The notes below the pieces were generated by a model. That model was not told where the DNA came from, did not search any database, and saw nothing but the letters and a program-made list of their open reading frames with translations. A DNA stretch of 64,000 nt from a virus (Duplodnaviria; Heunggongvirae; Uroviricota; Caudoviricetes), in IMG/VR virus record IMGVR_UViG_3300017691_000005, positions 30,052-94,051 of that record; one strand, given 5' to 3'. The position numbers and the translations under genes are program-made. This document shows, piece after piece, positions 1-64,000 of the stretch; position 1 is the stretch's first letter, and the number at the start of each line of letters is the position of its first letter.

Positions 1-1001
1 ACGTAGATGTTACTTTCGAAATAGCCCCCAACCATGACCACATCATCGTGGTATTTATCAATGGTGTCGCTGTTGCCTCTACTAAACTAACCGGGGGAAA
101 CAGAATTATTACCGGTGGAGGTCAGCACGGTATACAAGTCGGTAATTTCTCAAGTGTTGATTTTGAATATTACTATTCTGCTCAAGGTGATGCATCGTAT
201 GCTCCTGACACTTCAACTTTGCACGATGAAATTCGTGGCGGGTTCGCTAATGGTGTTATTCAATCCAATTGGTATAAGACAGCATTTTATGATGACCTTG
301 GCGGATTGTCTGGAACTAAAGATCTAGGTCGTAATGTTTTCTTTGATGATTATGGCGCAATTGTTCATGAGATCAGAGAATTTGACGTGACCTTTGAAAA
401 GCCCGTAGTCCATTCAAAGCCTTATGTAACAAATGAAAAAGTAGCAATACCGGCATACTTTGGTAACCCCTTTGGTGCTCATTTTGTCATGATTAATGCT
501 GGTAGAGAAGATGCTATTGTCAAAGGTGAAGATTCACAAACTTATGGTTCTGATAATACTGTTACTCAATCAGCGTTTATTTATGGTAGACAAATCTATC
601 AAGAAGACGCTGAAACAATTACCATTGTCAGCCAAGAGAATATAAATAAGCGTGGTGTTCAAAAAACACAGTTCGCTAGCCAGTATCTTCAAAATAAAGA
701 AGTTGGTGATGAGTTAGCAAGGTGGGTCGTCAAGCAATGGGGAAGTACCGTCAAAACTGCTAACGTTACCATCTTTGGTAATCCAATGCTAGAGGTTGGA
801 GATATTGTTACTGTCACTTATGTGCCTAAAGGAATATACGACAAAAAGTTTTACATCAACAAAATAGGTCATTCTTATAGCGCAGGTCTTGAAACCAACC
901 TCACTTTGAGGTCAGTGGCTAATGATGTTGTAGTGTCGATGAATTCCTTCAACACCGGGTCGGCTGGTCAGACATTACCGGGAACAGTTTACGTTACTTA
1001 A
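1..1001 (+). CDS. tail-associated structural protein (5' partial; reading frame open to window start)
   Basis: ORF 48..1001 has no stop upstream back to nt 3 in the same frame, so the gene is truncated by the window edge; it sits immediately upstream of Gly-rich and fiber-like tail genes. Confidence 0.45.
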   Translation, partial: VDVTFEIAPNHDHIIVVFINGVAVASTKLTGGNRIITGGGQHGIQVGNFSSVDFEYYYSAQGDASYAPDTSTLHDEIRGGFANGVIQSNWYKTAFYDDLGGLSGTKDLGRNVFFDDYGAIVHEIREFDVTFEKPVVHSKPYVTNEKVAIPAYFGNPFGAHFVMINAGREDAIVKGEDSQTYGSDNTVTQSAFIYGRQIYQEDAETITIVSQENINKRGVQKTQFASQYLQNKEVGDELARWVVKQWGSTVKTANVTIFGNPMLEVGDIVTVTYVPKGIYDKKFYINKIGHSYSAGLETNLTLRSVANDVVVSMNSFNTGSAGQTLPGTVYVT

Positions 1002-1014
1002 CCATTATAGATTA

Positions 1015-1374
1015 TTGAAGTATAATCAAATAATGGCTAATAATATTGTAATTGACCCTAGGTTTGCTAAACCTAAGAATGTTGTGGGGCTTGAAGACCC
1101 TGAAGAGGGTGTAAATTCCGGCGCTGACGGTACGGCAGCCGGTGCGGGCTCAGGTGACGGCGGCAACGCCGTAAACCCTGGCGGTGGAGGCTCCACAACA
1201 AATCCTAACAACCCAGGAACAAAGCCGGGCTCAGGGATACCAGCGCCTACCTTTGTTTTGTCTTCACAAGAACTAGTAATTGACTCTTTTAGAAACTACC
1301 GAGTAAATGCTATTCTCACTGTAACAAACGCTATTGATGGCGCAACTTACGAAATACGGATGAGTGAAAGTTAA
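1015..1374 (+). CDS. small Gly/Pro-rich structural (collagen-like) protein
   Basis: 119 aa, GAGSGDGGNAVNPGGGG low-complexity stretch; lies in the tail module. Confidence 0.4.
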   Translation: MKYNQIMANNIVIDPRFAKPKNVVGLEDPEEGVNSGADGTAAGAGSGDGGNAVNPGGGGSTTNPNNPGTKPGSGIPAPTFVLSSQELVIDSFRNYRVNAILTVTNAIDGATYEIRMSES

Positions 1375-2153
1375 TGATAACTAATGCTGGTAAAAACCAT
1401 ATCCTTAGAAGGAACGCGGGTATTGTCAATAGTATCGCTGACACTATTTTATTAGGTATTTCTAACACCGCTGAATCCGCAAATGACAATAGGCTTTCTC
1501 ATGAATTTATGCGTCTAGATGTTGTATCAATTTACCCTGACGTTGATAATGGCACTTTAGTATTTAAAACTGTTGTGCCCGCCGAGTTAAAAGGCTCTAT
1601 TTATGAAGTTGGTTTATTGTCGAGATCTTCTGTTGATGTTGATAATTATTACGATAAACTTTTAACCACTTTTGATCAAAACGAATTTTGGTCAAGCGGT
1701 AGCCTTATAACTAATGCAGGACGCGCTGGTGGCAACATGCTGAGGTTAACTGGTAATTCATTTGCTACAGTAAATTATGATCTTTCATATTACGTGGGAG
1801 AAGATATATTTGCGTTGGCAGTTAACTCTGCCACCAGCACAACCGTGACAATGAAGATAGGAAATAACTCATCAAATTATTTCTCTAAGTCAATATCTCT
1901 TAACAGCGGTTATCAGTTCATCAACTTTGCTAAGAGCAGTTTTAGTGTCAATGGTAATCCTACATGGAATGAAATAAAATATCTTGCTTTTGATGTGAGT
2001 AATGCAACTGTTGATTTAGATTCTTTAAGAGTGCAAAAGAAGAGCATCGTAGATACAACTTATGTATTAGTATCAAGAAAAGTATTTAGTTCCCCCTGGG
2101 AGAAGTTAGCGGGTTCCGAAAGAGAATTGGAGTATAGTCTAAAAATAGTATGA
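1374..2153 (+). CDS. hypothetical tail protein
   Basis: 259 aa ORF, ATGA overlap with upstream and downstream genes (translational coupling) inside the tail module. Confidence 0.4.
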   Translation: MITNAGKNHILRRNAGIVNSIADTILLGISNTAESANDNRLSHEFMRLDVVSIYPDVDNGTLVFKTVVPAELKGSIYEVGLLSRSSVDVDNYYDKLLTTFDQNEFWSSGSLITNAGRAGGNMLRLTGNSFATVNYDLSYYVGEDIFALAVNSATSTTVTMKIGNNSSNYFSKSISLNSGYQFINFAKSSFSVNGNPTWNEIKYLAFDVSNATVDLDSLRVQKKSIVDTTYVLVSRKVFSSPWEKLAGSERELEYSLKIV

Positions 2154-4699
2154 ACAAAGACATAAAGATGAATACCCTTATAGCGGGTAGAAATTATACA
2201 ATTCAAGTAAGAGCCAGGGTTGGCAACAACTACTCCGATTGGAGTGCAGCCTACACATTTAAAACTATAACTGACGGTGACCCACCAGCAATACCGTCAA
2301 AGCCCACTGTTGGCGACTATCTTGGAACCATCATTATTGGATGGGACGGAAAAGATAAAGATGGTAGGTCAATGGCCGCTGACTTCAAGCATGTTGAGGT
2401 TCATGTTGGAGACACTGATGGTTTTGTGCCTGACGCAAACTCTTTGAATACCACTTTGCCTGGCGCCATCTCCCAAGAGACTGCTATATCTGGTTTGACG
2501 ATGAACCAAACTTACTATGTTAAGTTTGTTGCCGTTGACACTTCAGATAATAAAAGCCAGCCATCTGAGAGCGGAAACGGCAAGCCTAAGAAAGTCACCG
2601 GGGATGCTTTAGATAATTTGGCGGTAGAAGTAGCCAACATCAACTTTAGTGCCAGAGACATTGGTGCGACCTTTGCTTTTTATGCTGACGAACCTCCAAC
2701 TAATAATGTCAAAGAAAAAGATATATGGTATGACACTAATGATGGTTATAAACAGTATGTTTATGCTAATGGGCAATGGAAAGACGTTAAGTCTGCTAGT
2801 GCTGAAGCGGTTGATCAGGTGGCTAGAGACAAAGCCGATCAAGCCCAGCAGTCCGCAAGCGGTAAGAACAAAATAACTTACTCTCTTAATGCGCCTAGCA
2901 ACACGTCCAATCCTGGTACAGCGGCAGGAGACGTGTGGTTCAGAAGAAATGACAACGGTGTCATTATTGCTCAGTATGAATGGACCGGAAGTCAATGGAT
3001 TGAGCGTAAGATCGAGAATGCTGTTATTGCCAATATTGACGCTGGAAAGATCACGGCAGGAACAATCTCAGCAGATCGTATTGGCGCTAGAACAATTACC
3101 GGTCAAATGCTTGTTATTGGAACTGTTGACAGCACTGTCATTGCTGACGGAGCAATCACTACATCAAAGATTACTGCAAACTCTTTGAATGCTGACCGTA
3201 TTACTTCTGGAACAATCACCACTGACAAAATTGGTGCGAATCAAATTACTGGCGCCAAGATCGCGGCGGGTGCCATCAGTGCCGGTAGTGCCATCATTGA
3301 CACTGCTGCAATTAACAGTGCTCAAATAGGAAGCCTAGAGGTAGGTAAGTTAACCTCTGGTGTCCTTAGCGCCGTCATTACGGTTTCTAATAGAATTCAA
3401 ACATCTACCGGATACCCTTCAGTTGACATTACATCTTCTGGTCTAACTTTCTACGGTAATGGTGGAAGTACCACAGTCAGCATGGACACTCAATCTGGAA
3501 ATGCTTCTTTCAATGGAGACATGGTTGCTAAGACCTGGTTCTCAAGAAACTATGTCAATGGCGGCGGATATATTCAGATTGGTAACTCAAGTCTAAACGA
3601 AGACAGCAACGATGAACTAAGGTTCTTTGTTAGCAACGGGGCGGTGGCTTTGAGATCACCGACTGCATGGCCGGGTAGGTTTAGAATTTCTCTAAGAGAC
3701 TCAGGTTATAACACAAGAGTTATTGACTTTGATGTTACCAAAGGAATTCTTGCTAACAGGTTCACTATGGGAGGTCAGTTCAATACCTATCCATATATGG
3801 AGTCTTATGACGCTGGACCTTCAGGTATCTGGATTAGAACAGTTCTTGAAGGAGGATATAACTTCTATATTGGAAGTGTTGAAAATTCTCACACTTGGAT
3901 TGCCAATGATCGAGTTGCTATTTCATTGTTGGGATCTAATCTAAATCAAATCAACTTTAGAAATTCTAGCAACACAGCCTATTGCAATATCCAAGCGAAC
4001 ACTGCATATTTTTCATCATTGTTTGTCAATGGAACACAGATTACTGGAAATGGCGGCGGTGGTAATGTTAATTATGCAAACACAGCCGGGTATGCAAACG
4101 AAGCAGGATTAGCCAGAAGAGTTGACTCGAACACCTCACAACTATTTCTTGGTGGTGGAGTCGCAAGTTTTGGTGGAGACTCAGTACTTATTCAAAATTA
4201 TGGATCTAGTACTTACACCCGTGTCCAGGGTGGCGCTGGTATGTATGTCGCGGGAGCATTCGCGGCTGCTGACAAGCGGTTCCTCATCCCACACCCTGTT
4301 GACAAAGACCGTTGGTTAACACACGGATCTACCGAGTCTCCGCAATCAGGAGTTGAATATTGGGGAGAGGTCGAACTAGATTCAAATGGTCAAGCAACAG
4401 TCACTTTGCCAACTTACTTTGAGGCGTTGGTTAAGACCGAAAATAGATCTACGTTCTTAACTCCTATTGATGAACCTTCAATGGGAGCGGCCTCTAAGAT
4501 AGTTGATGGAAAGTTTGTTGTAAAGGGTCCATCAAATGCTAAATTTTCTTGGCTTGTAAAGGCTGAAAGAAAGGGAGCGGACTTTGAAGTTGAGCCAAGA
4601 GTTGATAGTTCGGAAACTCCTGAGCCTGCACATTTGTTTGATTTCCCACCAGACGACCAAGAACAATGGAGGAAAGCACAAGAAGAAGCAAGCAATTGA
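2150..4699 (+). CDS. minor tail / tail fiber protein with FN3-like N-terminal domains and a tandem-repeat fiber region
   Basis: 849 aa; N-terminal fibronectin-III-like segments (YTIQVRARVGNNYSDWS, YYVKFVAVDTSDNKS); internal repeated I-T-x-x-K-I / D-R-I-T motifs spanning about nt 3000-3370. Confidence 0.6.
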   Translation: MNKDIKMNTLIAGRNYTIQVRARVGNNYSDWSAAYTFKTITDGDPPAIPSKPTVGDYLGTIIIGWDGKDKDGRSMAADFKHVEVHVGDTDGFVPDANSLNTTLPGAISQETAISGLTMNQTYYVKFVAVDTSDNKSQPSESGNGKPKKVTGDALDNLAVEVANINFSARDIGATFAFYADEPPTNNVKEKDIWYDTNDGYKQYVYANGQWKDVKSASAEAVDQVARDKADQAQQSASGKNKITYSLNAPSNTSNPGTAAGDVWFRRNDNGVIIAQYEWTGSQWIERKIENAVIANIDAGKITAGTISADRIGARTITGQMLVIGTVDSTVIADGAITTSKITANSLNADRITSGTITTDKIGANQITGAKIAAGAISAGSAIIDTAAINSAQIGSLEVGKLTSGVLSAVITVSNRIQTSTGYPSVDITSSGLTFYGNGGSTTVSMDTQSGNASFNGDMVAKTWFSRNYVNGGGYIQIGNSSLNEDSNDELRFFVSNGAVALRSPTAWPGRFRISLRDSGYNTRVIDFDVTKGILANRFTMGGQFNTYPYMESYDAGPSGIWIRTVLEGGYNFYIGSVENSHTWIANDRVAISLLGSNLNQINFRNSSNTAYCNIQANTAYFSSLFVNGTQITGNGGGGNVNYANTAGYANEAGLARRVDSNTSQLFLGGGVASFGGDSVLIQNYGSSTYTRVQGGAGMYVAGAFAAADKRFLIPHPVDKDRWLTHGSTESPQSGVEYWGEVELDSNGQATVTLPTYFEALVKTENRSTFLTPIDEPSMGAASKIVDGKFVVKGPSNAKFSWLVKAERKGADFEVEPRVDSSETPEPAHLFDFPPDDQEQWRKAQEEASN
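3000..3370 (+). repeat. internal tandem peptide/nucleotide repeats within the tail fiber gene
   Basis: repeated units ITADRIGARTITGQ / ITTSKITANSLNADRITSGTITTDKIGANQITGAKIAAGAISAG. Confidence 0.4.
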
Positions 4700-4713
4700 T
4701 AACTCAATGATGT

Positions 4714-4902
4714 TTGCGATACAATGAAGATAACAGAAAGGTCAAAATGACTGACAAAGAAATTGATGGTAAAAAGTTTTATGAAGCAAAGATTCAACTA
4801 CTTCAGCAAATTAATTCAAATTTGCAAGATAGTGTAGCAACTCTTCAAGTTCTTTTAGAAGAAGAAAGAAGTTCTAAGGATGCTGTTGACACGGAAGGCT
4901 GA
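4714..4902 (+). CDS. hypothetical small coiled-coil protein
   Basis: 62 aa ORF. Confidence 0.3.
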   Translation: MRYNEDNRKVKMTDKEIDGKKFYEAKIQLLQQINSNLQDSVATLQVLLEEERSSKDAVDTEG

Positions 4903-4965
4903 GTAGTCTAACGTATTCGTTACACTTGGAAGAAGATAAATAAAATAACTAACTAGAGAGAATAT

Positions 4966-5385
4966 ATGTTATTTAGGAAGAATAAAAAAGAAGAAGTAAA
5001 AGATAATAATATATATTACTCTAATGTTAAGTACTTTAATAATTCTTATATTAGAGATAAGACAGGTAGATACTATTTCATTTCTAATAATAAGAAATAT
5101 CTAATATCTTCTGAAAGAATTTTACAATCTTGGGCTCCTCCCGCTATAGCATTAAGTGATGATGAAACAATGAACACTTATAAACTTGGCGGGAGGCTAG
5201 GATTTAGGAATGGAACATTGATACTTGATCTCTCTTCTAATCTCTATTATCTAATCATAGAAAATAAGAAGAGAAAAGTGACAAGTCCAGATACCCTTGA
5301 CTCATTAGGTTATTCAATCTATGATGCTATAACCGTGTCAGAGGCAGAATCTAAATTACATGAAACAGGTGAGGATCTAGTATGA
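4966..5385 (+). CDS. hypothetical protein
   Basis: 139 aa ORF, AT-rich start, ATGA overlap with next gene. Confidence 0.4.
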   Translation: MLFRKNKKEEVKDNNIYYSNVKYFNNSYIRDKTGRYYFISNNKKYLISSERILQSWAPPAIALSDDETMNTYKLGGRLGFRNGTLILDLSSNLYYLIIENKKRKVTSPDTLDSLGYSIYDAITVSEAESKLHETGEDLV

Positions 5386-5819
5386 CTGAATCATATTCAC
5401 CTGTTACCATATCTAAAGGCCCATTATCTAGATCTTTGCTCGAAAGAATGGCTAACAACGATCAATGGCTTTTCGAGCACACGCCAAAGATGCGATACCA
5501 GTCCGCCGTGACAAAGGACAATGGTTTAAAGGTATTAGCCGGTAAAGCATACTATGGTCCCAACGATACAAATGATCGTCAGGATGTTACCGTTTACTTT
5601 GGTAGTTTCTTCAGTGTAGGATGTAATCCTATTGTTGTAGCCAACTCTGAACCTATTTCTGTAGGTTTTAGAAGATTGGTAACTGTTAGAGGAATTGGAA
5701 CATCTAATATAGATTACCGAGGATTCATCGGTCACGTTTCTAATCAAGAAAATGCATTGTCAGATCAGACTAAGATAGTTGTTGGTGGATATATGCATTA
5801 TATTGCTGTAGGATGGTAG
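5382..5819 (+). CDS. hypothetical protein
   Basis: 145 aa ORF. Confidence 0.4.
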   Translation: MTESYSPVTISKGPLSRSLLERMANNDQWLFEHTPKMRYQSAVTKDNGLKVLAGKAYYGPNDTNDRQDVTVYFGSFFSVGCNPIVVANSEPISVGFRRLVTVRGIGTSNIDYRGFIGHVSNQENALSDQTKIVVGGYMHYIAVGW

Positions 5820-5871
5820 AGGCTGGTGACTACAGGACACGTAAATAAAATTTGGTTAGGTAAAATTTTAA

Positions 5872-6285
5872 GTGTCTAACTGTGTGTTTTGCGGAGTAGA
5901 GTTTGAATCAATCTTTACTCAGACTATATGCGGTCCTACATGTTCAAAATTCAAAGATGAAAAATATAAATATGTGGAGCCAAATAATAAGTATTACACA
6001 GCACGACGACGTGCAAAGATGAAAAAGGGCGACAAGATTGTTGCTTTGATTGTGTTTGAGATGTATGACTGGACATGTTTCGTTTGCGGTGCTAGGATCG
6101 ACCCTCATCGTAGGACACCAGACCCTATGGCTGCTACTCTGGAACATGCCATTCCATTGAGTAAGAACGGCCAGCACACATGGTCTAATGTTTTCCCCGC
6201 CCATAATTTGTGCAACGCTGTAAAAGGCGATGACCTAAAAGAATTAGGTCTAATTGTCACTGATAGAGGTATACAGTTTATGTAA
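5872..6285 (+). CDS. HNH endonuclease
   Basis: EHAIPLSKNGQHTWSNVFPAHNLCNAVKGD HNH motif; N-terminal Cys cluster. Confidence 0.6.
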   Translation: MSNCVFCGVEFESIFTQTICGPTCSKFKDEKYKYVEPNNKYYTARRRAKMKKGDKIVALIVFEMYDWTCFVCGARIDPHRRTPDPMAATLEHAIPLSKNGQHTWSNVFPAHNLCNAVKGDDLKELGLIVTDRGIQFM

Positions 6286-6306
6286 CCTCCGAACATTGGA
6301 GAAGTA

Positions 6307-7068
6307 ATGAGTAATGATCTTAAATGGCTGATGTGTTCGGATGTGCATTTTCCACTTCACGATCCAAGGCTAGTAGAACTTTGGTTAAAGGTTGCTAAGG
6401 CGTTCAAGCCTGATGCCGTTGATCTTTTAGGTGATATTGATGACGCAGATACAACTGGTCGTTGGGCGACCGGAGCAGATATCACAAAACCAATTCAAGA
6501 CGCTGGTGTGAATCAGACAAAGAAGTTTCTTAAAGACATTCGTTATTATCTGCCAGATGCTGATTGCCATTTTCATGATGGTAACCACGGTTGGACTCGG
6601 CACGAAGCCTATCTAAAAAAGAATGCTCCCACCTTTGCATCGTTTATTGAACCCGACATGCTTTATGATTACCAGCAAGCGGGTTTCAATTGGCACCGTT
6701 ATGATGAGCCTCCGGTGAAAAGGTTTGGAGATATGTACGCCCATCATGGAGATTCGATCTCGAAACACGCGGGTGAGTCTGTTAGGAATGATTGCCTTAA
6801 TTGGGGCGTTTCAGTAGTTAGAGGACATTCACACAGAATGGGTAACTACAACATCACTTATCCAATTACAGGCAACAAGATTCGCGGGTTTGAGATTGGT
6901 CATCTTTGCAACTCTAGTGCAATGGATTACGATCGTTCTCCCAACTGGCAAGAAGGATTTGCTATTGCTCACGTAGTCAACGAAGATGGAGAACAAAAGG
7001 CTCACATGCAGTTGATTGAAATCCATGATTACACTTGCTTTGTTGATGGCGTGAAGTTTACTGCATAA
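6307..7068 (+). CDS. calcineurin-like metallophosphoesterase
   Basis: CSDVHFP ... LGDIDDAD ... GNHG metallophosphatase motifs. Confidence 0.6.
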   Translation: MSNDLKWLMCSDVHFPLHDPRLVELWLKVAKAFKPDAVDLLGDIDDADTTGRWATGADITKPIQDAGVNQTKKFLKDIRYYLPDADCHFHDGNHGWTRHEAYLKKNAPTFASFIEPDMLYDYQQAGFNWHRYDEPPVKRFGDMYAHHGDSISKHAGESVRNDCLNWGVSVVRGHSHRMGNYNITYPITGNKIRGFEIGHLCNSSAMDYDRSPNWQEGFAIAHVVNEDGEQKAHMQLIEIHDYTCFVDGVKFTA

Positions 7069-7271
7069 ATGATATAATTCGGCCGTGGATACAAAAATAA
7101 AACTACCGCTGCCAGGACCACTTAAACCATACGGTAAGTTAGTGGTTTTTGTTCTCGGACAGATAATATCAATTCTTGCGTATCAGTACTTAGATGATGT
7201 TACGGCATATTATGTCATTCAGTTCCTGACGGGTGCGGGTGTTTTCCAACAACCTAATATAACAAAGGAAG

Positions 7272-7907
7272 ATGTTAAACGTGCCGCACCCAAACACCGG
7301 GCTCACTGATATAACATATAGACCGGACAATTTGAAGTCTGCAAAAGACGATTTACCCGATGGTCTTTTATTTAATCTCAGAAGACAGAGAAACAAGTAC
7401 AAATATTTCTTTCTCAATGGCAGACTGCATAAAAAATTATCTGCCAATAGAGGTCTAGATATATTGAGTGCTTGGTCTTATGATACAAATACAGTAGTGA
7501 ACTATCCCTATAGCGCTGTCAAGAGTCAAATGAAGCCGGGATACTATACGAAAGAGGCTTGCGCCCTTCTTAATCGTCATAGGGTCACCGTTGTTAGAGC
7601 AATCTACGATGGAAAGATAGAAAGACCTCAAAGAGCATGGGTATCTTCTATTCCAATAGAAAAAAGAGATGAGACAGCAACTACAACGGGTTTGTACATA
7701 TGGTCAGAAGATGACATATTGAAAGCACATACTTATTTTGCTAATCAGTATATAGGATCATTGCCTAGCGACGATAGGGTAATAACTGCTCCTAAAACTT
7801 TAAGAAATAGAAGAGAAGTTAAGGCCATGTTAAACAACCAAGAAGTTTTTTACGCTAAGACTAAAGATGGTCAGTTTGTACCAATCTGGAAGGCACCGGA
7901 ATGGTAA
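7272..7907 (+). CDS. hypothetical protein
   Basis: 211 aa ORF. Confidence 0.4.
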   Translation: MLNVPHPNTGLTDITYRPDNLKSAKDDLPDGLLFNLRRQRNKYKYFFLNGRLHKKLSANRGLDILSAWSYDTNTVVNYPYSAVKSQMKPGYYTKEACALLNRHRVTVVRAIYDGKIERPQRAWVSSIPIEKRDETATTTGLYIWSEDDILKAHTYFANQYIGSLPSDDRVITAPKTLRNRREVKAMLNNQEVFYAKTKDGQFVPIWKAPEW

Positions 7908-8209
7908 AAGATTACAAAAAGTTAGAAGGTGATCTAACTCCTCTCAATGTAGCAACTCAAGCGGCCTATACACTAAACCTGATTGGTTCGCTTGCATCTG
8001 AGGTCAAGGATACTGATACACTACTGGCGGTAGCGAAACTGTGGATCGATATGGTTGAAGTCGCTGGACACGCAGTGGTTACTCCCGCCGACACACCAGA
8101 ACTAGCCAATGTTGTTGGCTTTCAACGAAATGAGGAAGAGAAATATGGCAGAACTGAGCCCGGTGAATCCACCGACGAAAATCACAGTAAATCAATCATT
8201 CAAGATTAA
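7901..8209 (+). CDS. hypothetical protein
   Basis: 102 aa ORF. Confidence 0.35.
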   Translation: MVKDYKKLEGDLTPLNVATQAAYTLNLIGSLASEVKDTDTLLAVAKLWIDMVEVAGHAVVTPADTPELANVVGFQRNEEEKYGRTEPGESTDENHSKSIIQD

Positions 8210-8363
8210 TCTTGGTAATTATCAGACAATGGATATTTACATTGGAATCGAAGACTCACCTCGCAATGGAGAGAACACGAATCAAGCATTTGAACGTGTT
8301 TACTCTTTTGTGCAACAAAAACTAGCGGAAAAAGTAGCAGAGGCGGAAACGGTACTTAAGTGA
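8145..8363 (+). CDS. hypothetical protein (internal start MAELSP with GAGGAAGAG RBS)
   Basis: ORF 8109..8363 overlaps the upstream gene; the internal ATG at 8145 has a good RBS. Confidence 0.3.
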   Translation: MAELSPVNPPTKITVNQSFKINLGNYQTMDIYIGIEDSPRNGENTNQAFERVYSFVQQKLAEKVAEAETVLK

Positions 8364-8686
8364 ACGAAGAAGAGATCAACGATCTAGTCACTCTGTATAA
8401 GGAAACTTATAACAAAGAACACGGTTGTTATCCTAATCTTAACAAGTTTAGAGACTCTTTTGGCTTTGCTTCAATGCTTCACGATTTCAATATTGTTGAG
8501 TGTAGAGAGATTATTGAGTACTTCTTCAAGACTGGCGGCGAGCACACCACTCGCCGTCTTTTTGAAAATTACGATGGTTTGAGGCAAGCCAAGGAAAAAT
8601 CAGACAGAGACCGTGACAAGATTGACAGTTTGCTAAAGGCAACTCAAGCGCGGGTCAAGCAATGGGAAGATAAACATCCTTCCTGA
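8360..8686 (+). CDS. hypothetical protein
   Basis: 108 aa ORF. Confidence 0.4.
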   Translation: MNEEEINDLVTLYKETYNKEHGCYPNLNKFRDSFGFASMLHDFNIVECREIIEYFFKTGGEHTTRRLFENYDGLRQAKEKSDRDRDKIDSLLKATQARVKQWEDKHPS

Positions 8687-8707
8687 AATTAGTAGAGGAC
8701 GTGAACA

Positions 8708-9922
8708 TTGACTCTCACAGAGGCAAAAGTAATTAATGCTGTAGTTATTAACAAAGATATTCATACATTGCTGACAGCACCCGATGAACTATTTACTGCT
8801 TATCACGATGTTTATGCAACACTCAAGAAGCATTATCAGAAATACCGTGCTGTACCATCTCTTGAATCACTTCAAAGACAACACCCTGATCTAGAGAAGT
8901 TTAATGCAGATGAACCGACTGCTTTTTACGTTGACGAGTTAAAGTCAGAGTACCTTAACAAACGCATGGAAGACCTTATTGTTAAGGCTGCCAATGCTCT
9001 AGATTCAGATATGACCCCTCAGGAAACTCTTGAGAAACTAACTAATTCGATTTCCAAACTTAGCGCTTTTACCTCTCAGGCTTCTGATCTGAATCTAAAA
9101 GATGTTGAGGCTGCGGAACGACACTTCCAAAATCAGGCAGAGCGAGCCAAGCAAAATGGTGGTGTGCCTGGAATCCCCACAGGATTCAAATCTCTAGATA
9201 GTGTTTACGCAACTGGTATGGCTCCCGGTCATTCTATTATTCTTTTCGGTAGAACCGGTAGGGGTAAAAGTCTGATTGCCGCACTGATGGCAGCCAAGGC
9301 ATATGCACAAGGGTATAAACCCATGATTGTTTCTCTTGAAATGTCTAAAGAGGAACAGATGGAACGTATCTATACCATTCTTGCTAGTGGTATCTTCACT
9401 ATGAGTGGTATGGCGCGCGGTGAGGTTGATCTAGAAGAGTTTAAGAGTTGGTCTGAAGACGCTCTTAAACAAGACTTCATCATTGTCTCTAATGAGGGTA
9501 ACCAAGACGTTACACCTAACTTTATTCAGGGAAAGATTAATCAGCATCGACCAGATGTTGTTATTCTAGATTATATGCAGTTGATGATGGACAATGGTAA
9601 GAACTCAGGTATGACCCCGCGTATGCTTGCTCTTTCCCGAGAGATCAAACTTCTTGCCGTATCTAGCAATATCCCTATCATTTCTATCTCAGGTATCACA
9701 GATAAGGATAATGATGACCAGAGTGAACCGCCTACTCTAGATCAGGTATCATGGTCGGCTGGTATCAAGTACGACGCTAACCTTGCTATTGCCGTACAGA
9801 AGGCACAAAATAGTAATATTATCGCTATGGTCATTCGTAAAAACAGAAATGGCGACCTGGCCGCTTGCTACCTTGATTGCGATATTGATAGGGGAATCTT
9901 TGAGGAAAGATTTACGCTATGA
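8708..9922 (+). CDS. DnaB-like replicative helicase
   Basis: Walker A GRTGRGKS, RecA-fold C-terminal domain, DnaB-like architecture. Confidence 0.65.
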   Translation: MTLTEAKVINAVVINKDIHTLLTAPDELFTAYHDVYATLKKHYQKYRAVPSLESLQRQHPDLEKFNADEPTAFYVDELKSEYLNKRMEDLIVKAANALDSDMTPQETLEKLTNSISKLSAFTSQASDLNLKDVEAAERHFQNQAERAKQNGGVPGIPTGFKSLDSVYATGMAPGHSIILFGRTGRGKSLIAALMAAKAYAQGYKPMIVSLEMSKEEQMERIYTILASGIFTMSGMARGEVDLEEFKSWSEDALKQDFIIVSNEGNQDVTPNFIQGKINQHRPDVVILDYMQLMMDNGKNSGMTPRMLALSREIKLLAVSSNIPIISISGITDKDNDDQSEPPTLDQVSWSAGIKYDANLAIAVQKAQNSNIIAMVIRKNRNGDLAACYLDCDIDRGIFEERFTL

Positions 9923-10194
9923 GTGACCAGATTATTAGAAGATTTCAACTTCATGGCTCAACGTCTTCTCCTTGGAAGCGCCGTGAACTTGAACTTCAAT
10001 TGCTTGCTCAGATGTATGATGAAGGATATGCTCAACTATTAGATATAGATACAACCTTTAAGACTGACTATGATGTAGAAAAAGATGTTTATAATTTTTC
10101 TTTGACCATTCAGGGAGTACATGTAGGTGATGAGCCGTGGAATACCGTCGTAACAGCGGGACGTACTATTCGGAAGACGCCATCCGTGCAGTAA
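9919..10194 (+). CDS. hypothetical protein
   Basis: 91 aa ORF, ATGA coupling. Confidence 0.35.
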   Translation: MSDQIIRRFQLHGSTSSPWKRRELELQLLAQMYDEGYAQLLDIDTTFKTDYDVEKDVYNFSLTIQGVHVGDEPWNTVVTAGRTIRKTPSVQ

Positions 10195-11186
10195 TTGACT
10201 TGTGTGAAGTTGAGGTAGTCACTGAAACAACTACCCACTTCATGCTCTACTGCCCGTTTCATGGTAATACTGATTCACCGTCTTTTGTGATTCAAAAAGA
10301 CGAACAAGGTTTGTTCAACTGCTTTAATCCATCGTGCGAAGAACGCGGTAATCTAAATCAATTCGTCAAGAAGGTTAAAGGCTGTAATGAGTTAGAAGCC
10401 GCTCGTATCATTTTGAAGGCCAGTAAAGAACACGCCCGACCAATCTCTGAAATTATTGCTAAGAGATTCAACGCCCCGCCCACCTTTGTGAAGTTTGAAG
10501 TAGATTTTGATGATCTTCATGAAAAGATGTGGGGTAGTCCTGCTCATGAATATATGAAGGGGCGGGGGTTTGAGGACTCAACTCTAGCCTATTTCAAAAT
10601 AGGATACAGTCAACTAAGAGACATGGTGATTGTTCCCATGTACTCTCCGGATGATCTGCCCATCGGTCTAATTGGAAGAGCCATACAAGAAAAGCGTTTT
10701 AAGAATTCAACTGGTCTCCCTAAGAAAGAGACACTGTGGAATTTCAATAACGCTAAGAAGAGTGATAGAGTTATTCTTGTTGAAAGTTCATTCGATGCTA
10801 TGAGAATCCATCAGGCGGGTTTCTCAGGAGCAGTGGCAACATTGGGTCCAATCGGACCTAGACATTTTGAGCAAATCAACCGAACATTTAATTCGGTTAT
10901 TATCATGACCGATGACGATAAAAAAGAGTACAGAAATGATTGTGCAAAGTGTCGTCGTGATGGATCGTATATGTGTTATGGTCATCAGCCGGGACTTGAA
11001 TTAGGAAAAAAGATTGCTGAAGGAACTAGTAATAAAAAGGTCTATTGGGCTAATTATGGAGATACTAGATTTCCTAAAGGTTGCAAGGATGCTTCAGATA
11101 TGACAGACGATCAGATACGTCAATGTATCAATGGAAGTGCTACTTCTTTTGAGTTGAAGATGAAGTACGGAACAGATGTAACTTGA
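10137..11186 (+). CDS. DnaG-like DNA primase (zinc-binding plus TOPRIM)
   Basis: CPFHGNTDSPSF zinc finger, TOPRIM segment VILVESSFDAMRIHQAG ... DDD. Confidence 0.65.
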   Translation: MEYRRNSGTYYSEDAIRAVIDLCEVEVVTETTTHFMLYCPFHGNTDSPSFVIQKDEQGLFNCFNPSCEERGNLNQFVKKVKGCNELEAARIILKASKEHARPISEIIAKRFNAPPTFVKFEVDFDDLHEKMWGSPAHEYMKGRGFEDSTLAYFKIGYSQLRDMVIVPMYSPDDLPIGLIGRAIQEKRFKNSTGLPKKETLWNFNNAKKSDRVILVESSFDAMRIHQAGFSGAVATLGPIGPRHFEQINRTFNSVIIMTDDDKKEYRNDCAKCRRDGSYMCYGHQPGLELGKKIAEGTSNKKVYWANYGDTRFPKGCKDASDMTDDQIRQCINGSATSFELKMKYGTDVT

Positions 11187-11253
11187 TCGAATCTGTGGTA
11201 AACTTGCTGGTAGAAGGCTCAGAGAAGCCTCGTATCTAAGGAGAATATTAAAA

Positions 11254-11970
11254 ATGACTAACGTAAAGAAAGGGCTAGCCGCCCTAAAACAGTTCAAACA
11301 AGACCAAGAAGAGCGCATTGCAGCAGCCTCTCGTCCTAAGGCAAATTGGTTTAGTTTTCCGGATAAACGAACAAATGTAGCAACTGTTAGATTCCTACAG
11401 GAACTAGATGAAGACGCTGAAAATTACAACCCGGACCGTGGTCTAGGCGCCCTTATTATTGAGCACCTGTCTCCAAACCCTGATTTCCGTAAGCAAAAGC
11501 GAGCCTCATGTACAGCAGACACAGAGGGTCATTGCTACGCATGTGAGCGTCACGCTGAGGATCGTAAGGCCGGGTGGGGTCAAAAGAGTTCACTTTACAT
11601 CAACGTGCTGTATTCATTCGATGAAGATGAAGCACCTAAGGTTGGTGTTCTAAAAAGAAACTTCAACTCTTCTTTTGTCACTCAGTTGATTGATGAGGCA
11701 GCAGAAGAGAACACAATTACTGATGCTAATTTCCGTATCACTCGTAGCGGTGATGGACCTACAACTCAGTTAACTCTAAAGAAACTATCTCCCGCTAAGG
11801 TTGCACCATTTGATGATTCAAAGGTTGAGGTGTTCAACCTAGAGCAAACCGTTCTTTATAACATTGCATATTCAGACCAGCCAAAGTATTATGGCTCTGG
11901 TGAAGAATTTGCTGCGAAAGAAGAGAAGGCAGAGCCTAAAAAGCCTGCTTTTGAAGATAACGAATGGTGA
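11254..11970 (+). CDS. hypothetical Zn-binding protein
   Basis: strong RBS AAGGAGAATATTAAAAATG; CxxC...C motifs (CTADTEGHCYACERH). Confidence 0.45.
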   Translation: MTNVKKGLAALKQFKQDQEERIAAASRPKANWFSFPDKRTNVATVRFLQELDEDAENYNPDRGLGALIIEHLSPNPDFRKQKRASCTADTEGHCYACERHAEDRKAGWGQKSSLYINVLYSFDEDEAPKVGVLKRNFNSSFVTQLIDEAAEENTITDANFRITRSGDGPTTQLTLKKLSPAKVAPFDDSKVEVFNLEQTVLYNIAYSDQPKYYGSGEEFAAKEEKAEPKKPAFEDNEW

Positions 11971-11980
11971 ATTAATGACA

Positions 11981-12012
11981 GGGGGCGGACTATTTTGGTC
12001 CGCCCCTATGTC
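11981..12012 (+). terminator. hairpin terminator-like element
   Basis: GGGGGCGGAC-TATTTTG-GTCCGCCCC inverted repeat after the stop at 11970. Confidence 0.4.
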
Positions 12013-12030
12013 ATTATATAAAGGAGATAA

Positions 12031-12264
12031 ATGGATGCAACAGACAAAGAGAATCTAACAGTTACATTAGACGCTCTTATTGATCGAGTAGTAAAGTTAA
12101 AAGGTTTTGAAGGTTATGAAGATAACGATATTGTTGATTTCATGTATGTTTTAGATGAGGCAAAGTTTATTGTTGCCGGTATTGTCTATAGCAATGGAAT
12201 TTCTATATGTGATCATGAAAAAGACCCTATGACTGGTGAATGTTTAAATGACGAGGACGACTAA
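12031..12264 (+). CDS. hypothetical protein
   Basis: 77 aa, RBS AAGGAGATAAATG. Confidence 0.4.
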   Translation: MDATDKENLTVTLDALIDRVVKLKGFEGYEDNDIVDFMYVLDEAKFIVAGIVYSNGISICDHEKDPMTGECLNDEDD

Positions 12265-12568
12265 TTGGTGGTCCTCATATAATGCGTATTTAAAATCGGC
12301 AGAGTGGACAGAGTTTAAAAAGTACTACTTCACCAGATATGCTAAACTCTGCCGGGTGTGTGGCAGTAGCCGACGTGTGGCTCTTCACCACCTACAATAT
12401 ATAAATTATCGCTCTAAAGACACTAGCCAATATGTGCCGTTATGTGAGGTGCATCATAATATGCTTACTAAAGAGTACAGACTCAAAGGTAAGAGATTAG
12501 GTATGTCTTTAGAGCAGTTTACTAAATTTTACATCATAAGAGAACGGGGCAAGCGAAAAGCCTATTAA
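12248..12568 (+). CDS. small HNH-like endonuclease
   Basis: CRVCGSSRRVALHHLQYINYR...CEVHHNMLT HNH-like Cys/His arrangement. Confidence 0.45.
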   Translation: MTRTTNWWSSYNAYLKSAEWTEFKKYYFTRYAKLCRVCGSSRRVALHHLQYINYRSKDTSQYVPLCEVHHNMLTKEYRLKGKRLGMSLEQFTKFYIIRERGKRKAY

Positions 12569-12597
12569 CGCTTGCCCTTCAACAAGAAGGGCTTATT

Positions 12598-15500
12598 ATG
12601 AGCGGATTTGCAAGTCTACATTGTCATACTGAACGTTCACCTATTGACTCAGTTGCTCGTATTGAAGAATATCTAGAGCGTGCTGTTGAAGTCGGTGTGC
12701 AGTCAGTAGCCACCACAGAGCATGGTCGCCTCAGCGGTTTCCGTGATAACCAGGCGGCTCAAGAAAAGTATGGAATGAAAGTCATCCAAGGGATTGAGAC
12801 ATACTTTTCATCTACTGATCGATTTGATCGTAGGAGCAGTAAGCAGAGGGATGACGGTTCGTCTGTCTACAACCACCTAATTTTGCTCGCAATGAATAAT
12901 AAAGGTCTGCGGAATCTCAACAAGATGAATGAGATTGCATGGACAGAAGGTTTTTATAACCAGGCACGTATTGACAAAGAACTATTAGAAAAATATGGAG
13001 ATGACATTATTGTCCTCTCTGGCTGTATGTCAGGTGTTATGGCCGAAGGTATTCTCAATGATGATATGCAAAAGGCTTACGATTGGGCCGGGTGGTTCAA
13101 GGATAAGTTTGAAGACAGGTTCTTTGTAGAACTACAGTCTGAGAATGATATTGCATTGAATACAGCCCTACTCAAAGTCGCTGACGATCTATCCATTAAG
13201 TCTGTCCTTACAGAAGATAGTCACATGGTCCGTCCATCAGATCGGTGGATTGAAGAGGCATTCCTAGTCCTATCGACTAAGCCTAACGCTGATAAGTCAG
13301 TCAAGTGGGAAAGTCTTCCCAAAGACATGCCAATGCTTGAGAAGTTTAACGCTCTTTATCCCGGTCGAAAGATGACCTTTGAGCATCTTGACCTATTCAT
13401 GGCTGGCCGGGAGCACAGGGAGAACAAACTCAAAGCACAAGGTATTGACCGTCCCGAACTATTTGATAATACGGTAAACATTGCCAATCGTGTAGAAGGA
13501 TATGATAATCCTACAAATCTTGATCTACTGCCCCGACCTAAGGCAGAAGATCCTGTAATTAAGTTCAGGCAGATGTGCCGACGTGGTATGAAGCAAAAAG
13601 GGCTTGCTGGTGATCCAGTGGCTGAGGCTCGTCTAAAGCATGAACTAAATGTCATCGAGTCTAAGAACCTCTCGTCATACCACCTCATCGTGGCAGACAT
13701 GATGAACTGGATTACCGCTCAGGGTATGCAGAAGGGGTTTGGTCGCGGTAGTGCTGGTGGCTCTCTAGCCAACTATGTTAGTAACATTACAGAGATCAAT
13801 CCACTACCCCATGACCTACTGTTTGAACGGTATCTAGACCCTTCTCGTGATGACCCCGCTGACATTGATTCTGATACATCAGACCAGGCGGCGGTGCTTG
13901 GTTATCTAACTCGTATGTATGAGCATGTCGCCAAGATTACTACTGTCAATTACTTTAAAGAGAAAAGCAGCCTGAAGGATGCTTGCAGTATTATCAAGGT
14001 TCCTTTTGCGGAGGCTAATAAAGCACTAAAGAACATTGAGTCGTTTGATGAGTACCTAGAAGATCCTGCTCTATCTGACTTTAGGTCAAGGTATCCTGAC
14101 GTGTTCAAGATTGCGAATGAGTTCAATGGACGTATTCGCGGTTATGGAATGCACGCATCGGGTGTTGTGGTGTCAAATAAAGACTTCACTGATTTTATGC
14201 CAATTGAGTCACGCCCGGCAGGCAAAGATGAGCGAGTGCCTGTTGTTGCTTACGATGGTAATGAAGTAGCAGAAATTGGCGCCTACAAGATTGACGTTCT
14301 TGGGGTTAAGACCCTCGCGGTTATTAACGACTGTATCAATCTTGTTGCTAAACGTCATGGTGTCAATGTCATCATGCGTGAAATTCCACTAGATGACGAT
14401 GCAGTATTTCAGAGTATCTCTGAGGGCTATACTCGTGGACTGTTTCAGGCTGAACAGTCGGCATCTACGAAACTCATCGTAGAGATGGGGGTTGATAACT
14501 TCAATGATCTTGTTGTGTCGAATGCTCTAGTGAGAACTGGTGCTTATAAGGCATTTGGTAAGGAGTACATTGCTCGTAAGCGTGGTAAGCGTAAGGTTAA
14601 GAGTATCCACCCAATCTATGATGCAATTACTAAAGACACTCTAGGTCTGCCTCTATATCAGGAAACCTGGATGAAGATTATGAACGAGTTCGCCGGTATG
14701 AACATGGGTGATGTTAATAAAGTTCGTAAACTAACCGCTAAGAAGAAGTCAGCAGAGGAACTAGCACCTTACCGTGAGAAGTTCATTTCTGGTGTGGTCG
14801 CTAATGCAGATATGGAAACAGCAGAATTCCTTTGGGAATGGCTACTCAAGACCTCTGAGTATCTGTTTAACAAGTCGCACGCTGTGGCTTATTCGATGCT
14901 GACAAATGCAACCGCATGGCTGAAGTATCACTACCCCCTTGAGTACATGCTTTCACTTCTACGCAATGAAGAAGACAAGGACGCTATTACTGACTACTTC
15001 ATTGAGGCAAAGCGTCTAGGTATTAAAATTCTTCTTCCTCACGTCAACAAGTCAAAGGTTCACCACGAGATTGAGGGTGATTCAATTCGAATTGGTCTTT
15101 CAAGCATCAAGTACATCTCCGATCTAACTGCGCCAAAAGTTTTGCGCTATGCTCCATACAAGAACTATCAGGATCTCTACAACAAGGTTATGGAGAAGGG
15201 TAACGGTCTTAATGTCCGCTTGCTTCAAGGCTTGAATGCTATTGGAGCGGCATCATTTGATGATAACCCTCCCAAGGGTAATGAAAGAGATAATCTTTAT
15301 GAGTATCTTCAAATCCCTGCGTTCAACTCTTCAGAATTGCTACCCAAGATTCGTTATCAGATGGATGCCATTGAAGATATTAGTGAAGATGGTATTTACA
15401 AGATTCTTGCTATGGTTCGTGGAGTTAAGAACGGTGACGGGTGGACCCGTGTGGATCTTGTAGATGAGAGCGGTTCCATTGGTCTGTTTACCAACGCTCC

Positions 15501-15879
15501 TCTAATCCAAGGCCAGATGTATGTGGTGTTTGCATCGGGTAGTAATATTGTGTCAGCAATTCCTATTGAGGATGTGTTGAACAAGGTGCGAGTACCTATG
15601 GTAGAGTATCTGTATAGAGATGAGTTCCCAAATATGAGTAATGACGACTACAAGGTCATCTCTTGGGAATCACGTAAAACTAAAGCCGGTAAAAATATGG
15701 CTACCGTTGTCATGAGCAACAACCAAAAAGAACTAACATCTGCGCTGGTATTTGATAGAGTTTTCCTACAGATGTATTCTATGTGTAAGCCAGGCAATGT
15801 GATTAGGCCAGAGATAGGCCGCATGAAAGATAATACGTTAACACTAAATGACTGTAGAGTACTCAGAGAAGTTTCCTGA
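12598..15879 (+). CDS. dnaE: DNA polymerase III alpha subunit (DnaE-type, PHP domain N-terminus)
   Basis: 1093 aa; PHP domain start LHCHTERSPIDSVA...ATTEHG; polymerase core motifs; good RBS. Confidence 0.8.
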   Translation: MSGFASLHCHTERSPIDSVARIEEYLERAVEVGVQSVATTEHGRLSGFRDNQAAQEKYGMKVIQGIETYFSSTDRFDRRSSKQRDDGSSVYNHLILLAMNNKGLRNLNKMNEIAWTEGFYNQARIDKELLEKYGDDIIVLSGCMSGVMAEGILNDDMQKAYDWAGWFKDKFEDRFFVELQSENDIALNTALLKVADDLSIKSVLTEDSHMVRPSDRWIEEAFLVLSTKPNADKSVKWESLPKDMPMLEKFNALYPGRKMTFEHLDLFMAGREHRENKLKAQGIDRPELFDNTVNIANRVEGYDNPTNLDLLPRPKAEDPVIKFRQMCRRGMKQKGLAGDPVAEARLKHELNVIESKNLSSYHLIVADMMNWITAQGMQKGFGRGSAGGSLANYVSNITEINPLPHDLLFERYLDPSRDDPADIDSDTSDQAAVLGYLTRMYEHVAKITTVNYFKEKSSLKDACSIIKVPFAEANKALKNIESFDEYLEDPALSDFRSRYPDVFKIANEFNGRIRGYGMHASGVVVSNKDFTDFMPIESRPAGKDERVPVVAYDGNEVAEIGAYKIDVLGVKTLAVINDCINLVAKRHGVNVIMREIPLDDDAVFQSISEGYTRGLFQAEQSASTKLIVEMGVDNFNDLVVSNALVRTGAYKAFGKEYIARKRGKRKVKSIHPIYDAITKDTLGLPLYQETWMKIMNEFAGMNMGDVNKVRKLTAKKKSAEELAPYREKFISGVVANADMETAEFLWEWLLKTSEYLFNKSHAVAYSMLTNATAWLKYHYPLEYMLSLLRNEEDKDAITDYFIEAKRLGIKILLPHVNKSKVHHEIEGDSIRIGLSSIKYISDLTAPKVLRYAPYKNYQDLYNKVMEKGNGLNVRLLQGLNAIGAASFDDNPPKGNERDNLYEYLQIPAFNSSELLPKIRYQMDAIEDISEDGIYKILAMVRGVKNGDGWTRVDLVDESGSIGLFTNAPLIQGQMYVVFASGSNIVSAIPIEDVLNKVRVPMVEYLYRDEFPNMSNDDYKVISWESRKTKAGKNMATVVMSNNQKELTSALVFDRVFLQMYSMCKPGNVIRPEIGRMKDNTLTLNDCRVLREVS

Positions 15880-16201
15880 CAGACCGCTTTGCCAGGTTTG
15901 TAAAAAGAACCTGGCAAAGCGTAGAGGAGACAAGTTTAGAAGTAAATGCAGTACTTGTGAGTCTGGGATGTCCAGGCATGATCGCGGGTATACAAAGCAT
16001 AAAAAAGATTATTGCGAGAATAAAAAATGTACAGCCCTTATTACCAGTAAGAAACAGTTGATTGTTCATCACATAGACTCTAATCATAGTAATAATGATC
16101 CTAGCAATTTATTAACCATCTGTAGAAATTGTGATGCATTGATAACAGACGAAAATAGAGACTATTTGAATATTAAATACAGGAGCAATATTGGAATTTG
16201 A
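15848..16201 (+). CDS. HNH endonuclease
   Basis: VHHIDSNHSNNDPSNLLTICRNCDALI HNH motif; overlaps the 3' end of the polymerase gene. Confidence 0.55.
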   Translation: MTVEYSEKFPDRPLCQVCKKNLAKRRGDKFRSKCSTCESGMSRHDRGYTKHKKDYCENKKCTALITSKKQLIVHHIDSNHSNNDPSNLLTICRNCDALITDENRDYLNIKYRSNIGI

Positions 16202-16351
16202 TAAAGAAGTACTTATGGCAGCCCTCATTGTAGGCGCCGGAGGGCAAATTAAGATCAGCAAAGATGATCTAGAGTTTGTGATTGGTAAGTCAATCGTTCT
16301 AGATCTCAATGAAGAAGAAGGAACCTACGAGTTCACAGTGCAGGAGCAGGC

Positions 16352-16693
16352 ATGAATTTTGACACGTATCAACAGCGCGCCCTTGAGACCGCTATTTACC
16401 CAGAGGCCACTACAGGGTCTTTCGCGGCCCTTAGTTACACAGTCCTAGGGCTGACTAACGAGGCCGGTGAAGTTGCGGGCAAGGTTAAGAAGGTTTGGCG
16501 TGATAATGATGGAGAATTAACTGAAGAGAAGAAAGATCAGATTGCTGATGAACTTTCTGATGTTCTTTGGTATGTTGCTACAGCAGCCAGAGAGATTAAT
16601 TATTCTTTAGAAGATATTGCTTGGAAGAACGTTGACAAACTAAAAAGTCGAAAAGACAGGGGAGTTCTAGGCGGTAGCGGAGATACCCGCTGA
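16352..16693 (+). CDS. MazG-like nucleoside triphosphate pyrophosphohydrolase
   Basis: LTNEAGEVAGKVKK ... DELSDVLWY MazG signature. Confidence 0.65.
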   Translation: MNFDTYQQRALETAIYPEATTGSFAALSYTVLGLTNEAGEVAGKVKKVWRDNDGELTEEKKDQIADELSDVLWYVATAAREINYSLEDIAWKNVDKLKSRKDRGVLGGSGDTR

Positions 16694-16785
16694 CCTGTTA
16701 TAATTGATATACGAAGTGCCCGGTAGGCGAAAGCCGCCGGGCCTTCCGTATATAAGCCGAACGGAGTGGCTTTAAGACTCCGTGA
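16694..16785 (+). promoter_or_regulatory. structured intergenic region (two hairpins) between MazG and the RecA-like gene
   Basis: GCCCGGTAGGCGAAAGCCGCCGGGC and ACGGAGTGGCTTTAAGACTCCGT inverted repeats. Confidence 0.3.
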
Positions 16786-16799
16786 TAAAAAGGAGAAAA

Positions 16800-17825
16800 A
16801 TGAACGTAGATGAGTTATTGGCGAATGCCAACATAAGTAATAAGATTAAGACACAGTTTACAAAAGCATCTGAGATTGAAAATACTTTTTATCCACTGGC
16901 TAGCGTAGGGCTCACCGACGCACTCGGCGGAGGTATTGGCGCCGGTAGGATGACAACGATTTATGGCAACACTTCTAGTGGCAAGTCAACACTACTTCTT
17001 TCCTCTGTTGCAAAGTGGCAAAAGATGGGACTAACGTGTTGCTATGTAGATAGCGAGATGACTTTTAGTAAGGAGTACGCAGAGTCTTTGGGCGTTGACA
17101 CAGATAACTTGATCCTTCTTCAAACTAAATCATTCGGTAAGGTGAATGATCAGGTCACTCCACTTGTCAAAGCGGGATTAGACATTCTCATTATTGATTC
17201 TATCTCTGATCTTCTTCCAGAGCAGTTCCTTGATGATAAAGGTGAGATCAAAGAGTTTGAGAAACAAAAGCAAATAGGCGCCCATGCTCGCTCCACAAGC
17301 ATTCTCATCAATAGTCTTCATTACGTTAATGATAAGACAGCATTGATTATGCTTTCGCAAACCACTACCGATCTTTCTGGCATGTATCCAGTTCAGATTC
17401 CTATGGGCGGAAAGAAACTTCTTTTTGGTTCTAGCCAAGTAGTTAAACTCACTTCAAGCAACAGCGATAAGAATATGATTGTTGGAGAAGTTTACAGTAA
17501 CGGTAAAGTCTTTCAAGAGAATATCGGACGTAAGGTAGAATTTAAGGTCGAAAAGAATAAGATGGCCGCACAGGGGCGTACTGGAACTTATGATTTGTAT
17601 TATGATGGCGATGTGTTAGGTATCGATTTCATTGGAGAGGCCGTAGACCTAGCCATTAAGTACGATATCGTTCAGGCTGCCGGTGCATGGAACAAATATG
17701 ATGGTCAGTCATTCCAGGGTCGTAAGGGAGTTATTGCATACTTCAAGGATAATCCTGAAGCGTTTGAGCAACTAACTCAGGAAATTTATGCACTGAAGAA
17801 CGGCGGGGAACTTGTCGGAGCGTGA
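16800..17825 (+). CDS. RecA-like ATPase / recombinase (RadA/UvsX/Sak4-like)
   Basis: Walker A GNTSSGKST, RecA fold; start moved to MNVDELL with AAAAGGAGAAAAATG RBS. Confidence 0.55.
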   Translation: MNVDELLANANISNKIKTQFTKASEIENTFYPLASVGLTDALGGGIGAGRMTTIYGNTSSGKSTLLLSSVAKWQKMGLTCCYVDSEMTFSKEYAESLGVDTDNLILLQTKSFGKVNDQVTPLVKAGLDILIIDSISDLLPEQFLDDKGEIKEFEKQKQIGAHARSTSILINSLHYVNDKTALIMLSQTTTDLSGMYPVQIPMGGKKLLFGSSQVVKLTSSNSDKNMIVGEVYSNGKVFQENIGRKVEFKVEKNKMAAQGRTGTYDLYYDGDVLGIDFIGEAVDLAIKYDIVQAAGAWNKYDGQSFQGRKGVIAYFKDNPEAFEQLTQEIYALKNGGELVGA

Positions 17826-18126
17826 GGAAGCAAAAAGAGACGGCGCCACGTTGGTTCCTAATTCCGGTAGGTCTAAAGGAACAGCGAAAGGTGATGCAAC
17901 ACTAGACCATTGGCTTATCGACTATAAGGAATATTCGAAGTCATATGGTGTTAGTGTAAGTAACTGGTCTAAGTTGTCTTCAGACGCTTGGAAGAATGGT
18001 CATCGAAACCCAACACTAAAACTAGTGTTGGGGGATGACGGTAAATATGTCAGACTGTTCGTTATCGATGAGAAGATGTTCCACGAAATGCATGAGGCAT
18101 GGAAGGAGAAGTATGACCAAGTTTGA
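17812..18126 (+). CDS. hypothetical protein
   Basis: 104 aa ORF. Confidence 0.35.
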   Translation: MSEREEAKRDGATLVPNSGRSKGTAKGDATLDHWLIDYKEYSKSYGVSVSNWSKLSSDAWKNGHRNPTLKLVLGDDGKYVRLFVIDEKMFHEMHEAWKEKYDQV

Positions 18127-18307
18127 GGAAATATTTGGAAAGAAAAGTTCTGAACCAGATAATTTGTTTTACACAGAAATAGAAGGAACTTTTGCTTGTA
18201 TGACGTGTAATGTCTATGTAGAAACGGGTAAGTGGTATCAAATGGACAGAGTTCTAGTCTGGGAGTGTCCTCAGGGTCACAAGAGTATGATTGAGAATTT
18301 TGGATGA
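18113..18307 (+). CDS. hypothetical Zn-ribbon protein
   Basis: internal start with GGAAGGAGAAGTATG RBS; CMTCNVY...CPQGH. Confidence 0.3.
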   Translation: MTKFEEIFGKKSSEPDNLFYTEIEGTFACMTCNVYVETGKWYQMDRVLVWECPQGHKSMIENFG

Positions 18308-18627
18308 TTGCTGAAACATTAGAAGGTGTAAGTGACCTAAATGAACTCAATGAAATAAGTGAGTTCTTACAAGATGAAATACTGGATGAGTGTTTGACAA
18401 ATGTAGTAAAATTGATTGCAAAGCCTGACATTCAACCTGCCACCGCAGCACGTCTCATCGTTCAGTTATCCGCAATGTCTTTGAAGTTTCGTATGATTGG
18501 TAAATATTATATGATTTATGATAAAGACGCTGATCAAGGAAGTAAGAAAAAAAACACTTATTTATCTTTGAGTGAAGGATTAGATAAGTTGGTAGATTCG
18601 TTGAAGTATATAGCAAGAGTATCTTGA
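18304..18627 (+). CDS. hypothetical protein
   Basis: 107 aa ORF. Confidence 0.4.
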   Translation: MIAETLEGVSDLNELNEISEFLQDEILDECLTNVVKLIAKPDIQPATAARLIVQLSAMSLKFRMIGKYYMIYDKDADQGSKKKNTYLSLSEGLDKLVDSLKYIARVS

Positions 18628-18674
18628 TATAACTTTGTGTTACAATAAACATAACTTAAGGAAAGCGGTTATCT

Positions 18675-19445
18675 ATGATGAAAGACCTTATTGCGGCTCG
18701 ACGACTGAGCCGCAAGAATAATGACCTATTAAAAATAGGTGACATTTTGATTGATCAGTATGAGCAGCAGAACAAGGCTGCCGCATTTCTGACCAAGAAG
18801 ACATTTTCACCTTCTGGTGTAGGTCAGTATCAGGGCTCTTGTCCTAGATATTGGTACGTGGCATTTAACGGCGCTGATTTTGAGTATAAGAACACACCTC
18901 TTAGTGTTGCAATTATGGCAAATGGAACCGCCGCCCATGATAGATTACAAACCGCTTTTGAAAAGGCCGGGGTGTTGTTGGAGAAGGAACTACCTATAGA
19001 ATTATCCGACCCCCCGGTCTTTGGTTATGCAGATGCTATTTTTGATATTGATGGTGAAAAGGTTGTTGGTGAGTTTAAGACAACTAACCAGGAAGCATTT
19101 GATTTTAGGAAGTTAAGTCAGCAGCCCGCCGAGGCCCACCGGTTGCAAATACTCTTGTATTTGAAAGCAACGGGTAATAAGCGCGGTGCAGTTATTTATG
19201 AGAATCGTAATACATTGCAGTTGTTAGTTATACCAGTTGAGATGGATGAGAAAAATGAAGAATGGTTAGAAAAGGCATTAGAGTGGATGCGAACAGTTCG
19301 ATCCGCCTTTGATAATAAACAAAAACCAAAACAACCCTTTCAACAAAGAAATAAGATTTGCCAAGAATGCCCCGTGTACGAAGCGTGCTGGTCGGACAAA
19401 GAATTCGATGTAGAAATCCCAAAGTTGGACCTCAAGGCACTATGA
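18675..19445 (+). CDS. Cas4-like PD-(D/E)XK exonuclease with Fe-S Cys cluster
   Basis: N-terminal GSCPRYWY and C-terminal CQECPVYEACW cysteines flanking a PD-(D/E)XK core. Confidence 0.55.
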   Translation: MMKDLIAARRLSRKNNDLLKIGDILIDQYEQQNKAAAFLTKKTFSPSGVGQYQGSCPRYWYVAFNGADFEYKNTPLSVAIMANGTAAHDRLQTAFEKAGVLLEKELPIELSDPPVFGYADAIFDIDGEKVVGEFKTTNQEAFDFRKLSQQPAEAHRLQILLYLKATGNKRGAVIYENRNTLQLLVIPVEMDEKNEEWLEKALEWMRTVRSAFDNKQKPKQPFQQRNKICQECPVYEACWSDKEFDVEIPKLDLKAL

Positions 19446-19720
19446 CCCATTGCGCTAATCCAGATTGCCCTAACAAGTTTGATCAAGTTAAGCATAATCA
19501 GAAATATTGCACCCCCGAGTGCTGTAAGATTGTCACCAATGCAGCACTCATGCGGGATTATTACAATAAAAAGGCCAGACTCGCGGGTAAGCCCAGAGTG
19601 TGCACCGAATGCAATACGACAAAATTATCAAGATACAATGAAACAGAAATTTGTTCGGAGTGTGTTGCAAAGCATAAAGCGAACAAGAGAGATAGACTAG
19701 TGCTTAGTTTGGGAATGTGA
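19442..19720 (+). CDS. Cys-rich zinc-ribbon protein
   Basis: multiple CxxC pairs (CANPDCPNKF, CTPECC, CTECN, CSEC); ATGA overlap with upstream gene. Confidence 0.4.
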   Translation: MTHCANPDCPNKFDQVKHNQKYCTPECCKIVTNAALMRDYYNKKARLAGKPRVCTECNTTKLSRYNETEICSECVAKHKANKRDRLVLSLGM

Positions 19721-20235
19721 AAGTAATCGGATTAGACTGCAATAGCAAAAGTATTGCATATTCAGAGTTGGACAATGGTGTCCTCAAAGATTATGGCTTG
19801 TTGAGTTTTTCCACAGATGATAGAAATAAAAGAGTCAAAGATGCATATCGTCAGGCGGCCAAGTTATTTGAAAACAAAAGTCCAGACGCTGTTGCCATAG
19901 AAGACGCTGTATTTGTTCAAAACCAACAATCTCTTATCACTCTGTCTTATTATTTTGGAGCAATTATTGCCGCCAGTCCAGTTAAGGTTTACAGCGTTAG
20001 ACCTTTAGAGTGGCAGAGCAATATTGGGAACAAGGTACTTAACGCCGGTCAGAAGAATTTAATTAAGATTGCTTCACCTGGCAAGAGCGAAACATGGTAT
20101 AAAAATAAGTACCGTGAATCAAGAAAAGATTTTACTCGTCAATGGGTAAAGACAAATTTTGGTGTAGAAATAGAAAGCGATGATATTTGTGATAGTGTCG
20201 GCATAGGATGGTGGTTACATACAAATGGCTCCTAA
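19717..20235 (+). CDS. RuvC-like Holliday junction resolvase
   Basis: N-terminal KVIGLDCNSKSIAYS, RuvC-like acidic residues; GTG start overlapping the upstream stop. Confidence 0.55.
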   Translation: MKVIGLDCNSKSIAYSELDNGVLKDYGLLSFSTDDRNKRVKDAYRQAAKLFENKSPDAVAIEDAVFVQNQQSLITLSYYFGAIIAASPVKVYSVRPLEWQSNIGNKVLNAGQKNLIKIASPGKSETWYKNKYRESRKDFTRQWVKTNFGVEIESDDICDSVGIGWWLHTNGS

Positions 20236-20395
20236 GATGTATACCAATCAAAATTGGTTAAAAACTCAATATCAAACATTAGGTAAGACTGCTGCTCAGA
20301 TAGCAAAAGAGCAAGGAACTACAGAGGTTACTATTTATAATTGGCTGAAGAAGTTTCAATTGATTCGTAATAGTCGAAAACTTAGTACTAGATGA
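20225..20395 (+). CDS. small HTH DNA-binding protein
   Basis: 56 aa; LGKTAAQIAKEQGTTEVTIYNWLKK helix-turn-helix. Confidence 0.35.
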   Translation: MAPKMYTNQNWLKTQYQTLGKTAAQIAKEQGTTEVTIYNWLKKFQLIRNSRKLSTR

Positions 20396-21078
20396 GATAC
20401 GTAATACTCTCTATAGATGATAGTAGAAAGAAATATACCGACTCAATCAGAAGACAACTTTGTGATTGGGAAGAAGTCAAGGTCGATTGCGTTAACGGTA
20501 ATGATAAAGATCAGTTAGACAGTGCTATTGAAGAGTTTGGAGTGACCATCGGGCCTGAAAGAAAGGTGGGCCAGATTGGATGCACGTTATCAACTCTAAG
20601 AGCGCTTAGTGCAGATAACGAGCCGGTACTCATCCTCAATGACGATGCCCTTCTATCAGAAAATTTTTCTGAAGAGTTTAGTCGCAGACTTTCTACGCTA
20701 CCTGAATACGATGTTTTTTCAGCGTTTATTCCTAGAGACCATGACTGGTATTTTTATTCAGGTGTTACTCTAAAAGATAGAATAACTAATCTAGAAAATC
20801 AGCATTATTCGAATGGTCATCCCATGTTTCAGTCAAATGGAACCACTTGTCGTGCCTATATGAGATATGGCGGGGTGGCACTTTATTTCACTCCCAATGG
20901 CAAGGATAAATACTTGTCTATGAGACACCTTGAAAAACAAATGGATGACGCATTATATTTGGCAAACTATCATCACACGATGAAAGTTTATACTAGTGTT
21001 CCACACTTACCAGACTTAGCCTATATTACGGGCACCGAGGACAGCATATGTCAGAATACGAGGTTATATTATGAGTGA
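20392..21078 (+). CDS. hypothetical protein
   Basis: 228 aa ORF. Confidence 0.4.
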   Translation: MRYVILSIDDSRKKYTDSIRRQLCDWEEVKVDCVNGNDKDQLDSAIEEFGVTIGPERKVGQIGCTLSTLRALSADNEPVLILNDDALLSENFSEEFSRRLSTLPEYDVFSAFIPRDHDWYFYSGVTLKDRITNLENQHYSNGHPMFQSNGTTCRAYMRYGGVALYFTPNGKDKYLSMRHLEKQMDDALYLANYHHTMKVYTSVPHLPDLAYITGTEDSICQNTRLYYE

Positions 21079-21475
21079 CAATGTAAATCATCCTACCCAC
21101 TACACCGCGCACGAAAGCGGTATTGAAGTCATTGAACTTTCAGAAAAGATGAATTTCTGCACGGGTAATGCTTTCAAATACGTGGCTCGCGCGGGTAAGA
21201 AGTGGGATGAGACAGAAGATCTAGAGAAGGCTCTTTGGTATCTTAATAGAGAGAAGTCTCGTAATGTTATTCTTCCTGACCGACCCGAAGTGTTTGAACT
21301 ATCTATAAAATATCTAGCAGCAGAGACAAACGATTACGTTTTTGATATTATTGCTCCTATCTTTGCTTATGCTTTTAAGAAGAGTGAGTACCCTCATGAT
21401 GTTCTCAAAGACGCTATCGAACAATTAGAGGAGTATATAAAATTTGTAAGAGGTGAAAAGGATGGCGGGAACTGA
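21071..21475 (+). CDS. DUF3310-family phage protein
   Basis: N-terminal NHPTHYT...IEVIE...GNAFKYVARAG motif typical of DUF3310. Confidence 0.55.
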   Translation: MSDNVNHPTHYTAHESGIEVIELSEKMNFCTGNAFKYVARAGKKWDETEDLEKALWYLNREKSRNVILPDRPEVFELSIKYLAAETNDYVFDIIAPIFAYAFKKSEYPHDVLKDAIEQLEEYIKFVRGEKDGGN

Positions 21476-21992
21476 ACTAGACTTAGCAGAACGTTACCAG
21501 CGACAAAACAAGGTCATTGAGTTACATCTTGAAGGACATTCGCCGAATGTTATTGCTAAGAAACTAAGTTATAAATATAAAGAAGTTGTTGAGCATATTG
21601 CTGAGTTCAACGAAATTTCTAAGAATGATGAGATGCTACGTGAACGTGGCCGTCAGTCTGTTCATAACTATGACGAATCTATCAATAGAGTTCAGCGCGA
21701 AATGTGGCGACTCGCTCAAGATGCTGAAGACGCCGGTGATTTAAAGACTAGAGGGACCATTCTCAAGTCCATTGCTGATACTCAAGCAAAACGTGTGGAA
21801 GTTCTTCAAAAATCTGGGATTCTTGCAGACAACAAGATTGTCGAAGAGATGGCAGCAACCGAAGAGAAGATGCGCGTACTTACAGAAATTTTAAGAGAGG
21901 TGTCACGACACTGCGATAACTGTAGAGTAGAAGTTGCTAGACAGTTGTCAATGCTCGCCGGTAGAACCGAAGAAATTGTCGTGGTTCAATAA
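21453..21992 (+). CDS. terminase small subunit candidate
   Basis: 179 aa, N-terminal HTH-like segment, immediately upstream and coupled to the terminase large subunit. Confidence 0.4.
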   Translation: MKRMAGTELDLAERYQRQNKVIELHLEGHSPNVIAKKLSYKYKEVVEHIAEFNEISKNDEMLRERGRQSVHNYDESINRVQREMWRLAQDAEDAGDLKTRGTILKSIADTQAKRVEVLQKSGILADNKIVEEMAATEEKMRVLTEILREVSRHCDNCRVEVARQLSMLAGRTEEIVVVQ

Positions 21993-23794
21993 TGAGTGTA
22001 GATTTTTCAGACATACTAGATCTTCTTAATGAAGATATCTTTGAAGAGACACCAGCAACAATAGAAGAGTTTGTTACCCAAAAAGATTATCTTGGGTTGC
22101 CGCCTTTATCTGATGAGCAGTATGATCTTATTAAAGCAAGCACCCAGATATATAAACAAGAAACTCTTGAAAATTTACTATCTGAGGATGAGGCTGCAAA
22201 ACGTTGGAGTCAAACATTCAATGAGGTAGTTGCTATTTGGGGAAAGGGTAGCGGTAAGGACTATTGTTCTGAAATATCTTGTTGCTACATCGTTCACCTT
22301 CTTTTATGTCTGAAAAATCCTCAAGAATACTTTGGTAAACCGCCGGGTGACTATATTGACATCATGAACATTGCGCTTAATGCTCAACAGGCTAATAACG
22401 TTTTCTTCAAAGGTTTGAGAGCCAGAGTAAGGAATAGCCCTTGGTTCGAAGGTCGTTTTGATGCTAGAGGTAGTGAAATAGAATTTGATAAGTCCATTCG
22501 CATCATTTCTGGTCATTCAGAGTCAGAATCTCTAGAAGGATATAACGTACTTGTTGTTGTACTCGATGAGATCGCTGGTTTCGATCAGGCTCCCACCACG
22601 GGACTAAGTAAGAGGATCACTGCTGATTCTACTTACAAGATGCACAGAGCGTCAGTAAGTTCTCGTTTTGGTAAGCAAGGTAAGTTAATTCTTCTTTCGT
22701 TCCCTCGTCACAAGTCAGATTTTATTATGACTAAATACAATGAAGTCGTGGCTGAGAAGGAAATTGTCAAGAAGACTCACGAATTCAAACTAGATCCAGA
22801 ACTTCCTGACGATATTGAATCCAACAAGTTCAAAATTGAATGGGAAGAAGATACTATTACTGCTTATCGTTTCCCAGGCGTGTATGCAATTAGGAGACCA
22901 ACATGGGCGGTCAACCCTACAAAACAGATTGACGATTTTGCCCTGTCCTTCTATCGTGACTCTGCCGACTCAATGGGACGCTTCGCTGCACAACCCCCTG
23001 AGACTGTGGATGCGTTCTTTCATGACGATGAGGTAATTAATAGATCGCTGAGTCAGCCAAACGGTGTTGACGAAGAGGGAAGGTTTAGAAACAGTTTTGA
23101 GCCTGATGTTGACAAACAGTATTTCCTTCATGTTGACTTGGCTCAGGTCCACGACCGCGCAGCGGTAGCGGTGGCCCATGTTGAGACATGGAAGCAAACA
23201 GAACTGTTTGGTCAAAAGTTTTCTATACAACCTTATATAGTTGTTGACTGTATAAGATACTGGACTCCTACCAAACAAGATCCTATTGATTTCAAAAACA
23301 TTCAAGATTTCATCATTGGATTGAAAAATCGTAAGTTCAATATTAAGTTAGTCTCATTCGACCAGTGGAACAGTTTTGCCATGATGGAGGAACTGTCTGG
23401 GTACGGTATGAAGACTAAACGTTTTAGTGTTGCAAATGATGAATATATCGATGTTAAGCAGATTATGCATGAAGGCCGGTTGCAGGGACCTGACATTCCT
23501 ATTCTTAAAGAAGAGATGAGAAGACTTAGATTATTCCCTAATGGAAAAATCGACCACCCCTATAACGGATCAAAGGACTTGTTGGACGCTATGGCAGGTG
23601 CTATAGTTAGTGCAGCATCGAACAGCGATCGTAACAGTTCTTTTGAGATTGAGGTTATGACTGCTGCCGACATTAGAGATAGTGCTCGTAAAGAAAGAGA
23701 ATTAGAGCGACCAGGAAAGGTGATCAAGGAAGCACCTAAGAATGAGATGCCAAATGAGTTGAGGGATTTCATTACTAAAATGAAAATGTTCTAG
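21992..23794 (+). CDS. terminase large subunit
   Basis: Walker A GKGSGKD, Walker B VVVLDEIAGF, C-terminal RNaseH-like nuclease (DLAQVHDRAAVAV ... DHPYNGSKDLLDAMAGA). Confidence 0.75.
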   Translation: MSVDFSDILDLLNEDIFEETPATIEEFVTQKDYLGLPPLSDEQYDLIKASTQIYKQETLENLLSEDEAAKRWSQTFNEVVAIWGKGSGKDYCSEISCCYIVHLLLCLKNPQEYFGKPPGDYIDIMNIALNAQQANNVFFKGLRARVRNSPWFEGRFDARGSEIEFDKSIRIISGHSESESLEGYNVLVVVLDEIAGFDQAPTTGLSKRITADSTYKMHRASVSSRFGKQGKLILLSFPRHKSDFIMTKYNEVVAEKEIVKKTHEFKLDPELPDDIESNKFKIEWEEDTITAYRFPGVYAIRRPTWAVNPTKQIDDFALSFYRDSADSMGRFAAQPPETVDAFFHDDEVINRSLSQPNGVDEEGRFRNSFEPDVDKQYFLHVDLAQVHDRAAVAVAHVETWKQTELFGQKFSIQPYIVVDCIRYWTPTKQDPIDFKNIQDFIIGLKNRKFNIKLVSFDQWNSFAMMEELSGYGMKTKRFSVANDEYIDVKQIMHEGRLQGPDIPILKEEMRRLRLFPNGKIDHPYNGSKDLLDAMAGAIVSAASNSDRNSSFEIEVMTAADIRDSARKERELERPGKVIKEAPKNEMPNELRDFITKMKMF

Positions 23795-23802
23795 GAGGAA
23801 AA

Positions 23803-24318
23803 ATGGGATTTGGACTTGTCACACGTCAGGAGATTGTTGAGGTTCTGACTGAAAGAGATGGGTATTCGTGCTATCTTTTTGGCTGCACTCTTCCATTTAC
23901 CGAGGACAATCCACCTACTATTGACCACTTCATGCCTCAGGAATGGTGCCGCAGGCAGGGTTGGACTTTTGAGCAGATCAACGATATTTCAAATTTGAAG
24001 TTGGCTCACAAAAAGTGTAACTCTCTGAAGAGCAACATTGTTCCGAATGAGGATGGAACAATTGACATTCCTGTGCGAGAGCCTAGAAGTATCAAATCAC
24101 CTCGCTCACCTATTTGTGATACCTGTTATTCAGGTCGTCTACTTTTGGCGGGTGAAGAGTGTGAAATGTGTGGCTCAGGTCCTCAACCTGCATCTGCTCC
24201 TAAGTATCTACAGGTTCCTATCAAGGAGTGTGACCACGATCAAACTTATTGCGCCTACTGTTACATCGGTATCATTCCTCGAAAGAGCGCACTAGAGCAT
24301 CTTTTAGTTGGGCCATGA
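23803..24318 (+). CDS. HNH endonuclease (terminase-associated)
   Basis: TIDHFMPQEWCRRQGW...NLKLAHKKCNSLKSN HNH motif; C-terminal Cys clusters. Confidence 0.6.
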   Translation: MGFGLVTRQEIVEVLTERDGYSCYLFGCTLPFTEDNPPTIDHFMPQEWCRRQGWTFEQINDISNLKLAHKKCNSLKSNIVPNEDGTIDIPVREPRSIKSPRSPICDTCYSGRLLLAGEECEMCGSGPQPASAPKYLQVPIKECDHDQTYCAYCYIGIIPRKSALEHLLVGP

Positions 24319-24536
24319 CTCTATTTATTACATCTTATGTGTTATGCGGGGTGGGGTTATCACTCATGGTAACCTTTGCCCTGTATAAAAATCCTGTATT
24401 TCGTAAATATTTCTTTGGCGTATTTAAGAATGATATAGGTGTATCAAAAGATTGGGCTATTGTTATTATGTTTGTTATGTACATACTGCTATGGCCTTAT
24501 TTTATGATAATGTCAATTTTGAAGACTAGGGCTTGA
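24315..24536 (+). CDS. small membrane protein (2 TM)
   Basis: internal start MTLFITSYV, ATGA overlap, two hydrophobic helices. Confidence 0.4.
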   Translation: MTLFITSYVLCGVGLSLMVTFALYKNPVFRKYFFGVFKNDIGVSKDWAIVIMFVMYILLWPYFMIMSILKTRA

Positions 24537-24571
24537 CACCATCGTTTGAGCAATGTAGTCTTATAGCATAT

Positions 24572-24642
24572 TGCCCCGTGGTGTAACGGCAGCACAAAAG
24601 TTTCTGGTACTTTTGGTCTTAGTTCGAATCTAGGCGGGGTAG
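24572..24642 (+). tRNA. tRNA-Gln (CTG)
   Basis: 7-bp acceptor TGCCCCG/CGGGGTA, anticodon loop TTCTGGT, T-arm CTTAG-TTCGAAT-CTAGG, 3-bp D-stem. Confidence 0.6.
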
Positions 24643-24710
24643 CGCTAAATAATCACAGTTTTGTTATACTGAGTTAACACTTGCGTGTAACGCTAAGGAG
24701 GTGCTACAGT

Positions 24711-24800
24711 ATGGCTAAAGGATTGAACGTAACAACAGCGAAGCCAAAGAAGAATGGAAAGATTGCTTCTAAGCCCGTTGGACAGAAGTTAACTAAGTGA
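24711..24800 (+). CDS. small lysine-rich basic protein (29 aa)
   Basis: strong RBS CTAAGGAGGTGCTACAGTATG; MAKGLNVTTAKPKKNGKIASKPVGQKLTK. Confidence 0.35.
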   Translation: MAKGLNVTTAKPKKNGKIASKPVGQKLTK

Positions 24801-24878
24801 TTTAAGTTGTGCGAGTCGAATGTTATCGATTATCTTATGTCGAAAATCTCGATAGCAGTTAACATATTCGCACACATT

Positions 24879-24949
24879 GTCGGTGTAGTTTAATGGTAGA
24901 ACAAGACGCTTCCAACGTTTTAGCGGGAGTTCGATTCTCCCTACCGGCT
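24879..24949 (+). tRNA. tRNA-Gly (TCC)
   Basis: acceptor GTCGGTG/TACCGGC, D-arm GTTT-AATGGTA-GAAC, anticodon loop CTTCCAA, T-arm GGGAG-TTCGATT-CTCCC. Confidence 0.65.
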
Positions 24950-25048
24950 CGTTCACAACCTAGAGAGTCTGTAACCAGTTTACAGCGAACCCGCACTACC
25001 AGGAGGCGGGGAGTTTGGGAGGGTATTGTCTAGGAAGAACCTCTATTT

Positions 25049-25120
25049 GGCCTCATCGTCTATCGGTTAGGATACAGGACTTTCATTCCTGTGGACGGAG
25101 TTCGACTCTCCGTGAGGCTG
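25049..25120 (+). tRNA. tRNA-Glu (TTC)
   Basis: acceptor GGCCTCA/TGAGGCT, anticodon arm CAGGA-CTTTCAT-TCCTG, T-arm CGGAG-TTCGACT-CTCCG. Confidence 0.6.
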
Positions 25121-25210
25121 CGTAATGGTACGGAGGAATTCGGTTATCTTCAATATGGTGAATCGCGGCTCGGCCGCATAACCCGAATCCATAACATGAC
25201 CATTCATTTA
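25121..25210 (+). ncRNA. inter-tRNA structured element (a), Y-RNA-like family member
   Basis: motif GGAGGAATTCGGTTATC paired with downstream CCCGAATCC, internal GCGGCTCGGCCGC hairpin, 3' motif CCATAACATGACC; flanking AATGGT/ACCATT helix. Confidence 0.4.
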
Positions 25211-25284
25211 TCCGGTGCCACTGTGGGTAAGTCGGGGAGCCTCCAAAACTCCTGTCAGTTAGAGTTCGATTCTCTACACCGGGG
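25211..25284 (+). tRNA. tRNA-Trp (CCA), D-arm atypical
   Basis: acceptor TCCGGTG/CACCGGG (U1-G72), anticodon loop CTCCAAA, T-arm TAGAG-TTCGATT-CTCTA. Confidence 0.45.
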
Positions 25285-25285
25285 C

Positions 25286-25618
25286 GTGGAAAATTTCTGG
25301 AAGGGATCTTTCGCTCCCATAAGAAAACATATTGTTGGATATGACTTCGGTAATTTGGCAGTCAACCCTGGCGATGGAGAAGTTTATATAGAAGTAACTT
25401 TACATTTTGGCGGCGTCACTCAAGGTAAGAAATGGGGCGACAACGGAGGTGAAGGTTATACATACTATTTACTGTATGATAGTGTTCCAGAACAAGATCT
25501 AAGAGAAATCCTAGATGATCCACAATACGTTGAGTTTGATTCAACATTAAGAATCATAGGGAATTATGCAGATGGATACGTAGTTCTATATCCAGCAAAA
25601 TTAATTCCAAGTATATAA
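25286..25618 (+). CDS. hypothetical protein (N-terminus of ORF 25091..25618 trimmed because it overlaps tRNAs)
   Basis: GTG at 25286 is the first start after tRNA-Trp; weak RBS. Confidence 0.3.
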   Translation: MENFWKGSFAPIRKHIVGYDFGNLAVNPGDGEVYIEVTLHFGGVTQGKKWGDNGGEGYTYYLLYDSVPEQDLREILDDPQYVEFDSTLRIIGNYADGYVVLYPAKLIPSI

Positions 25619-25693
25619 CGGGATATAGCGCAGTTTGGTCAGCGCGCTCGGTTTGGGTCCGAGAGGCCGTGGGTTCGAATCCCTCTATCCCGA
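25619..25693 (+). tRNA. tRNA-Pro (TGG)
   Basis: acceptor CGGGATA/TATCCCG, D-arm GCGC-AGTTTGGTCA-GCGC, anticodon arm CTCGG-TTTGGGT-CCGAG, T-loop TTCGAAT. Confidence 0.65.
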
Positions 25694-25706
25694 CGTAGTA
25701 CGATAT

Positions 25707-25779
25707 GGGTGTATAGTTCAGCGGTTAGAGCACTATCCTGATAAGATAGAAGTCGTGAGTTCAAATCTCACTGCACCTA
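25707..25779 (+). tRNA. tRNA-Ile (GAT)
   Basis: anticodon arm CTATC-CTGATAA-GATAG, T-arm GTGAG-TTCAAAT-CTCAC, acceptor GGGTGTA/TGCACCT. Confidence 0.65.
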
Positions 25780-25975
25780 CTTGAATGAGTCGAAGAGTTT
25801 CGGTTATCAACCTTTGTCTAATAAACAAATTAACACCGATTCTCACAACATATTCATTCTCAAGTTTCAAGGTACGAATGTCTTTCTTTATCAAAAGTTC
25901 AACTCTTTTATTTTCCACCACAAGGAAAATAGCCCGTTGGGGGCGCTGGAAGCCAATAACATGACCTTGATTTAT
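25780..25975 (+). ncRNA. inter-tRNA structured element (b), Y-RNA-like family member (long variant)
   Basis: 5' motif CGAAGAGTTTCGGTTATC (25801-25818), 3' motif CAATAACATGACCTTGAT (25954-25971) identical to element (d); no credible ORF. Confidence 0.35.
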
Positions 25976-26048
25976 GCATGTCGGTGGCGCTGGTGTGTCA
26001 GAGACTTTTACACAGTCTTGTAGAAGAGTTCAATCCTCTTGGCATGTA
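25976..26048 (+). tRNA. tRNA-Val (TAC)
   Basis: acceptor GCATGTC/GGCATGT, D-stem TGGC/GTCA, anticodon arm AGACT-TTTACAC-AGTCT, T-arm AAGAG-TTCAATC-CTCTT. Confidence 0.6.
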
Positions 26049-26066
26049 CACACAGAAAGGTTCCTC

Positions 26067-26588
26067 ATGATAGAGGTAACGTTCCTTACTCATACGTTAG
26101 AGTATATTATTACTTACAAAGATGTACCGGCAAACCTTTATTACACAATGGTAATACCTCAGGAGGTAATGTTGGTTAGTGATATACCTTATAATGTTAT
26201 TGCATCAATAGATACTAAAGAGAAATATTTGCAGATGGCTAATGCTCTTCAAGATGTTATTATCGAAATGAAATCATTAATCAAGTCTGTAAACTTAACT
26301 GCTGGCATTATTGATCATAAAATGGTTGAATTGACAGACAGTAATAATTTTAACAGCCTGTCAGCACAACTACCGGCAATGAAAGAGATGGTACTATGTC
26401 CTCGTAAGGGCGAGGTTACTAAAGACAGCATTTACGGTTCTGAGTGCGAGGCGGTCCCTAATGCCCTTTGGAATGTCATTCAACACCTGAATGATGATCA
26501 TAGACTTACCCGTGAAGAAATTGCTGATTGGGTGAGAACTTTACCGTTTGATACTACATTCAAAAATCCCAATATGGATAAAGCCTAA
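26067..26588 (+). CDS. hypothetical protein (start moved to MIEVTF downstream of tRNA-Val)
   Basis: ORF 25974..26588 overlaps a tRNA at its 5' end; the internal ATG at 26067 follows AAAGG. Confidence 0.4.
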   Translation: MIEVTFLTHTLEYIITYKDVPANLYYTMVIPQEVMLVSDIPYNVIASIDTKEKYLQMANALQDVIIEMKSLIKSVNLTAGIIDHKMVELTDSNNFNSLSAQLPAMKEMVLCPRKGEVTKDSIYGSECEAVPNALWNVIQHLNDDHRLTREEIADWVRTLPFDTTFKNPNMDKA

Positions 26589-26598
26589 GGAGAATATT

Positions 26599-26811
26599 AT
26601 GAACACAATGATTGAAGCCAAGGTTGCAGAAATTCGTAGTAATATCACTGACTCTGAACTAGAGGGTATGACTCGTCCGTTTGACCTAGCAGACGCAATT
26701 ATGGAGGGTTCCAGTGTGTCGAGTCAGTCATACACTTGGGGTAACGGTGAAAATGCTTGTGCTTTGTCAGCGGCTGTCATGTCCGCTAAAGCACGCGGCT
26801 ATCTAGATTGA
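26599..26811 (+). CDS. hypothetical protein
   Basis: RBS GGAGAATATTATG. Confidence 0.4.
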   Translation: MNTMIEAKVAEIRSNITDSELEGMTRPFDLADAIMEGSSVSSQSYTWGNGENACALSAAVMSAKARGYLD

Positions 26812-27344
26812 ATTTTCTGAGAAGGCCGGTCAAGAATATGATTCCACCGTTTGTTCTTCAATGTCAGACATTTTATAGATCTAGAGTATCTGAGACCGGT
26901 AGCGATGATCCATTTAAAACATATCCAGAACAACGCAAAAAAGTTACATTCGATGAGGCCAACCTTATCAGCAGTCGTGTAGACGACGGGTATGGAGGAC
27001 AAAGTAATTATCATCGACCAGTTCTAGATATAGATATTCCTATAGCGGTAGTCCCTAGTTCTACATTAGGTCATAATCACCTCTTCATCAATAAGGAGAT
27101 GACCAGTGATCAATATCAAAGACTGCTAGAAGTTCTTCGTGATCTAGGTATTATTGAACATGGATACATGAAGCAGTTTAATATTCTTGGAGAGACATGT
27201 GTACGAACACCTCATGCTCCTAAGGGTAGTGCTTTAGAGAAACAAATTAACGAAGAGTTTAAACAGTCTTCTGAGAAAGAAGATATTAAGAAACAGATTG
27301 AGATCTTGCAGTCGCGTCTTGACGCGCTTGAAGATGGTTGGTAG
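26808..27344 (+). CDS. hypothetical protein
   Basis: 178 aa ORF, ATGA coupling. Confidence 0.45.
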   Translation: MNFLRRPVKNMIPPFVLQCQTFYRSRVSETGSDDPFKTYPEQRKKVTFDEANLISSRVDDGYGGQSNYHRPVLDIDIPIAVVPSSTLGHNHLFINKEMTSDQYQRLLEVLRDLGIIEHGYMKQFNILGETCVRTPHAPKGSALEKQINEEFKQSSEKEDIKKQIEILQSRLDALEDGW

Positions 27345-27351
27345 AGTTATA

Positions 27352-27462
27352 CATGTTGAGCCGGAAGAGTTCGGTTATCTATCTGTCAAATAGGCGACAC
27401 GGTTCGATTCCGTGATTGGATGGTTCCTAGTTAAAACCCGAAGTCTATAACACGTTCAACAC
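27352..27462 (+). ncRNA. inter-tRNA structured element (c), Y-RNA-like family member with T-arm-like hairpin
   Basis: GGAAGAGTTCGGTTATC ... CACGG-TTCGATT-CCGTG ... GGATGGTTCC ... CCCGAAGTCTATAACACG; closing helix GTTGA/TCAAC. Confidence 0.4.
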
Positions 27463-27591
27463 TTAGATTTGCTTGTCTTGACTAGACAAGAGCCAGCGGA
27501 TATACCCAGAGGGACTAGTCATTCTTCGCCATACCCGCCTGTCACAACAGGTATATTTGTAAAGGGTATGGATCATCGCGGCTGGCACCCT

Positions 27592-27667
27592 GCCCATTGG
27601 TGCTGCGTTGGTTGCGGCAGCGATTCTTATAAAATCGTGGCCCTGAGTTCAATTCTCAGAATGGGTA
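27592..27667 (+). tRNA. tRNA-Ile (TAT)
   Basis: acceptor GCCCATT/AATGGGT, D-stem TGCT/GGCA, anticodon arm CGATT-CTTATAA-AATCG, T-arm CTGAG-TTCAATT-CTCAG. Confidence 0.5.
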
Positions 27668-27816
27668 CTTCAAGGTACGGATGCTATTCGGTTATCGAAT
27701 TTGGATCGAGTTGAGGGAGTTCGAATCTCTCTGCCCGCACTTCATGCGGGTATGGTGTAATGGCAGCACGCTAAAAACCCGAATGCAATAACATGACCTT
27801 GATACCTGGAAGTACA
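27666..27816 (+). ncRNA. candidate YrlA-like Y RNA with circularly permuted tRNA-like domain (element d)
   Basis: outer helix GTACTTCAAGGTA (27666-78) / TACCTGGAAGTAC (27804-16); order T-arm GGGAG-TTCGAAT-CTCTC, acceptor-3' TGCCCGC, loop ACTTCAT, acceptor-5' GCGGGTA, TG, D-arm GTG-TAATGGCAG-CAC; motifs TATTCGG/CCCGAAT and CAATAACATGACC; about 320 nt upstream of the Ro60 gene. Confidence 0.5.
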
Positions 27817-27895
27817 ATCCGAAAGTTGGCGACGGAGACGGTCTTGAAAACCGTTGAGCGTAAAAGCCTTGTGGGTTCGACCCCCACTGCTTCCG
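27808..27895 (+). tRNA. tRNA-Ser (TGA), class II
   Basis: acceptor GGAAGTA/TGCTTCC, D-stem TCCG/CGGA, anticodon arm ACGGT-CTTGAAA-ACCGT, long variable arm, T-arm GTGGG-TTCGACC-CCCAC. Confidence 0.55.
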
Positions 27896-27921
27896 CATCA
27901 TCCCTACTACATTAGGAAAAT

Positions 27922-28137
27922 ATGTCTGAAGTATTATGGACAGATAAACAGCAATTAGAAGATCTTGTAGGTCTTATTACAAAAGCCGTGATGGACGGTG
28001 CGTTTATTGGATACTCTGAAGTCACAGAGCCTAAACTCCTAAAAGTAATTTCAGATACTTCTATGGCTGTGACAAAACTTTACACAGATTTTCTCAACCG
28101 AGAAGCAAACACTATTTCCCAGAAAGGGGACGAATAA
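27922..28137 (+). CDS. hypothetical protein
   Basis: 71 aa, RBS AGGAAAATATG; stop overlaps the start of the Ro60 gene. Confidence 0.45.
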   Translation: MSEVLWTDKQQLEDLVGLITKAVMDGAFIGYSEVTEPKLLKVISDTSMAVTKLYTDFLNREANTISQKGDE

Positions 28138-29789
28138 TGAGTAACTCACTTATTAAGAACACCGCTGCTACTAAGGCACGCAAGAACACAACTCCTCAGA
28201 CCGTTAAGGCTGATGAGGCTCAGGTCAAGAACAACGCGGGTGGATTTACATTCGTTGTTAGTGATCGTGACCGTCTAGAGCGATTCCTGATTCTAGGTAC
28301 CGATGGAGGTACTTATTACGTATCAGAGAAGAAGATTACTGACCAGAATATTGCATTCCTTCGTAATCTTCTATCCCAAGACGAGCGTCTAGTCGTTGAT
28401 GCTGCCGTTGATGTTTCTGTTAATGGACGTGCATACAAGAACAGCCCTGCAATTTTTGCTATCGCTCTTGCTCTAACCGAGGGCAAGGATAAGGAATATG
28501 CACGAGAGGCATTTAACAAGGTAGTTCGTACTGGAACTCATCTATTTGAGGCTGTTGAATATATTAATAACCTTGGTGGTTGGGGGCGCGCAAAGCGTAA
28601 GGCTGTTGCGGGTTGGTACGAGTCTAAGGATGCTGACTCTCAGGCATACCAGACTGTCAAGTACCGTCAGCGAAATGGGTGGACTCACAAGGATGTCCTA
28701 CGTCTGAGCCACGCAAAGCCTGATCCTTACGTTGCTAATTTCGCCCTAGGTAAGAAGGTTGTCTCTGATGACAAGCCTCAGGTAATTTCTGGTTTTGAGG
28801 CTGCACAGTCGGCCGGGTCCGAGAAGGAAGTAATTTCTGTTCTTGAGACTTATAAGAATCTTCCTTGGGAGGCTATTCCTACCGAGTTCCTTAAGTCAGA
28901 TAAGGTTTGGAAGACTCTTTTCTACAACAACCAACTAAACGGTCAAGCGCTTGTTCGTAATATTGTCCGTCTTTCTCGACTAAATGCCTTCAATGATATG
29001 CAGTTTGCTGCTGACTATGCCAAGCGACTAACTGACGAAGAGATGATTAAGAAGACACGTCTTCACCCAATCAACTATCTAAATGCAGTTGTCGTTTATG
29101 AACAGGGTCAGATTGAGCGTCAGGGCAATTACGGTTACTACGGAGGATCTCGTAAGAAGGATTGGCAGACCAGTTCAGTCATCATTGATGCTCTCAATGA
29201 AGGTTTCCATTCTTCATTCAAGTCTGTTGAGCCTGCCGGTAAGCGCACTCTAGAAGCAATTGATGTTTCAGGTTCCATGAGTTCGCCTGCAATTGGTCTT
29301 GACCTTTCATGTGCTCAGGTATCTGCTGCAATTGCTATGACTATTGCTCGTACCGAGCCTGCTCACATTATCCGTGGTTTTACTACCGGAAGTGGAAGCC
29401 GTTATAACTGGCGAGGCACAGCAGAACTTACTGATCTTGGTATTTCTGCTAAGACTTCTCTTTCTTCCGCAATGAGTAAGGTTCGGAAGAATAACTTCGG
29501 TGGTACTGATTGTGCTATGCCGATGATTTGGGCTCTTGAGAACAAGGTTGAGGTAGATACGTTTGTTGTCGTCACAGACAACGAGACATGGGCCGGGAGT
29601 ATTCACCCTCACCAGGCTCTAAAGAAGTACCGCGATCAAATGGGTATTGATGCACGTCTTGCGGTTCTAGGTGTCGCATCCACTGAGTTCACTATCGCTG
29701 ATCCTAAGGATAAGGGAATGATGGATTTTGTTGGGTTTGACTCCAATGCACCTCGCGTTCTAGCAGATTTCTCTGCTGGCCGTCTGTAA
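28137..29789 (+). CDS. rsr: Ro60/Rsr ortholog (TROVE domain plus vWA domain with MIDAS)
   Basis: 550 aa; hallmark FLILGTDGGTYYVSEKK (cf. GSEGGTYY of Ro/Rsr), SPAIFAIALAL; C-terminal vWA with MIDAS DVSGSMS at about residue 378, as in Ro60. Confidence 0.8.
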   Translation: MSNSLIKNTAATKARKNTTPQTVKADEAQVKNNAGGFTFVVSDRDRLERFLILGTDGGTYYVSEKKITDQNIAFLRNLLSQDERLVVDAAVDVSVNGRAYKNSPAIFAIALALTEGKDKEYAREAFNKVVRTGTHLFEAVEYINNLGGWGRAKRKAVAGWYESKDADSQAYQTVKYRQRNGWTHKDVLRLSHAKPDPYVANFALGKKVVSDDKPQVISGFEAAQSAGSEKEVISVLETYKNLPWEAIPTEFLKSDKVWKTLFYNNQLNGQALVRNIVRLSRLNAFNDMQFAADYAKRLTDEEMIKKTRLHPINYLNAVVVYEQGQIERQGNYGYYGGSRKKDWQTSSVIIDALNEGFHSSFKSVEPAGKRTLEAIDVSGSMSSPAIGLDLSCAQVSAAIAMTIARTEPAHIIRGFTTGSGSRYNWRGTAELTDLGISAKTSLSSAMSKVRKNNFGGTDCAMPMIWALENKVEVDTFVVVTDNETWAGSIHPHQALKKYRDQMGIDARLAVLGVASTEFTIADPKDKGMMDFVGFDSNAPRVLADFSAGRL

Positions 29790-29790
29790 C

Positions 29791-29822
29791 AAAGAGGCGG
29801 GGCCAACTGGCCCCGCCTCCCT
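29791..29822 (+). terminator. stem-loop terminator after rsr
   Basis: GAGGCGGGGCC-AACT-GGCCCCGCCTC perfect inverted repeat. Confidence 0.5.
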
Positions 29823-29830
29823 TACGTTGA

Positions 29831-30370
29831 TTGGATGACATGACTAATACTGGTTATATTCGCACGCCTAAAATTGGTCACAGCGTAAAAGTAAACGACA
29901 CTTATACTGGCGATTTTGCAATTATTGGTGAAGTGCTTACTGTTGCGGCTGTAGGATCTCAAGGTGAAGTATCCGTTAAAGAATTGTTTGTTAGTAAGAC
30001 AAATCAAAACAAGCAGTACCCTCAGTATTATAGACAGAATCCTATTCTACTTTCTTATGAGTATAATCTTATTGAGTATCCAACCATCAAAGATAAGTTT
30101 GATGCGGACGTTAACGTTGGGGATTATGTTGTAGTAGCCCCGGCGGTACATGGTGGTCACATTGAGCGTGGTGTCATTAAGACAACTTCTATTAACAACC
30201 AATATGGCAGAGATAATCAGGCATTTACTTTGGAAGTTGACACTGAGACACGGTATTGGGAGGCGGAAGATCGTAAATTTTCGGTTCCTAAAAAAACAAT
30301 TAGGCATTATGGTTCCTCGGCGGGTCTATTGCTTCTGACCAAAGCAGTTGACAGGTTTGACGCTCCCTGA
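29831..30370 (+). CDS. hypothetical protein
   Basis: 179 aa ORF. Confidence 0.45.
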   Translation: MDDMTNTGYIRTPKIGHSVKVNDTYTGDFAIIGEVLTVAAVGSQGEVSVKELFVSKTNQNKQYPQYYRQNPILLSYEYNLIEYPTIKDKFDADVNVGDYVVVAPAVHGGHIERGVIKTTSINNQYGRDNQAFTLEVDTETRYWEAEDRKFSVPKKTIRHYGSSAGLLLLTKAVDRFDAP

Positions 30371-30430
30371 CATAATTTAGTCATCAGGGAAGCGGAGGAT
30401 GACGGTTACCTCTTGAAATAATCCGTCTTT

Positions 30431-30502
30431 GCCCTCATAGTATAGTGGTTAGTACATTGGTTTCTCAGGCCAAAAGTCGGAGTTCGATTCTCCGTGGGGG
30501 TA
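30431..30502 (+). tRNA. tRNA-Glu (CTC)
   Basis: acceptor GCCCTCA/TGGGGGT, D-arm GTAT-AGTGGTTA-GTAC, anticodon loop TTCTCAG, T-arm CGGAG-TTCGATT-CTCCG. Confidence 0.55.
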
Positions 30503-30584
30503 CGCGGGTCTTTATGATATAAGCATTAGATAGATTCTAGATACTCGATCTAATCGAATGGCTGCTAGCATTAGCCCCCCGCTC

Positions 30585-30716
30585 CATACGCGCCCAGGGT
30601 TTGTGGGGGAACGTGGTCGGTGTCATAGGCTGTTGTAAAACCACGGAAGGTACAACCGTGAGAGTGCGACTAAGCCGGTCTTTAACGTTTGGAGGTTCGA
30701 TTCCTCCTTCGCGTAC
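30585..30716 (+). other. tRNA-like structured element (acceptor-like helix TACGCG/CGCGTA plus T-arm GGAGG-TTCGATT-CCTCC enclosing about 100 nt); unresolved
   Basis: canonical T-arm at 30689-30705 followed by CGCGTA complementary to 30595-30600; no standard cloverleaf found; internal hairpin CACGG-AAGGTACAA-CCGTG. Confidence 0.3.
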
Positions 30717-30855
30717 GTTAGTGAGTGCTATACAATCCGAAACTGATGGACAGCATAAATCAGTATAGGACAAAGCACAGAGTCAAAATTCATAAGCCGT
30801 GCTGTGGCTAGAAAAGTAGACAAGTAGGGGTTAGGAACCTGATGCACTAACACCC

Positions 30856-30927
30856 GTCCTAGTGGTATAACGGTTATTATTTTTGCTTGCCAAGCAAACG
30901 ACGCCAGTTCGACTCTGGTCTAGGACT
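30856..30927 (+). tRNA. tRNA-Gly (GCC)
   Basis: acceptor GTCCTAG/CTAGGAC, anticodon arm TTTGC-TTGCCAA-GCAAA, T-arm GCCAG-TTCGACT-CTGGT. Confidence 0.6.
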
Positions 30928-30944
30928 CAACCGAAAGGATTACA

Positions 30945-31190
30945 ATGATTACAGATTATTTTGGTCAGGAACTTCATAAGGGAGATCTCGTAACAGCGGC
31001 GGTTGCCAGTGGTAGATCCTCAGGAGGTCAAAGAGTTGGCATTTTAGTTAAAGAGCCTGAAGAGAAAAAGATGTTAACTATTGAACTTGTTCCTCCGCCT
31101 ACAAACGGTTATGATCGATCAACTGTTTCAGTAAATTACTCAAGATCCAAAGTAATAAAACTTCCCAAGGAGTATACCTTTCTGGTATAG
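30945..31190 (+). CDS. hypothetical protein
   Basis: 81 aa ORF with RBS AAAGGATTACAATG. Confidence 0.4.
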   Translation: MITDYFGQELHKGDLVTAAVASGRSSGGQRVGILVKEPEEKKMLTIELVPPPTNGYDRSTVSVNYSRSKVIKLPKEYTFLV

Positions 31191-31208
31191 TTCTCTATGG
31201 TGTCTGTG

Positions 31209-31279
31209 TTGTAATGGAAGCATGAGAGATTGTGTCCCTCTCGGAGACGGATCGTTACCGTCCAGACACACAGCGGCCA
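31209..31279 (+). tRNA. tRNA-His (GTG) (alternative reading Thr-TGT); non-canonical T-loop ATCGTTA
   Basis: perfect acceptor GTGTCTG/CAGACAC with an extra G at -1 (His-like), anticodon arm AGAGA-TTGTGTC-CCTCT (A31.C39), T-arm GACGG-ATCGTTA-CCGTC. Confidence 0.4.
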
Positions 31280-31339
31280 AGTGATGTATTAGGTACCGTG
31301 ATATCCGGTGGCTTGGTAATTGAAACCCTAATACTTTTA

Positions 31340-31445
31340 TATCGGGTCGATTGAATTCGTTTATCTTCGCCAATGATTGAAGGCTAGTGGTTCGACTCCA
31401 CGGCACAGGGATGGTTCCCATCGAATTCTTACACATATCTGATTT
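31340..31445 (+). ncRNA. inter-tRNA structured element (e), Y-RNA-like family member with T-arm-like hairpin
   Basis: GAATTCGTTTATC ... GTGG-TTCGACT-CCAC ... GGATGGTTCC ... CGAATTCTTACACATATC; GAATTCG/CGAATTC helix. Confidence 0.35.
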
Positions 31446-31447
31446 AT

Positions 31448-31519
31448 GGACTGTTAGCATAGATGGCAATGCGTTCGGTTGAAGCCCGAAAGAATAGGGA
31501 TCGTTACCCTGGCAGTCTA
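31448..31519 (+). tRNA. tRNA-Phe (GAA); non-canonical T-loop ATCGTTA
   Basis: acceptor GGACTGT/GCAGTCT, D-arm GCAT-AGATGGCA-ATGC, anticodon arm TTCGG-TTGAAGC-CCGAA, T-arm TAGGG-ATCGTTA-CCCTG. Confidence 0.55.
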
Positions 31520-31520
31520 C

Positions 31521-31560
31521 GTAACCCGGTTGAATGGCAGCCGGGTTTTTCTATGAGAGG
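31521..31560 (+). terminator. rho-independent terminator-like hairpin
   Basis: ACCCGG-TTGAATGGCAG-CCGGGT followed by TTTTT. Confidence 0.45.
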
Positions 31561-31568
31561 AGAGCCTA

Positions 31569-32447
31569 ATGTTCTGGCTCATTGTTTTTAGCGCTCTTGT
31601 AATTATTTTTCTTCTGGCTGTAGCAGCCGCTGTCATTACTAAATCCCCTGGCCCAAGGCTAGTAGCAGCACTAGTTCTAGTGATTGCACTAGTATTCACA
31701 GCATTTAATTCATTTACCACGGTTGGTGCTCGTAGCGTGGGTATTCAAACTGGATTTGGTAAGTACATGCAGACCCTTGATAATGGTTTCCACATCAAGG
31801 CGCCTTATTCCAGTGTTGAAGAGTTCAGCACTCAAGTTCAGTACCTTGACCTAAATGGTGAGGGTGATGCTGTTGCCGTGACATTCAAGGGCGGCGGCGG
31901 TGGTAATGTAAATGCTACGGTCCGCTGGCGTATCGATGCCAAGCAGGCTGAGAATCTTTGGAGTAAGTACCGTACATTTGAAGCGGTAAGGGATCAACTA
32001 GTGACTTCTTCTGCTAAGGATTCATTCCGAGTTGTTGTTGCCAACTACACTCCTAATGATGCTCGTAGTGGTGAGAACATTCGACCCATTACTGAGGCGG
32101 TAGTTGCTGACCTTTCCAAGAATCTCGCTAATGACGGTATTGTGATTGACTCTGTATCCATTTCTTCTCTTGGTCTAGATGCAAATAGTCAAGCAAGTCT
32201 TGACCGTATTGTTCAAGCCAATAATGATATTGAACGTGCTACCGCTGAACAGCAGAGGGCTCAGATTGATGCTGAGACTGCTCGTATCCGTCAGGAAACC
32301 GGCGCGCTCGCTCCTGAGGCTAATATTCGTTACTGCCTTGAACTGGTGAACAGTTGGGACGTTGCCAAGAATGGTAATCTTCCCGCGACATTTAACTGTG
32401 CGCTGACTGATCCTGCAAATATCACTCCCGTTCTCCCGGTACAGTGA
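31569..32447 (+). CDS. SPFH/band-7 (prohibitin/stomatin-like) membrane protein
   Basis: N-terminal TM helix, SPFH-type core, C-terminal coiled coil (AEQQRAQIDAETARIRQE). Confidence 0.65.
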   Translation: MFWLIVFSALVIIFLLAVAAAVITKSPGPRLVAALVLVIALVFTAFNSFTTVGARSVGIQTGFGKYMQTLDNGFHIKAPYSSVEEFSTQVQYLDLNGEGDAVAVTFKGGGGGNVNATVRWRIDAKQAENLWSKYRTFEAVRDQLVTSSAKDSFRVVVANYTPNDARSGENIRPITEAVVADLSKNLANDGIVIDSVSISSLGLDANSQASLDRIVQANNDIERATAEQQRAQIDAETARIRQETGALAPEANIRYCLELVNSWDVAKNGNLPATFNCALTDPANITPVLPVQ

Positions 32448-32548
32448 TGAAAGTATCAGCCACGATTTTTGGCGGCATAGTAATCGCAGTAGCAAGTTCA
32501 ATAGGCACTATCATGTATATAGGTAATAAAATGTTTGGACATTCCTGA
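32447..32548 (+). CDS. small hydrophobic membrane peptide (33 aa)
   Basis: MKVSATIFGGIVIAVASSIGTIMYIGNKMFGHS; TGATG overlap with the SPFH gene. Confidence 0.3.
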   Translation: MKVSATIFGGIVIAVASSIGTIMYIGNKMFGHS

Positions 32549-32709
32549 TGGCTATTGTCGAGTTTCAAGTACTCAAAACTTATACAGTTAATGGTCGAGT
32601 ATTTGAACATGGTCTCTATTCAGCCGATGATGAATGTGATCACAACGTTATCGGAGCAAATGGCGGCGGTAGGAAATGTACTAAATGCACCGGATGGTTC
32701 TGCTACTGA
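32548..32709 (+). CDS. small Zn-ribbon protein (53 aa)
   Basis: CDH...CTKCTGWFC; TGATG coupling. Confidence 0.3.
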   Translation: MAIVEFQVLKTYTVNGRVFEHGLYSADDECDHNVIGANGGGRKCTKCTGWFCY

Positions 32710-32734
32710 TTGACAAGTCCTGAGTAAGACTATA

Positions 32735-32803
32735 AACTGCTTACGCCCCTACTAGCGGATCTAGGTTGATGGCTACGAACCATTTCTCGGGAGTTCAACT
32801 CTC
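32735..32803 (+). tRNA. tRNA-Arg (ACG)
   Basis: perfect acceptor GCCCCTA/TAGGGGC, anticodon arm GATGG-CTACGAA-CCATT, T-arm GGGAG-TTCAACT-CTCCC. Confidence 0.55.
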
Positions 32804-32851
32804 CCTAGGGGCTCTTTTATAGTTTTAAAAGTACCGGCGTATAATCATTCC

Positions 32852-33007
32852 ATGAGGTACTTAGCACAAGTCATACTGGCGGTAGAGGTAGAAGCCTATC
32901 AAGTCAGTGATGCAAAAGAAGCAATAGAGGATTGTCTTAATATGGAGAATTGCGGAAGTCTTTCAGTGGTTGATCTAGAGATACAAGATATAGATGAACT
33001 TAAATGA
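32852..33007 (+). CDS. small acidic protein (51 aa)
   Basis: ORF MRYLAQVILAVEVEAYQVSD... Confidence 0.3.
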   Translation: MRYLAQVILAVEVEAYQVSDAKEAIEDCLNMENCGSLSVVDLEIQDIDELK

Positions 33008-33158
33008 ACTAAGCAATGTCCAGGTAGTTCAATGGTGTAATTCATGTAATGCTGACGAAGCGGTACATGTGATTGAAGTTGAACTAGATTGGGGTAAAGA
33101 GTCTTTGCAGATTTGTCACGGGTGCCTTAAAGAACTCAAGAAAAGAGGTTTGTTATGA
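32994..33158 (+). CDS. small Zn-ribbon protein (54 aa)
   Basis: CNSC...CHGC. Confidence 0.3.
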   Translation: MNLNELSNVQVVQWCNSCNADEAVHVIEVELDWGKESLQICHGCLKELKKRGLL

Positions 33159-33275
33159 ACGTGGGTACAATAGGTGCTATTTGCGGAATCGTAGCGCTGG
33201 TACTTGTGCTGGTCTTGGTTCTCTGATACAGTAGACATCACGTCCTGAGGATGACGTATTGAAAACTCCTCATAT

Positions 33276-33347
33276 GCCTTCGTGGTCCAATGGATACGAC
33301 AGAAGATTTCTACTCTTTTGATGGGAGTTCGATTCTCTCCGGGGGCG
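33276..33347 (+). tRNA. tRNA-Arg (TCT)
   Basis: acceptor GCCTTCG/CGGGGGC (two G-U), anticodon arm GAAGA-TTTCTAC-TCTTT, T-arm GGGAG-TTCGATT-CTCTC. Confidence 0.5.
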
Positions 33348-33392
33348 CGGGTTAGCAGTTGAAAAATACCGGCATCGCCAAAAACTGCGTAT

Positions 33393-33464
33393 GGACTCAT
33401 AGTGAAAAGGTTATCACAATCGCCTGTCGAGCGATTAGTGCGGGTTCGAGCCCCGCTGGGTTCG
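33393..33464 (+). tRNA. tRNA-Asp (GTC)
   Basis: acceptor GGACTCA/TGGGTTC, D-arm GTGA-AAAGGTTA-TCAC, anticodon arm ATCGC-CTGTCGA-GCGAT, T-arm GCGGG-TTCGAGC-CCCGC. Confidence 0.65.
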
Positions 33465-33579
33465 CGGTAACGCTGGCTGTGCAGCGGATACAATACTAGG
33501 ATATTCGCGTGAGAGAATCCTAGTGAAGAGAAGAGGGATGATTAATCACGCTCTACCCCTCGTAAATCACACAGCATAT

Positions 33580-33651
33580 GGGTCGTTCGTATAACGGTTA
33601 TTACTTGAGGCTCTTAACCTTAAAATCAGAGTTCGATTCTCTGGCGACCTA
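33580..33651 (+). tRNA. tRNA-Lys (CTT)
   Basis: acceptor GGGTCGT/GCGACCT, anticodon arm TGAGG-CTCTTAA-CCTTA, T-arm CAGAG-TTCGATT-CTCTG. Confidence 0.6.
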
Positions 33652-33797
33652 CGTAATAGCACAGCAGGGCAAGCGCTGAAAGACAAGTTCCGAGGGTACA
33701 GTTAAGATGGTCTCGCCCATTTGCCGGGGTGTAAAGAGACAACCTGAGAGGAATAATTGCTATTAACACTGCTATGATTTGCAAGTCGTAGCAGCAT

Positions 33798-33868
33798 GGG
33801 CTACAAGCATTAAGGTGATGCAACAGACTTTTAATCTGTGGAACAGGGATCGTTACCCTGGTGGCCTA
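33798..33868 (+). tRNA. tRNA-Lys (TTT); non-canonical T-loop ATCGTTA
   Basis: acceptor GGGCTAC/GTGGCCT, D-arm GCAT-TAAGGTG-ATGC, anticodon arm ACAGA-CTTTTAA-TCTGT, T-arm CAGGG-ATCGTTA-CCCTG. Confidence 0.55.
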
Positions 33869-33895
33869 CAATACACCTTCTAACAAGGGATTAAA

Positions 33896-34105
33896 ATGTT
33901 TATTTCTAGAAGATACAAATACCCTGAGTCACTAAAATTGTGGCGCAGTACGGGTTTTTATATGCATCTGCCTAAGAAGTACTATTATGGTTATGCTCGC
34001 ATTGTCACCAAGAAGAAACTTTACACTCTTTGGTATCACGGTAATCCTTATCGACCGGGTAAAATCTTTGAAGTATCTGACCGAACCAAACTCTTTGGAG
34101 GATGA
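33896..34105 (+). CDS. hypothetical protein
   Basis: 69 aa ORF. Confidence 0.35.
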   Translation: MFISRRYKYPESLKLWRSTGFYMHLPKKYYYGYARIVTKKKLYTLWYHGNPYRPGKIFEVSDRTKLFGG

Positions 34106-34497
34106 CAATGCCTACTAATTGGGTTTACAAGCCTTATAGTTATAACTGGCGGTATGGATGGAAGAAAAACCTCAAGAACCTGGTTGATTATCCCGGAAAG
34201 ATTAAAACTCACATAGTAGGCCGGGTTGTTAAAGGCTACTCTTGGTATGACTGGATTAACTTTGATGATTATCTTTCTAGTGTCATCATATCTGGCCTCA
34301 AGGATTTCAAGAATAATAGTCATGGATATCCTGGCGAATTGACCTTAGAAGAGTGGAATCGTCGCCTTGATATTATGATCGAAGGATTCACCATTATTAA
34401 TAATGGATGGTCTTATAAAAGAACTGAAGACCAGAAGCGTACTGTTCGTCTCGCTAAGTTTTATTTGATGTATCACTTTGAAAGTCTTTGGGATTGA
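34102..34497 (+). CDS. hypothetical protein
   Basis: 131 aa ORF. Confidence 0.45.
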   Translation: MTMPTNWVYKPYSYNWRYGWKKNLKNLVDYPGKIKTHIVGRVVKGYSWYDWINFDDYLSSVIISGLKDFKNNSHGYPGELTLEEWNRRLDIMIEGFTIINNGWSYKRTEDQKRTVRLAKFYLMYHFESLWD

Positions 34498-34512
34498 GAG
34501 TATGATTTTCAT

Positions 34513-34764
34513 ATGAAAACACAATTATATCCAGAGCCAGAATGTACCTGTATGAGAGTATGGCTTGCCGTCATTCCACCCCCACCATGCCCGGTTCACG
34601 GTCAAGCCTATATGTTAAAAGTAAGCAATATGGTTTCATCTAGTTTAGATTGTAAAACCATCAAAACTAATATGTTAACTATTAAAGATATTGCCGGTTA
34701 TTCAATTACGACAAATAGTATTGTTAATGGATCAATTAGGACTCGCTACCTTGACGGTCTGTAG
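34513..34764 (+). CDS. hypothetical protein
   Basis: 83 aa ORF. Confidence 0.35.
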   Translation: MKTQLYPEPECTCMRVWLAVIPPPPCPVHGQAYMLKVSNMVSSSLDCKTIKTNMLTIKDIAGYSITTNSIVNGSIRTRYLDGL

Positions 34765-34813
34765 TAGATCATGTATGCTCAGTAACAACACCGGCCCGGT
34801 GTAAAGGGCACAT

Positions 34814-34884
34814 GGCGTAGACAGCGGGATGCTGGGGCGTGACTGTAAATCACTACCATGAAGGTTCGAGTCCTTCCTGCGCTA
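34814..34884 (+). tRNA. tRNA-Tyr (GTA), short/atypical D and variable regions
   Basis: acceptor GGCGTAG/CTGCGCT, anticodon loop CTGTAAA on stem GTGA/TCAC, T-arm GAAGG-TTCGAGT-CCTTC. Confidence 0.45.
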
Positions 34885-34963
34885 CTTGATCAGATTTCGA
34901 ATATGATCTAGACATTCTCATGGTTTAGTGCGCCTGAGATGAGTCGATAAAAATAGCACGCCA

Positions 34964-35034
34964 GCCGGGTTAGTTTAATGGTAGAACATAAGACTCATAT
35001 CCTTAGAACAGTGGTTCGATTCCACTACTCGGTA
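34964..35034 (+). tRNA. tRNA-Met (CAT)
   Basis: acceptor GCCGGGT/ACTCGGT, D-arm GTTT-AATGGTA-GAAC, anticodon loop CTCATAT, T-arm AGTGG-TTCGATT-CCACT. Confidence 0.55.
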
Positions 35035-35042
35035 CTTGCGGG

Positions 35043-35112
35043 GATGGAGAAATAGTGTCTCGCTAGGCTCATAACCTAGAGATCACCTGTTGCGAGTACA
35101 GGCCACGCTACC
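35043..35112 (+). pseudogene. tRNA-Met-like (CAT) element with encoded CCA but an unpairable acceptor stem (pseudo-tRNA or atypical)
   Basis: D-arm GAGA-AATAGTG-TCTC, anticodon arm CTAGG-CTCATAA-CCTAG, T-arm-like CCTGT-TGCGAGT-ACAGG, 3' end CCACGCT-A-CCA; the 5' segment GCGGGGA does not pair with the 3' acceptor strand. Confidence 0.3.
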
Positions 35113-35129
35113 AATTTGTAACTACAACG

Positions 35130-35474
35130 ATGGAGTTTGTAATGTTTGACATTCCTGATGATCACTCTGGTCCCTACGTCATTGTGGAACTAGTAAGCCA
35201 TCATAATATCAAGCCAGTTCGTTATGTAGCGGATTTCAATATTGCCACGTATCTAATTAAGGTTGTTTATAACACAGGCCATCACAGACTTATGCAAGAA
35301 TCAGACTTTGCTATTTATAAGGCTGAGGCTGACAAGCGTTATAGAACCTTCCTTCAAAGCATTAAGCATCTATCGGATGAAGAGATTAAAAATGGTGGCT
35401 GCCAGGTCCAGGGCAACCACCGCACCAATCCAGAAACTTTTCCCTATATTTACGCGGCAGTATCGATTCCGTGA
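35130..35474 (+). CDS. hypothetical protein
   Basis: 114 aa ORF. Confidence 0.35.
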   Translation: MEFVMFDIPDDHSGPYVIVELVSHHNIKPVRYVADFNIATYLIKVVYNTGHHRLMQESDFAIYKAEADKRYRTFLQSIKHLSDEEIKNGGCQVQGNHRTNPETFPYIYAAVSIP

Positions 35475-35700
35475 CGCTTCATTAGTGCGATAGTGTTACG
35501 GGCGCTAGCACCATTGGCGGCAGGAGTAGAGCCAACGTAAATCTGCTGGCCCTGCGGACCTCGCCACACGAGGTGCTTGTTGCCAGTGATGTTAATCGTC
35601 CATCCTTCCTTTAGAGCCTGCTTGGCGATCTTGCGCCACTGGCGGGGGATGCTGGTCATCTCTGCTGGCTTGTTCGTCATAAGGGATACAGTACTGCCCA
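35450..35700 (-). CDS. HicA-like toxin (YcfA/HicA family mRNA interferase) homolog, lone minus-strand gene
   Basis: AKQALKEGWTINITGNKHLVWRGPQGQQIYVGSTP...TIALMKRHGI matches the HicA pattern (GW...GSHH...P...); local GC about 55%, higher than the surroundings. Confidence 0.45.
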
Positions 35701-35785
35701 TGAGATGACTTGACAAGGGACCAAAGAACCTATCACTCGTTCGCGCTAGGACGTCACAGATAGTGACTGATTCATAAGGAGAATC

Positions 35786-35995
35786 ATGACTATATATGAT
35801 AGTAATTCAATCAATGGCACAATGTTGCCGATCAATGAGTATGTTCTTGCCAATTGCTTTAATCTATTGCAGGACGAGAGCGGCCAAAATGTATATTGGC
35901 TAGAGACTAAAGAACATGATGGGTTTGTTTTGATTTGGCCTGATGGTGAGTCATTCCATACGTATCATCACCCTGAAGATTGGTTTAATGTATAA
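35786..35995 (+). CDS. hypothetical protein
   Basis: 69 aa ORF, RBS AAGGAGAATCATG. Confidence 0.35.
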   Translation: MTIYDSNSINGTMLPINEYVLANCFNLLQDESGQNVYWLETKEHDGFVLIWPDGESFHTYHHPEDWFNV

Positions 35996-36002
35996 TAGCC
36001 TT

Positions 36003-36509
36003 ATGAGAAAGGCTAAGATAGGAGACATAGGTCTCTACACCATCTCCGGTCCTTTGGGCTGGATCATTTCTGTTGGGCAGGCTGCTTTAGGAGATGGTTC
36101 TAAATATACTCATGCATTTATTGTGACCAATGATGATGAGGTTCTGGCGGCTCAACCTAGAGGCGCTAGATATGATCCTCTCCACATATACTATGGACAC
36201 TCAGTCATACTTGATGTACCTTTGACAGACCTTCAGAGGGCTCTTATTGTTGAGAACACTAAGAGGCTTGAAGGTGTTAAGTACGGTTTTTCGGGGTATC
36301 TATATATCATACTTTCATCCTTTAATATAAGACCTAAATGGTTGGTGAACTATGTCACTAACAATGGTAGAATGATATGTTCTCAGTTGGTTGACTTTGT
36401 GTATGCTCAATCTGGTGTTCATCTTTTCAATGATGGACGACAGCCTTTTGACGTTACACCAGGCGACTTGGCTGATCTTATATGGAAGGATTATAAATTA
36501 AATGGCTAA
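36003..36509 (+). CDS. hypothetical protein (possible papain-fold peptidase-like)
   Basis: 168 aa from internal start MRKAKIGDIGLY. Confidence 0.3.
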   Translation: MRKAKIGDIGLYTISGPLGWIISVGQAALGDGSKYTHAFIVTNDDEVLAAQPRGARYDPLHIYYGHSVILDVPLTDLQRALIVENTKRLEGVKYGFSGYLYIILSSFNIRPKWLVNYVTNNGRMICSQLVDFVYAQSGVHLFNDGRQPFDVTPGDLADLIWKDYKLNG

Positions 36510-36642
36510 GTTAAGTTCTAAGAAAAAGGCTCAAGCAAAAGCCAATGCTAAACGCAGAGGTAAAAAAGCCGGTGCATACGACAATCTTCGTGCTGCCGGT
36601 AAAAAGATGAAAGCCACATCTGGGAAGAAGAAAAAGAAGTAA
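36502..36642 (+). CDS. small highly basic lysine-rich protein (46 aa)
   Basis: MAKLSSKKKAQAKANAKRRGKKAGAYDNLRAAGKKMKATSGKKKKK. Confidence 0.35.
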   Translation: MAKLSSKKKAQAKANAKRRGKKAGAYDNLRAAGKKMKATSGKKKKK

Positions 36643-36969
36643 TTGTATGAATATTATGCCTCTTATGTAAGAACTGTTGATGGAGACACAGCAGTTTGTA
36701 ATATAGATGTAGGTTTTCACATGACTATTAATGATGTCACTTTAAGGTTTCTTAGGATCAATACTCCTGAAATAAGCAAAAAAGATCCGGGAGCATTAGA
36801 GGCTAAGAACTTTACTTTGAAGTGGTTTGAGCGTAACAAAAAGTTTATTGTCAAAACATTTGAGAAAGATGCTTTTGGTAGATGGCTCAGTGAAGTCTAT
36901 TCCATAAGTGGTACCAATCTCAATGATTTACTATTAGAAAAGGGTTTGGCTGTTCCTTTTACTAAATAG
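36643..36969 (+). CDS. staphylococcal-nuclease-like thermonuclease (SNase fold)
   Basis: VDGDTAV...LRFLRINTPE...FGRWLSEV SNase motifs. Confidence 0.55.
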   Translation: MYEYYASYVRTVDGDTAVCNIDVGFHMTINDVTLRFLRINTPEISKKDPGALEAKNFTLKWFERNKKFIVKTFEKDAFGRWLSEVYSISGTNLNDLLLEKGLAVPFTK

Positions 36970-36973
36970 TTGT

Positions 36974-37047
36974 GGCGGTGGTGTTGCTGGCTGTGGCCGT
37001 TCGCCTGCAAAGCGAAATGTTTTAGGGTTCGATTCCCTTCACCGCTT
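36974..37047 (+). tRNA. tRNA-Cys (GCA)
   Basis: acceptor GGCGGTG/CACCGCT, anticodon arm TTCGC-CTGCAAA-GCGAA, T-loop TTCGATT. Confidence 0.5.
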
Positions 37048-37171
37048 CTTAGGAAGTTGATAGTTCCTAAAGGTGTTACGGTGTTCTACTATAATCAAAC
37101 CGCGCTCGGATGATGCGACAGTTCATCAAAGGAAAGAAGTTGCATTGCTATCGTGCAAAAACTTTCCGCCC

Positions 37172-37246
37172 GCCCACGTATCGGGCCAGTTTCCTAAACT
37201 GTGCTACCGTAGTAGGATCAGGCGAGTTCGAATCTCGCCGTGGGCT
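37172..37246 (+). other. tRNA-like gene with canonical acceptor and T-arm but unresolved core
   Basis: perfect acceptor GCCCACG/CGTGGGC, T-arm GCGAG-TTCGAAT-CTCGC; the D/anticodon region cannot be folded canonically by eye. Confidence 0.3.
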
Positions 37247-37271
37247 CTTAATCGGTGACAAAGGAGATTAA

Positions 37272-37673
37272 ATGAAAGTTGTCATCAAAGAGGTTAGTGA
37301 CCTTACTGATGAGGAGTTTGCAAAGTGTTATCGACTAAACTTTGGTGCTAGAGGGCAGATGCGTGATGATCTTTTAGATCATCGTCATAATCCACCTGCA
37401 ATCAAAAAGACTGCTAAAGTTATCATGATTGTTAACGAGGATAAACTAATTGGTTGGTCACTCGTTTTTCCTATTCGTAAGACAAAAGGCTACGCAGCAC
37501 ACTTTTACATTCGCTATAGCCACCGTCGTAGAGGCTATGGTACGCTGTTACTACAGAAGGTCGCGGAGATTGATCCGCGACCATTAGTTTTCCCCCACGA
37601 TAATAGAAGCGGCGGCCTGCTCAAAAAGGAGCCGGTGCGCTGTCATGTCTCTGAGAGGATTTGGTTGAGATGA
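37272..37673 (+). CDS. GNAT family N-acetyltransferase
   Basis: IMIVNEDKLIGWSLVFP...RRRGYGTLLLQKV acetyl-CoA binding motif. Confidence 0.55.
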   Translation: MKVVIKEVSDLTDEEFAKCYRLNFGARGQMRDDLLDHRHNPPAIKKTAKVIMIVNEDKLIGWSLVFPIRKTKGYAAHFYIRYSHRRRGYGTLLLQKVAEIDPRPLVFPHDNRSGGLLKKEPVRCHVSERIWLR

Positions 37674-37861
37674 AATCTGTAAATTATACTGTATATGGAG
37701 ACGAGACTAGGCTTCGTAATCTCGCGGAAGAGTACGAGTACATTGGCCGAAACGTCAAACTTGAACTAGAAAAAGGTCGTCTTACGGTCCTAGCACTACC
37801 TCCACGCAAACCTAAAGAAGATAAGAAGACTGTTCGTAAGCCCCGTTCTGACAAGGAGTAA
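37661..37861 (+). CDS. hypothetical protein
   Basis: 66 aa ORF. Confidence 0.35.
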   Translation: MVEMKSVNYTVYGDETRLRNLAEEYEYIGRNVKLELEKGRLTVLALPPRKPKEDKKTVRKPRSDKE

Positions 37862-37863
37862 GT

Positions 37864-38223
37864 ATGCTGACTACCGGTAATGATGAGTATGCAATTTATA
37901 AGGCTGCTGACGTTCTCTACCGGCATCTAGCAGATCGGGGGGTATACAAGAGTGTTACATCCCTTGCTTACGATCTAATTCGTAATATTAATGAACTAAA
38001 GGACAAGCCTGCCGGTTGGTTTATTGGTGGAGCGGGTTGGCATATGGTTCGTCTTCTAGAGAATAATCTTGAAGATGAATACAATGAAGCACATGTATAT
38101 ATCGGTGTTAACGTTCTAGAGTTTTATCCTTATTCTAAGCACTACCATCTGGTGCATAATGGTAATAAAGATTGGGAGTATTTTGAAACGCCCGAAATTT
38201 CCGATGAGGAGCAAAGTGCATGA
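37864..38223 (+). CDS. hypothetical protein
   Basis: 119 aa ORF. Confidence 0.4.
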   Translation: MLTTGNDEYAIYKAADVLYRHLADRGVYKSVTSLAYDLIRNINELKDKPAGWFIGGAGWHMVRLLENNLEDEYNEAHVYIGVNVLEFYPYSKHYHLVHNGNKDWEYFETPEISDEEQSA

Positions 38224-38435
38224 AACTTGAAGATTACATAAAGAAAGATGCGGACAGTCCTCTAAAAAGGTCTGAAGTCGTTGATACGCTAATCGCCGGT
38301 AAGATTGCTATCAATGCAATGGCTGATGGATTTGATATAAATAACCTTCCAGAAACTGCTAATGGTATGCGTGGTGTGGCAGCGGCGTATGAAGTAGCAG
38401 CCTTCCTTATTACACACATTGAGGTGCTAGATTGA
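38220..38435 (+). CDS. hypothetical protein
   Basis: 71 aa ORF. Confidence 0.35.
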   Translation: MKLEDYIKKDADSPLKRSEVVDTLIAGKIAINAMADGFDINNLPETANGMRGVAAAYEVAAFLITHIEVLD

Positions 38436-38650
38436 GCGGTTTTAATCCTGATTACAAACCCCAGACGGCTCATGTCATTCTTAATCAAGAACAAACACAG
38501 GCTATTCGTGCCCTCCTTCAACTGGTACATTATGACGATCTAGCACAGAGTTGGAGTAATCTTCTTCCAAAGGTTCTTCAGGTGCAGTACCGTCCTAGCC
38601 AGTATGACAAAGATTTTGATCTTGCTGAGAATGAGCCGGGTGGTAGTTGA
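38432..38650 (+). CDS. hypothetical protein
   Basis: 72 aa ORF. Confidence 0.35.
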   Translation: MSGFNPDYKPQTAHVILNQEQTQAIRALLQLVHYDDLAQSWSNLLPKVLQVQYRPSQYDKDFDLAENEPGGS

Positions 38651-38823
38651 TGCCACAGTTTAGGGCTTATATCCGAACATCTTCTCACATTGATCTTGAT
38701 GCTAATGATATGTATCATGCAGACGTAATTATCAGGAATATGAATCGAGAACAACTTGAAAATCAAATGGTTCTTGATTATATCGATGTAGATTCGGATG
38801 AGTTTCCAGAGGAGATTGGCTGA
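38650..38823 (+). CDS. hypothetical small protein
   Basis: 57 aa, TGATG coupling. Confidence 0.3.
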   Translation: MPQFRAYIRTSSHIDLDANDMYHADVIIRNMNREQLENQMVLDYIDVDSDEFPEEIG

Positions 38824-39101
38824 TGGTTGAATTAGATGATAAACAAGTTATGGCCTTAGTCACTATATTGTCTTACGTTGACTATGATAAGTATCCTCAT
38901 TTACATAAATACTATGACATGCTACCGCCAGATATCTCAGAGTTTGGTGAGTCATACATTTGACGTGACCGAACGGGGGATGCTACGATAGACATATCGC
39001 ACACGGACAAGGCTTTGGCCCGTGAGATAGTTCAAGCGGTGGTACGTCCACTCAATGATTATCAAGCCGGGATGGGAAGCGAGTGGTGATGCGATATTTA
39101 T

Positions 39102-39173
39102 TCTCCTATAGCACAATGGTTAGTGCAAGCGGCTGTTAACCGCTGGATCTTAGTTCGACTCTAGGTGGGAGAG
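39102..39173 (+). tRNA. tRNA-Asn (GTT)
   Basis: acceptor TCTCCTA/TGGGAGA (U1-A72), D-arm GCAC-AATGGTTA-GTGC, anticodon arm AGCGG-CTGTTAA-CCGCT, T-arm CTTAG-TTCGACT-CTAGG. Confidence 0.6.
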
Positions 39174-39301
39174 CGCAATGACGAGTATAAATAATAACTA
39201 AATAGTAATATTGATTACGGTACGAATGTTGTGGGTTACCTTGCAGCAGTCGAAAGACAACACTCGTCACTCCCATAGCAGCAAACAATACCGTGATTAA
39301 T

Positions 39302-39372
39302 GCCAGTTTCGTACAATGGTAGTACAATTGTCTTGTAAACAATTAATACGGGTTCGATTCCTGTAACTGGCT
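39302..39372 (+). tRNA. tRNA-Thr (TGT)
   Basis: perfect acceptor GCCAGTT/AACTGGC, D-arm GTAC-AATGGTA-GTAC, anticodon arm ATTGT-CTTGTAA-ACAAT, T-loop TTCGATT. Confidence 0.65.
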
Positions 39373-39484
39373 CGCCGTCAAGACCTGAAAAGGCTTGTCA
39401 GAGCAACGCGGTGAATTTATACTAGTTAAACGGTTTACTGCACAGCCCAAATACTTGTGGTCATGCAATGGTATTTGGGCGCAT

Positions 39485-39558
39485 GGGGAATTCGTTCAAT
39501 GGTAGGACAGTTGCTTTGCAAGCAATCGACAGGGGTTCGACTCCCCTATTCTCCACCA
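39485..39558 (+). tRNA. tRNA-Ala (TGC), CCA encoded
   Basis: acceptor GGGGAAT/ATTCTCC, anticodon arm GTTGC-TTTGCAA-GCAAT, T-arm AGGGG-TTCGACT-CCCCT, 3' ACCA. Confidence 0.6.
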
Positions 39559-39626
39559 TGCTAGATGATTATGTTATATACACTATATCGGCCGAATAGT
39601 GTTGAATTTTTCACTAGCATGTTTAT

Positions 39627-39702
39627 TCCGCGATGGTCTGCTGGCAGGGCCGACATGACTTTGGATCATGGTACGACGTAGGTTCGATTCCTACTCGCGG
39701 AG
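39627..39702 (+). tRNA. tRNA-Gln (TTG)
   Basis: perfect acceptor TCCGCGA/TCGCGGA, anticodon arm CATGA-CTTTGGA-TCATG, T-arm GTAGG-TTCGATT-CCTAC; D-arm atypical. Confidence 0.45.
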
Positions 39703-39712
39703 CACAAAATAA

Positions 39713-39740
39713 TAACCCCGGCAAAAGTCGGGGTTTCGTC
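39713..39740 (+). terminator. rho-independent terminator closing the first tRNA array
   Basis: CCCCGG-CAAAAGT-CGGGG followed by TTT. Confidence 0.55.
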
Positions 39741-39755
39741 GTATAAGGAGATAAA

Positions 39756-40064
39756 ATGCTCTATGCGGTTATGAGAAATTCAGACCTTAATGAAGGTCGT
39801 GGACATAATATTCTTGTCGGTATTTATGAAAACCTTGACGATGCTGTAGAAGAGGTTAAAAAATGGGGTGTCATGGGTGTAGGCACTGGTGATATCTATG
39901 AGGTCAGAATGAATTCTGCTGATAGTTACGGTCCTAGAATTTGGGGGTATCGTAAAGACTTGGCTGATAAATGGGGTTATGGCTTTGTTGATAATAGAGA
40001 CGCCCCGACTAATGATCCAGAATTCAATGAATATCTAAGGCTTAAGAGGAAGTTCGGAGGCTGA
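39756..40064 (+). CDS. hypothetical protein
   Basis: 102 aa, RBS AAGGAGATAAAATG. Confidence 0.4.
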   Translation: MLYAVMRNSDLNEGRGHNILVGIYENLDDAVEEVKKWGVMGVGTGDIYEVRMNSADSYGPRIWGYRKDLADKWGYGFVDNRDAPTNDPEFNEYLRLKRKFGG

Positions 40065-40065
40065 T

Positions 40066-40476
40066 ATGTTCTGGCTTATTCTTGGTATTGTCGTCTTTAT
40101 CTTTATGTTTTATGCTGCCGTAGCGGAAGACGAACCTGAATTTGTTGTAGGCGGAATTATAGGGTTCGTTTTTATTTTCGTAGGAATGAACGCTCTTTTT
40201 GCCGGGACTATGGATCAGTCTCGTACATATGAGGTAAAGCCGCTTGTTGCTATCGATGGTGCAGGCTCTCTCATTCAGATTGATGACTCGGAATGTTACT
40301 ACAATAACGGTACTGGTATTGAGTCTGTAGGGCGCAATAAATGTGAAATTGTTGAGTCGGAGCGGTCCGAGATGAAAACCACTCATTATTCTTCTAATAA
40401 TGTATGGACCTTTTTCGACTGGACTGATTACAATCGTTTCTATGTAACTAGGGAGCAGATTTCTTATGGGAATTGA
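40066..40476 (+). CDS. membrane protein (2 TM N-terminus)
   Basis: 136 aa ORF. Confidence 0.4.
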   Translation: MFWLILGIVVFIFMFYAAVAEDEPEFVVGGIIGFVFIFVGMNALFAGTMDQSRTYEVKPLVAIDGAGSLIQIDDSECYYNNGTGIESVGRNKCEIVESERSEMKTTHYSSNNVWTFFDWTDYNRFYVTREQISYGN

Positions 40477-40648
40477 CTGGACTCGATGGTTCAAAGACCC
40501 TCCAATTGTTATTGACGGTTATAAATACACTCAAGAAGGTGTACCTCTTTGTGCTTGTAAACACGCTCGAAATGAACATATTGGTGTTTGCTGGAAAATG
40601 TTTTGCGCTTGCACAAACTTCACTCAGGCTAGAGTTATGAATGGATGA
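40466..40648 (+). CDS. small Cys/His-rich protein
   Basis: 60 aa ORF. Confidence 0.3.
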   Translation: MGIDWTRWFKDPPIVIDGYKYTQEGVPLCACKHARNEHIGVCWKMFCACTNFTQARVMNG

Positions 40649-40889
40649 TCCAGATTGGGATTGTTTAGATTGTCAGTGTGACACTCATTTAGAATATTAT
40701 ATGGTTAAGGACAAATTGTGGAAGAAATACGGTGCGGGTGAAGCCATGTTGTGCATCGGTTGTTTAGAAGTTAGGATGAGTCGTCAACTAGAACCTAATG
40801 ATTTCACTAACTACCCAATCAACAATCCTTCTTTTTGGAAAAAATCTAATCGCTTGATCAGCCGACTGACAGGAGTATTCGATGATTGA
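40641..40889 (+). CDS. Zn-finger protein
   Basis: CLDCQCDTH...CIGC. Confidence 0.35.
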   Translation: MDDPDWDCLDCQCDTHLEYYMVKDKLWKKYGAGEAMLCIGCLEVRMSRQLEPNDFTNYPINNPSFWKKSNRLISRLTGVFDD

Positions 40890-41403
40890 CACTCGTAATG
40901 TTATTGATTATTACAAGGGTTGGGAGAACGAGTTTATTGTTGATCATCTGGATACTTCTCGACTCCCTATGTCCGTTGTAACTGAAAACGTTTCAGGAGA
41001 TTTTCATAAGGCCAATATTCTTAGAACTGCTGAGGGGTTCAATCTAAAGGAGTTTTGGATTGTTGGTTCTAAGAAGTGGGACCGCCGTGCAGCCGTTGGA
41101 GCCCACCACAGGATGCCGGTACGTTATTCTGCTAGCCTCGCAGACATGGTGTTCAGCCTTGATGCGGAGCCATACATCGTCACACTAGATAACGTTCCAG
41201 GCGCTGTGTCCCTTTACGATTACGAGTGGAAGCCGAACACAATGATGATTGTTGGTGAGGAGCAGCGCGGGGTAAGTAATGACGCTATTGATATTGCCAA
41301 CGATGTAGTGTATATTCCTATGAGGGGCGCAGTGAGATCATTCAGTGTTTCTACTGCTGCCGGTATTGCCATGTCATCTTATGTGCAGCAAATGATTAAA
41401 TAA
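40882..41403 (+). CDS. SpoU/TrmH-family RNA 2'-O-methyltransferase
   Basis: SPOUT motifs IVGEEQRGVS ... SFSVSTAAGIAMSSY. Confidence 0.6.
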   Translation: MIDTRNVIDYYKGWENEFIVDHLDTSRLPMSVVTENVSGDFHKANILRTAEGFNLKEFWIVGSKKWDRRAAVGAHHRMPVRYSASLADMVFSLDAEPYIVTLDNVPGAVSLYDYEWKPNTMMIVGEEQRGVSNDAIDIANDVVYIPMRGAVRSFSVSTAAGIAMSSYVQQMIK

Positions 41404-41410
41404 CTGAATA

Positions 41411-41497
41411 TGGAGCGGTGGCTGAGTCTGGTCTAAGGCGTGCGACTGCTAATCGCATGGGTTTAATCGCCCCGCAGGTTCGAATCCTGTTCGCTCC
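41411..41497 (+). tRNA. tRNA-Ser (GCT), class II
   Basis: acceptor GGAGCGG/TCGCTCC, anticodon arm TGCGA-CTGCTAA-TCGCA, long variable arm, T-arm GCAGG-TTCGAAT-CCTGT. Confidence 0.6.
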
Positions 41498-41528
41498 GCA
41501 TTAAAATAGATTCAGATATAATTAATTC

Positions 41529-41951
41529 ATGATAAGAGATACCGTACTGTATAAACCTATTACCGTGTTGCTATGTTTGGCATCATTTAGAACGTTTTTT
41601 TACGGCTTAGGTTTTGCAGTAGGTTCCATTGAAGTAAAAGGTCTGTTGGTGTGGTCTTATATTGCAGCGACTGGTCTCAATCCTTTTTTGTTTGGGTGGA
41701 TTGTTCTACTTGTTGCTTCGGCATCAATTATATCTTTATTCTTCTGTTCATATAGACTTACAAATTATTTTGTGACAGGTCAAGCGCTGGTATGGATGTA
41801 TGTGACTTTGTGTTACCTGCTAAATTTAGACATCATATTAGCATTAGTATCAGGACTATCAACGTGTTTAATCATAGGTTATTTGAACTTTATTTTTGTT
41901 CAGTTTTCAAACGTTATGCCAAAAAGATCTAGGAAGTCAACTCCAATCTAG
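41529..41951 (+). CDS. multi-pass membrane protein
   Basis: 140 aa, four hydrophobic helices. Confidence 0.4.
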   Translation: MIRDTVLYKPITVLLCLASFRTFFYGLGFAVGSIEVKGLLVWSYIAATGLNPFLFGWIVLLVASASIISLFFCSYRLTNYFVTGQALVWMYVTLCYLLNLDIILALVSGLSTCLIIGYLNFIFVQFSNVMPKRSRKSTPI

Positions 41952-41976
41952 GCTTGACCCGAACGGGTGAACGTGC

Positions 41977-42432
41977 TTGAATACTCGTATTCCAACAAGG
42001 GAGGCACAATGTTTACTCGTCCTTCATACCACGACTACATCTTCTCCAAGGGTCATATTTCAAATAAAGGAGAAGTCGTTTCTTAATATTGCCATTCGTG
42101 CTGCTGAAGATTCTGAATGCTCTCAGCGCCACGGGGCAGTGGTTGTCAAGTCTGGTAGCGTCCATTCCATTGCTACCAATCGGTACAGAAACTCGCCCAC
42201 CTTTGTTCCCAGCGATAATCCTGAGGGCAAGGGAACAATTTTCTCCTTCCATGCTGAGGGTAGAGCAATCGACCGGGCCGTTGGAGATACAATCTTTGTT
42301 GCTAGAGTAAGCCCCGCCGGAGAGCCAAGACTCTCTATGCCATGTGTCATGTGCTTTAACCAAATTGAGCAGGCGGGGTTTAAGAAGATTGTTTTCACAA
42401 CCAACAATGGCGCAGCCAAGATCTATCTCTAG
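41977..42432 (+). CDS. dCMP/cytidine deaminase family protein (start uncertain)
   Basis: HAEGRAI...PCVMCFNQI zinc-binding deaminase motifs; TTG start at 41977 lacks a good RBS. Confidence 0.55.
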   Translation: MNTRIPTREAQCLLVLHTTTTSSPRVIFQIKEKSFLNIAIRAAEDSECSQRHGAVVVKSGSVHSIATNRYRNSPTFVPSDNPEGKGTIFSFHAEGRAIDRAVGDTIFVARVSPAGEPRLSMPCVMCFNQIEQAGFKKIVFTTNNGAAKIYL

Positions 42433-42440
42433 GGAGTACG

Positions 42441-42983
42441 ATGCAAACGTTTCTAACTAGCAAAGATTTTAGAACCTCTGCTGAACAATTGGACAACAAG
42501 AGACTCAACAACCAACTGAATGAATCTCGGGTAATTCTTGCAGCACTTGCCAAGAAGGCTAACGGTGAGACAAAGGTTCCTTGGAGTAATCATCCTGCCC
42601 CCAAAATGTGGGAGGGGTATGAAGATGCATTTATGCAATACAACCTTGCTCACGCTTATGAAGCACAAGACCGAGGTATTAAGATCGATGTAAATTGGGA
42701 TGCCATCGTAAGTATTTATGAGGATACTTTTGCATCTATGTTTCGGGGTTTGTTCTTCCCTCCGTGGTATGTAGATTCAGTTCAACTTGACAAAGTTCTT
42801 ACCACCCACCAAGCCAATCTTTATCGTAAAGATCCTGATTTCTATGCTGAGTGGAAGTGGATTAGCGATTGGCTCTATGAGAATGAGTCATGGAGTGTTT
42901 GTTGCCCTGTAAGGAATAAGAAGAACGGCGCTTGGGTGAAGCGTTGTGATTATTACTGGCCTACACATAAGGAGACATCATGA
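42441..42983 (+). CDS. hypothetical protein; weak resemblance to pyrimidine-dimer DNA glycosylase (DenV-like) N-terminal pattern
   Basis: LDNKRLNNQLNESRVILAAL ... WSNHPAPKMWEGYE pattern reminiscent of endonuclease V family; unverified. Confidence 0.3.
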   Translation: MQTFLTSKDFRTSAEQLDNKRLNNQLNESRVILAALAKKANGETKVPWSNHPAPKMWEGYEDAFMQYNLAHAYEAQDRGIKIDVNWDAIVSIYEDTFASMFRGLFFPPWYVDSVQLDKVLTTHQANLYRKDPDFYAEWKWISDWLYENESWSVCCPVRNKKNGAWVKRCDYYWPTHKETS

Positions 42984-43354
42984 CAAAGATTGATTATGAC
43001 ACAGCAGTAAAGGATGTTCAGGAAATTATCAAGGGTCGAGAAGACTATGTTTACGTCAACCCTTTTGGAAAGAAGGCGGGTGGCGAGGATGGGCTGAATT
43101 GCTACTACTTCGATCCTAATAACGGTCAACCTTCATGTATTGTAGGACACGTTTTTGCCAAGCATGGTGTAACTTTTGAAGATGTTGGTGTAATGAATGA
43201 CAATTGTATTATGGATGCAATTTATGTAGCCGGTATTGATCTAGATTATCAAACAAGGTATTTTCTTGAGGCTATTCAAGAGCGTCAAGATAGTGGTGTA
43301 CCCTGGGGCGAATCTGTTAGTCGAACTATGAAAGAGGACTTTAGTGGCGATTAA
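42980..43354 (+). CDS. hypothetical protein
   Basis: 124 aa ORF. Confidence 0.4.
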   Translation: MTKIDYDTAVKDVQEIIKGREDYVYVNPFGKKAGGEDGLNCYYFDPNNGQPSCIVGHVFAKHGVTFEDVGVMNDNCIMDAIYVAGIDLDYQTRYFLEAIQERQDSGVPWGESVSRTMKEDFSGD

Positions 43355-43547
43355 ACCCAACACATGTGTCCATTTCAAGTGGATAGACGACGAGCATTGT
43401 GAAATTTACATTGATGAGAATTATGTAGGGGCGCTCGACCATGAAATTCATGGATGGGCGGGTGTTGAAGATATAGTGCAAATGCTTAATCGTATGATCC
43501 TCATCAAAGGATGGGACGTAAAAGTAGAAGGAGACCGGGGTGTCTAA
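43344..43547 (+). CDS. hypothetical protein
   Basis: 67 aa ORF. Confidence 0.35.
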   Translation: MAIKPNTCVHFKWIDDEHCEIYIDENYVGALDHEIHGWAGVEDIVQMLNRMILIKGWDVKVEGDRGV

Positions 43548-43758
43548 TCGAGAAACTGAAAATTATCAAGAAAACCTAGAACTAATTCTTGCTGTAACAA
43601 AAACACTCAATAGTGATATCTTTCCAGAGAGCAAGGATTATTATGTTCGAGTAGAACTAATTGAAGCCGGGACTCACCGACGAGCCGGTAGTTGGAATGA
43701 CGAGATTGCTAATGACTGTTGGTCTTTTGCATGGGATTGGGAGGATCAAAACAAATGA
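43540..43758 (+). CDS. hypothetical protein
   Basis: 72 aa ORF. Confidence 0.35.
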   Translation: MSNRETENYQENLELILAVTKTLNSDIFPESKDYYVRVELIEAGTHRRAGSWNDEIANDCWSFAWDWEDQNK

Positions 43759-44051
43759 CAACTATCGAAGAAATTAAAGCCTACGTAAAACAAAAAGGAG
43801 GATATTGCACTTGGGATGATATCCTACATCAATTTAATGGCCTCTCTATTGAAGAGAACATAATTGGTGATCGACGTTGGTATACTGATTATGAATATGT
43901 TGCTAAATTCGGAGACAAGTTTTTTAGAATGTTTTACGGAGTAGGTTCTACTGAGTATCAAGAGAATGAAGAAATGGAATATGCTATCGAAACACTCGCA
44001 GAAGTTGAGCCGGTAGAAGTTAAAGTTATTAAGTATAAGGTTAAGAAGTGA
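43755..44051 (+). CDS. hypothetical protein
   Basis: 98 aa from MTTIEEIK, ATGA overlap. Confidence 0.4.
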   Translation: MTTIEEIKAYVKQKGGYCTWDDILHQFNGLSIEENIIGDRRWYTDYEYVAKFGDKFFRMFYGVGSTEYQENEEMEYAIETLAEVEPVEVKVIKYKVKK

Positions 44052-44227
44052 TGTATCAACGTGATCCATCGATAGTGTGTGAAGATGCTGAAAATGAAAT
44101 GTTCAGATACCTTGAGGACGAAATTCAAAGCGGGTATATATCTCGCGACCTTCTAAATGCATATATTCGAAAATATTATGAATGGTATGATCAATGGATT
44201 GAGTGGTGTGAACAGGGGGATATGTGA
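44051..44227 (+). CDS. hypothetical small protein
   Basis: 58 aa, GTGATG coupling. Confidence 0.3.
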   Translation: MYQRDPSIVCEDAENEMFRYLEDEIQSGYISRDLLNAYIRKYYEWYDQWIEWCEQGDM

Positions 44228-44348
44228 CAGACAGCGTAGATATGTTCGGGCCTGGTATTGCTGAAAAATGTTATCTACCAGGTTGTGAGAAATGGATTAC
44301 TGGTGCTTCAGACTATTGCAGTCCAGAACATGAGGAGATTAGTAGAAA

Positions 44349-44531
44349 ATGACATTTTCGAAGCGTATTGATGCTGTTATTGAAACCCTACGGGATATTC
44401 ATGATGATGCTGAAGATTGCGGTGCCAGAGCGGTGTACCATAAGATTCAAGAGGCTCTAGGCCCGCTTGAAAGTGCGTCCTACGCAGGAGATCAGTACCT
44501 TGATGGGACACTGGAATATGCTGATAATTGA
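44349..44531 (+). CDS. hypothetical protein
   Basis: 60 aa ORF. Confidence 0.35.
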   Translation: MTFSKRIDAVIETLRDIHDDAEDCGARAVYHKIQEALGPLESASYAGDQYLDGTLEYADN

Positions 44532-44532
44532 C

Positions 44533-44745
44533 CAAAACGAGGAGTAGTGGCAGACGTGGAGCGAAAGCGCGGCGAGCGCGTCGACTACTGGTGGCCCGAC
44601 TACCGCGACCGCACTGAGAGGCGAACGGCCCTGGTCATCGGCGGCGATCGGAGGAAGGCGCGCCTCCGCACGGCAGAGAACGAGGTCATCACGAAGCCCT
44701 GGGGCGAAGTGCTGACGCACGACGAGCCCTGACCCGAGCGACCGG
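44533..44745 (+). other. high-GC mini-cassette 1 (conserved 5' and 3' boundaries, one small ORF)
   Basis: about 68% GC interior vs about 40-45% flanks; 5' boundary ACGAGGAGTAGTGGCAGACGTGGAGCG, 3' boundary CCTGACCCGAGCGACCGG. Confidence 0.5.
44547..44732 (+). CDS. small Arg/Asp-rich protein encoded by high-GC cassette 1
   Basis: GTG start 6 nt after GAGGAG; MADVERKRGERVDYWWPDYRDRTERRTALVIGGDRRKARLRTAENEVITKPWGEVLTHDEP. Confidence 0.35.
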   Translation: MADVERKRGERVDYWWPDYRDRTERRTALVIGGDRRKARLRTAENEVITKPWGEVLTHDEP

Positions 44746-44835
44746 TATAGGTTGACACAGCCCTAAGCATCAACTAAGATATGAAGTACCAGAAACCGCC
44801 GGGTTTGCTCACGAAATCTTACGGCTTCTGGTCTT

Positions 44836-44918
44836 GCTGGTGTGGTGGAATATGGTATACACGTATGATTTAGGCTCATATGCCGCAAGGCTTGCAGGTT
44901 CGATTCCTGTCACCAGTA
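44836..44918 (+). tRNA. tRNA-Leu (TAG), class II
   Basis: acceptor GCTGGTG/CACCAGT, anticodon arm TATGA-TTTAGGC-TCATA, variable stem GCC-GCAA-GGC, T-arm GCAGG-TTCGATT-CCTGT. Confidence 0.55.
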
Positions 44919-44941
44919 CATAATTTAATATGGACCGATAG

Positions 44942-45013
44942 TGAAATGGCTATCACGCTTCCTTGACTCGGAAGTAATTCGGGTTCGAATCCCGGTCGGT
45001 CTACTGCGCGGTA
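44942..45013 (+). tRNA. tRNA-Val (GAC)
   Basis: acceptor GGACCGA/TCGGTCT, D-arm GTGA-AATGGCTA-TCAC, anticodon arm CTTCC-TTGACTC-GGAAG, T-loop TTCGAAT. Confidence 0.55.
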
Positions 45014-45074
45014 GTGTAAGTAGGATAAGCGCTGTAAGTGAAGGATGATGCGGTAACATCTACCGGAGCGAATC

Positions 45075-45160
45075 AGTGAAAAATCCTAGGCGAGTTTACC
45101 GACTCGTTAGCACCCCGGCCTCATAAGCCGGAAGTGAGGTGTCAAATCCTCCCAAGCAAC
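45075..45160 (+). other. tRNA-like element with CTCATAA (CAT) anticodon-arm hairpin and terminal ACCA; no pairable acceptor
   Basis: CGAGT-TTACCG-ACTCG hairpin, CCGGC-CTCATAA-GCCGG hairpin, GAGG-TGTCAAAT-CCTC T-arm-like hairpin, 3' CAAGCAACCA; resembles element 35043-35112. Confidence 0.25.
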
Positions 45161-45163
45161 CAT

Positions 45164-45246
45164 GCCCTTATGGTGAAATTAGGCAGACACGATTGATTCA
45201 AAATCAATTGCCGCAAGGCGTACCGGTTCGAGTCCGGTTAGGGGTA
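45164..45246 (+). tRNA. tRNA-Leu (CAA), class II
   Basis: acceptor GCCCTTA/TAGGGGT, anticodon arm ATTGA-TTCAAAA-TCAAT, variable stem GCC-GCAA-GGC, T-arm ACCGG-TTCGAGT-CCGGT. Confidence 0.55.
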
Positions 45247-45250
45247 CTCT

Positions 45251-45329
45251 GGGGTAGACGGGTTATTCGACGTTGGTAAAGCCGTATACGGAACCACGAC
45301 GGACTAGGGTTCGACTCCCTACTACTCCA
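45251..45329 (+). other. tRNA-like gene (acceptor plus canonical T-arm) with non-canonical core containing the palindrome CCGTATACGG
   Basis: acceptor GGGGTAG/CTACTCC, T-arm TAGGG-TTCGACT-CCCTA; internal region forms a long hairpin instead of D/anticodon arms. Confidence 0.3.
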
Positions 45330-45348
45330 CTTTATAATTAAATACTAA

Positions 45349-45429
45349 GCCTTAGTGGTGGAACGGCATACACGGCGCACTTAAAATGCGCTGCCGAAAG
45401 GATTGCGGGTTCGAATCCCGCCTAAGGTA
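45349..45429 (+). tRNA. tRNA-Leu (TAA), class II
   Basis: acceptor GCCTTAG/CTAAGGT, anticodon arm GCGCA-CTTAAAA-TGCGC, T-arm GCGGG-TTCGAAT-CCCGC. Confidence 0.6.
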
Positions 45430-45432
45430 CAT

Positions 45433-45613
45433 GGCTAGATACGGTCCTGTGACAACACAGGAAGAGTTAGATATTGCTCTTGAAGAATGGGATGAGTTGT
45501 ATCCTGATCCTGATGAGGAGCCAACTATAGATATATTTGATTATCTAGGTTGGTCATCTTCTGATTTTTATGAGTGGCAACGAACTGGTGTCATTCCAAA
45601 GGAGGAATTGTGA
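45433..45613 (+). CDS. hypothetical acidic protein (start after tRNA-Leu)
   Basis: MARYGPVTTQEELD... ; ORF 45386..45613 trimmed at its tRNA-overlapping 5' end. Confidence 0.35.
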
Positions 45614-45789
45614 AAATAGGAAGCGCAGCATTATTGAGAGATAAGCATGGCAATGAGTATTCCGAGGAAGCAATGTTGCTTGCTTTGCTTTTAAAGGCAA
45701 AAGGTAATGAAAGAGGATCAGAAGAAGAAGACGGTATTCGTAGGCTTCTTGATGATCCAAATATTAAAGGTGAACGCCCCCGTCGATGA
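45610..45789 (+). CDS. hypothetical small protein
   Basis: GTG start after AAGGAGGAATT RBS. Confidence 0.3.
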   Translation: MKIGSAALLRDKHGNEYSEEAMLLALLLKAKGNERGSEEEDGIRRLLDDPNIKGERPRR

Positions 45790-45802
45790 TGGGGGCGTTT
45801 TT
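45768..45802 (+). terminator. rho-independent terminator
   Basis: AACGCCCCCGTCGATGATGGGGGCGTTTTTC. Confidence 0.6.
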
Positions 45803-45833
45803 CTATTTACTGTAACTAAAGTACAATCTAATT

Positions 45834-46253
45834 ATGGCTACCTATGATTTTTCTGCTAAGTCTAAAGCAAACGTGTCTCTACCAGTCGGTATGAATATTA
45901 CTAATCACCGCGTTTTCTTTAAGTACAGTGATTCAACAACAATGAGAAACGCTGTTGAGTTTGAAATTATACCTGTTGTCATGGATGGCAAAAACATAAA
46001 GTTTCAGTTGCCCCTTTTTAATTCAACTATATATTATGAGTTGTACAGCAATCGCTTAGGCAGAATATATCAGCAGCAGCAAGGACAAATAATTAATGTA
46101 CCAGGCGGTCCGTCTCAAGAGTATGTTAGAACTGTAAACTTTAATGAGCCTGATAGAAATGGTAATGTTAATGTTGCTGGTGGAGGATCAGGTAGCGGTC
46201 CTATAGTTTATGTTGATCCAGATAATGAAGGCGTTCTTATTTTAGAATATTAA
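45834..46253 (+). CDS. hypothetical (virion-associated?) protein
   Basis: 139 aa ORF preceding the fiber genes. Confidence 0.4.
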   Translation: MATYDFSAKSKANVSLPVGMNITNHRVFFKYSDSTTMRNAVEFEIIPVVMDGKNIKFQLPLFNSTIYYELYSNRLGRIYQQQQGQIINVPGGPSQEYVRTVNFNEPDRNGNVNVAGGGSGSGPIVYVDPDNEGVLILEY

Positions 46254-46311
46254 GTATCTCCATTTGTATATTTTGATGTTAGAATGACATCAAACAATTG
46301 GAGGGCGATTA

Positions 46312-47520
46312 ATGACTGTAACTGTAGTAAACGGTAATCCCATACAACCTGCCGTTATCAAGGTCAATGTTCCGGGAATTCCTGGGGCTCCTGGTAAAAA
46401 TGTAGAACTAACTAAAAGTGCCACACATATTCAATGGCGAGTAGTAGGCGATACTAACTGGATTAATTTAGTTGCTTTAAGTGAGATTACAGGTTCAGGC
46501 GGTGGAGGCGCACAAGACTTATCTGCCTATGCTAAAACAGCAGATGTTCAAACTGCTCTAAATGCAAAGGTAAATACGACAACAACAATTTCCGCTGGAA
46601 CTGGATTAACAGGTGGTGGTGATTTAAGCGCTAACAGAACATTAGCGGTTACTTATGGAACTGCTGCTGGCACCGCTGCTCAAGGAAATGATTCTAGATT
46701 AACAAACACTAGAACTCCTACTGATAACACTGTATCAACAGCAAAAATAGTTGATGGTGCTGTTACTTCTGCAAAAATAGCAGACGGCACAATCATGAAT
46801 TCTGATGTTTCAGCAACCGCAGCAATTGCTGTATCTAAAATATCTGGTCTTTCCGCTGTAGCAACTACTGGATCTTATAATGATTTAGTAGACAAGCCCG
46901 CCGGAGGCTCTGGCGGAACTGTTTCTGATGCGACAACAACTTCAAAGGGTGTCGTGCAATTGGCGGGTGATTTGGCTGGCACTGCCACTGCTCCCACCGT
47001 TCCGGCGCTGGCTAATAAGGTGAACAGTAACGACTCAAGATTGACAGATGCTCGTACTCCTACCGATGGTTCTGTAACTACTGCCAAATTGGCTGATAAC
47101 TCGGTAACATCTAGTAAGATAGTAGACGGAACAATAGTCAATGCTGATATCTCGACTTCCGCCGCTATTGCTGCTTCTAAAGTAGCAGGGCTTTCTACTG
47201 TTGCTACCACTGGCTCTTATAATGACCTATTAAATAAACCGGCTTCTGGCTCGGGTGGAGTCTCAGTATCTGATGATCCAGATAACTCAGACGCTGTAAT
47301 ACTTGAAACTGGTGTTACAGCCACAGATAGTATTGTTAGTGGTTTTGTTTCTTCTAATGGAAGTCAAACTAACAATGCTGTGAAAACAGTCGCCGCTTCA
47401 CAAATTCCTAGTAATATTGTTCTAGGTGATGGTATAAATAGGATTGTAAAAATGACACAATCTGCATATGACGCATTGGCGACAAAAGATCCAAATACTT
47501 TGTATGTGGTTTCTGAATGA
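46312..47520 (+). CDS. tail fiber protein with duplicated about 75-aa repeat module
   Basis: two copies of ...SRLT(N/D)(T/A)RTPTD..V(S/T)TAK(I/L)(V/A)D..VTS.KI.DGTI.N.D.S..AAIA.SK..GLS.VATTGSYNDL..KP..GSGG. Confidence 0.55.
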   Translation: MTVTVVNGNPIQPAVIKVNVPGIPGAPGKNVELTKSATHIQWRVVGDTNWINLVALSEITGSGGGGAQDLSAYAKTADVQTALNAKVNTTTTISAGTGLTGGGDLSANRTLAVTYGTAAGTAAQGNDSRLTNTRTPTDNTVSTAKIVDGAVTSAKIADGTIMNSDVSATAAIAVSKISGLSAVATTGSYNDLVDKPAGGSGGTVSDATTTSKGVVQLAGDLAGTATAPTVPALANKVNSNDSRLTDARTPTDGSVTTAKLADNSVTSSKIVDGTIVNADISTSAAIAASKVAGLSTVATTGSYNDLLNKPASGSGGVSVSDDPDNSDAVILETGVTATDSIVSGFVSSNGSQTNNAVKTVAASQIPSNIVLGDGINRIVKMTQSAYDALATKDPNTLYVVSE

Positions 47521-49088
47521 CACCTTTATATATAGGATCAAAATCCGTAAAACTTGGTAATTCTAAATTATTTTTGGGAACAAAGTTATTAAACGCTGTT
47601 TCAAGCCAAGTTAACCCAAATAATCTTTGGAAGCCTATACAGCAAGTAGATTACCAACTATCCACTCATCCTGAACTAAAGCCTATTGCTGATCAGCCAC
47701 AGGCAAAATGGATTAATGGTGATACCCCTCAATCAACTATTTCTAGTTGGGCAGCAGAAGCCAACGGTAAAACTATGCTTCTTGTTGTTTACGCTATTCC
47801 CGGTAGAGATAACGGTCAGTATTCAGCCGGTGGGTTCGCTAATCAAACTCAGTATCTAAACTTTTGTAATCTTGTAAAGAATGGTATTGGTTCTGCTCCA
47901 TCTATTATTGTTCTTGAACCAGATGCTTTAGGTTTGTCAGAAGGAATCAGCGATAGCACTCTAAGGGCTGAAAGAATAGATACTCTAAAAAAGGCCGCTG
48001 CTATTTTTGGAAGTATTCCAACTTCAGAAACTTATATTGAAACATCCAAATGGTTGACTCCGGCGAGGAATGCTGAATTACTCCAATCTGTCAATGTTCA
48101 AAATATCTCTGGTATTTGCTTGAATGTTTCCGGATACGAATCTCAGAGTTATTGTTACACTTATGGTAATAATGTTATTTCTATTTTGAACTCAAACGGC
48201 TTAACTGGTAAGAAATTCATTGTTGATTCAAGTAGAAATGGTAATGGAGATCTAACTAGTGACTACGGCGCAGTAGGTCAGCCTTGGATTAATGCTGGTT
48301 TGACATGGTGTAATCCTCCGGGTAGGGCTCTTGGTCCTTTGCCCGGTACAGTTTCAGGTCAGCCGAATTGTAGAGGAACTTTTTGGATTAAAAATCCTGG
48401 TGAGTCTGATGGAACCTTCCCTACAGTTGCTCAGTCTAATTATTTTGGTGAAAATGCTCCCTCTGCTGGTCTTTTCTGGGTACCGGCTGCTAGGTCGTTA
48501 CTTGGCTTAAATCCTCAGTCAACTGCAACCGCTAGAAAACTTTCCAGCCTAAAGGAAAACTTTTCGTCTGGCTTGGGAGAGTTTGCTACGGCATCCAGCG
48601 GAGGTGTTTCTGTAGTTAGTGGCCGCGCCAGAATTGTTGCTGATTCTACTTATGCAACTTTGGGCACAACTAACATATTCTCGTTGAAAGACTCTGAAGT
48701 TTACGCGGCTGTCTATCCGCCATCATCTTTTGATGCCACAGAAACTTGGGCTCAATTCGTTGTTGAATCAAACACCGCCCCAGCGGGAACTAGACTTAGA
48801 ATTCAAGTAGACAATTCTAAAATTGTACTATCAAATGACGCAGGATATTACGACTCGGCGGCGGTAGTGTTGGATTACAGTTTGAACTATCGCTACTTAA
48901 GAATAAGAGAGTCTTCTGGTACTGTTTATTTTGAGACATCAGCGGTTGGAACAGACTGGACGGTACTCAAACAAGTGCCGACCCCTAGTTACATAACAAA
49001 TGCCGCTGATTGTAGATTTGCAGTAATTGCTTATAAAAATACATCAACTGGCTATGTTGAGGTTGATAATGTTAATGTCACCAGTTGA
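47517..49088 (+). CDS. glycoside hydrolase family 6-like (cellulase-type) domain protein, probably tail-associated depolymerase
   Basis: VVYAIPGRDNGQYSAGG and IIVLEPDALG match the two GH6 signature patterns (Cys replaced by Asn in the first). Confidence 0.5.
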   Translation: MTPLYIGSKSVKLGNSKLFLGTKLLNAVSSQVNPNNLWKPIQQVDYQLSTHPELKPIADQPQAKWINGDTPQSTISSWAAEANGKTMLLVVYAIPGRDNGQYSAGGFANQTQYLNFCNLVKNGIGSAPSIIVLEPDALGLSEGISDSTLRAERIDTLKKAAAIFGSIPTSETYIETSKWLTPARNAELLQSVNVQNISGICLNVSGYESQSYCYTYGNNVISILNSNGLTGKKFIVDSSRNGNGDLTSDYGAVGQPWINAGLTWCNPPGRALGPLPGTVSGQPNCRGTFWIKNPGESDGTFPTVAQSNYFGENAPSAGLFWVPAARSLLGLNPQSTATARKLSSLKENFSSGLGEFATASSGGVSVVSGRARIVADSTYATLGTTNIFSLKDSEVYAAVYPPSSFDATETWAQFVVESNTAPAGTRLRIQVDNSKIVLSNDAGYYDSAAVVLDYSLNYRYLRIRESSGTVYFETSAVGTDWTVLKQVPTPSYITNAADCRFAVIAYKNTSTGYVEVDNVNVTS

Positions 49089-49124
49089 TAAAATATATTA
49101 CTTAGATAAAACAAGGAGGACTCA

Positions 49125-50681
49125 TTGTCAATAAGAACACCAAAATTAGTAAACGGTAAGATAGGTTTGTCAACAATTCCCGATGGGATCTCTGCGGACA
49201 AAACCGTAGATGGAAGCAATAATAAAGTATTTACTTCAGCAGAAAAGACAAAACTAGCAGGATTATCAAGTGGTTCAGGTTCTGGCGGAGGGGCTAGTCA
49301 GACAGATATTGCTAATGCTATAGCCACTGAGGGAACTCAAGTTCGTAATACTCTTTTGACATTATTTGGTAACGTCAACTGGAAGATGGATACGGATAAT
49401 GTTCCATACTTTACGGCTATAACCGCAGGAACAAATGCAGGTTCTTCAGGCTCTACAGGTGGAGGTTCTGCTCCCGGCATTGTTTACGCTATTGCCCCTC
49501 CATCGGGGTTGACTGCAATTGCAGCAGACGGTACAACCGATGACCGCGCTAACCTACAGGCGGCCTTAGATTACGTTAAGACAACTTTTGGTGGGGGGAC
49601 AGTCATGTTGCCTGCTAAGACCATTAAGTGTAATACCGGACTATCCATTCCTTCCGGAGTGACCTTGAGGGGCGTATCTGGTAAATCAACACTAGATTTC
49701 TCTAGTATTAGTACTAGTGGAGGTGTGGCAATTAGCAGTAGTGGATCTGGTACATATCCACTGTTAGGTGTTAACGTAAAGGGGCCAAATGGCGGTGACA
49801 AAAATACTTATCCAAGCAACAACTGCACTGGCGTTCAAACTTCTGGTATTGGTGTGACAGTGAGGGATGTAAGTATTACAGGATTCTCTGTTGGCTTAGA
49901 CCTTACTCTTTCTGATTCCTTTTTCTTCTTAGGGGATAATCTATCAATCGGTAATTGTGGAGTTTGTGTTGATATGAATCAGAGGGCTGAACACAATGGA
50001 GGGTCTGTACCATCTGAAAATGGCGAAAGAATGGTATTCCAAAACTGCGCTTTTTATAATTCTCAAGTTGGCTTTGATGTTGCCGGTTCCGGTATAGACG
50101 CATTTTTCTTTGGCACCTCTTTTGACTACTTGGGCTTGCATGGAAAAATTGATGACGGCTTTGTTCACATTGTTGGTTGTCACGTAGAAACAGGTTACGC
50201 GGCCAATAATAACAATTGGGGCTCTATGAACAGGTATATGTTCGACATGGTAAATGAAGGTCGTTTCGAAATATCTAATACAAGATTTGAAGTAAGAGAT
50301 TCTGGGGTTTATGCACTGATTACTCCGGACAGAGGCCCAAATAATTACAATTCAGGTTTTGTAAGACTTGACGGTACAAATACTTGGTATGGTCAACTTC
50401 CTGCTGAGACTCGTCAATTCAATGACAGAGATATGCTTTACTTCCCTGGTAATTCTGCCACTAGAATTGCTTACAGCCCTTTTGCAAGTAAATGGTCTCC
50501 GGTAAGAGCGAGTTACGTTGCTAACGATGGCACTCCTGAGCCAGTGGGACATAGAGCAAGGATTTCTGCTATGAGCGTTTCAACTAACGCAGGTAATCCC
50601 CCTAATTATTCTGTTACAATATCTAGAGATTTAAATTCAGGCGCTACAGCCGCCGACGGATGGGTGGAGGTTTGCTACTAA
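49125..50681 (+). CDS. tailspike/depolymerase with pectate-lyase-like right-handed beta-helix
   Basis: DGTTDDRANLQAALDYV...GGTVMLPAKTIKCNTGLSIPSGVTLRG pectate_lyase_3-type N-terminus; Gly/Ser-rich linker. Confidence 0.55.
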   Translation: MSIRTPKLVNGKIGLSTIPDGISADKTVDGSNNKVFTSAEKTKLAGLSSGSGSGGGASQTDIANAIATEGTQVRNTLLTLFGNVNWKMDTDNVPYFTAITAGTNAGSSGSTGGGSAPGIVYAIAPPSGLTAIAADGTTDDRANLQAALDYVKTTFGGGTVMLPAKTIKCNTGLSIPSGVTLRGVSGKSTLDFSSISTSGGVAISSSGSGTYPLLGVNVKGPNGGDKNTYPSNNCTGVQTSGIGVTVRDVSITGFSVGLDLTLSDSFFFLGDNLSIGNCGVCVDMNQRAEHNGGSVPSENGERMVFQNCAFYNSQVGFDVAGSGIDAFFFGTSFDYLGLHGKIDDGFVHIVGCHVETGYAANNNNWGSMNRYMFDMVNEGRFEISNTRFEVRDSGVYALITPDRGPNNYNSGFVRLDGTNTWYGQLPAETRQFNDRDMLYFPGNSATRIAYSPFASKWSPVRASYVANDGTPEPVGHRARISAMSVSTNAGNPPNYSVTISRDLNSGATAADGWVEVCY

Positions 50682-51190
50682 TGGTTCAAAATAAAAATGT
50701 TCGCACCGCGACAGAAAGTTATGTTGATAGTAAGACTGGCGCAGCAGGCGGTTTTCCAAATTCTTTTGCTGATGTTTATTTAGGAAGTGGAGATGGATCA
50801 ACGGGGAGACAAACCATAGGAGCGTCTTTCACCACTGTGAACTTAGATCAAAAAAATTTTGATCCGAGTAACTTATTTGATGTTTCTAGCCATGAATATA
50901 ATGTGCCCGCTGATGGTGTATATATGATTTCTGCTAGGATACGTATAGTAGATGGACAAAATACAGGTCAAAAAAACTTGGGTATAGGAGTACACACTTC
51001 TAATACAGATCACGTTTCATTTACTTGGATTATTCAGACAGTGACTGGAAGTGAATCTAACCGTAAGACTTACAGTTATCAGAGAATGGGTAAGTTCAAT
51101 GCTAATGAAAAGTTAAGACTCTATACATATTGTGAAGGTGGAGATCAAAGTATTAATAACGCATCTCTATCGATTGTGAGGGTTGCATAA
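50660..51190 (+). CDS. hypothetical tail-associated protein
   Basis: 176 aa ORF. Confidence 0.4.
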   Translation: MGGGLLLMVQNKNVRTATESYVDSKTGAAGGFPNSFADVYLGSGDGSTGRQTIGASFTTVNLDQKNFDPSNLFDVSSHEYNVPADGVYMISARIRIVDGQNTGQKNLGIGVHTSNTDHVSFTWIIQTVTGSESNRKTYSYQRMGKFNANEKLRLYTYCEGGDQSINNASLSIVRVA

Positions 51191-51570
51191 TGCCAGATGT
51201 TGTTCTTCCCGGTGCTCCACCGGCCGCCACTATTGGCAATGAAGATATGCCAGCAAATGTAGATTTAAAGATCTATCAAGGAGATTATAAAGTTTGGTTG
51301 TTTCAAATAGCGGATTCAAATAATACGCCTATTGATGTTTCCAATTTGACTCCAAAGGCTCAATTTAAACTAAATTATATGGATTCGAATCCAATTACTT
51401 TAAATACAACAATTGAAAGCAATCAGGTTAAGATGGAACTTACGTCTTCTCAATCAAATAGTTTAGTTTCTGATGCATATATTTATGATGTTCAATTGAC
51501 TGATTCTTTGGGTAGAGTGAAAACTTATATTACTGGTGATGTCACAGTAGTCCCACAAGTCACTACTTGA
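51190..51570 (+). CDS. hypothetical protein
   Basis: 126 aa ORF. Confidence 0.4.
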   Translation: MPDVVLPGAPPAATIGNEDMPANVDLKIYQGDYKVWLFQIADSNNTPIDVSNLTPKAQFKLNYMDSNPITLNTTIESNQVKMELTSSQSNSLVSDAYIYDVQLTDSLGRVKTYITGDVTVVPQVTT

Positions 51571-51691
51571 ACATTCTAAACTAATTAATTTACTATTGTT
51601 ATTGTTTTGTTATAGGGTCGGTTAGCCTGGTCCGTTTTGCCATGATAATATCTTCTTAGGAAGACCAAACTACGACAAGGATGAGATTAAA

Positions 51692-52633
51692 TTGGCAAAG
51701 CATAGGGCTCAACGACCGTATGAAAGAAAAATTGAACAGTTATCTAAAGTAAATAAACCTAAGATGGCGGCACTGATACTAGTGCCGCCACTTCTTTTGG
51801 GTACAACTCCTGCTTCTTCGATTGAACAAACATCAGAAGCAACTCCAATAGTTCAAGAAGTTGATTCAACTGAAGAGTCTAAAGACTTAAATACTCAGTT
51901 AGTTGCTCTAGACACAAGTACTCCTGACATGTACTATAAGAGCGAGCGCCGCCGCGCTATGGCTTTAGAGCAGATGAATGCTGCTGATGCCGGTTTGAGA
52001 ATACAAGCCCAAGAAGCACAAGCGGCCCAAGAGCGTATTGATGCTGAAAAAGCCGAGCAAGAAAGAATAATTGCAGAGCAAAAGGCAAAAGAGGATGCTG
52101 AACAACAGCGTTTAGCAGAAGAAAAGCGCAAGGCTGAACAAAAGGTTGTAGCCGTAAAGAAGGCTGAACCTAAGAAAGAAAAAATAGAACTTACTGAGGC
52201 TGAACAAGCACAAGCCAGTAAAGTTCCCGATCAAGAACTTTCAGCCACAGAATCATTTAAGATATCTGAAACAGTCAAAGAAACAAATAACTCAGATGTT
52301 TTTAGTATTGCTGAAAGGTACATCGGAGTTCCATACAAGTATGGTGGTACTGATCCAGACACAGGTATTGACTGTTCGGCTTACGTTAGACTAGTCTATA
52401 GTCAACTTGGTGTGGATCTACCCCGAACCTCTGGTGAGCAAGCAAAAAGAGGCGTGGCGGTTTCTGCTGATGAGGCGCGCCCGGGGGATTTAGTGTTTTT
52501 CGGTAGCACTGTTCACCACGTAGGTATTTATGCTGGCAACGGGAAGATGATAGATTCCCGTAAGACTGGCACCACAATAGATTATAGAGATATGTGGTAT
52601 ACCGAAAGAATCCAATACAGAAGAGTCCTTTAA
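51692..52633 (+). CDS. NlpC/P60 family peptidoglycan endopeptidase with N-terminal signal/TM segment and Ala/Glu/Lys-rich coiled coil (lysin candidate)
   Basis: C-terminal DCSAYVRLVYSQLGVDLPRTSGEQ...GDLVFFGS...HHVGIYAGNGKMIDS (Cys-His catalytic pair); hydrophobic MAALILVPPLLLGTTPASS. Confidence 0.6.
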   Translation: MAKHRAQRPYERKIEQLSKVNKPKMAALILVPPLLLGTTPASSIEQTSEATPIVQEVDSTEESKDLNTQLVALDTSTPDMYYKSERRRAMALEQMNAADAGLRIQAQEAQAAQERIDAEKAEQERIIAEQKAKEDAEQQRLAEEKRKAEQKVVAVKKAEPKKEKIELTEAEQAQASKVPDQELSATESFKISETVKETNNSDVFSIAERYIGVPYKYGGTDPDTGIDCSAYVRLVYSQLGVDLPRTSGEQAKRGVAVSADEARPGDLVFFGSTVHHVGIYAGNGKMIDSRKTGTTIDYRDMWYTERIQYRRVL

Positions 52634-52657
52634 TGGTTTAACATTTGGAGAGAAAGT

Positions 52658-54538
52658 ATGCGTCCTAATACACAACTTATCACTCAGCAAGGAGATCTTG
52701 GCGGCGAGAAAGTTGCAATGTCTTTTGATGAAAATAGCATTGCACACCTTATGGGTGTTCTTAGCGACCTTTACAGTGATCCAGAACTAGCAGTAATTCG
52801 AGAATATAGTACTAATGCCCTTGATTCTCATAAAGAGGCTGGAACTACGGCTCCCATTGAGATCTCAACTCCTAACCGTCTGTCTCCCTTCTTTAAGGTA
52901 AAGGACTACGGCGTGGGGATGAGCGCTGAAGATATTCGTAATGTATATTCTAAATACGGTGCTTCAACAAAACGGGGTACAAACACCCAAACGGGAATGC
53001 TTGGTCTAGGATGTAAGAGTGCTCTGACTTATACCAGTCAGTTCACTGTTATTGGAATTAAGAATGGGATCAAGACTCAAGTTTCCATTTCACGCTCTGC
53101 TGATGGCGGGGGAGTGATGGAGGTTATTGACGAAACACCCACCGACCTTCCTAATGGTGTAGAAATTAGTATTCCTGCACAGAGAAGTCACAACTTCGAT
53201 GAAAAGATTATAGACTTTTTTAGGTATTGGGATATTGACTCCGTACTCATTGATGGAGAAAAGCGTAAAGACAACAAGTTTATCAAAATTAGTGACGATC
53301 TTTATCTAGATCCTCGTCGTAACAGCGGCCCAGATAAAATCGTCATGGGTAATATTTCTTATCCCGTCGATACAAAAATCAATTATGATTTTAACTTTCC
53401 CGTAGTTTTTTACGCACCCATTGGCTCAGTAGACTTCACTCCAAGTCGTGAGCAGATGCATATGACCATTAGGACTAATGCTTACATACAGCAACTTAAA
53501 AAAGATGCTGAAAAAATAGTGGAAACATATACCAACGATGCTCTAGCCAATGCCACAACACGGGCAGAAGCGTTGATTGAATCTGCTAAACTGCACAACG
53601 TTCTTCGTATGCAAACAATTACGTGGAACAAAGAAGTTGTGCCTTCTTATTTTACTCGGGATGGGTGGAAGACGAAAGGTTATGGCTACAGCACTAACAA
53701 AGTCTACACTTTGATTCCATATGAAAAGATTGTCACAAACTTTCCTTGTGTCAGTGTTTCTCCAAACCAGAAGAAAAAAATTACTGAGTGGAAGAAACTG
53801 AATAATGTTGATGAAAATGTCCCACTGGTAATTTTTGATAAGTTGCCAGATAACCCTTGGCTAAAAGATTTTCCAGCAATTGACTGGAAAGATATTGACG
53901 CTATTCAACTACCGAAGGCTCCACGGGCTCCGGCTAAAAAGAGGGTTGTTCAGCCTCAAGAAGTACTTCAGTTTTCTGACGGAACTTACGTTACCCCAGC
54001 CCCGACCGGTAAGGATCTGGTATACTGGTTCAAGTCCAACCGGTACCAGGGTTGGCAGTATGAGCCGGTGAGGTCTCTTCTTAAGAATGCTGTAGTCGCT
54101 GAAATACAGCCACGGCAAGAAGATAAATTTAAAAGAAAGAACCCTAAGGCTCAAGAGTTCCGTGAGTACCTTAAATTAAAGATTAAAGAACAGGTGGATG
54201 CACTACCTCCCAACCCACCTGTTAAGGTGCTTCTAGCCCATGAGGATGAACGATGGGCTTACGGTAAAAACATCAATGACTACGACGATCCTGATCTCAA
54301 GAACATTATTGCAAGATTTAAAGAAAGTCGTAATGGTGTTGATCCCCAAGTTAAAAAGATCGATGAAATTATTGATCTTGCCGTTCGATGGGGCGTACCT
54401 CATAAATATGAAATCAAAAAAATCAACCAACCAAGCGTAATTGTTAACAGGTATCCGTTTGTTCACCAAAGTTATCACCACCACAATCTTATACAGCCAA
54501 TGAATGCTGTATACCATCAGTATTACAAAACTAACTAA
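52658..54538 (+). CDS. rIIA: rIIA-like protein (GHKL ATPase fold)
   Basis: LAVIREYSTNALDSH / IEISTPNRLSPFFKVKDYGVGMS / YGASTKRGTNTQTGMLGLGCKSALTY align with T4 rIIA IRAVVRELITNMIDAH / [23 protein letters not shown] / [26 protein letters not shown]. Confidence 0.7.
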   Translation: MRPNTQLITQQGDLGGEKVAMSFDENSIAHLMGVLSDLYSDPELAVIREYSTNALDSHKEAGTTAPIEISTPNRLSPFFKVKDYGVGMSAEDIRNVYSKYGASTKRGTNTQTGMLGLGCKSALTYTSQFTVIGIKNGIKTQVSISRSADGGGVMEVIDETPTDLPNGVEISIPAQRSHNFDEKIIDFFRYWDIDSVLIDGEKRKDNKFIKISDDLYLDPRRNSGPDKIVMGNISYPVDTKINYDFNFPVVFYAPIGSVDFTPSREQMHMTIRTNAYIQQLKKDAEKIVETYTNDALANATTRAEALIESAKLHNVLRMQTITWNKEVVPSYFTRDGWKTKGYGYSTNKVYTLIPYEKIVTNFPCVSVSPNQKKKITEWKKLNNVDENVPLVIFDKLPDNPWLKDFPAIDWKDIDAIQLPKAPRAPAKKRVVQPQEVLQFSDGTYVTPAPTGKDLVYWFKSNRYQGWQYEPVRSLLKNAVVAEIQPRQEDKFKRKNPKAQEFREYLKLKIKEQVDALPPNPPVKVLLAHEDERWAYGKNINDYDDPDLKNIIARFKESRNGVDPQVKKIDEIIDLAVRWGVPHKYEIKKINQPSVIVNRYPFVHQSYHHHNLIQPMNAVYHQYYKTN

Positions 54539-54546
54539 GGAGAAAT

Positions 54547-55650
54547 ATGAAATACTCTCTTGTCAACCACGACACCTTCTCTAACATTACCGTTGTTCAC
54601 GACGGGGAACTTTATACTGCTAGTAACGATCATCCTGCTTTTGAATCTATCGTAAAGGGAGCGATGAGTGGAGATGAATCCATTATTTCGCTATTTAACC
54701 CCGAGAAGGCGGTAGCAGAATCGTTTAACAAGGTATCTGAACGTGTATCACTACGATCAGGTAAGGTATATCTAGACAATGAACTTGTAGATGGCTCTCT
54801 TACTGACCAAATTGTTCGATTCCACAGCGAGGGACAAGACTTCACTCCTCTTGTGAAGTTCCTAGAGAACATTGCTAATAATCCTTCCTCTCACAGTCGT
54901 ACTCAACTTTATGATTGGCTGCGTAACCGAGACTTCACTATTGATTCTGACGGTCATATTATTGGTTACAAGGGCGTTCAGACAAGTACAAATAGTGAAG
55001 GTGTTACTGAGTACCATTCCATTAGCCGTGGTGACGCGATCGTTGATGGTGTCGAGCACAGTGGGGCGATTCCTAACTATGTGGGTGCAGTTGTTGAAAT
55101 GCCTCGTAGCGCTGTTACATGGAACCCCAATATTGCCTGCAACACTGGCCTGCACGCCGGTACATGGCGTTATGCAAGTGACTTTGCCCGTGGCGCTACT
55201 TTGACCGTTAGCATTAATCCTCGTGACGTTGTGTCCGTTCCTCACGACTCTGACTCTGAAAAGATTCGTGTATGCCGATACACTGTTCTTGAAGTAGTTG
55301 ATAGTCCTTATGGTTCTTCTTATCACGATACGACTCCTGTTGAAGAGTCTACTGATGATGCAATTGACTATGAAACTGAAAATGACGAAGACACTGTGGC
55401 GACTGATCCCGCCAGTGATGAGGCGCCCAAAAGCGGAGTTTTTGATGACTCGCAGGAATCTGTTTCAGACGTTGAAAGCGAAGATGAAGACGATTCTGAC
55501 CTAAACGCTGAATGGGATGCTTCTTACGCTTATGAATATAACGAAGATGAAGACGAAGATGATGGAGACGACGAAGATGATCTTGAAGAAGAGCAAACTG
55601 TCGATCCTCCCGTAAAGGGTCTTGATTTTGGCAAATGGGGTACAAACTAA
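54547..55650 (+). CDS. rIIB: rIIB-like protein with acidic C-terminal tail
   Basis: FTPLVKFLENIANNPSSHSRTQLYDWL...DSDGHIIGYKGV and GAVVEMPRSAVTWNPNIACNTGLHAGTWRYA...INPRDVVSVPHDSDSEKIRVCRYTVLEVV align with T4 rIIB. Confidence 0.65.
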   Translation: MKYSLVNHDTFSNITVVHDGELYTASNDHPAFESIVKGAMSGDESIISLFNPEKAVAESFNKVSERVSLRSGKVYLDNELVDGSLTDQIVRFHSEGQDFTPLVKFLENIANNPSSHSRTQLYDWLRNRDFTIDSDGHIIGYKGVQTSTNSEGVTEYHSISRGDAIVDGVEHSGAIPNYVGAVVEMPRSAVTWNPNIACNTGLHAGTWRYASDFARGATLTVSINPRDVVSVPHDSDSEKIRVCRYTVLEVVDSPYGSSYHDTTPVEESTDDAIDYETENDEDTVATDPASDEAPKSGVFDDSQESVSDVESEDEDDSDLNAEWDASYAYEYNEDEDEDDGDDEDDLEEEQTVDPPVKGLDFGKWGTN

Positions 55651-55723
55651 TTAAAACGGTGGGGCGGAATCTTAAGATTCCGCCCCACTTCCCATACAAT
55701 ACGGACAGTGTTAGGGTGTAGCC

Positions 55724-55939
55724 ATGAGTGAAGATGCATTCGAAAAGTTTGGTTCAACCCATAGCAAGCAGGCGTTGATGTATGGGCAGAAGCAGAAGAC
55801 AAAGACCTGCACCTGCGGCCGAGGAAAGATTTACACAGGAGAGAACTCTAAGTTTAATCCTGTTGTTGACGGCCGACAGGTATGCCAGGAGTGCAAGGTA
55901 GATTCTATTTACGCAAGCGTGGGTCTTAATCGTGGATGA
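55724..55939 (+). CDS. small Zn-ribbon protein
   Basis: CTCGRG...CQECK. Confidence 0.35.
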   Translation: MSEDAFEKFGSTHSKQALMYGQKQKTKTCTCGRGKIYTGENSKFNPVVDGRQVCQECKVDSIYASVGLNRG

Positions 55940-56046
55940 TAAATACTATTACGGTGCTGTCGCTAGAGCCTCAGCGCTTATTGCGGGGTATCATGATTGG
56001 ATGAATGTCACTAAATGGCCTATCGAAGATGACACATGGGAAGAGG

Positions 56047-56223
56047 ATGAGATCTTTGGCTAGTCTAGAGTGTTTTGATTGTGATACAGTAATCACTTCT
56101 AAGAGCGTCCACGATTTTCAGAATTGCAAGTGTGGAAATATCTTTGTCGATGGTGGAAATGATTACACTCGTATTGGCTGGAAAAACGGGAACTGGCGTG
56201 AAATTGACGCAAGCGAAGAGTAG
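56047..56223 (+). CDS. small Zn-binding protein (start MRSLASLECFDCDT after GGAAGAGG RBS)
   Basis: CFDCD...CKCG motifs. Confidence 0.3.
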   Translation: MRSLASLECFDCDTVITSKSVHDFQNCKCGNIFVDGGNDYTRIGWKNGNWREIDASEE

Positions 56224-56364
56224 GAGCAGACGAGATGGAGCGCACCGCAGACGACGTGATCGCCGACGTGAAGGACGCCGTGCGAGGTGAGAGCGACGAT
56301 GACAGCATCCGCGTGCCCGTGCGGGACCTGAGACTGCTGCTCGACCGCCTGACCTGAGCGACCG
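56218..56364 (+). other. high-GC mini-cassette 2 (conserved boundaries, one small ORF)
   Basis: about 66% GC; 5' GAGTAGGAGCAGACGAGATGGAGCG, 3' CCTGACCTGAGCGACCG (16 of 17 identical to cassette 1). Confidence 0.5.
56235..56357 (+). CDS. small acidic protein encoded by high-GC cassette 2 (40 aa)
   Basis: MERTADDVIADVKDAVRGESDDDSIRVPVRDLRLLLDRLT; RBS AGGAG. Confidence 0.3.
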   Translation: MERTADDVIADVKDAVRGESDDDSIRVPVRDLRLLLDRLT

Positions 56365-56385
56365 ATACCATCAGACGAAATCAAA

Positions 56386-56553
56386 ATGATTAATATCAAG
56401 CCTTGTAAAAATTGTCATTCACCTGAAAGGCTACAGCGTGTTGATGTATTTCAAACTGCTGATCCTGCACCGCACACTATGACATCGTATAAGATGACAT
56501 GTCTTAATTGCGGTTATATCAACGGCGAAGGAGAAGATAATGGGAGCACCTAG
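56386..56553 (+). CDS. small Zn-ribbon protein (55 aa)
   Basis: CKNCH...CLNCG. Confidence 0.3.
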   Translation: MINIKPCKNCHSPERLQRVDVFQTADPAPHTMTSYKMTCLNCGYINGEGEDNGST

Positions 56554-56890
56554 GTTTTGGTTTAGTGAATACGAATGGCCTAAGGGAAAGTTCTTTGACA
56601 AAGGAAATGACGAGTTTACTCGTTCAACTTTCGTAATTCGCCTGCCAAAAGAACACGCTATCGTAATCCCCTACAAGTATTGTACGTGTGAGGATTGTGA
56701 TGTTCAGCGGGGTGAGAATAACGGGTATAGGCTTATTCTTGAAGACATTGAAGATGATGACGAGTTTGTAGATTATCTCATCAACGTTCACAAGTATTCC
56801 AAGAATAGACTGCCTCTGAATGAGTTTCTTGGATGGTCTGAGGAAGAACTCAATCGGTATTTTAATTACGGGCTTGTTCCTGTATTTTGA
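56540..56890 (+). CDS. hypothetical protein
   Basis: 116 aa ORF. Confidence 0.4.
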   Translation: MGAPRFWFSEYEWPKGKFFDKGNDEFTRSTFVIRLPKEHAIVIPYKYCTCEDCDVQRGENNGYRLILEDIEDDDEFVDYLINVHKYSKNRLPLNEFLGWSEEELNRYFNYGLVPVF

Positions 56891-56959
56891 TTTGACAATG
56901 GAATATAAGACTCCTACCATTAAGTAGATTTTAGAATCTATTTATTAGGAGGTATTAAT

Positions 56960-57313
56960 ATGGCAATTCCAGGTAATTCAGTAAATCCAACACCTGAGAC
57001 ACCCGCTAGCCGTTGGGCTAGAGACACACAGTCTCGTCGTGGTGATGTTCAGATGGCTAAGGATGGAAGCGGTAATCCTATTTTGACCGAAAGAGGCTGG
57101 ACAACTTTGGCTTACCAGTCCGGTACACGTAATGATCGTGAATACGTTCAGCGTCGTGGTGACTGGTACATCAGTGAGACTAATGGAGTGCAGACTTTGG
57201 TTTACGATGTTGACGGACGTAACGACCGTGAGTATGTAAACTACACTACAGGTATTTCCGCTATCACTGGCGCTAAGGGTGATAGATTTGATGCTTTGAA
57301 GGCTGCAACCTGA
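56960..57313 (+). CDS. hypothetical protein with internal repeats (RNDREYV x3)
   Basis: 117 aa; RBS TTAGGAGGTATTAATATG; repeats GTRNDREYVQRRG / GRNDREYVNYT. Confidence 0.4.
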   Translation: MAIPGNSVNPTPETPASRWARDTQSRRGDVQMAKDGSGNPILTERGWTTLAYQSGTRNDREYVQRRGDWYISETNGVQTLVYDVDGRNDREYVNYTTGISAITGAKGDRFDALKAAT

Positions 57314-57337
57314 TCTATTAATCACCATCAAGTTGTA

Positions 57338-57378
57338 GTACACTAGAAGGCGGGAGCAAAACGCTCCCGCCTTCGCCA
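57338..57378 (+). terminator. rho-independent terminator
   Basis: AGGCGGGAGC-AAAACG-CTCCCGCCT followed by a T-rich tract. Confidence 0.55.
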
Positions 57379-57570
57379 TTTATTAGACTAATGTAAGGAA
57401 CATAATGATTCTAAATCTTGCTAATGCAGAAGTATTTGTACGTAAAACTCCCGGCTATTCTTGGGATGGCTGGACTATTGAGCAATTCGTACCTAATGAT
57501 CGTGCAGCAACAAGGGTGAACGGCGCATTCCGTAATGGTGTTTGGGGCTTTCTCAATCGCTATGAAGTAA

Positions 57571-57903
57571 ATGAAAAGGGTAAATACAATCTCCGACACA
57601 GTAATAAATCAGTTAGGTCTTGATCTTCAGTCTTTAGAGTGGCAGAAACTAAGTCTCTGTCCGGGGGTTCCTCCCAAACTCTTCTATGAAGACTATGAAA
57701 AAGATGCAGAAAATGCCAAACAAATAGATGCTTTATGTTTATCTTGTCCAGTGATGAAGCAGTGTGCTGAAGCGGGCATGGATGGGGAGCACGGTGTTTG
57801 GGGTGCTATTTTTTGGGACGGCACTGGCAAACCTGACAAATCAAAGAATAAACATAAAACTGAAAGTGTTTGGGAAGAGATAAGGAGCAGGCTTAGTGAT
57901 TGA
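57571..57903 (+). CDS. WhiB-like (Wbl) Fe-S transcription factor
   Basis: C-x26-C-x2-C-x5-C (LCPGV...LCLSCPVMKQC) followed by the GVWGA turn. Confidence 0.5.
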   Translation: MKRVNTISDTVINQLGLDLQSLEWQKLSLCPGVPPKLFYEDYEKDAENAKQIDALCLSCPVMKQCAEAGMDGEHGVWGAIFWDGTGKPDKSKNKHKTESVWEEIRSRLSD

Positions 57904-58144
57904 TACGATTAAAAATGTTATCAGTTTAAAAGCCGCTCCTTATCGCGGTCTTGAATATGACATTGTTGAATACCCAGGTTATTACACAATGAGACTCTAT
58001 AGAGATAATTTTGACTCATTTCCGGATAATAAACGATTAGCCTTTTCTGAATGGATATCTGAAATAATCAAGAATACCCGCGCGGTAGGTATTGATTTTT
58101 ATTTGGAGGTATACAATGATCGAGAATCCGGTATTCATTCTTAG
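57896..58144 (+). CDS. hypothetical protein
   Basis: 82 aa ORF. Confidence 0.35.
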   Translation: MIDTIKNVISLKAAPYRGLEYDIVEYPGYYTMRLYRDNFDSFPDNKRLAFSEWISEIIKNTRAVGIDFYLEVYNDRESGIHS

Positions 58145-58272
58145 CGAGTCAGTAGTGGGTAAAATGGTAAGACGACTGGCTTATGGGGCAGAAGTAGTAT
58201 TTACTGCTGATGGCATTGTCTACCAAACCTTTGTTGACGATGAAGATTTTATAGAGTTGGAGGGGTATATTA

Positions 58273-58518
58273 ATGAATAAACAAGGAATCACATGCTCTG
58301 TGTGTTCTGCTCAAAAACTGAACCTTGTTGTTAGAAAATCAAAACTCATGACAGATATGAAATTATATTTGTGTAATGAGTGTGATGAAGAGGGTAGAGA
58401 ACCAAGGTATCTAATTATTTTGGTAGGTAGGGCTAAAGGTGGAGAACATGTTTCTAAATACCTTAAGCAAAAAAAGTACGTTGGAAAAGAAATTCTTGCC
58501 ATTGAATTAGTAAAATAA
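58273..58518 (+). CDS. small Zn-ribbon protein
   Basis: CSVCS...CNEC. Confidence 0.35.
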   Translation: MNKQGITCSVCSAQKLNLVVRKSKLMTDMKLYLCNECDEEGREPRYLIILVGRAKGGEHVSKYLKQKKYVGKEILAIELVK

Positions 58519-58542
58519 GTAAGGCAAGATTACAATGAGTTT

Positions 58543-58947
58543 GTGAATAAAATCAGAGCAGAAGTGTGGCGCTTCATGGACCGTCCTGAGTACATGGTGT
58601 TGTTTCTGTTTGCTCTGTTTATTACTATTTACGGCTTCCTAACTTGCACCCCCATTGTGGGGTTTGGCATGGCTTCTGTAACGGCGTCCGCGTGGGGATT
58701 AGATGTTCAAATATGGGCTGGTGTTTACTTTGCTTTTTCAGGCTTAGTAACTCTTTTTGGGTTTGCCCTAAAAAATAAGTTCGTTATTATGCAGGGATCT
58801 TTATCGATGTTCTGCTGCTTTTTGTTTGCATCTATATTAAGAATTCTTACCTACGGTCTGGACCCTCTTGGATGGCTAATCTTTTTATTTATGGCTATAG
58901 TTGTTGGAGCCTGCCGACTATGCCTTGAGAGTAAAAATTCCCCTTGA
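58543..58947 (+). CDS. membrane protein (4 TM)
   Basis: 134 aa hydrophobic ORF. Confidence 0.4.
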   Translation: MNKIRAEVWRFMDRPEYMVLFLFALFITIYGFLTCTPIVGFGMASVTASAWGLDVQIWAGVYFAFSGLVTLFGFALKNKFVIMQGSLSMFCCFLFASILRILTYGLDPLGWLIFLFMAIVVGACRLCLESKNSP

Positions 58948-59243
58948 TGGAAGGTTCAGCCGCAATATTTGCGTTACTCGGGACTATATTTGGTGGCGCT
59001 GGGCTAAAGATCGTTGAGGCTTTACTTTTAAGGAAAAAAGATAGGGATACAACTGCTACTGATTTGAGGCAAGAACTCAGAGAAGAAGTAAGATATCTGA
59101 GAGAACAACTTAAAGATGCTGAAGAAGAGTTAGACGAACAAAGGCAAAAACATCTTGCTGTTATGCAAGATTACTTAGATGTTCAGTCTAAACTAAATGC
59201 TTTGGCAACTGAAATAAAGCCACAAGCACCTAAAGGAGAGTAA
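58944..59243 (+). CDS. membrane-anchored coiled-coil protein (holin/spanin-like?)
   Basis: N-terminal TM then charged coiled coil; directly downstream of the 4-TM protein. Confidence 0.35.
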   Translation: MMEGSAAIFALLGTIFGGAGLKIVEALLLRKKDRDTTATDLRQELREEVRYLREQLKDAEEELDEQRQKHLAVMQDYLDVQSKLNALATEIKPQAPKGE

Positions 59244-59260
59244 TTATTCACTTCCACGTC

Positions 59261-59503
59261 ATGATGAGCGCGGGTGGTGTATGTTTTAGAGAAAAGACCT
59301 TTGAAGATAAGTATGAAGCAATAGAACTGTTTCTAACTCTTCAAAGGTCTTTGTATAGCAATAGCACTACTAATCCTGCTACGGCTGAATTGGCACTCAT
59401 GAAAATGATCGATGCGGAAACCTTTTTAGGTGTTTACATTGGTGATGTTCTGTCAGTATCTCTTCATCCATGTGATAAATGTTTCTTGTATATCTACAAT
59501 TAA
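59261..59503 (+). CDS. hypothetical protein
   Basis: 80 aa ORF. Confidence 0.35.
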   Translation: MMSAGGVCFREKTFEDKYEAIELFLTLQRSLYSNSTTNPATAELALMKMIDAETFLGVYIGDVLSVSLHPCDKCFLYIYN

Positions 59504-59511
59504 GGAAGATA

Positions 59512-59691
59512 ATGAAAACACTTGTTGTTGAAATAGATTTTGATGATGACATTCAAGGCGCCGTTGCTTCTGTATCTGAAGTCTTGGCGAAATTTGAGAT
59601 AAGTAAAATCTCTTGGAAAGACAAACAACCCGCTGGAACGTGGAATCATCGCACCGCTTCAACCGCTAGGAGTGCTCTTGAGGGCATCTGA
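59512..59691 (+). CDS. hypothetical protein
   Basis: RBS TAAGGAAGATAATG. Confidence 0.35.
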   Translation: MKTLVVEIDFDDDIQGAVASVSEVLAKFEISKISWKDKQPAGTWNHRTASTARSALEGI

Positions 59692-59903
59692 GGCTGTCCA
59701 GAGAGTTTTATCTTCGGGCGGTCAGAGGTGGAAGATTGACGGGCAGATGGTTTTGCCTACTGAAAGCCAAATAGAAGATACGATTGATTCAATGGTAGAC
59801 ACATTAATTAGTAATCCTGAAGCCTCGCAGATTGAGGTTGGTGGTGTTATAGTTGCTCGTCTAGAAGGCCATTTCGACATATACGTTAGGGTGGGAGAGT
59901 ATA

Positions 59904-60323
59904 ATGATTGAAAAACTGTATTACACTCATAGTTTTGATGCTGATTCAAGCGCCATGCTAAAAGTTTATTATGCAGCGCCCGAACAAAAACTTGTTATCG
60001 AGTGGGATAACGAAAACTATAGCGTCTATTCTGACATTAGTAGGACTGCCTACGAAGAATTTAAAGCGGCTCCCTCTAAGGGGAGTTTTTATCACACACG
60101 TATCTATAAGAGTGCTAAATGGCAACCTGCAAGTAATAATATTGAATTGGTTGAAACACCTAAAACGATGGTCGCCAATCAAATTTTTACATCAGAAAAG
60201 GATTTTTCTGTTGACAATGGACAAAAGTACTATGAAATCACTACCCGTGTTCCCGCCGGTAGTCTAGAAGAGTTACTACCTAAACTATCTGGCCTCAATG
60301 TAGTAAACATCAAGGTTCTCTAA
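59904..60323 (+). CDS. hypothetical protein
   Basis: 139 aa ORF. Confidence 0.4.
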   Translation: MIEKLYYTHSFDADSSAMLKVYYAAPEQKLVIEWDNENYSVYSDISRTAYEEFKAAPSKGSFYHTRIYKSAKWQPASNNIELVETPKTMVANQIFTSEKDFSVDNGQKYYEITTRVPAGSLEELLPKLSGLNVVNIKVL

Positions 60324-60490
60324 TGGGAATTCTTATTGGCTCTATTATTTTTGGGATTCCACTAGCCATTCTATGTATCTTCTTGAACTATCTTATTGAT
60401 AGATACTTCTTTCTAAGGATTGACCATCAATCGATTGAAAAAGAGACAATTCGTTCGGCTGAAAACCGGGACGATAGTTTATATTACTGA
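60323..60490 (+). CDS. small membrane protein (55 aa)
   Basis: MGILIGSIIFGIPLAILCIFLNYLIDRYFF... Confidence 0.3.
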   Translation: MGILIGSIIFGIPLAILCIFLNYLIDRYFFLRIDHQSIEKETIRSAENRDDSLYY

Positions 60491-60840
60491 TATTGTTCAA
60501 TATGATGATGCCCTCATTGGTGAAATAGACGATGAGGGTACGCTCTTAGTATTTCATCGTTGGCAAGTTAAAGAGATTATTGCTTAAGTTTTAACTCTCA
60601 GTGGTTGCGCCGTCCCGCTCCGTCATGTTAGGTTGTGACAACAGCAGCGACCAAAGAGGGGGTTGTGCATGGACGATATGTTTATTATTCGTGACCAAGA
60701 AACAACTTTGTTGGCTGTAAGAATGCCGAATGATTTCTTTGCTGTTGGTACCGTTAGTAAAGACGGAATACCTAGTGTGTATATGAGCAAAGAACAAGTT
60801 AATGCATTCTGCAAATGGGTCAACCAGCAGGAGGACAATA

Positions 60841-60999
60841 ATGTCTGATACATTCACCCGGGAGCAGATTCTTAATCTTATCTGGATGAAAATAGGAAGT
60901 ATTCCCGGATTCGACCTTAATTCTCAAATTGCCAGGGATACCATTACAGACTATTTTGATAATGAACTAACCTTGATGAAGGAGAATCCTTATGCGTAA
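60841..60999 (+). CDS. hypothetical small protein
   Basis: RBS AGGAGGACAATAATG. Confidence 0.35.
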   Translation: MSDTFTREQILNLIWMKIGSIPGFDLNSQIARDTITDYFDNELTLMKENPYA

Positions 61000-61345
61000 C
61001 ACACCTAGGCGTCCCAAGCGGTATCTAAATGTTACAGGTTTTATTGTCGTGGGAGCATTTATTGCTCTAGTTGTTCTTGCTATCACATTCTTTACAAGTA
61101 AGCATGAAGAAGTTATTACTGTCAGTGACAAAGAGCGGGTGTGTTCTGCCAATACTCATGACTGTAAGTATCTTGTTTTTACCGAAAACGGTACTTATGA
61201 GAACACTGACACGCTTCTAGCGTTTAAGTTCAACTCTTCTGACATTCAAGGACAACTCAAGCCTGGTGAAACGTATACTGTTGACGTTTGGGGTTTTAGG
61301 CAGCCTATTCTTTCTTGGTATCCGAACATCTTGGAGGTTAAGTAA
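60992..61345 (+). CDS. membrane-anchored protein
   Basis: 117 aa, N-terminal TM. Confidence 0.4.
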   Translation: MRNTPRRPKRYLNVTGFIVVGAFIALVVLAITFFTSKHEEVITVSDKERVCSANTHDCKYLVFTENGTYENTDTLLAFKFNSSDIQGQLKPGETYTVDVWGFRQPILSWYPNILEVK

Positions 61346-61521
61346 TGTATCGTTTTTGCATTTATCAAGCCGGTTATGAAAGCATCTGGGAAACCGGCAA
61401 ACTAGCCAGCGCAATTGCTCGTCTAGACGAGTACAAAGATATGTATCTAGATGTTGCAAAGATGTGGATTGAAAAAGATGGAACCGTTATTTACGAATTC
61501 GACTACGAGGATGCGGCATGA
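61345..61521 (+). CDS. hypothetical small protein
   Basis: 58 aa, TAATG coupling. Confidence 0.35.
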   Translation: MYRFCIYQAGYESIWETGKLASAIARLDEYKDMYLDVAKMWIEKDGTVIYEFDYEDAA

Positions 61522-61829
61522 GCGAAAAAATTGTCTGTCGGATCGACGCTAACAAGCGTGAGGTTATTGTCTTCCGTAAGGATGCGGACGGAGAAACCAC
61601 ACAGGAGCGTTATAAGGCGGTACTACTCAAGGATGCTGAGTGGGGCGCGGGGATGGTGAGAGGCGAAGTGGTAGAAACTTATAAATTTCCTGTCACATCT
61701 AATATGCCTAGGCGTGCATATTACAACTCCAATCACGTTCCACGCTATGTGGATAAGTACACCAGGAAAATTCTTACTGAGTCGTCTGCGGTTATGCTCA
61801 CTGGAAGTTCCGCGCTCTATGCAGACTGA
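61518..61829 (+). CDS. hypothetical protein
   Basis: 103 aa ORF. Confidence 0.4.
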   Translation: MSEKIVCRIDANKREVIVFRKDADGETTQERYKAVLLKDAEWGAGMVRGEVVETYKFPVTSNMPRRAYYNSNHVPRYVDKYTRKILTESSAVMLTGSSALYAD

Positions 61830-62295
61830 ACAGGCTCTAGGCAATCTAGATTCAGCAAAGGCAATTTTCGAAGCAGATCGTAAAGGCTGTGTTCCTGATG
61901 GATGGAATCGTGTAGGTTCGGGAGCCTATCGTAATGCTTACCGATCTCCTGATGGTTTTGTGTATAAGGTTTGTAAGCACAGATTTAATTCGAGTGAAGA
62001 CAATGTAGAAGAAATTAACGCATATCAGAAGATTCTGGCTAAAAAACTCACTAAAAGTGGATGGCGTGTAGCGCCGGTAGTCAGTTATGATTTTGTTCAC
62101 GGTTCTTCTAATGTAACAGTCAATGTTATGGAGTTTGTAGAAGGACAACATGAAAAGATGACTTTGGATAACCAATATGAAAAATGGGAAGAAATCGAGA
62201 ATGCTTTCTTTGCATTTGGTTTGATTGACGGTCATTGCGGGAACTATATAGTGACAGGTAATGGTGAAAAGGTAATTATAGATTTGGCTTCGTAA
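61819..62295 (+). CDS. small protein-kinase-like protein (atypical kinase catalytic loop)
   Basis: LIDGHCGNYIV...KVIIDLAS resembles the kinase catalytic loop HxDxxxxN plus a metal-binding DxG-like motif; start moved to MQTEQ. Confidence 0.3.
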   Translation: MQTEQALGNLDSAKAIFEADRKGCVPDGWNRVGSGAYRNAYRSPDGFVYKVCKHRFNSSEDNVEEINAYQKILAKKLTKSGWRVAPVVSYDFVHGSSNVTVNVMEFVEGQHEKMTLDNQYEKWEEIENAFFAFGLIDGHCGNYIVTGNGEKVIIDLAS

Positions 62296-62306
62296 AGGAG
62301 ATCTAG

Positions 62307-62576
62307 ATGGCAGTGTCAGATTTAGATCTCCTTGCGTTGGAGATCGAAGAACATAATATTCCATGTGATTCTCTTTGGCATGAAGAGTTTGCATGGCCTA
62401 TGGAGAGAGCAACTTACATCCTTGATGCTTTCTGCAATAACTGTAGGACCAGTTTCAATAATCTTATGATGGACGATATTTGTATTGCCTACTTAGAAAA
62501 ACGTGGCAGTCATAATTTCCATTGTAGAAAGTGTCGCAAGGTTGGCTCAACGGTATGGTCTTACATCCCAATTTGA
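62307..62576 (+). CDS. Cys-rich protein
   Basis: 89 aa with CNNC...CRKC. Confidence 0.35.
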   Translation: MAVSDLDLLALEIEEHNIPCDSLWHEEFAWPMERATYILDAFCNNCRTSFNNLMMDDICIAYLEKRGSHNFHCRKCRKVGSTVWSYIPI

Positions 62577-62643
62577 TATCTATTTGATACCGAAAGGGAT
62601 ATACTGATCAAATCCCGCCCGCTTGGGTAATTTTAGGAGAATT

Positions 62644-62829
62644 ATGGAAGATACCGCTAGAGTTTTGGAGGAAACTCTAAAAAGAGTTAACATTGCGCTT
62701 GAGAGTGGATCACTGGTAGAGCGTAAGCAGCAACGTGTTCAAGAAAACTTTGACGTTGTACGCAGTAGAATTTCATCTATAGAAAATCGCATGAGTTCAT
62801 TCGATATTAAATATCCATACGGCAACTAG
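62644..62829 (+). CDS. hypothetical protein
   Basis: RBS TTTTAGGAGAATTATG. Confidence 0.35.
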   Translation: MEDTARVLEETLKRVNIALESGSLVERKQQRVQENFDVVRSRISSIENRMSSFDIKYPYGN

Positions 62830-62837
62830 GAGAAACA

Positions 62838-63026
62838 ATGAAAATCACCAAGCCGATCTTTGCTGAGGACATTGCAGTTGGCGACTACCTGTTTGAAGGA
62901 GAGGTAGTTTCAGTACAAGATAATTATGAGAGTACTGAATGTGTTGATGTTTATGTTGAGGGCGAAGATGACCCAATCGTTTATCGATGTGATGAAACAG
63001 TTGAAATTTACCTAGACCGAGCATAA
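62838..63026 (+). CDS. hypothetical acidic protein
   Basis: 62 aa ORF. Confidence 0.35.
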   Translation: MKITKPIFAEDIAVGDYLFEGEVVSVQDNYESTECVDVYVEGEDDPIVYRCDETVEIYLDRA

Positions 63027-63029
63027 CTA

Positions 63030-63068
63030 TTAAGGTGCGGGGCTCAAAAAAGGCTCCGCACTTTTTTA
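63030..63068 (+). terminator. rho-independent terminator
   Basis: GTGCGGGGCTC-AAAAAA-GGCTCCGCAC followed by TTTTTT. Confidence 0.55.
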
Positions 63069-63103
63069 GTCTCATCGTAATACTTTATAAAAATAGGAGA
63101 GAC

Positions 63104-63361
63104 ATGTCCGAGTGCGGGTGTGACCCTGGTGATAATGAGAATGGTTATCACGAAACAAGATCAGATGCCTGTAAAGCAATTGAACTAGAGCAATGGGCTG
63201 TTGCAGTTAAATTAGGTAGACAGATGGCTTATGAAGAGTTTAAAAAGACTCATTCCCGTTTTGACTGTTTAGTGGCTTACCCTGATGAGTATTTTGAAGA
63301 GGCTTGGGAGCGTGCTGAAGAGTCTGTAAATAGATCTATTGAGCGTTCCAAAAGATCTTGA
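63104..63361 (+). CDS. hypothetical protein
   Basis: RBS AGGAGAGACATG. Confidence 0.35.
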   Translation: MSECGCDPGDNENGYHETRSDACKAIELEQWAVAVKLGRQMAYEEFKKTHSRFDCLVAYPDEYFEEAWERAEESVNRSIERSKRS

Positions 63362-63427
63362 GAAACTTTGTTCAAGTTGTTGCATAGACCGACCGATGCA
63401 GGTAATGTTCATTCCAACGAACCGAAC

Positions 63428-63584
63428 TAACCGAGGAGTTGTGACAGATGCTCGCTGACCATTTCGAGGTGGCCCTGAATGAGTGCAACTGCGGTCTGAC
63501 CTTCTCCGACCAGCGACTGTTTGTAGTCCACTACGCCTACATGCAGATGTGCGAGCCCCGGCCGCGTCCAGCCTGAATCGACCG
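63428..63584 (+). other. high-GC mini-cassette 3 (conserved boundaries, one small ORF)
   Basis: about 60% GC; 5' AACCGAGGAGTTGTGACAGATG (18 of 22 identical to cassette 1), 3' CCTGAATCGACCG. Confidence 0.45.
63448..63576 (+). CDS. small Cys-containing protein encoded by high-GC cassette 3 (42 aa)
   Basis: MLADHFEVALNECNCGLTFSDQRLFVVHYAYMQMCEPRPRPA. Confidence 0.25.
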   Translation: MLADHFEVALNECNCGLTFSDQRLFVVHYAYMQMCEPRPRPA

Positions 63585-63610
63585 TTAACATCAATTATTA
63601 AGGAGTAAAG

Positions 63611-63937
63611 ATGAAGCGACGAACTCTTATGGGAGGTGTTGCTCTATGTCTTAGTTTGAGCGCATGTGCAGAACCATCCCCCGAGATTACTTTGGTAAAC
63701 GCTCTTAATGATTCTGGTTACAAGATTAATGAATCTAATATTGATGCTGTCATTTATGAGGCGGATAAGATTTGTGAAATGAATCAGTCTGAATTTGACC
63801 AGTGGTATCGCGCTAGTGTAACGGCTGAAGTTCTTATGTATGGTGAGCCTCGCTATGATGATGATCAGGCTTGGCGTAATTATTGTATTTCCACGATGCC
63901 TGAGGGCACTTATCCAGTTTGGAATTTTAATGGATAG
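63611..63937 (+). CDS. secreted lipoprotein
   Basis: signal peptide with lipobox MKRRTLMGGVALCLSLSAC; RBS TAAGGAGTAAAGATG. Confidence 0.5.
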   Translation: MKRRTLMGGVALCLSLSACAEPSPEITLVNALNDSGYKINESNIDAVIYEADKICEMNQSEFDQWYRASVTAEVLMYGEPRYDDDQAWRNYCISTMPEGTYPVWNFNG

Positions 63938-64000
63938 TTGGATTCGCAAGGACCGTGACGCATGGGGAGAGGAAAGCATTAAGTTGCTTCTTTCTATCTG

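Follow-up and report, generated by a model that had tools for sequence, protein, structure and literature searches.

Putative translation-ready mini-gene cassettes with shared terminal blocks in a low-GC actinophage

Three short GC-rich islands were identified in a phage sequence of 64,000 nucleotides (the window, i.e. the whole stretch of DNA analysed), each as a cassette in which conserved terminal modules enclose a cargo that varies. On the reading adopted here with moderate confidence, high-GC phages were the recent source of the cassettes, whose exchange proceeds through recombination at short homologies in the terminal blocks. On alignment, near-identical copies of two of the three were located in high-GC phage contigs, and the breakpoints of homology coincided with the modules.

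The GC content of the window was 42% (mean 0.420, sd 0.062 by sliding 100-nt GC), in place of the value of about 45% given by the first-pass annotation. The phage, which carries 28 tRNAs and encodes WhiB, Lsr2 and, within the window itself, a UvsX/RecA-like recombinase, is classed by sequence as a distant relative of Streptomyces cluster-BE phages, a BE-like actinophage with a DnaE of 45% identity to that of the Streptomyces BE phages. A second sample (SRR6987550) was essentially identical: three of its four contigs matched at 100%, and the remaining one differed at a single position over 8,460 nt.

Cassettes, cargo and terminal blocks

By the criterion of sliding 100-nt GC above 0.62 across the window, just four places were recovered. 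Three of them lie over the cassettes, at 44523-44771 (maximum 0.73), 56187-56383 (maximum 0.69) and 63485-63584 (maximum 0.62), and the remaining one (1071-1247) was rejected as a cassette, being a Gly/Ala-rich part of a larger ORF. The cassettes, all on the plus strand, were delimited as c1 (44538..44745, 208 nt, GC 0.69), c2 (56214..56364, 151 nt, GC 0.66) and c3 (63432..63584, 153 nt, GC 0.60), the last with more degenerate blocks. Each contains one small ORF with strong codon periodicity in the annotated frame and GC3 (0.88, 0.85 and 0.77, respectively) well above GC2, versus a GC3 of 0.35 +/- 0.05 (maximum 0.47) in 48 of the phage's own ORFs. The cassettes thus carry a foreign composition and coding signature. 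Their proteins are not related to one another, and the earlier description of high-GC islands with single small ORFs for unrelated proteins of 40-61 aa was confirmed by the windowed GC and ORF data.

Neither promoter nor terminator, neither inverted repeats nor an attC-like hairpin or palindrome was found in or at c1-c3, no Rfam family was matched, and no protein family match was obtained for the cassettes (for c1 in Pfam, PHROG and PADLOC). RNA structure was nothing unusual, shuffled sequences being predicted to fold more strongly (z = +1.43, +0.83 and +1.11). The lack of these features argues for promoterless cassettes and against IS elements, MITEs, integron cassettes or morons of the classical type.

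In c1, the 5' block CGAGGAGTAGTGGCAGACGTGGAGCG (44538..44563) contains a TAG stop, a GAGGAG Shine-Dalgarno site and a GTG start at 44556. The ORF from this start (44556..44732) gives a basic ORFan protein of 58 aa, which is more likely than the 61 aa from the alternative GTG at 44547, and a single cluster of homologues was found for it. The 3' block CCTGACCCGAGCGACCGG (44728..44745) provides the stop by its first TGA. The left flank holds the repeat ATTGACCAAAACGA (44527..44540, plus strand), which includes the TGA that ends the upstream gene (44349-44531) and agrees with the 3' block at 9/14 positions (6/11 outside CGA, p ~0.02). In c2, TAG (56221-56223) within the 5' block CGAAGAGTAGGAGCAGACGAGATGGAGCG (56214..56242) ends the upstream DUF7695 gene (56005-56223), and the ORF (56235..56357) gives an acidic ORFan protein of 40 aa whose sole database match was the identical protein P0002. 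The extended 3' block CTGCTGCTCGACCGCCTGACCTGAGCGACCG (56334..56364) provides the stop by its second TGA, and the left-flank repeat ATTGACGCAAGCGA (56203..56216, plus strand), which also resembles the 3' module (p ~0.02), has AATTGAC in common with the left flank of c1 in the same register. In c3, whose blocks are more diverged than those of c1 and c2, the ORF (63448..63576, 42 aa) weakly resembles a single ankyrin repeat, the only match of its protein being an ankyrin-repeat protein (E = 2e-4). No copy or donor of c3 was found elsewhere.

All three cassettes begin with CGAGGAGTAG-NN-GCAGACG, and the full 5' module, CGAGGAGTAG-NN-GCAGACG-(0-3 nt)-ATG/GTG, supplies the stop of the upstream gene (TAG, or TGA in c3) together with a Shine-Dalgarno site and a start codon. 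The common 3' end is CCTGA(CCYGAG)CGACCG, within a 3' module (..TGCTG..GAC..)CCTGACCYGAGCGACCG that makes TGA available in two frames. A stop within the 3' block, as described earlier, was present throughout, but the TGA in use differs (the first in c1, the second in c2), and this shift of the stop frame relative to the block argues for conservation at the DNA level. The boundary strings quoted in the first-pass annotation were recovered. GAGTWGNRRCAGAYG occurs three times in the window, always at cassettes (0.2 expected), and CCTGA-N0-8-CGACCG is confined to the three 3' ends (0.08 expected), these counts being partly circular since both patterns were derived from the same cassette sequences. 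Between c1 and c2, the 5' blocks are identical at 16/19 and the 3' blocks at 16/17 positions, whereas the middles are ~43% identical by gapped global alignment, which was assumed to be background for such composition.

Two further places may be related to the cassettes. A solitary block-like sequence TTGCATAGACCGACCGAT (63380..63397, plus strand), ~35 nt upstream of c3, may be an empty site or a relic of one; CGACCGAT agrees without a difference with the c2 end and adjoining flank. The stretch at 38958..39095 (plus strand), formerly proposed as a degenerate relative at 38963-39095, has raised GC (0.53 vs 0.36 in the flanks), a left junction ATTTGACGTGACCGA/A like that of c2 and 41 open codons straight after the upstream TGA, but no intact ORF with a start codon was found in it, and it might at most be a decayed cassette.

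Copies in high-GC phage contigs

Copies of c1, ~92% identical, were found in two different high-GC phage contexts, one of 72% GC (L011, L050, L056 and L061-63, with a viral contig of 75.6 kb) and the other a phage contig of 70.5% GC (L038 and L058). The contigs carry genes for endolysin, endonuclease VII and WhiB. The c1 sequence differs from these copies at 14-16 positions, 8-10 of them at codon position 3, and 54/58 residues of the protein are kept. Copies of c2, identical at 149/151 positions, were found in two contigs of 71-72% GC (L040 and L041). The differences are confined to positions 4 and 141 of the cassette, each within a block, and positions 5-140 are identical; the probability of both differences landing in the outer 15 nt by chance is ~0.01.

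In all comparisons, similarity begins at (CGA)GGAGTAG and stops at GAGCGACCG(G), and the flanks beyond the unit are unrelated between window and contigs, with similarity at the background level. For five or more independent junction pairs, the left and right breakpoints each fall at the same place to within ~3 nt. Both c2-carrying Logan contigs terminate precisely at the 3' block. The coincidence of breakpoints with blocks in the high-GC copies was thus borne out for c1 and c2. The boundary motifs were also found beside different cargo, as had been anticipated: by manual comparison, the extended 3' block of c2 and the 3' end of an otherwise unrelated gene for a 55-aa membrane protein in L011 and L062 agree at 23/28 positions in a common reading frame, and this gene directly abuts the c1 5' block there as a tandem pair. 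A tandem arrangement was seen in the donor contigs L011 and L040.

Public data contain very few members of the family (one contig in IMG/VR and two c1 contigs in JGI metagenomes), with three cargos in the window and one or two more in the donors. No true cassette copy was found among the 185,579 species genomes (GTDB) scanned, so the cassettes appear to come from other phages and not from the chromosomes of hosts. Of the high-GC origin suggested earlier, the part on another phage lineage is supported by the actinophage contigs of 70-72% GC, and the part on a host appears not to hold. With so small a family, nearly absent from IMG/VR, GTDB and JGI metagenomes, the generality of the modules rests on few instances.

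Exchange at the blocks and alternative explanations

On the preferred reading, the islands would be promoterless, translation-ready mini-gene cassettes originating in high-GC actinophages and occupying a read-through position within the operons of a BE-like actinophage of 42% GC, from which the small proteins would be expressed and would function. The terminal modules would serve as portable homology arms, so that cassettes would move between co-infecting phages, presumably from the high-GC ones to the low-GC one, by short-homology recombination inside the modules. Either the cargo would be swapped into a resident cassette, or an excised unit would integrate at a site like the 3' module, YTGACnnRArCGA/CCG. 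As no enzyme is encoded by the cassettes, general recombination functions of phage or host would act. The copies and breakpoints support the core of the first-pass annotation (foreign cargo between conserved linkers, a high-GC actinobacterial phage lineage and exchange at the boundaries). A target-site duplication of the usual kind was not found; the left flank and the 3' block share no more than an imperfect direct repeat of 14 nt, YTGACnnRArCGA, and the statistics for this repeat and for target similarity are post hoc and modest. No cassette-free relative or empty site of the low-GC phage was found. For homologous recombination to be efficient, mismatched arms of only ~15-30 nt are short.

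It is unlikely that a recombinase or nuclease supplied in trans inserts the cassettes site-specifically, in the manner of integrons or Xer-dependent modules. By this model, the cassette would be a circle closed at ...CCTGACCYGAGCGA/GGAGTAG... and would recombine with a target ATTGACnnAAnCGA/CCGnTAnCATCA through the CGA core, and the left and right junctions would be hybrid attL and attR sites. It accounts for the imperfect 14-nt direct repeats that flank each cassette, the left junction CCTGACATGAGCGAGGAGTAG in L011, which is exactly the predicted cassette-to-cassette joint, target flanks alike in a fixed register (AATTGAC in c1 and c2, TAnCATCA in c2 and c3) and CGACCG invariant at 6/6 right ends. 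However, no integrase, transposase or recombinase for this role was found among the Pfam-annotated genes at ~1-12,150 and 38,350-64,000 of the window (~12,150-38,350 being annotated via selected large ORFs only) or beside the donor copies, a weak HNH match being the sole candidate. Inverted-repeat half-sites, as usual in the cores of tyrosine recombinases, are absent from the sites, as is an attC-like hairpin, and CGA is missing from the left junction of L038. Similarly unlikely is illegitimate recombination followed by selection, as in general actinophage mosaicism, with the blocks as translation signals inherited from an unsampled high-GC lineage that has them before and after many genes, and with breakpoints matching them merely since selection retains whole functional genes. 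The 5' block does hold a Shine-Dalgarno site and start codon, is alike in kind to the 13-bp start-associated sequences located 3-7 bp before unrelated genes of Cluster K (PMC3203893), and shares CGA-GGAG with sequence before other genes of the donor contigs; the lack of an enzyme also fits. Against it stand the repeated breakage at the same positions on both sides, the presence of the blocks in the high-GC donor phage around c1 alone within 20 kb, which does not make them a genome-wide junction motif, and the location of both c2 differences inside the blocks. The 3' block, with no obvious translational role beyond the stop, is nevertheless 16/17 identical between unrelated cargos, its similarity reaching ~28 nt into the coding sequence.

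A role of the islands as regulatory elements or structured non-coding RNAs, with ORFs as chance products of high GC, is very improbable: RNA genes often stand out as GC-rich islands where the genome is AT-rich, and reverse-strand ORFs of 55-90 aa also cross the islands, but the folding and Rfam results, the codon periodicity and the third-position bias of substitutions in c1 speak for coding. An assembly artefact, by which high-GC reads were mis-joined into a low-GC contig, is still harder to credit. The donor and low-GC phages are in neighbouring ENA accessions (ERZ272504xx-7xx), possibly of one project, and have identical stretches of more than 31 nt in common; yet the same three junction pairs recur both in ENA ERZ27250522, a MEGAHIT contig, and in the SRR6987550 Logan contigs, and these contigs cross each cassette unbroken, and the inserts sit precisely between genes with functional stop and start geometry. 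In addition, all high-GC copies recovered are 8% different from c1, which was therefore not assembled from their reads.

Relation to known systems

Morons of lambdoid and other phages, reportedly described by Juhala, Hendrix and colleagues, are likewise extra genes of deviant base composition between operon genes, presumably beneficial to phage or host. Classical morons have their own promoter and terminator and no conserved termini across different morons, whereas the cassettes have no promoter or terminator and have both termini in common. The earlier proposal of cassette or moron exchange is thus kept for a cassette with shared boundaries and given up for a strict moron. Integron cassettes are comparable as promoterless single-ORF units with a conserved 3' recombination module which the ORF can enter, core-sequence direct repeats at both junctions and tandem arrangement, but here there is no IntI integrase, attI site or attC-type imperfect palindrome, the 5' end also has a conserved module, and three distant loci are occupied instead of one array. 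Small discrete insertions at varying positions of actinophage genomes are also known as MPME1/2 of mycobacteriophages (~440 bp, 11-bp inverted repeats, a 123-aa ORF), and both MITEs and IS elements carry inverted repeats at their termini along with target-site duplications; the cassettes, in contrast, are 151-208 nt long, with variable cargo and without inverted repeats.

In Cluster K mycobacteriophages, the start-associated sequences (SAS/ESAS; 13-bp GGGATAGGAGCCC) have many copies per genome, are not paired with a 3' block and were not reported as delimiting transferred segments (Pope et al. 2011, PMC3203893). They are similar to the 5' block as conserved asymmetric motifs with a Shine-Dalgarno core a few bases before the starts of unrelated actinophage genes, sometimes with the upstream gene's stop codon inside, but the blocks differ in sequence and number (3 copies per 64-kb window, 1 per 20 kb of donor). 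In T4-type phages, ORFan cassettes are flanked by PeSL, signals for transcription that combine an early sigma-70 promoter with a stem-loop terminator, and excised mini-circles were proposed as vectors (Arbiol et al. 2010, PMC2839356; Comeau et al. 2014, PMC4122927). In both systems, short conserved gene-boundary motifs surround unrelated, non-essential small genes and would be recombination sites at which these are shuffled among phages with no element-encoded enzyme. The blocks described here differ in acting at the level of translation (stop, Shine-Dalgarno site, start and stop-bearing 3' end) without promoter or stem-loop, in belonging to phages of actinobacteria and in a presumed exchange across a 30-point GC gap. 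These results suggest that phages may swap ready-to-translate gene cassettes at short adaptor sequences.

The low-GC phage and its GC-rich islands

The GC content of the window is 42.0%, nearly all of its long ORFs lie on the + strand, and it carries 28 tRNA genes. Its replication and recombination genes encode a DnaB-like helicase, a primase, a DnaE-type polymerase and a UvsX/RecA-like recombinase, and a Ro-like protein, rIIA and rIIB homologues, a GH6 domain protein, an NlpC/P60 protein and WhiB are encoded as well. The polymerase shares 45% identity with those of Streptomyces cluster-BE phages, the nearest cultured relatives, which have genomes of ~133 kb with ~40 tRNAs (PMC5764925). On the basis of this gene content and polymerase identity, the window is therefore assigned to a low-GC, BE-like, uncultured actinophage, the host of which is very probably a high-GC actinobacterium. 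The phage is contained in ENA ERZ27250522 k141_53334 (133,800 bp), and an essentially identical phage in the SRR6987550 Logan assemblies is its only other occurrence.

The three high-GC islands claimed in the first-pass annotation, each with a single small ORF of foreign base composition, were all borne out. They account for three of the four places with GC of at least 0.62 in 100-nt windows, and correspond to the cassettes c1 (44538-44745), c2 (56214-56364) and c3 (63432-63584), with GC of 0.60-0.69 versus 0.42. GC at codon position 3 (GC3) was 0.88, 0.85 and 0.77 for c1, c2 and c3, respectively, versus 0.35 +/- 0.05 (maximum 0.47) for 48 phage ORFs. The fourth island (1071-1247) is a Gly/Ala-rich stretch within a larger ORF. 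As a cassette candidate (1048-1270) it was rejected, being a Gly/Ala/Pro-rich low-complexity segment of an ORF at ~1034-1374 that adjoins tail genes, and having no boundary blocks. The three cassette proteins had no matches in Pfam, PHROG or PADLOC, and the c3 protein showed a weak resemblance to a single ankyrin repeat (E = 2e-4).

Several further features of the phage were recorded. WhiB and Lsr2 genes are hallmarks of phages infecting high-GC actinobacteria; the WhiB gene lies at 57571-57903, and an Lsr2-like DNA-binding gene of 60-64% GC lies ~3.2 kb past the window end, at 4526-5053 of L044, a contig of the same phage. Lsr2 silences AT-rich DNA, and its presence is notable given the 42% GC of this phage. 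The genes at 46312-55650 form a run unusual for an actinophage, including GH6 (cellulase-family), NlpC/P60 peptidase, rIIA and rIIB genes and a tail-tip protein with Gly-rich repeats common to Mycobacterium and Gordonia phage minor tail proteins. An ORF of 76-88 aa with GC of ~0.58-0.60 is located on the reverse strand (35450-35716) among otherwise + strand long ORFs; it had no Pfam match and may be another foreign acquisition. Directly 3' of c1, a near-consensus sigma-70-type promoter (TTGACA-17-TAAGAT, 44752-44780) faces a tRNA-Leu/Val/Leu/Leu cluster at 44836-45430. Three tRNA-like sequences were not called by ARAGORN: 45251-45332, matched end to end by the Rfam tmRNA model over a mere 82 nt (E = 3e-14), its 42.9 bits falling short of the gathering score of 47; 27808-27894, with a tRNA-Sec match of 36 bits, and 34814-34884, with a weak tRNA match. 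T-arm-like repeats were also seen at 27717, 32791 and 37224. A GC-rich (0.59) non-coding stretch of the tRNA region (30549-30715), ending in the T-arm-like GGAGGTTCGATTCCTCC, received no ARAGORN or Rfam call and is a candidate for a tRNA-like gene that is long or contains an intron.

Terminal blocks and copies in high-GC contigs

The boundary strings quoted for the islands were present, and within the window the 5' and 3' motifs were found solely at the three islands, the motif patterns having been derived from the same sequences on which they were counted. Between c1 and c2, the short conserved blocks bounding the cassettes were identical at 16/19 and 16/17 positions and the middles at ~43% (gapped global alignment). 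The stop codon lies within CCTGACCYGAG and is the first TGA in c1 and the second TGA in c2; since the stop frame differs relative to the 3' block, the conservation is at the nucleotide level.

The scan of IMG/VR with the 5' block yielded one true match among chance ones, a 75.6-kb viral contig of 72% GC (L011; also L050, L056 and L061-63) with a c1 copy of ~92% identity. A search of 5.8 billion sequences with the c1 protein gave one homologue cluster, which added a second context, a phage contig of 70.5% GC (L038/L058) with endonuclease VII and endolysin genes near c1. In the three-way alignment, similarity extended from (CGA)GGAGTAGTGGCAGACG to GAGCGACCG(G), and the flanks were all different, with background-level identity. 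On these comparisons, c1 of the window is taken to have arrived recently from a related lineage of high GC rather than to be an old resident, because the substitutions favour the third codon position, the protein retains 54 of 58 residues and no AT-ward bias was detected in the amelioration check (6 changes versus 6). Directly after the c1 3' block, L038 reads GCAGACG-CAGCGAGGC (1385-1405), repeating the c1 5' region GCAGACG[TGGAGCGA]CAGCGAGGC minus 8 nt, possibly what is left of another cassette start or of a joint formed by circularisation.

For c2, 149/151 nt were identical in two Logan contigs of 71-72% GC (L040 and L041), with similarity from CGAGGAGTAGGAGC to GAGCGACCG, where both contigs end. 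The two differences fall at cassette positions 4 and 141, within the 5' and 3' blocks, and the intervening 136 nt are identical; the chance of both falling in the outer 15 nt is ~0.01. Such a pattern would be expected of crossovers within the blocks. The 3' block (GAGCGACCG and GAGCGAC) is where L040 (end 1626) and L041 (end 1279) stop, and such a coincidence between two independent contigs would point to a branch of the assembly graph right at the edge of the cassette.

In the high-GC phage with c1, block-like sequences were found only directly before and after c1 (20 kb scanned), and the blocks are thus read as cassette ends rather than as general junction motifs. The gene 5' of c1 in L011/L062 encodes an unrelated 55-aa membrane protein and directly abuts the c1 5' block, so that the two form a tandem pair; its 3' end is identical to that of c2 at 23/28 positions in the same frame (...D-x-L-T-stop). 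Similarly, in L040 CTGACTGGACCGACCG is also the end of the 237-aa helix-turn-helix gene 5' of c2, and AGGAGTAGG comes immediately after it. Native genes in the donor contigs mostly overlap (ATGA or GTGA), and the cassette-type genes have spacers of 19-31 nt.

At the junctions in the low-GC phage, the gene upstream of c1 (44349-44531) stops at the TGA of AATTGAC, and the DUF7695 gene upstream of c2 extends into the cassette and stops at the cassette's TAG. With c2 removed, the DUF7695 gene would run in frame to a TGA overlapping the ATG of the next gene (ATGA), which would fit an insertion without proving it. On its left, each cassette is flanked by 14 nt (ATTGACCAAAACGA, ATTGACGCAAGCGA and ACCGAACTAACCGA) resembling its own 3' block (CCTGACCYGAGCGA), with 6/11 matches outside CGA for each of c1 and c2 (p ~0.02), several of the similarity statistics in this analysis being post hoc. 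AATTGAC is common to the c1 and c2 flanks in the same register, and TAnCATCA after CGACCG is common to c2 and c3; paralogous upstream genes were rejected as the cause, the upstream genes being unrelated. Each junction contains stop codons in two or three reading frames. With regard to a target-site duplication of fixed length, as in MITE, IS or MPME elements, 5 of 6 copies have CGA on both sides, but this may belong to the blocks, and L038 has no CGA on the left.

The cassette family is very small and confined to few metagenomes, as judged by the IMG/VR, JGI and GTDB searches. The block-pattern scans of IMG/VR returned mostly chance matches, and three further candidates (L029, L034 and L001) were rejected as an ordinary gene junction or as lying inside genes. 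The block scan of JGI metagenomes recovered only the two known c1 contigs, and GTDB genomes contained no relative of the c1 protein, all 48 of 48 5'-block matches there being without a 3' block. No copy of c3 was found elsewhere, the degenerate c3 pattern giving one chance match in IMG/VR. Neither megablast of the cassette neighbourhoods nor tblastn of the three mini-proteins against the phage collection gave a match, and blastn of the c1 region of the high-GC phage against the same collection gave only dCMP deaminase matches in Streptomyces phages. Among the relatives searched, neither an empty site nor a different cargo at any one locus was seen, the RIIB relatives in IMG/VR being only 28% identical and the neighbours of c1 in the high-GC phage matching the same contig only.

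Relation to known elements and mode of transfer

The first-pass reading of the cassettes as morons held for the deviant composition and failed for the regulatory signals: no promoter-like or terminator-like site was found inside the cassettes or at their edges, and strict membership fails because a moron has its own promoter upstream and terminator downstream. A likeness to integron gene cassettes is seen in the promoterless ORF units with a shared core, YTGACnnRArCGA, at both junctions, but strict membership fails here too because neither attC, with its imperfect inverted repeats and hairpin, nor IntI with attI beside an array was found, no integrase being present in the Pfam tables (~1-12,150, 38,350-64,000 and flanks) or among selected large ORFs of ~12,150-38,350. 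As for a linked recombinase near c2 in L040, the 237-aa upstream gene had a weak helix-turn-helix match only. MITE, IS and MPME elements are bounded by terminal inverted repeats, and the cassettes do not belong to them because no inverted repeats of at least 8 nt were detected. RNA folding of the cassettes was weaker than in shuffled controls (z +0.8 to +1.4), and Rfam gave only tRNAs and no RNA family for the window cassettes; on the Rfam, folding and inverted-repeat results, an RNA or transposon reading was rejected.

The closest analogue is the PeSL shuffling of T4-type phages, in which ORFan genes lie between conserved promoter-terminator motifs that recombine with one another and can give rise to mini-circles (PMC2839356). 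In each of the two systems a common motif flanks unrelated ORFans and coincides with the insertion or replacement breakpoints between phages, whereas the PeSL motif consists of a sigma-70 early promoter and a stem-loop terminator and the blocks described here are translation junctions. The 5' block is also alike in kind to the Cluster K start-associated sequence, a 13-bp GGGATAGGAGCCC located 3-7 bp before start codons with many copies per genome (PMC3203893), but its sequence is different, its copies number three in the 64-kb window and one in the 20 kb scanned of the donor phage, and it has a partner 3' block marking off the transferred DNA.

The proposed acquisition from a high-GC source by exchange at the boundaries was supported by the c1 and c2 copies in high-GC phage contigs, whose similarity breaks off at the blocks, and an origin of the cassettes in high-GC phages is considered highly probable. 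The promoterless cassettes would be expressed by read-through, and their terminal modules would have two roles, acting as adaptors for translation and providing the points at which a cassette is recombined into a new genome. Recombination at short homology within the modules is favoured by a narrow balance of judgement as the mechanism, the outcome being either a swap of cargo into a resident cassette or the insertion of an excised unit into a site of similar sequence. It is preferred because no enzyme travels with the cassettes, because they have no inverted repeats or hairpins, because the c2 differences fall inside the modules and because the phage has a RecA/UvsX-type recombinase. A dedicated site-specific enzyme acting in trans is possible and would agree with CGACCG being invariant and with the hybrid, attL/attR-like character of the junctions, but neither a candidate gene nor a palindromic core was found. 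Less weight is given to ordinary illegitimate recombination followed by selection: a minimum of five independent junction pairs share their breakpoints, and no part in translation is evident for the 3' block.

Enzyme-less, or trans-mobilised, actinophage cassettes flanked by adaptors, whose termini act both as recombination sites and as universal translational adaptors, would constitute a hitherto undescribed class, a proposal made tentatively and as possible rather than probable. The minimal mobile unit would then be ~150-210 nt, and its adaptors would supply the stop of the upstream gene, a Shine-Dalgarno site, a start and multi-frame 3' stops, so that ORFan genes could slot into any operon, in co-infecting phages of whatever GC content.

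Implications for gene exchange among actinophages

Phage genomes are mosaics, and the molecular routes by which single small genes pass from one phage to an unrelated one have mostly been deduced from junctions blurred by age. Here a fresh event is at hand, in which one transfer, 149/151 nt identical, joins genomes 30 percentage points apart in GC, a gap by which donor and recipient sequence are distinguishable base by base, and the breakpoints are sharp and fall on the same short sequences despite different cargos. The cassette result also favours a high-GC actinobacterial host for this low-GC, tRNA-rich, uncultured phage. If the blocks are portable recombination and translation adaptors, the PeSL idea would extend from T4-like transcription signals to actinophage translation junctions, and a testable handle would be provided on the spread of ORFan mini-proteins, possibly with functions in host takeover or anti-defence.
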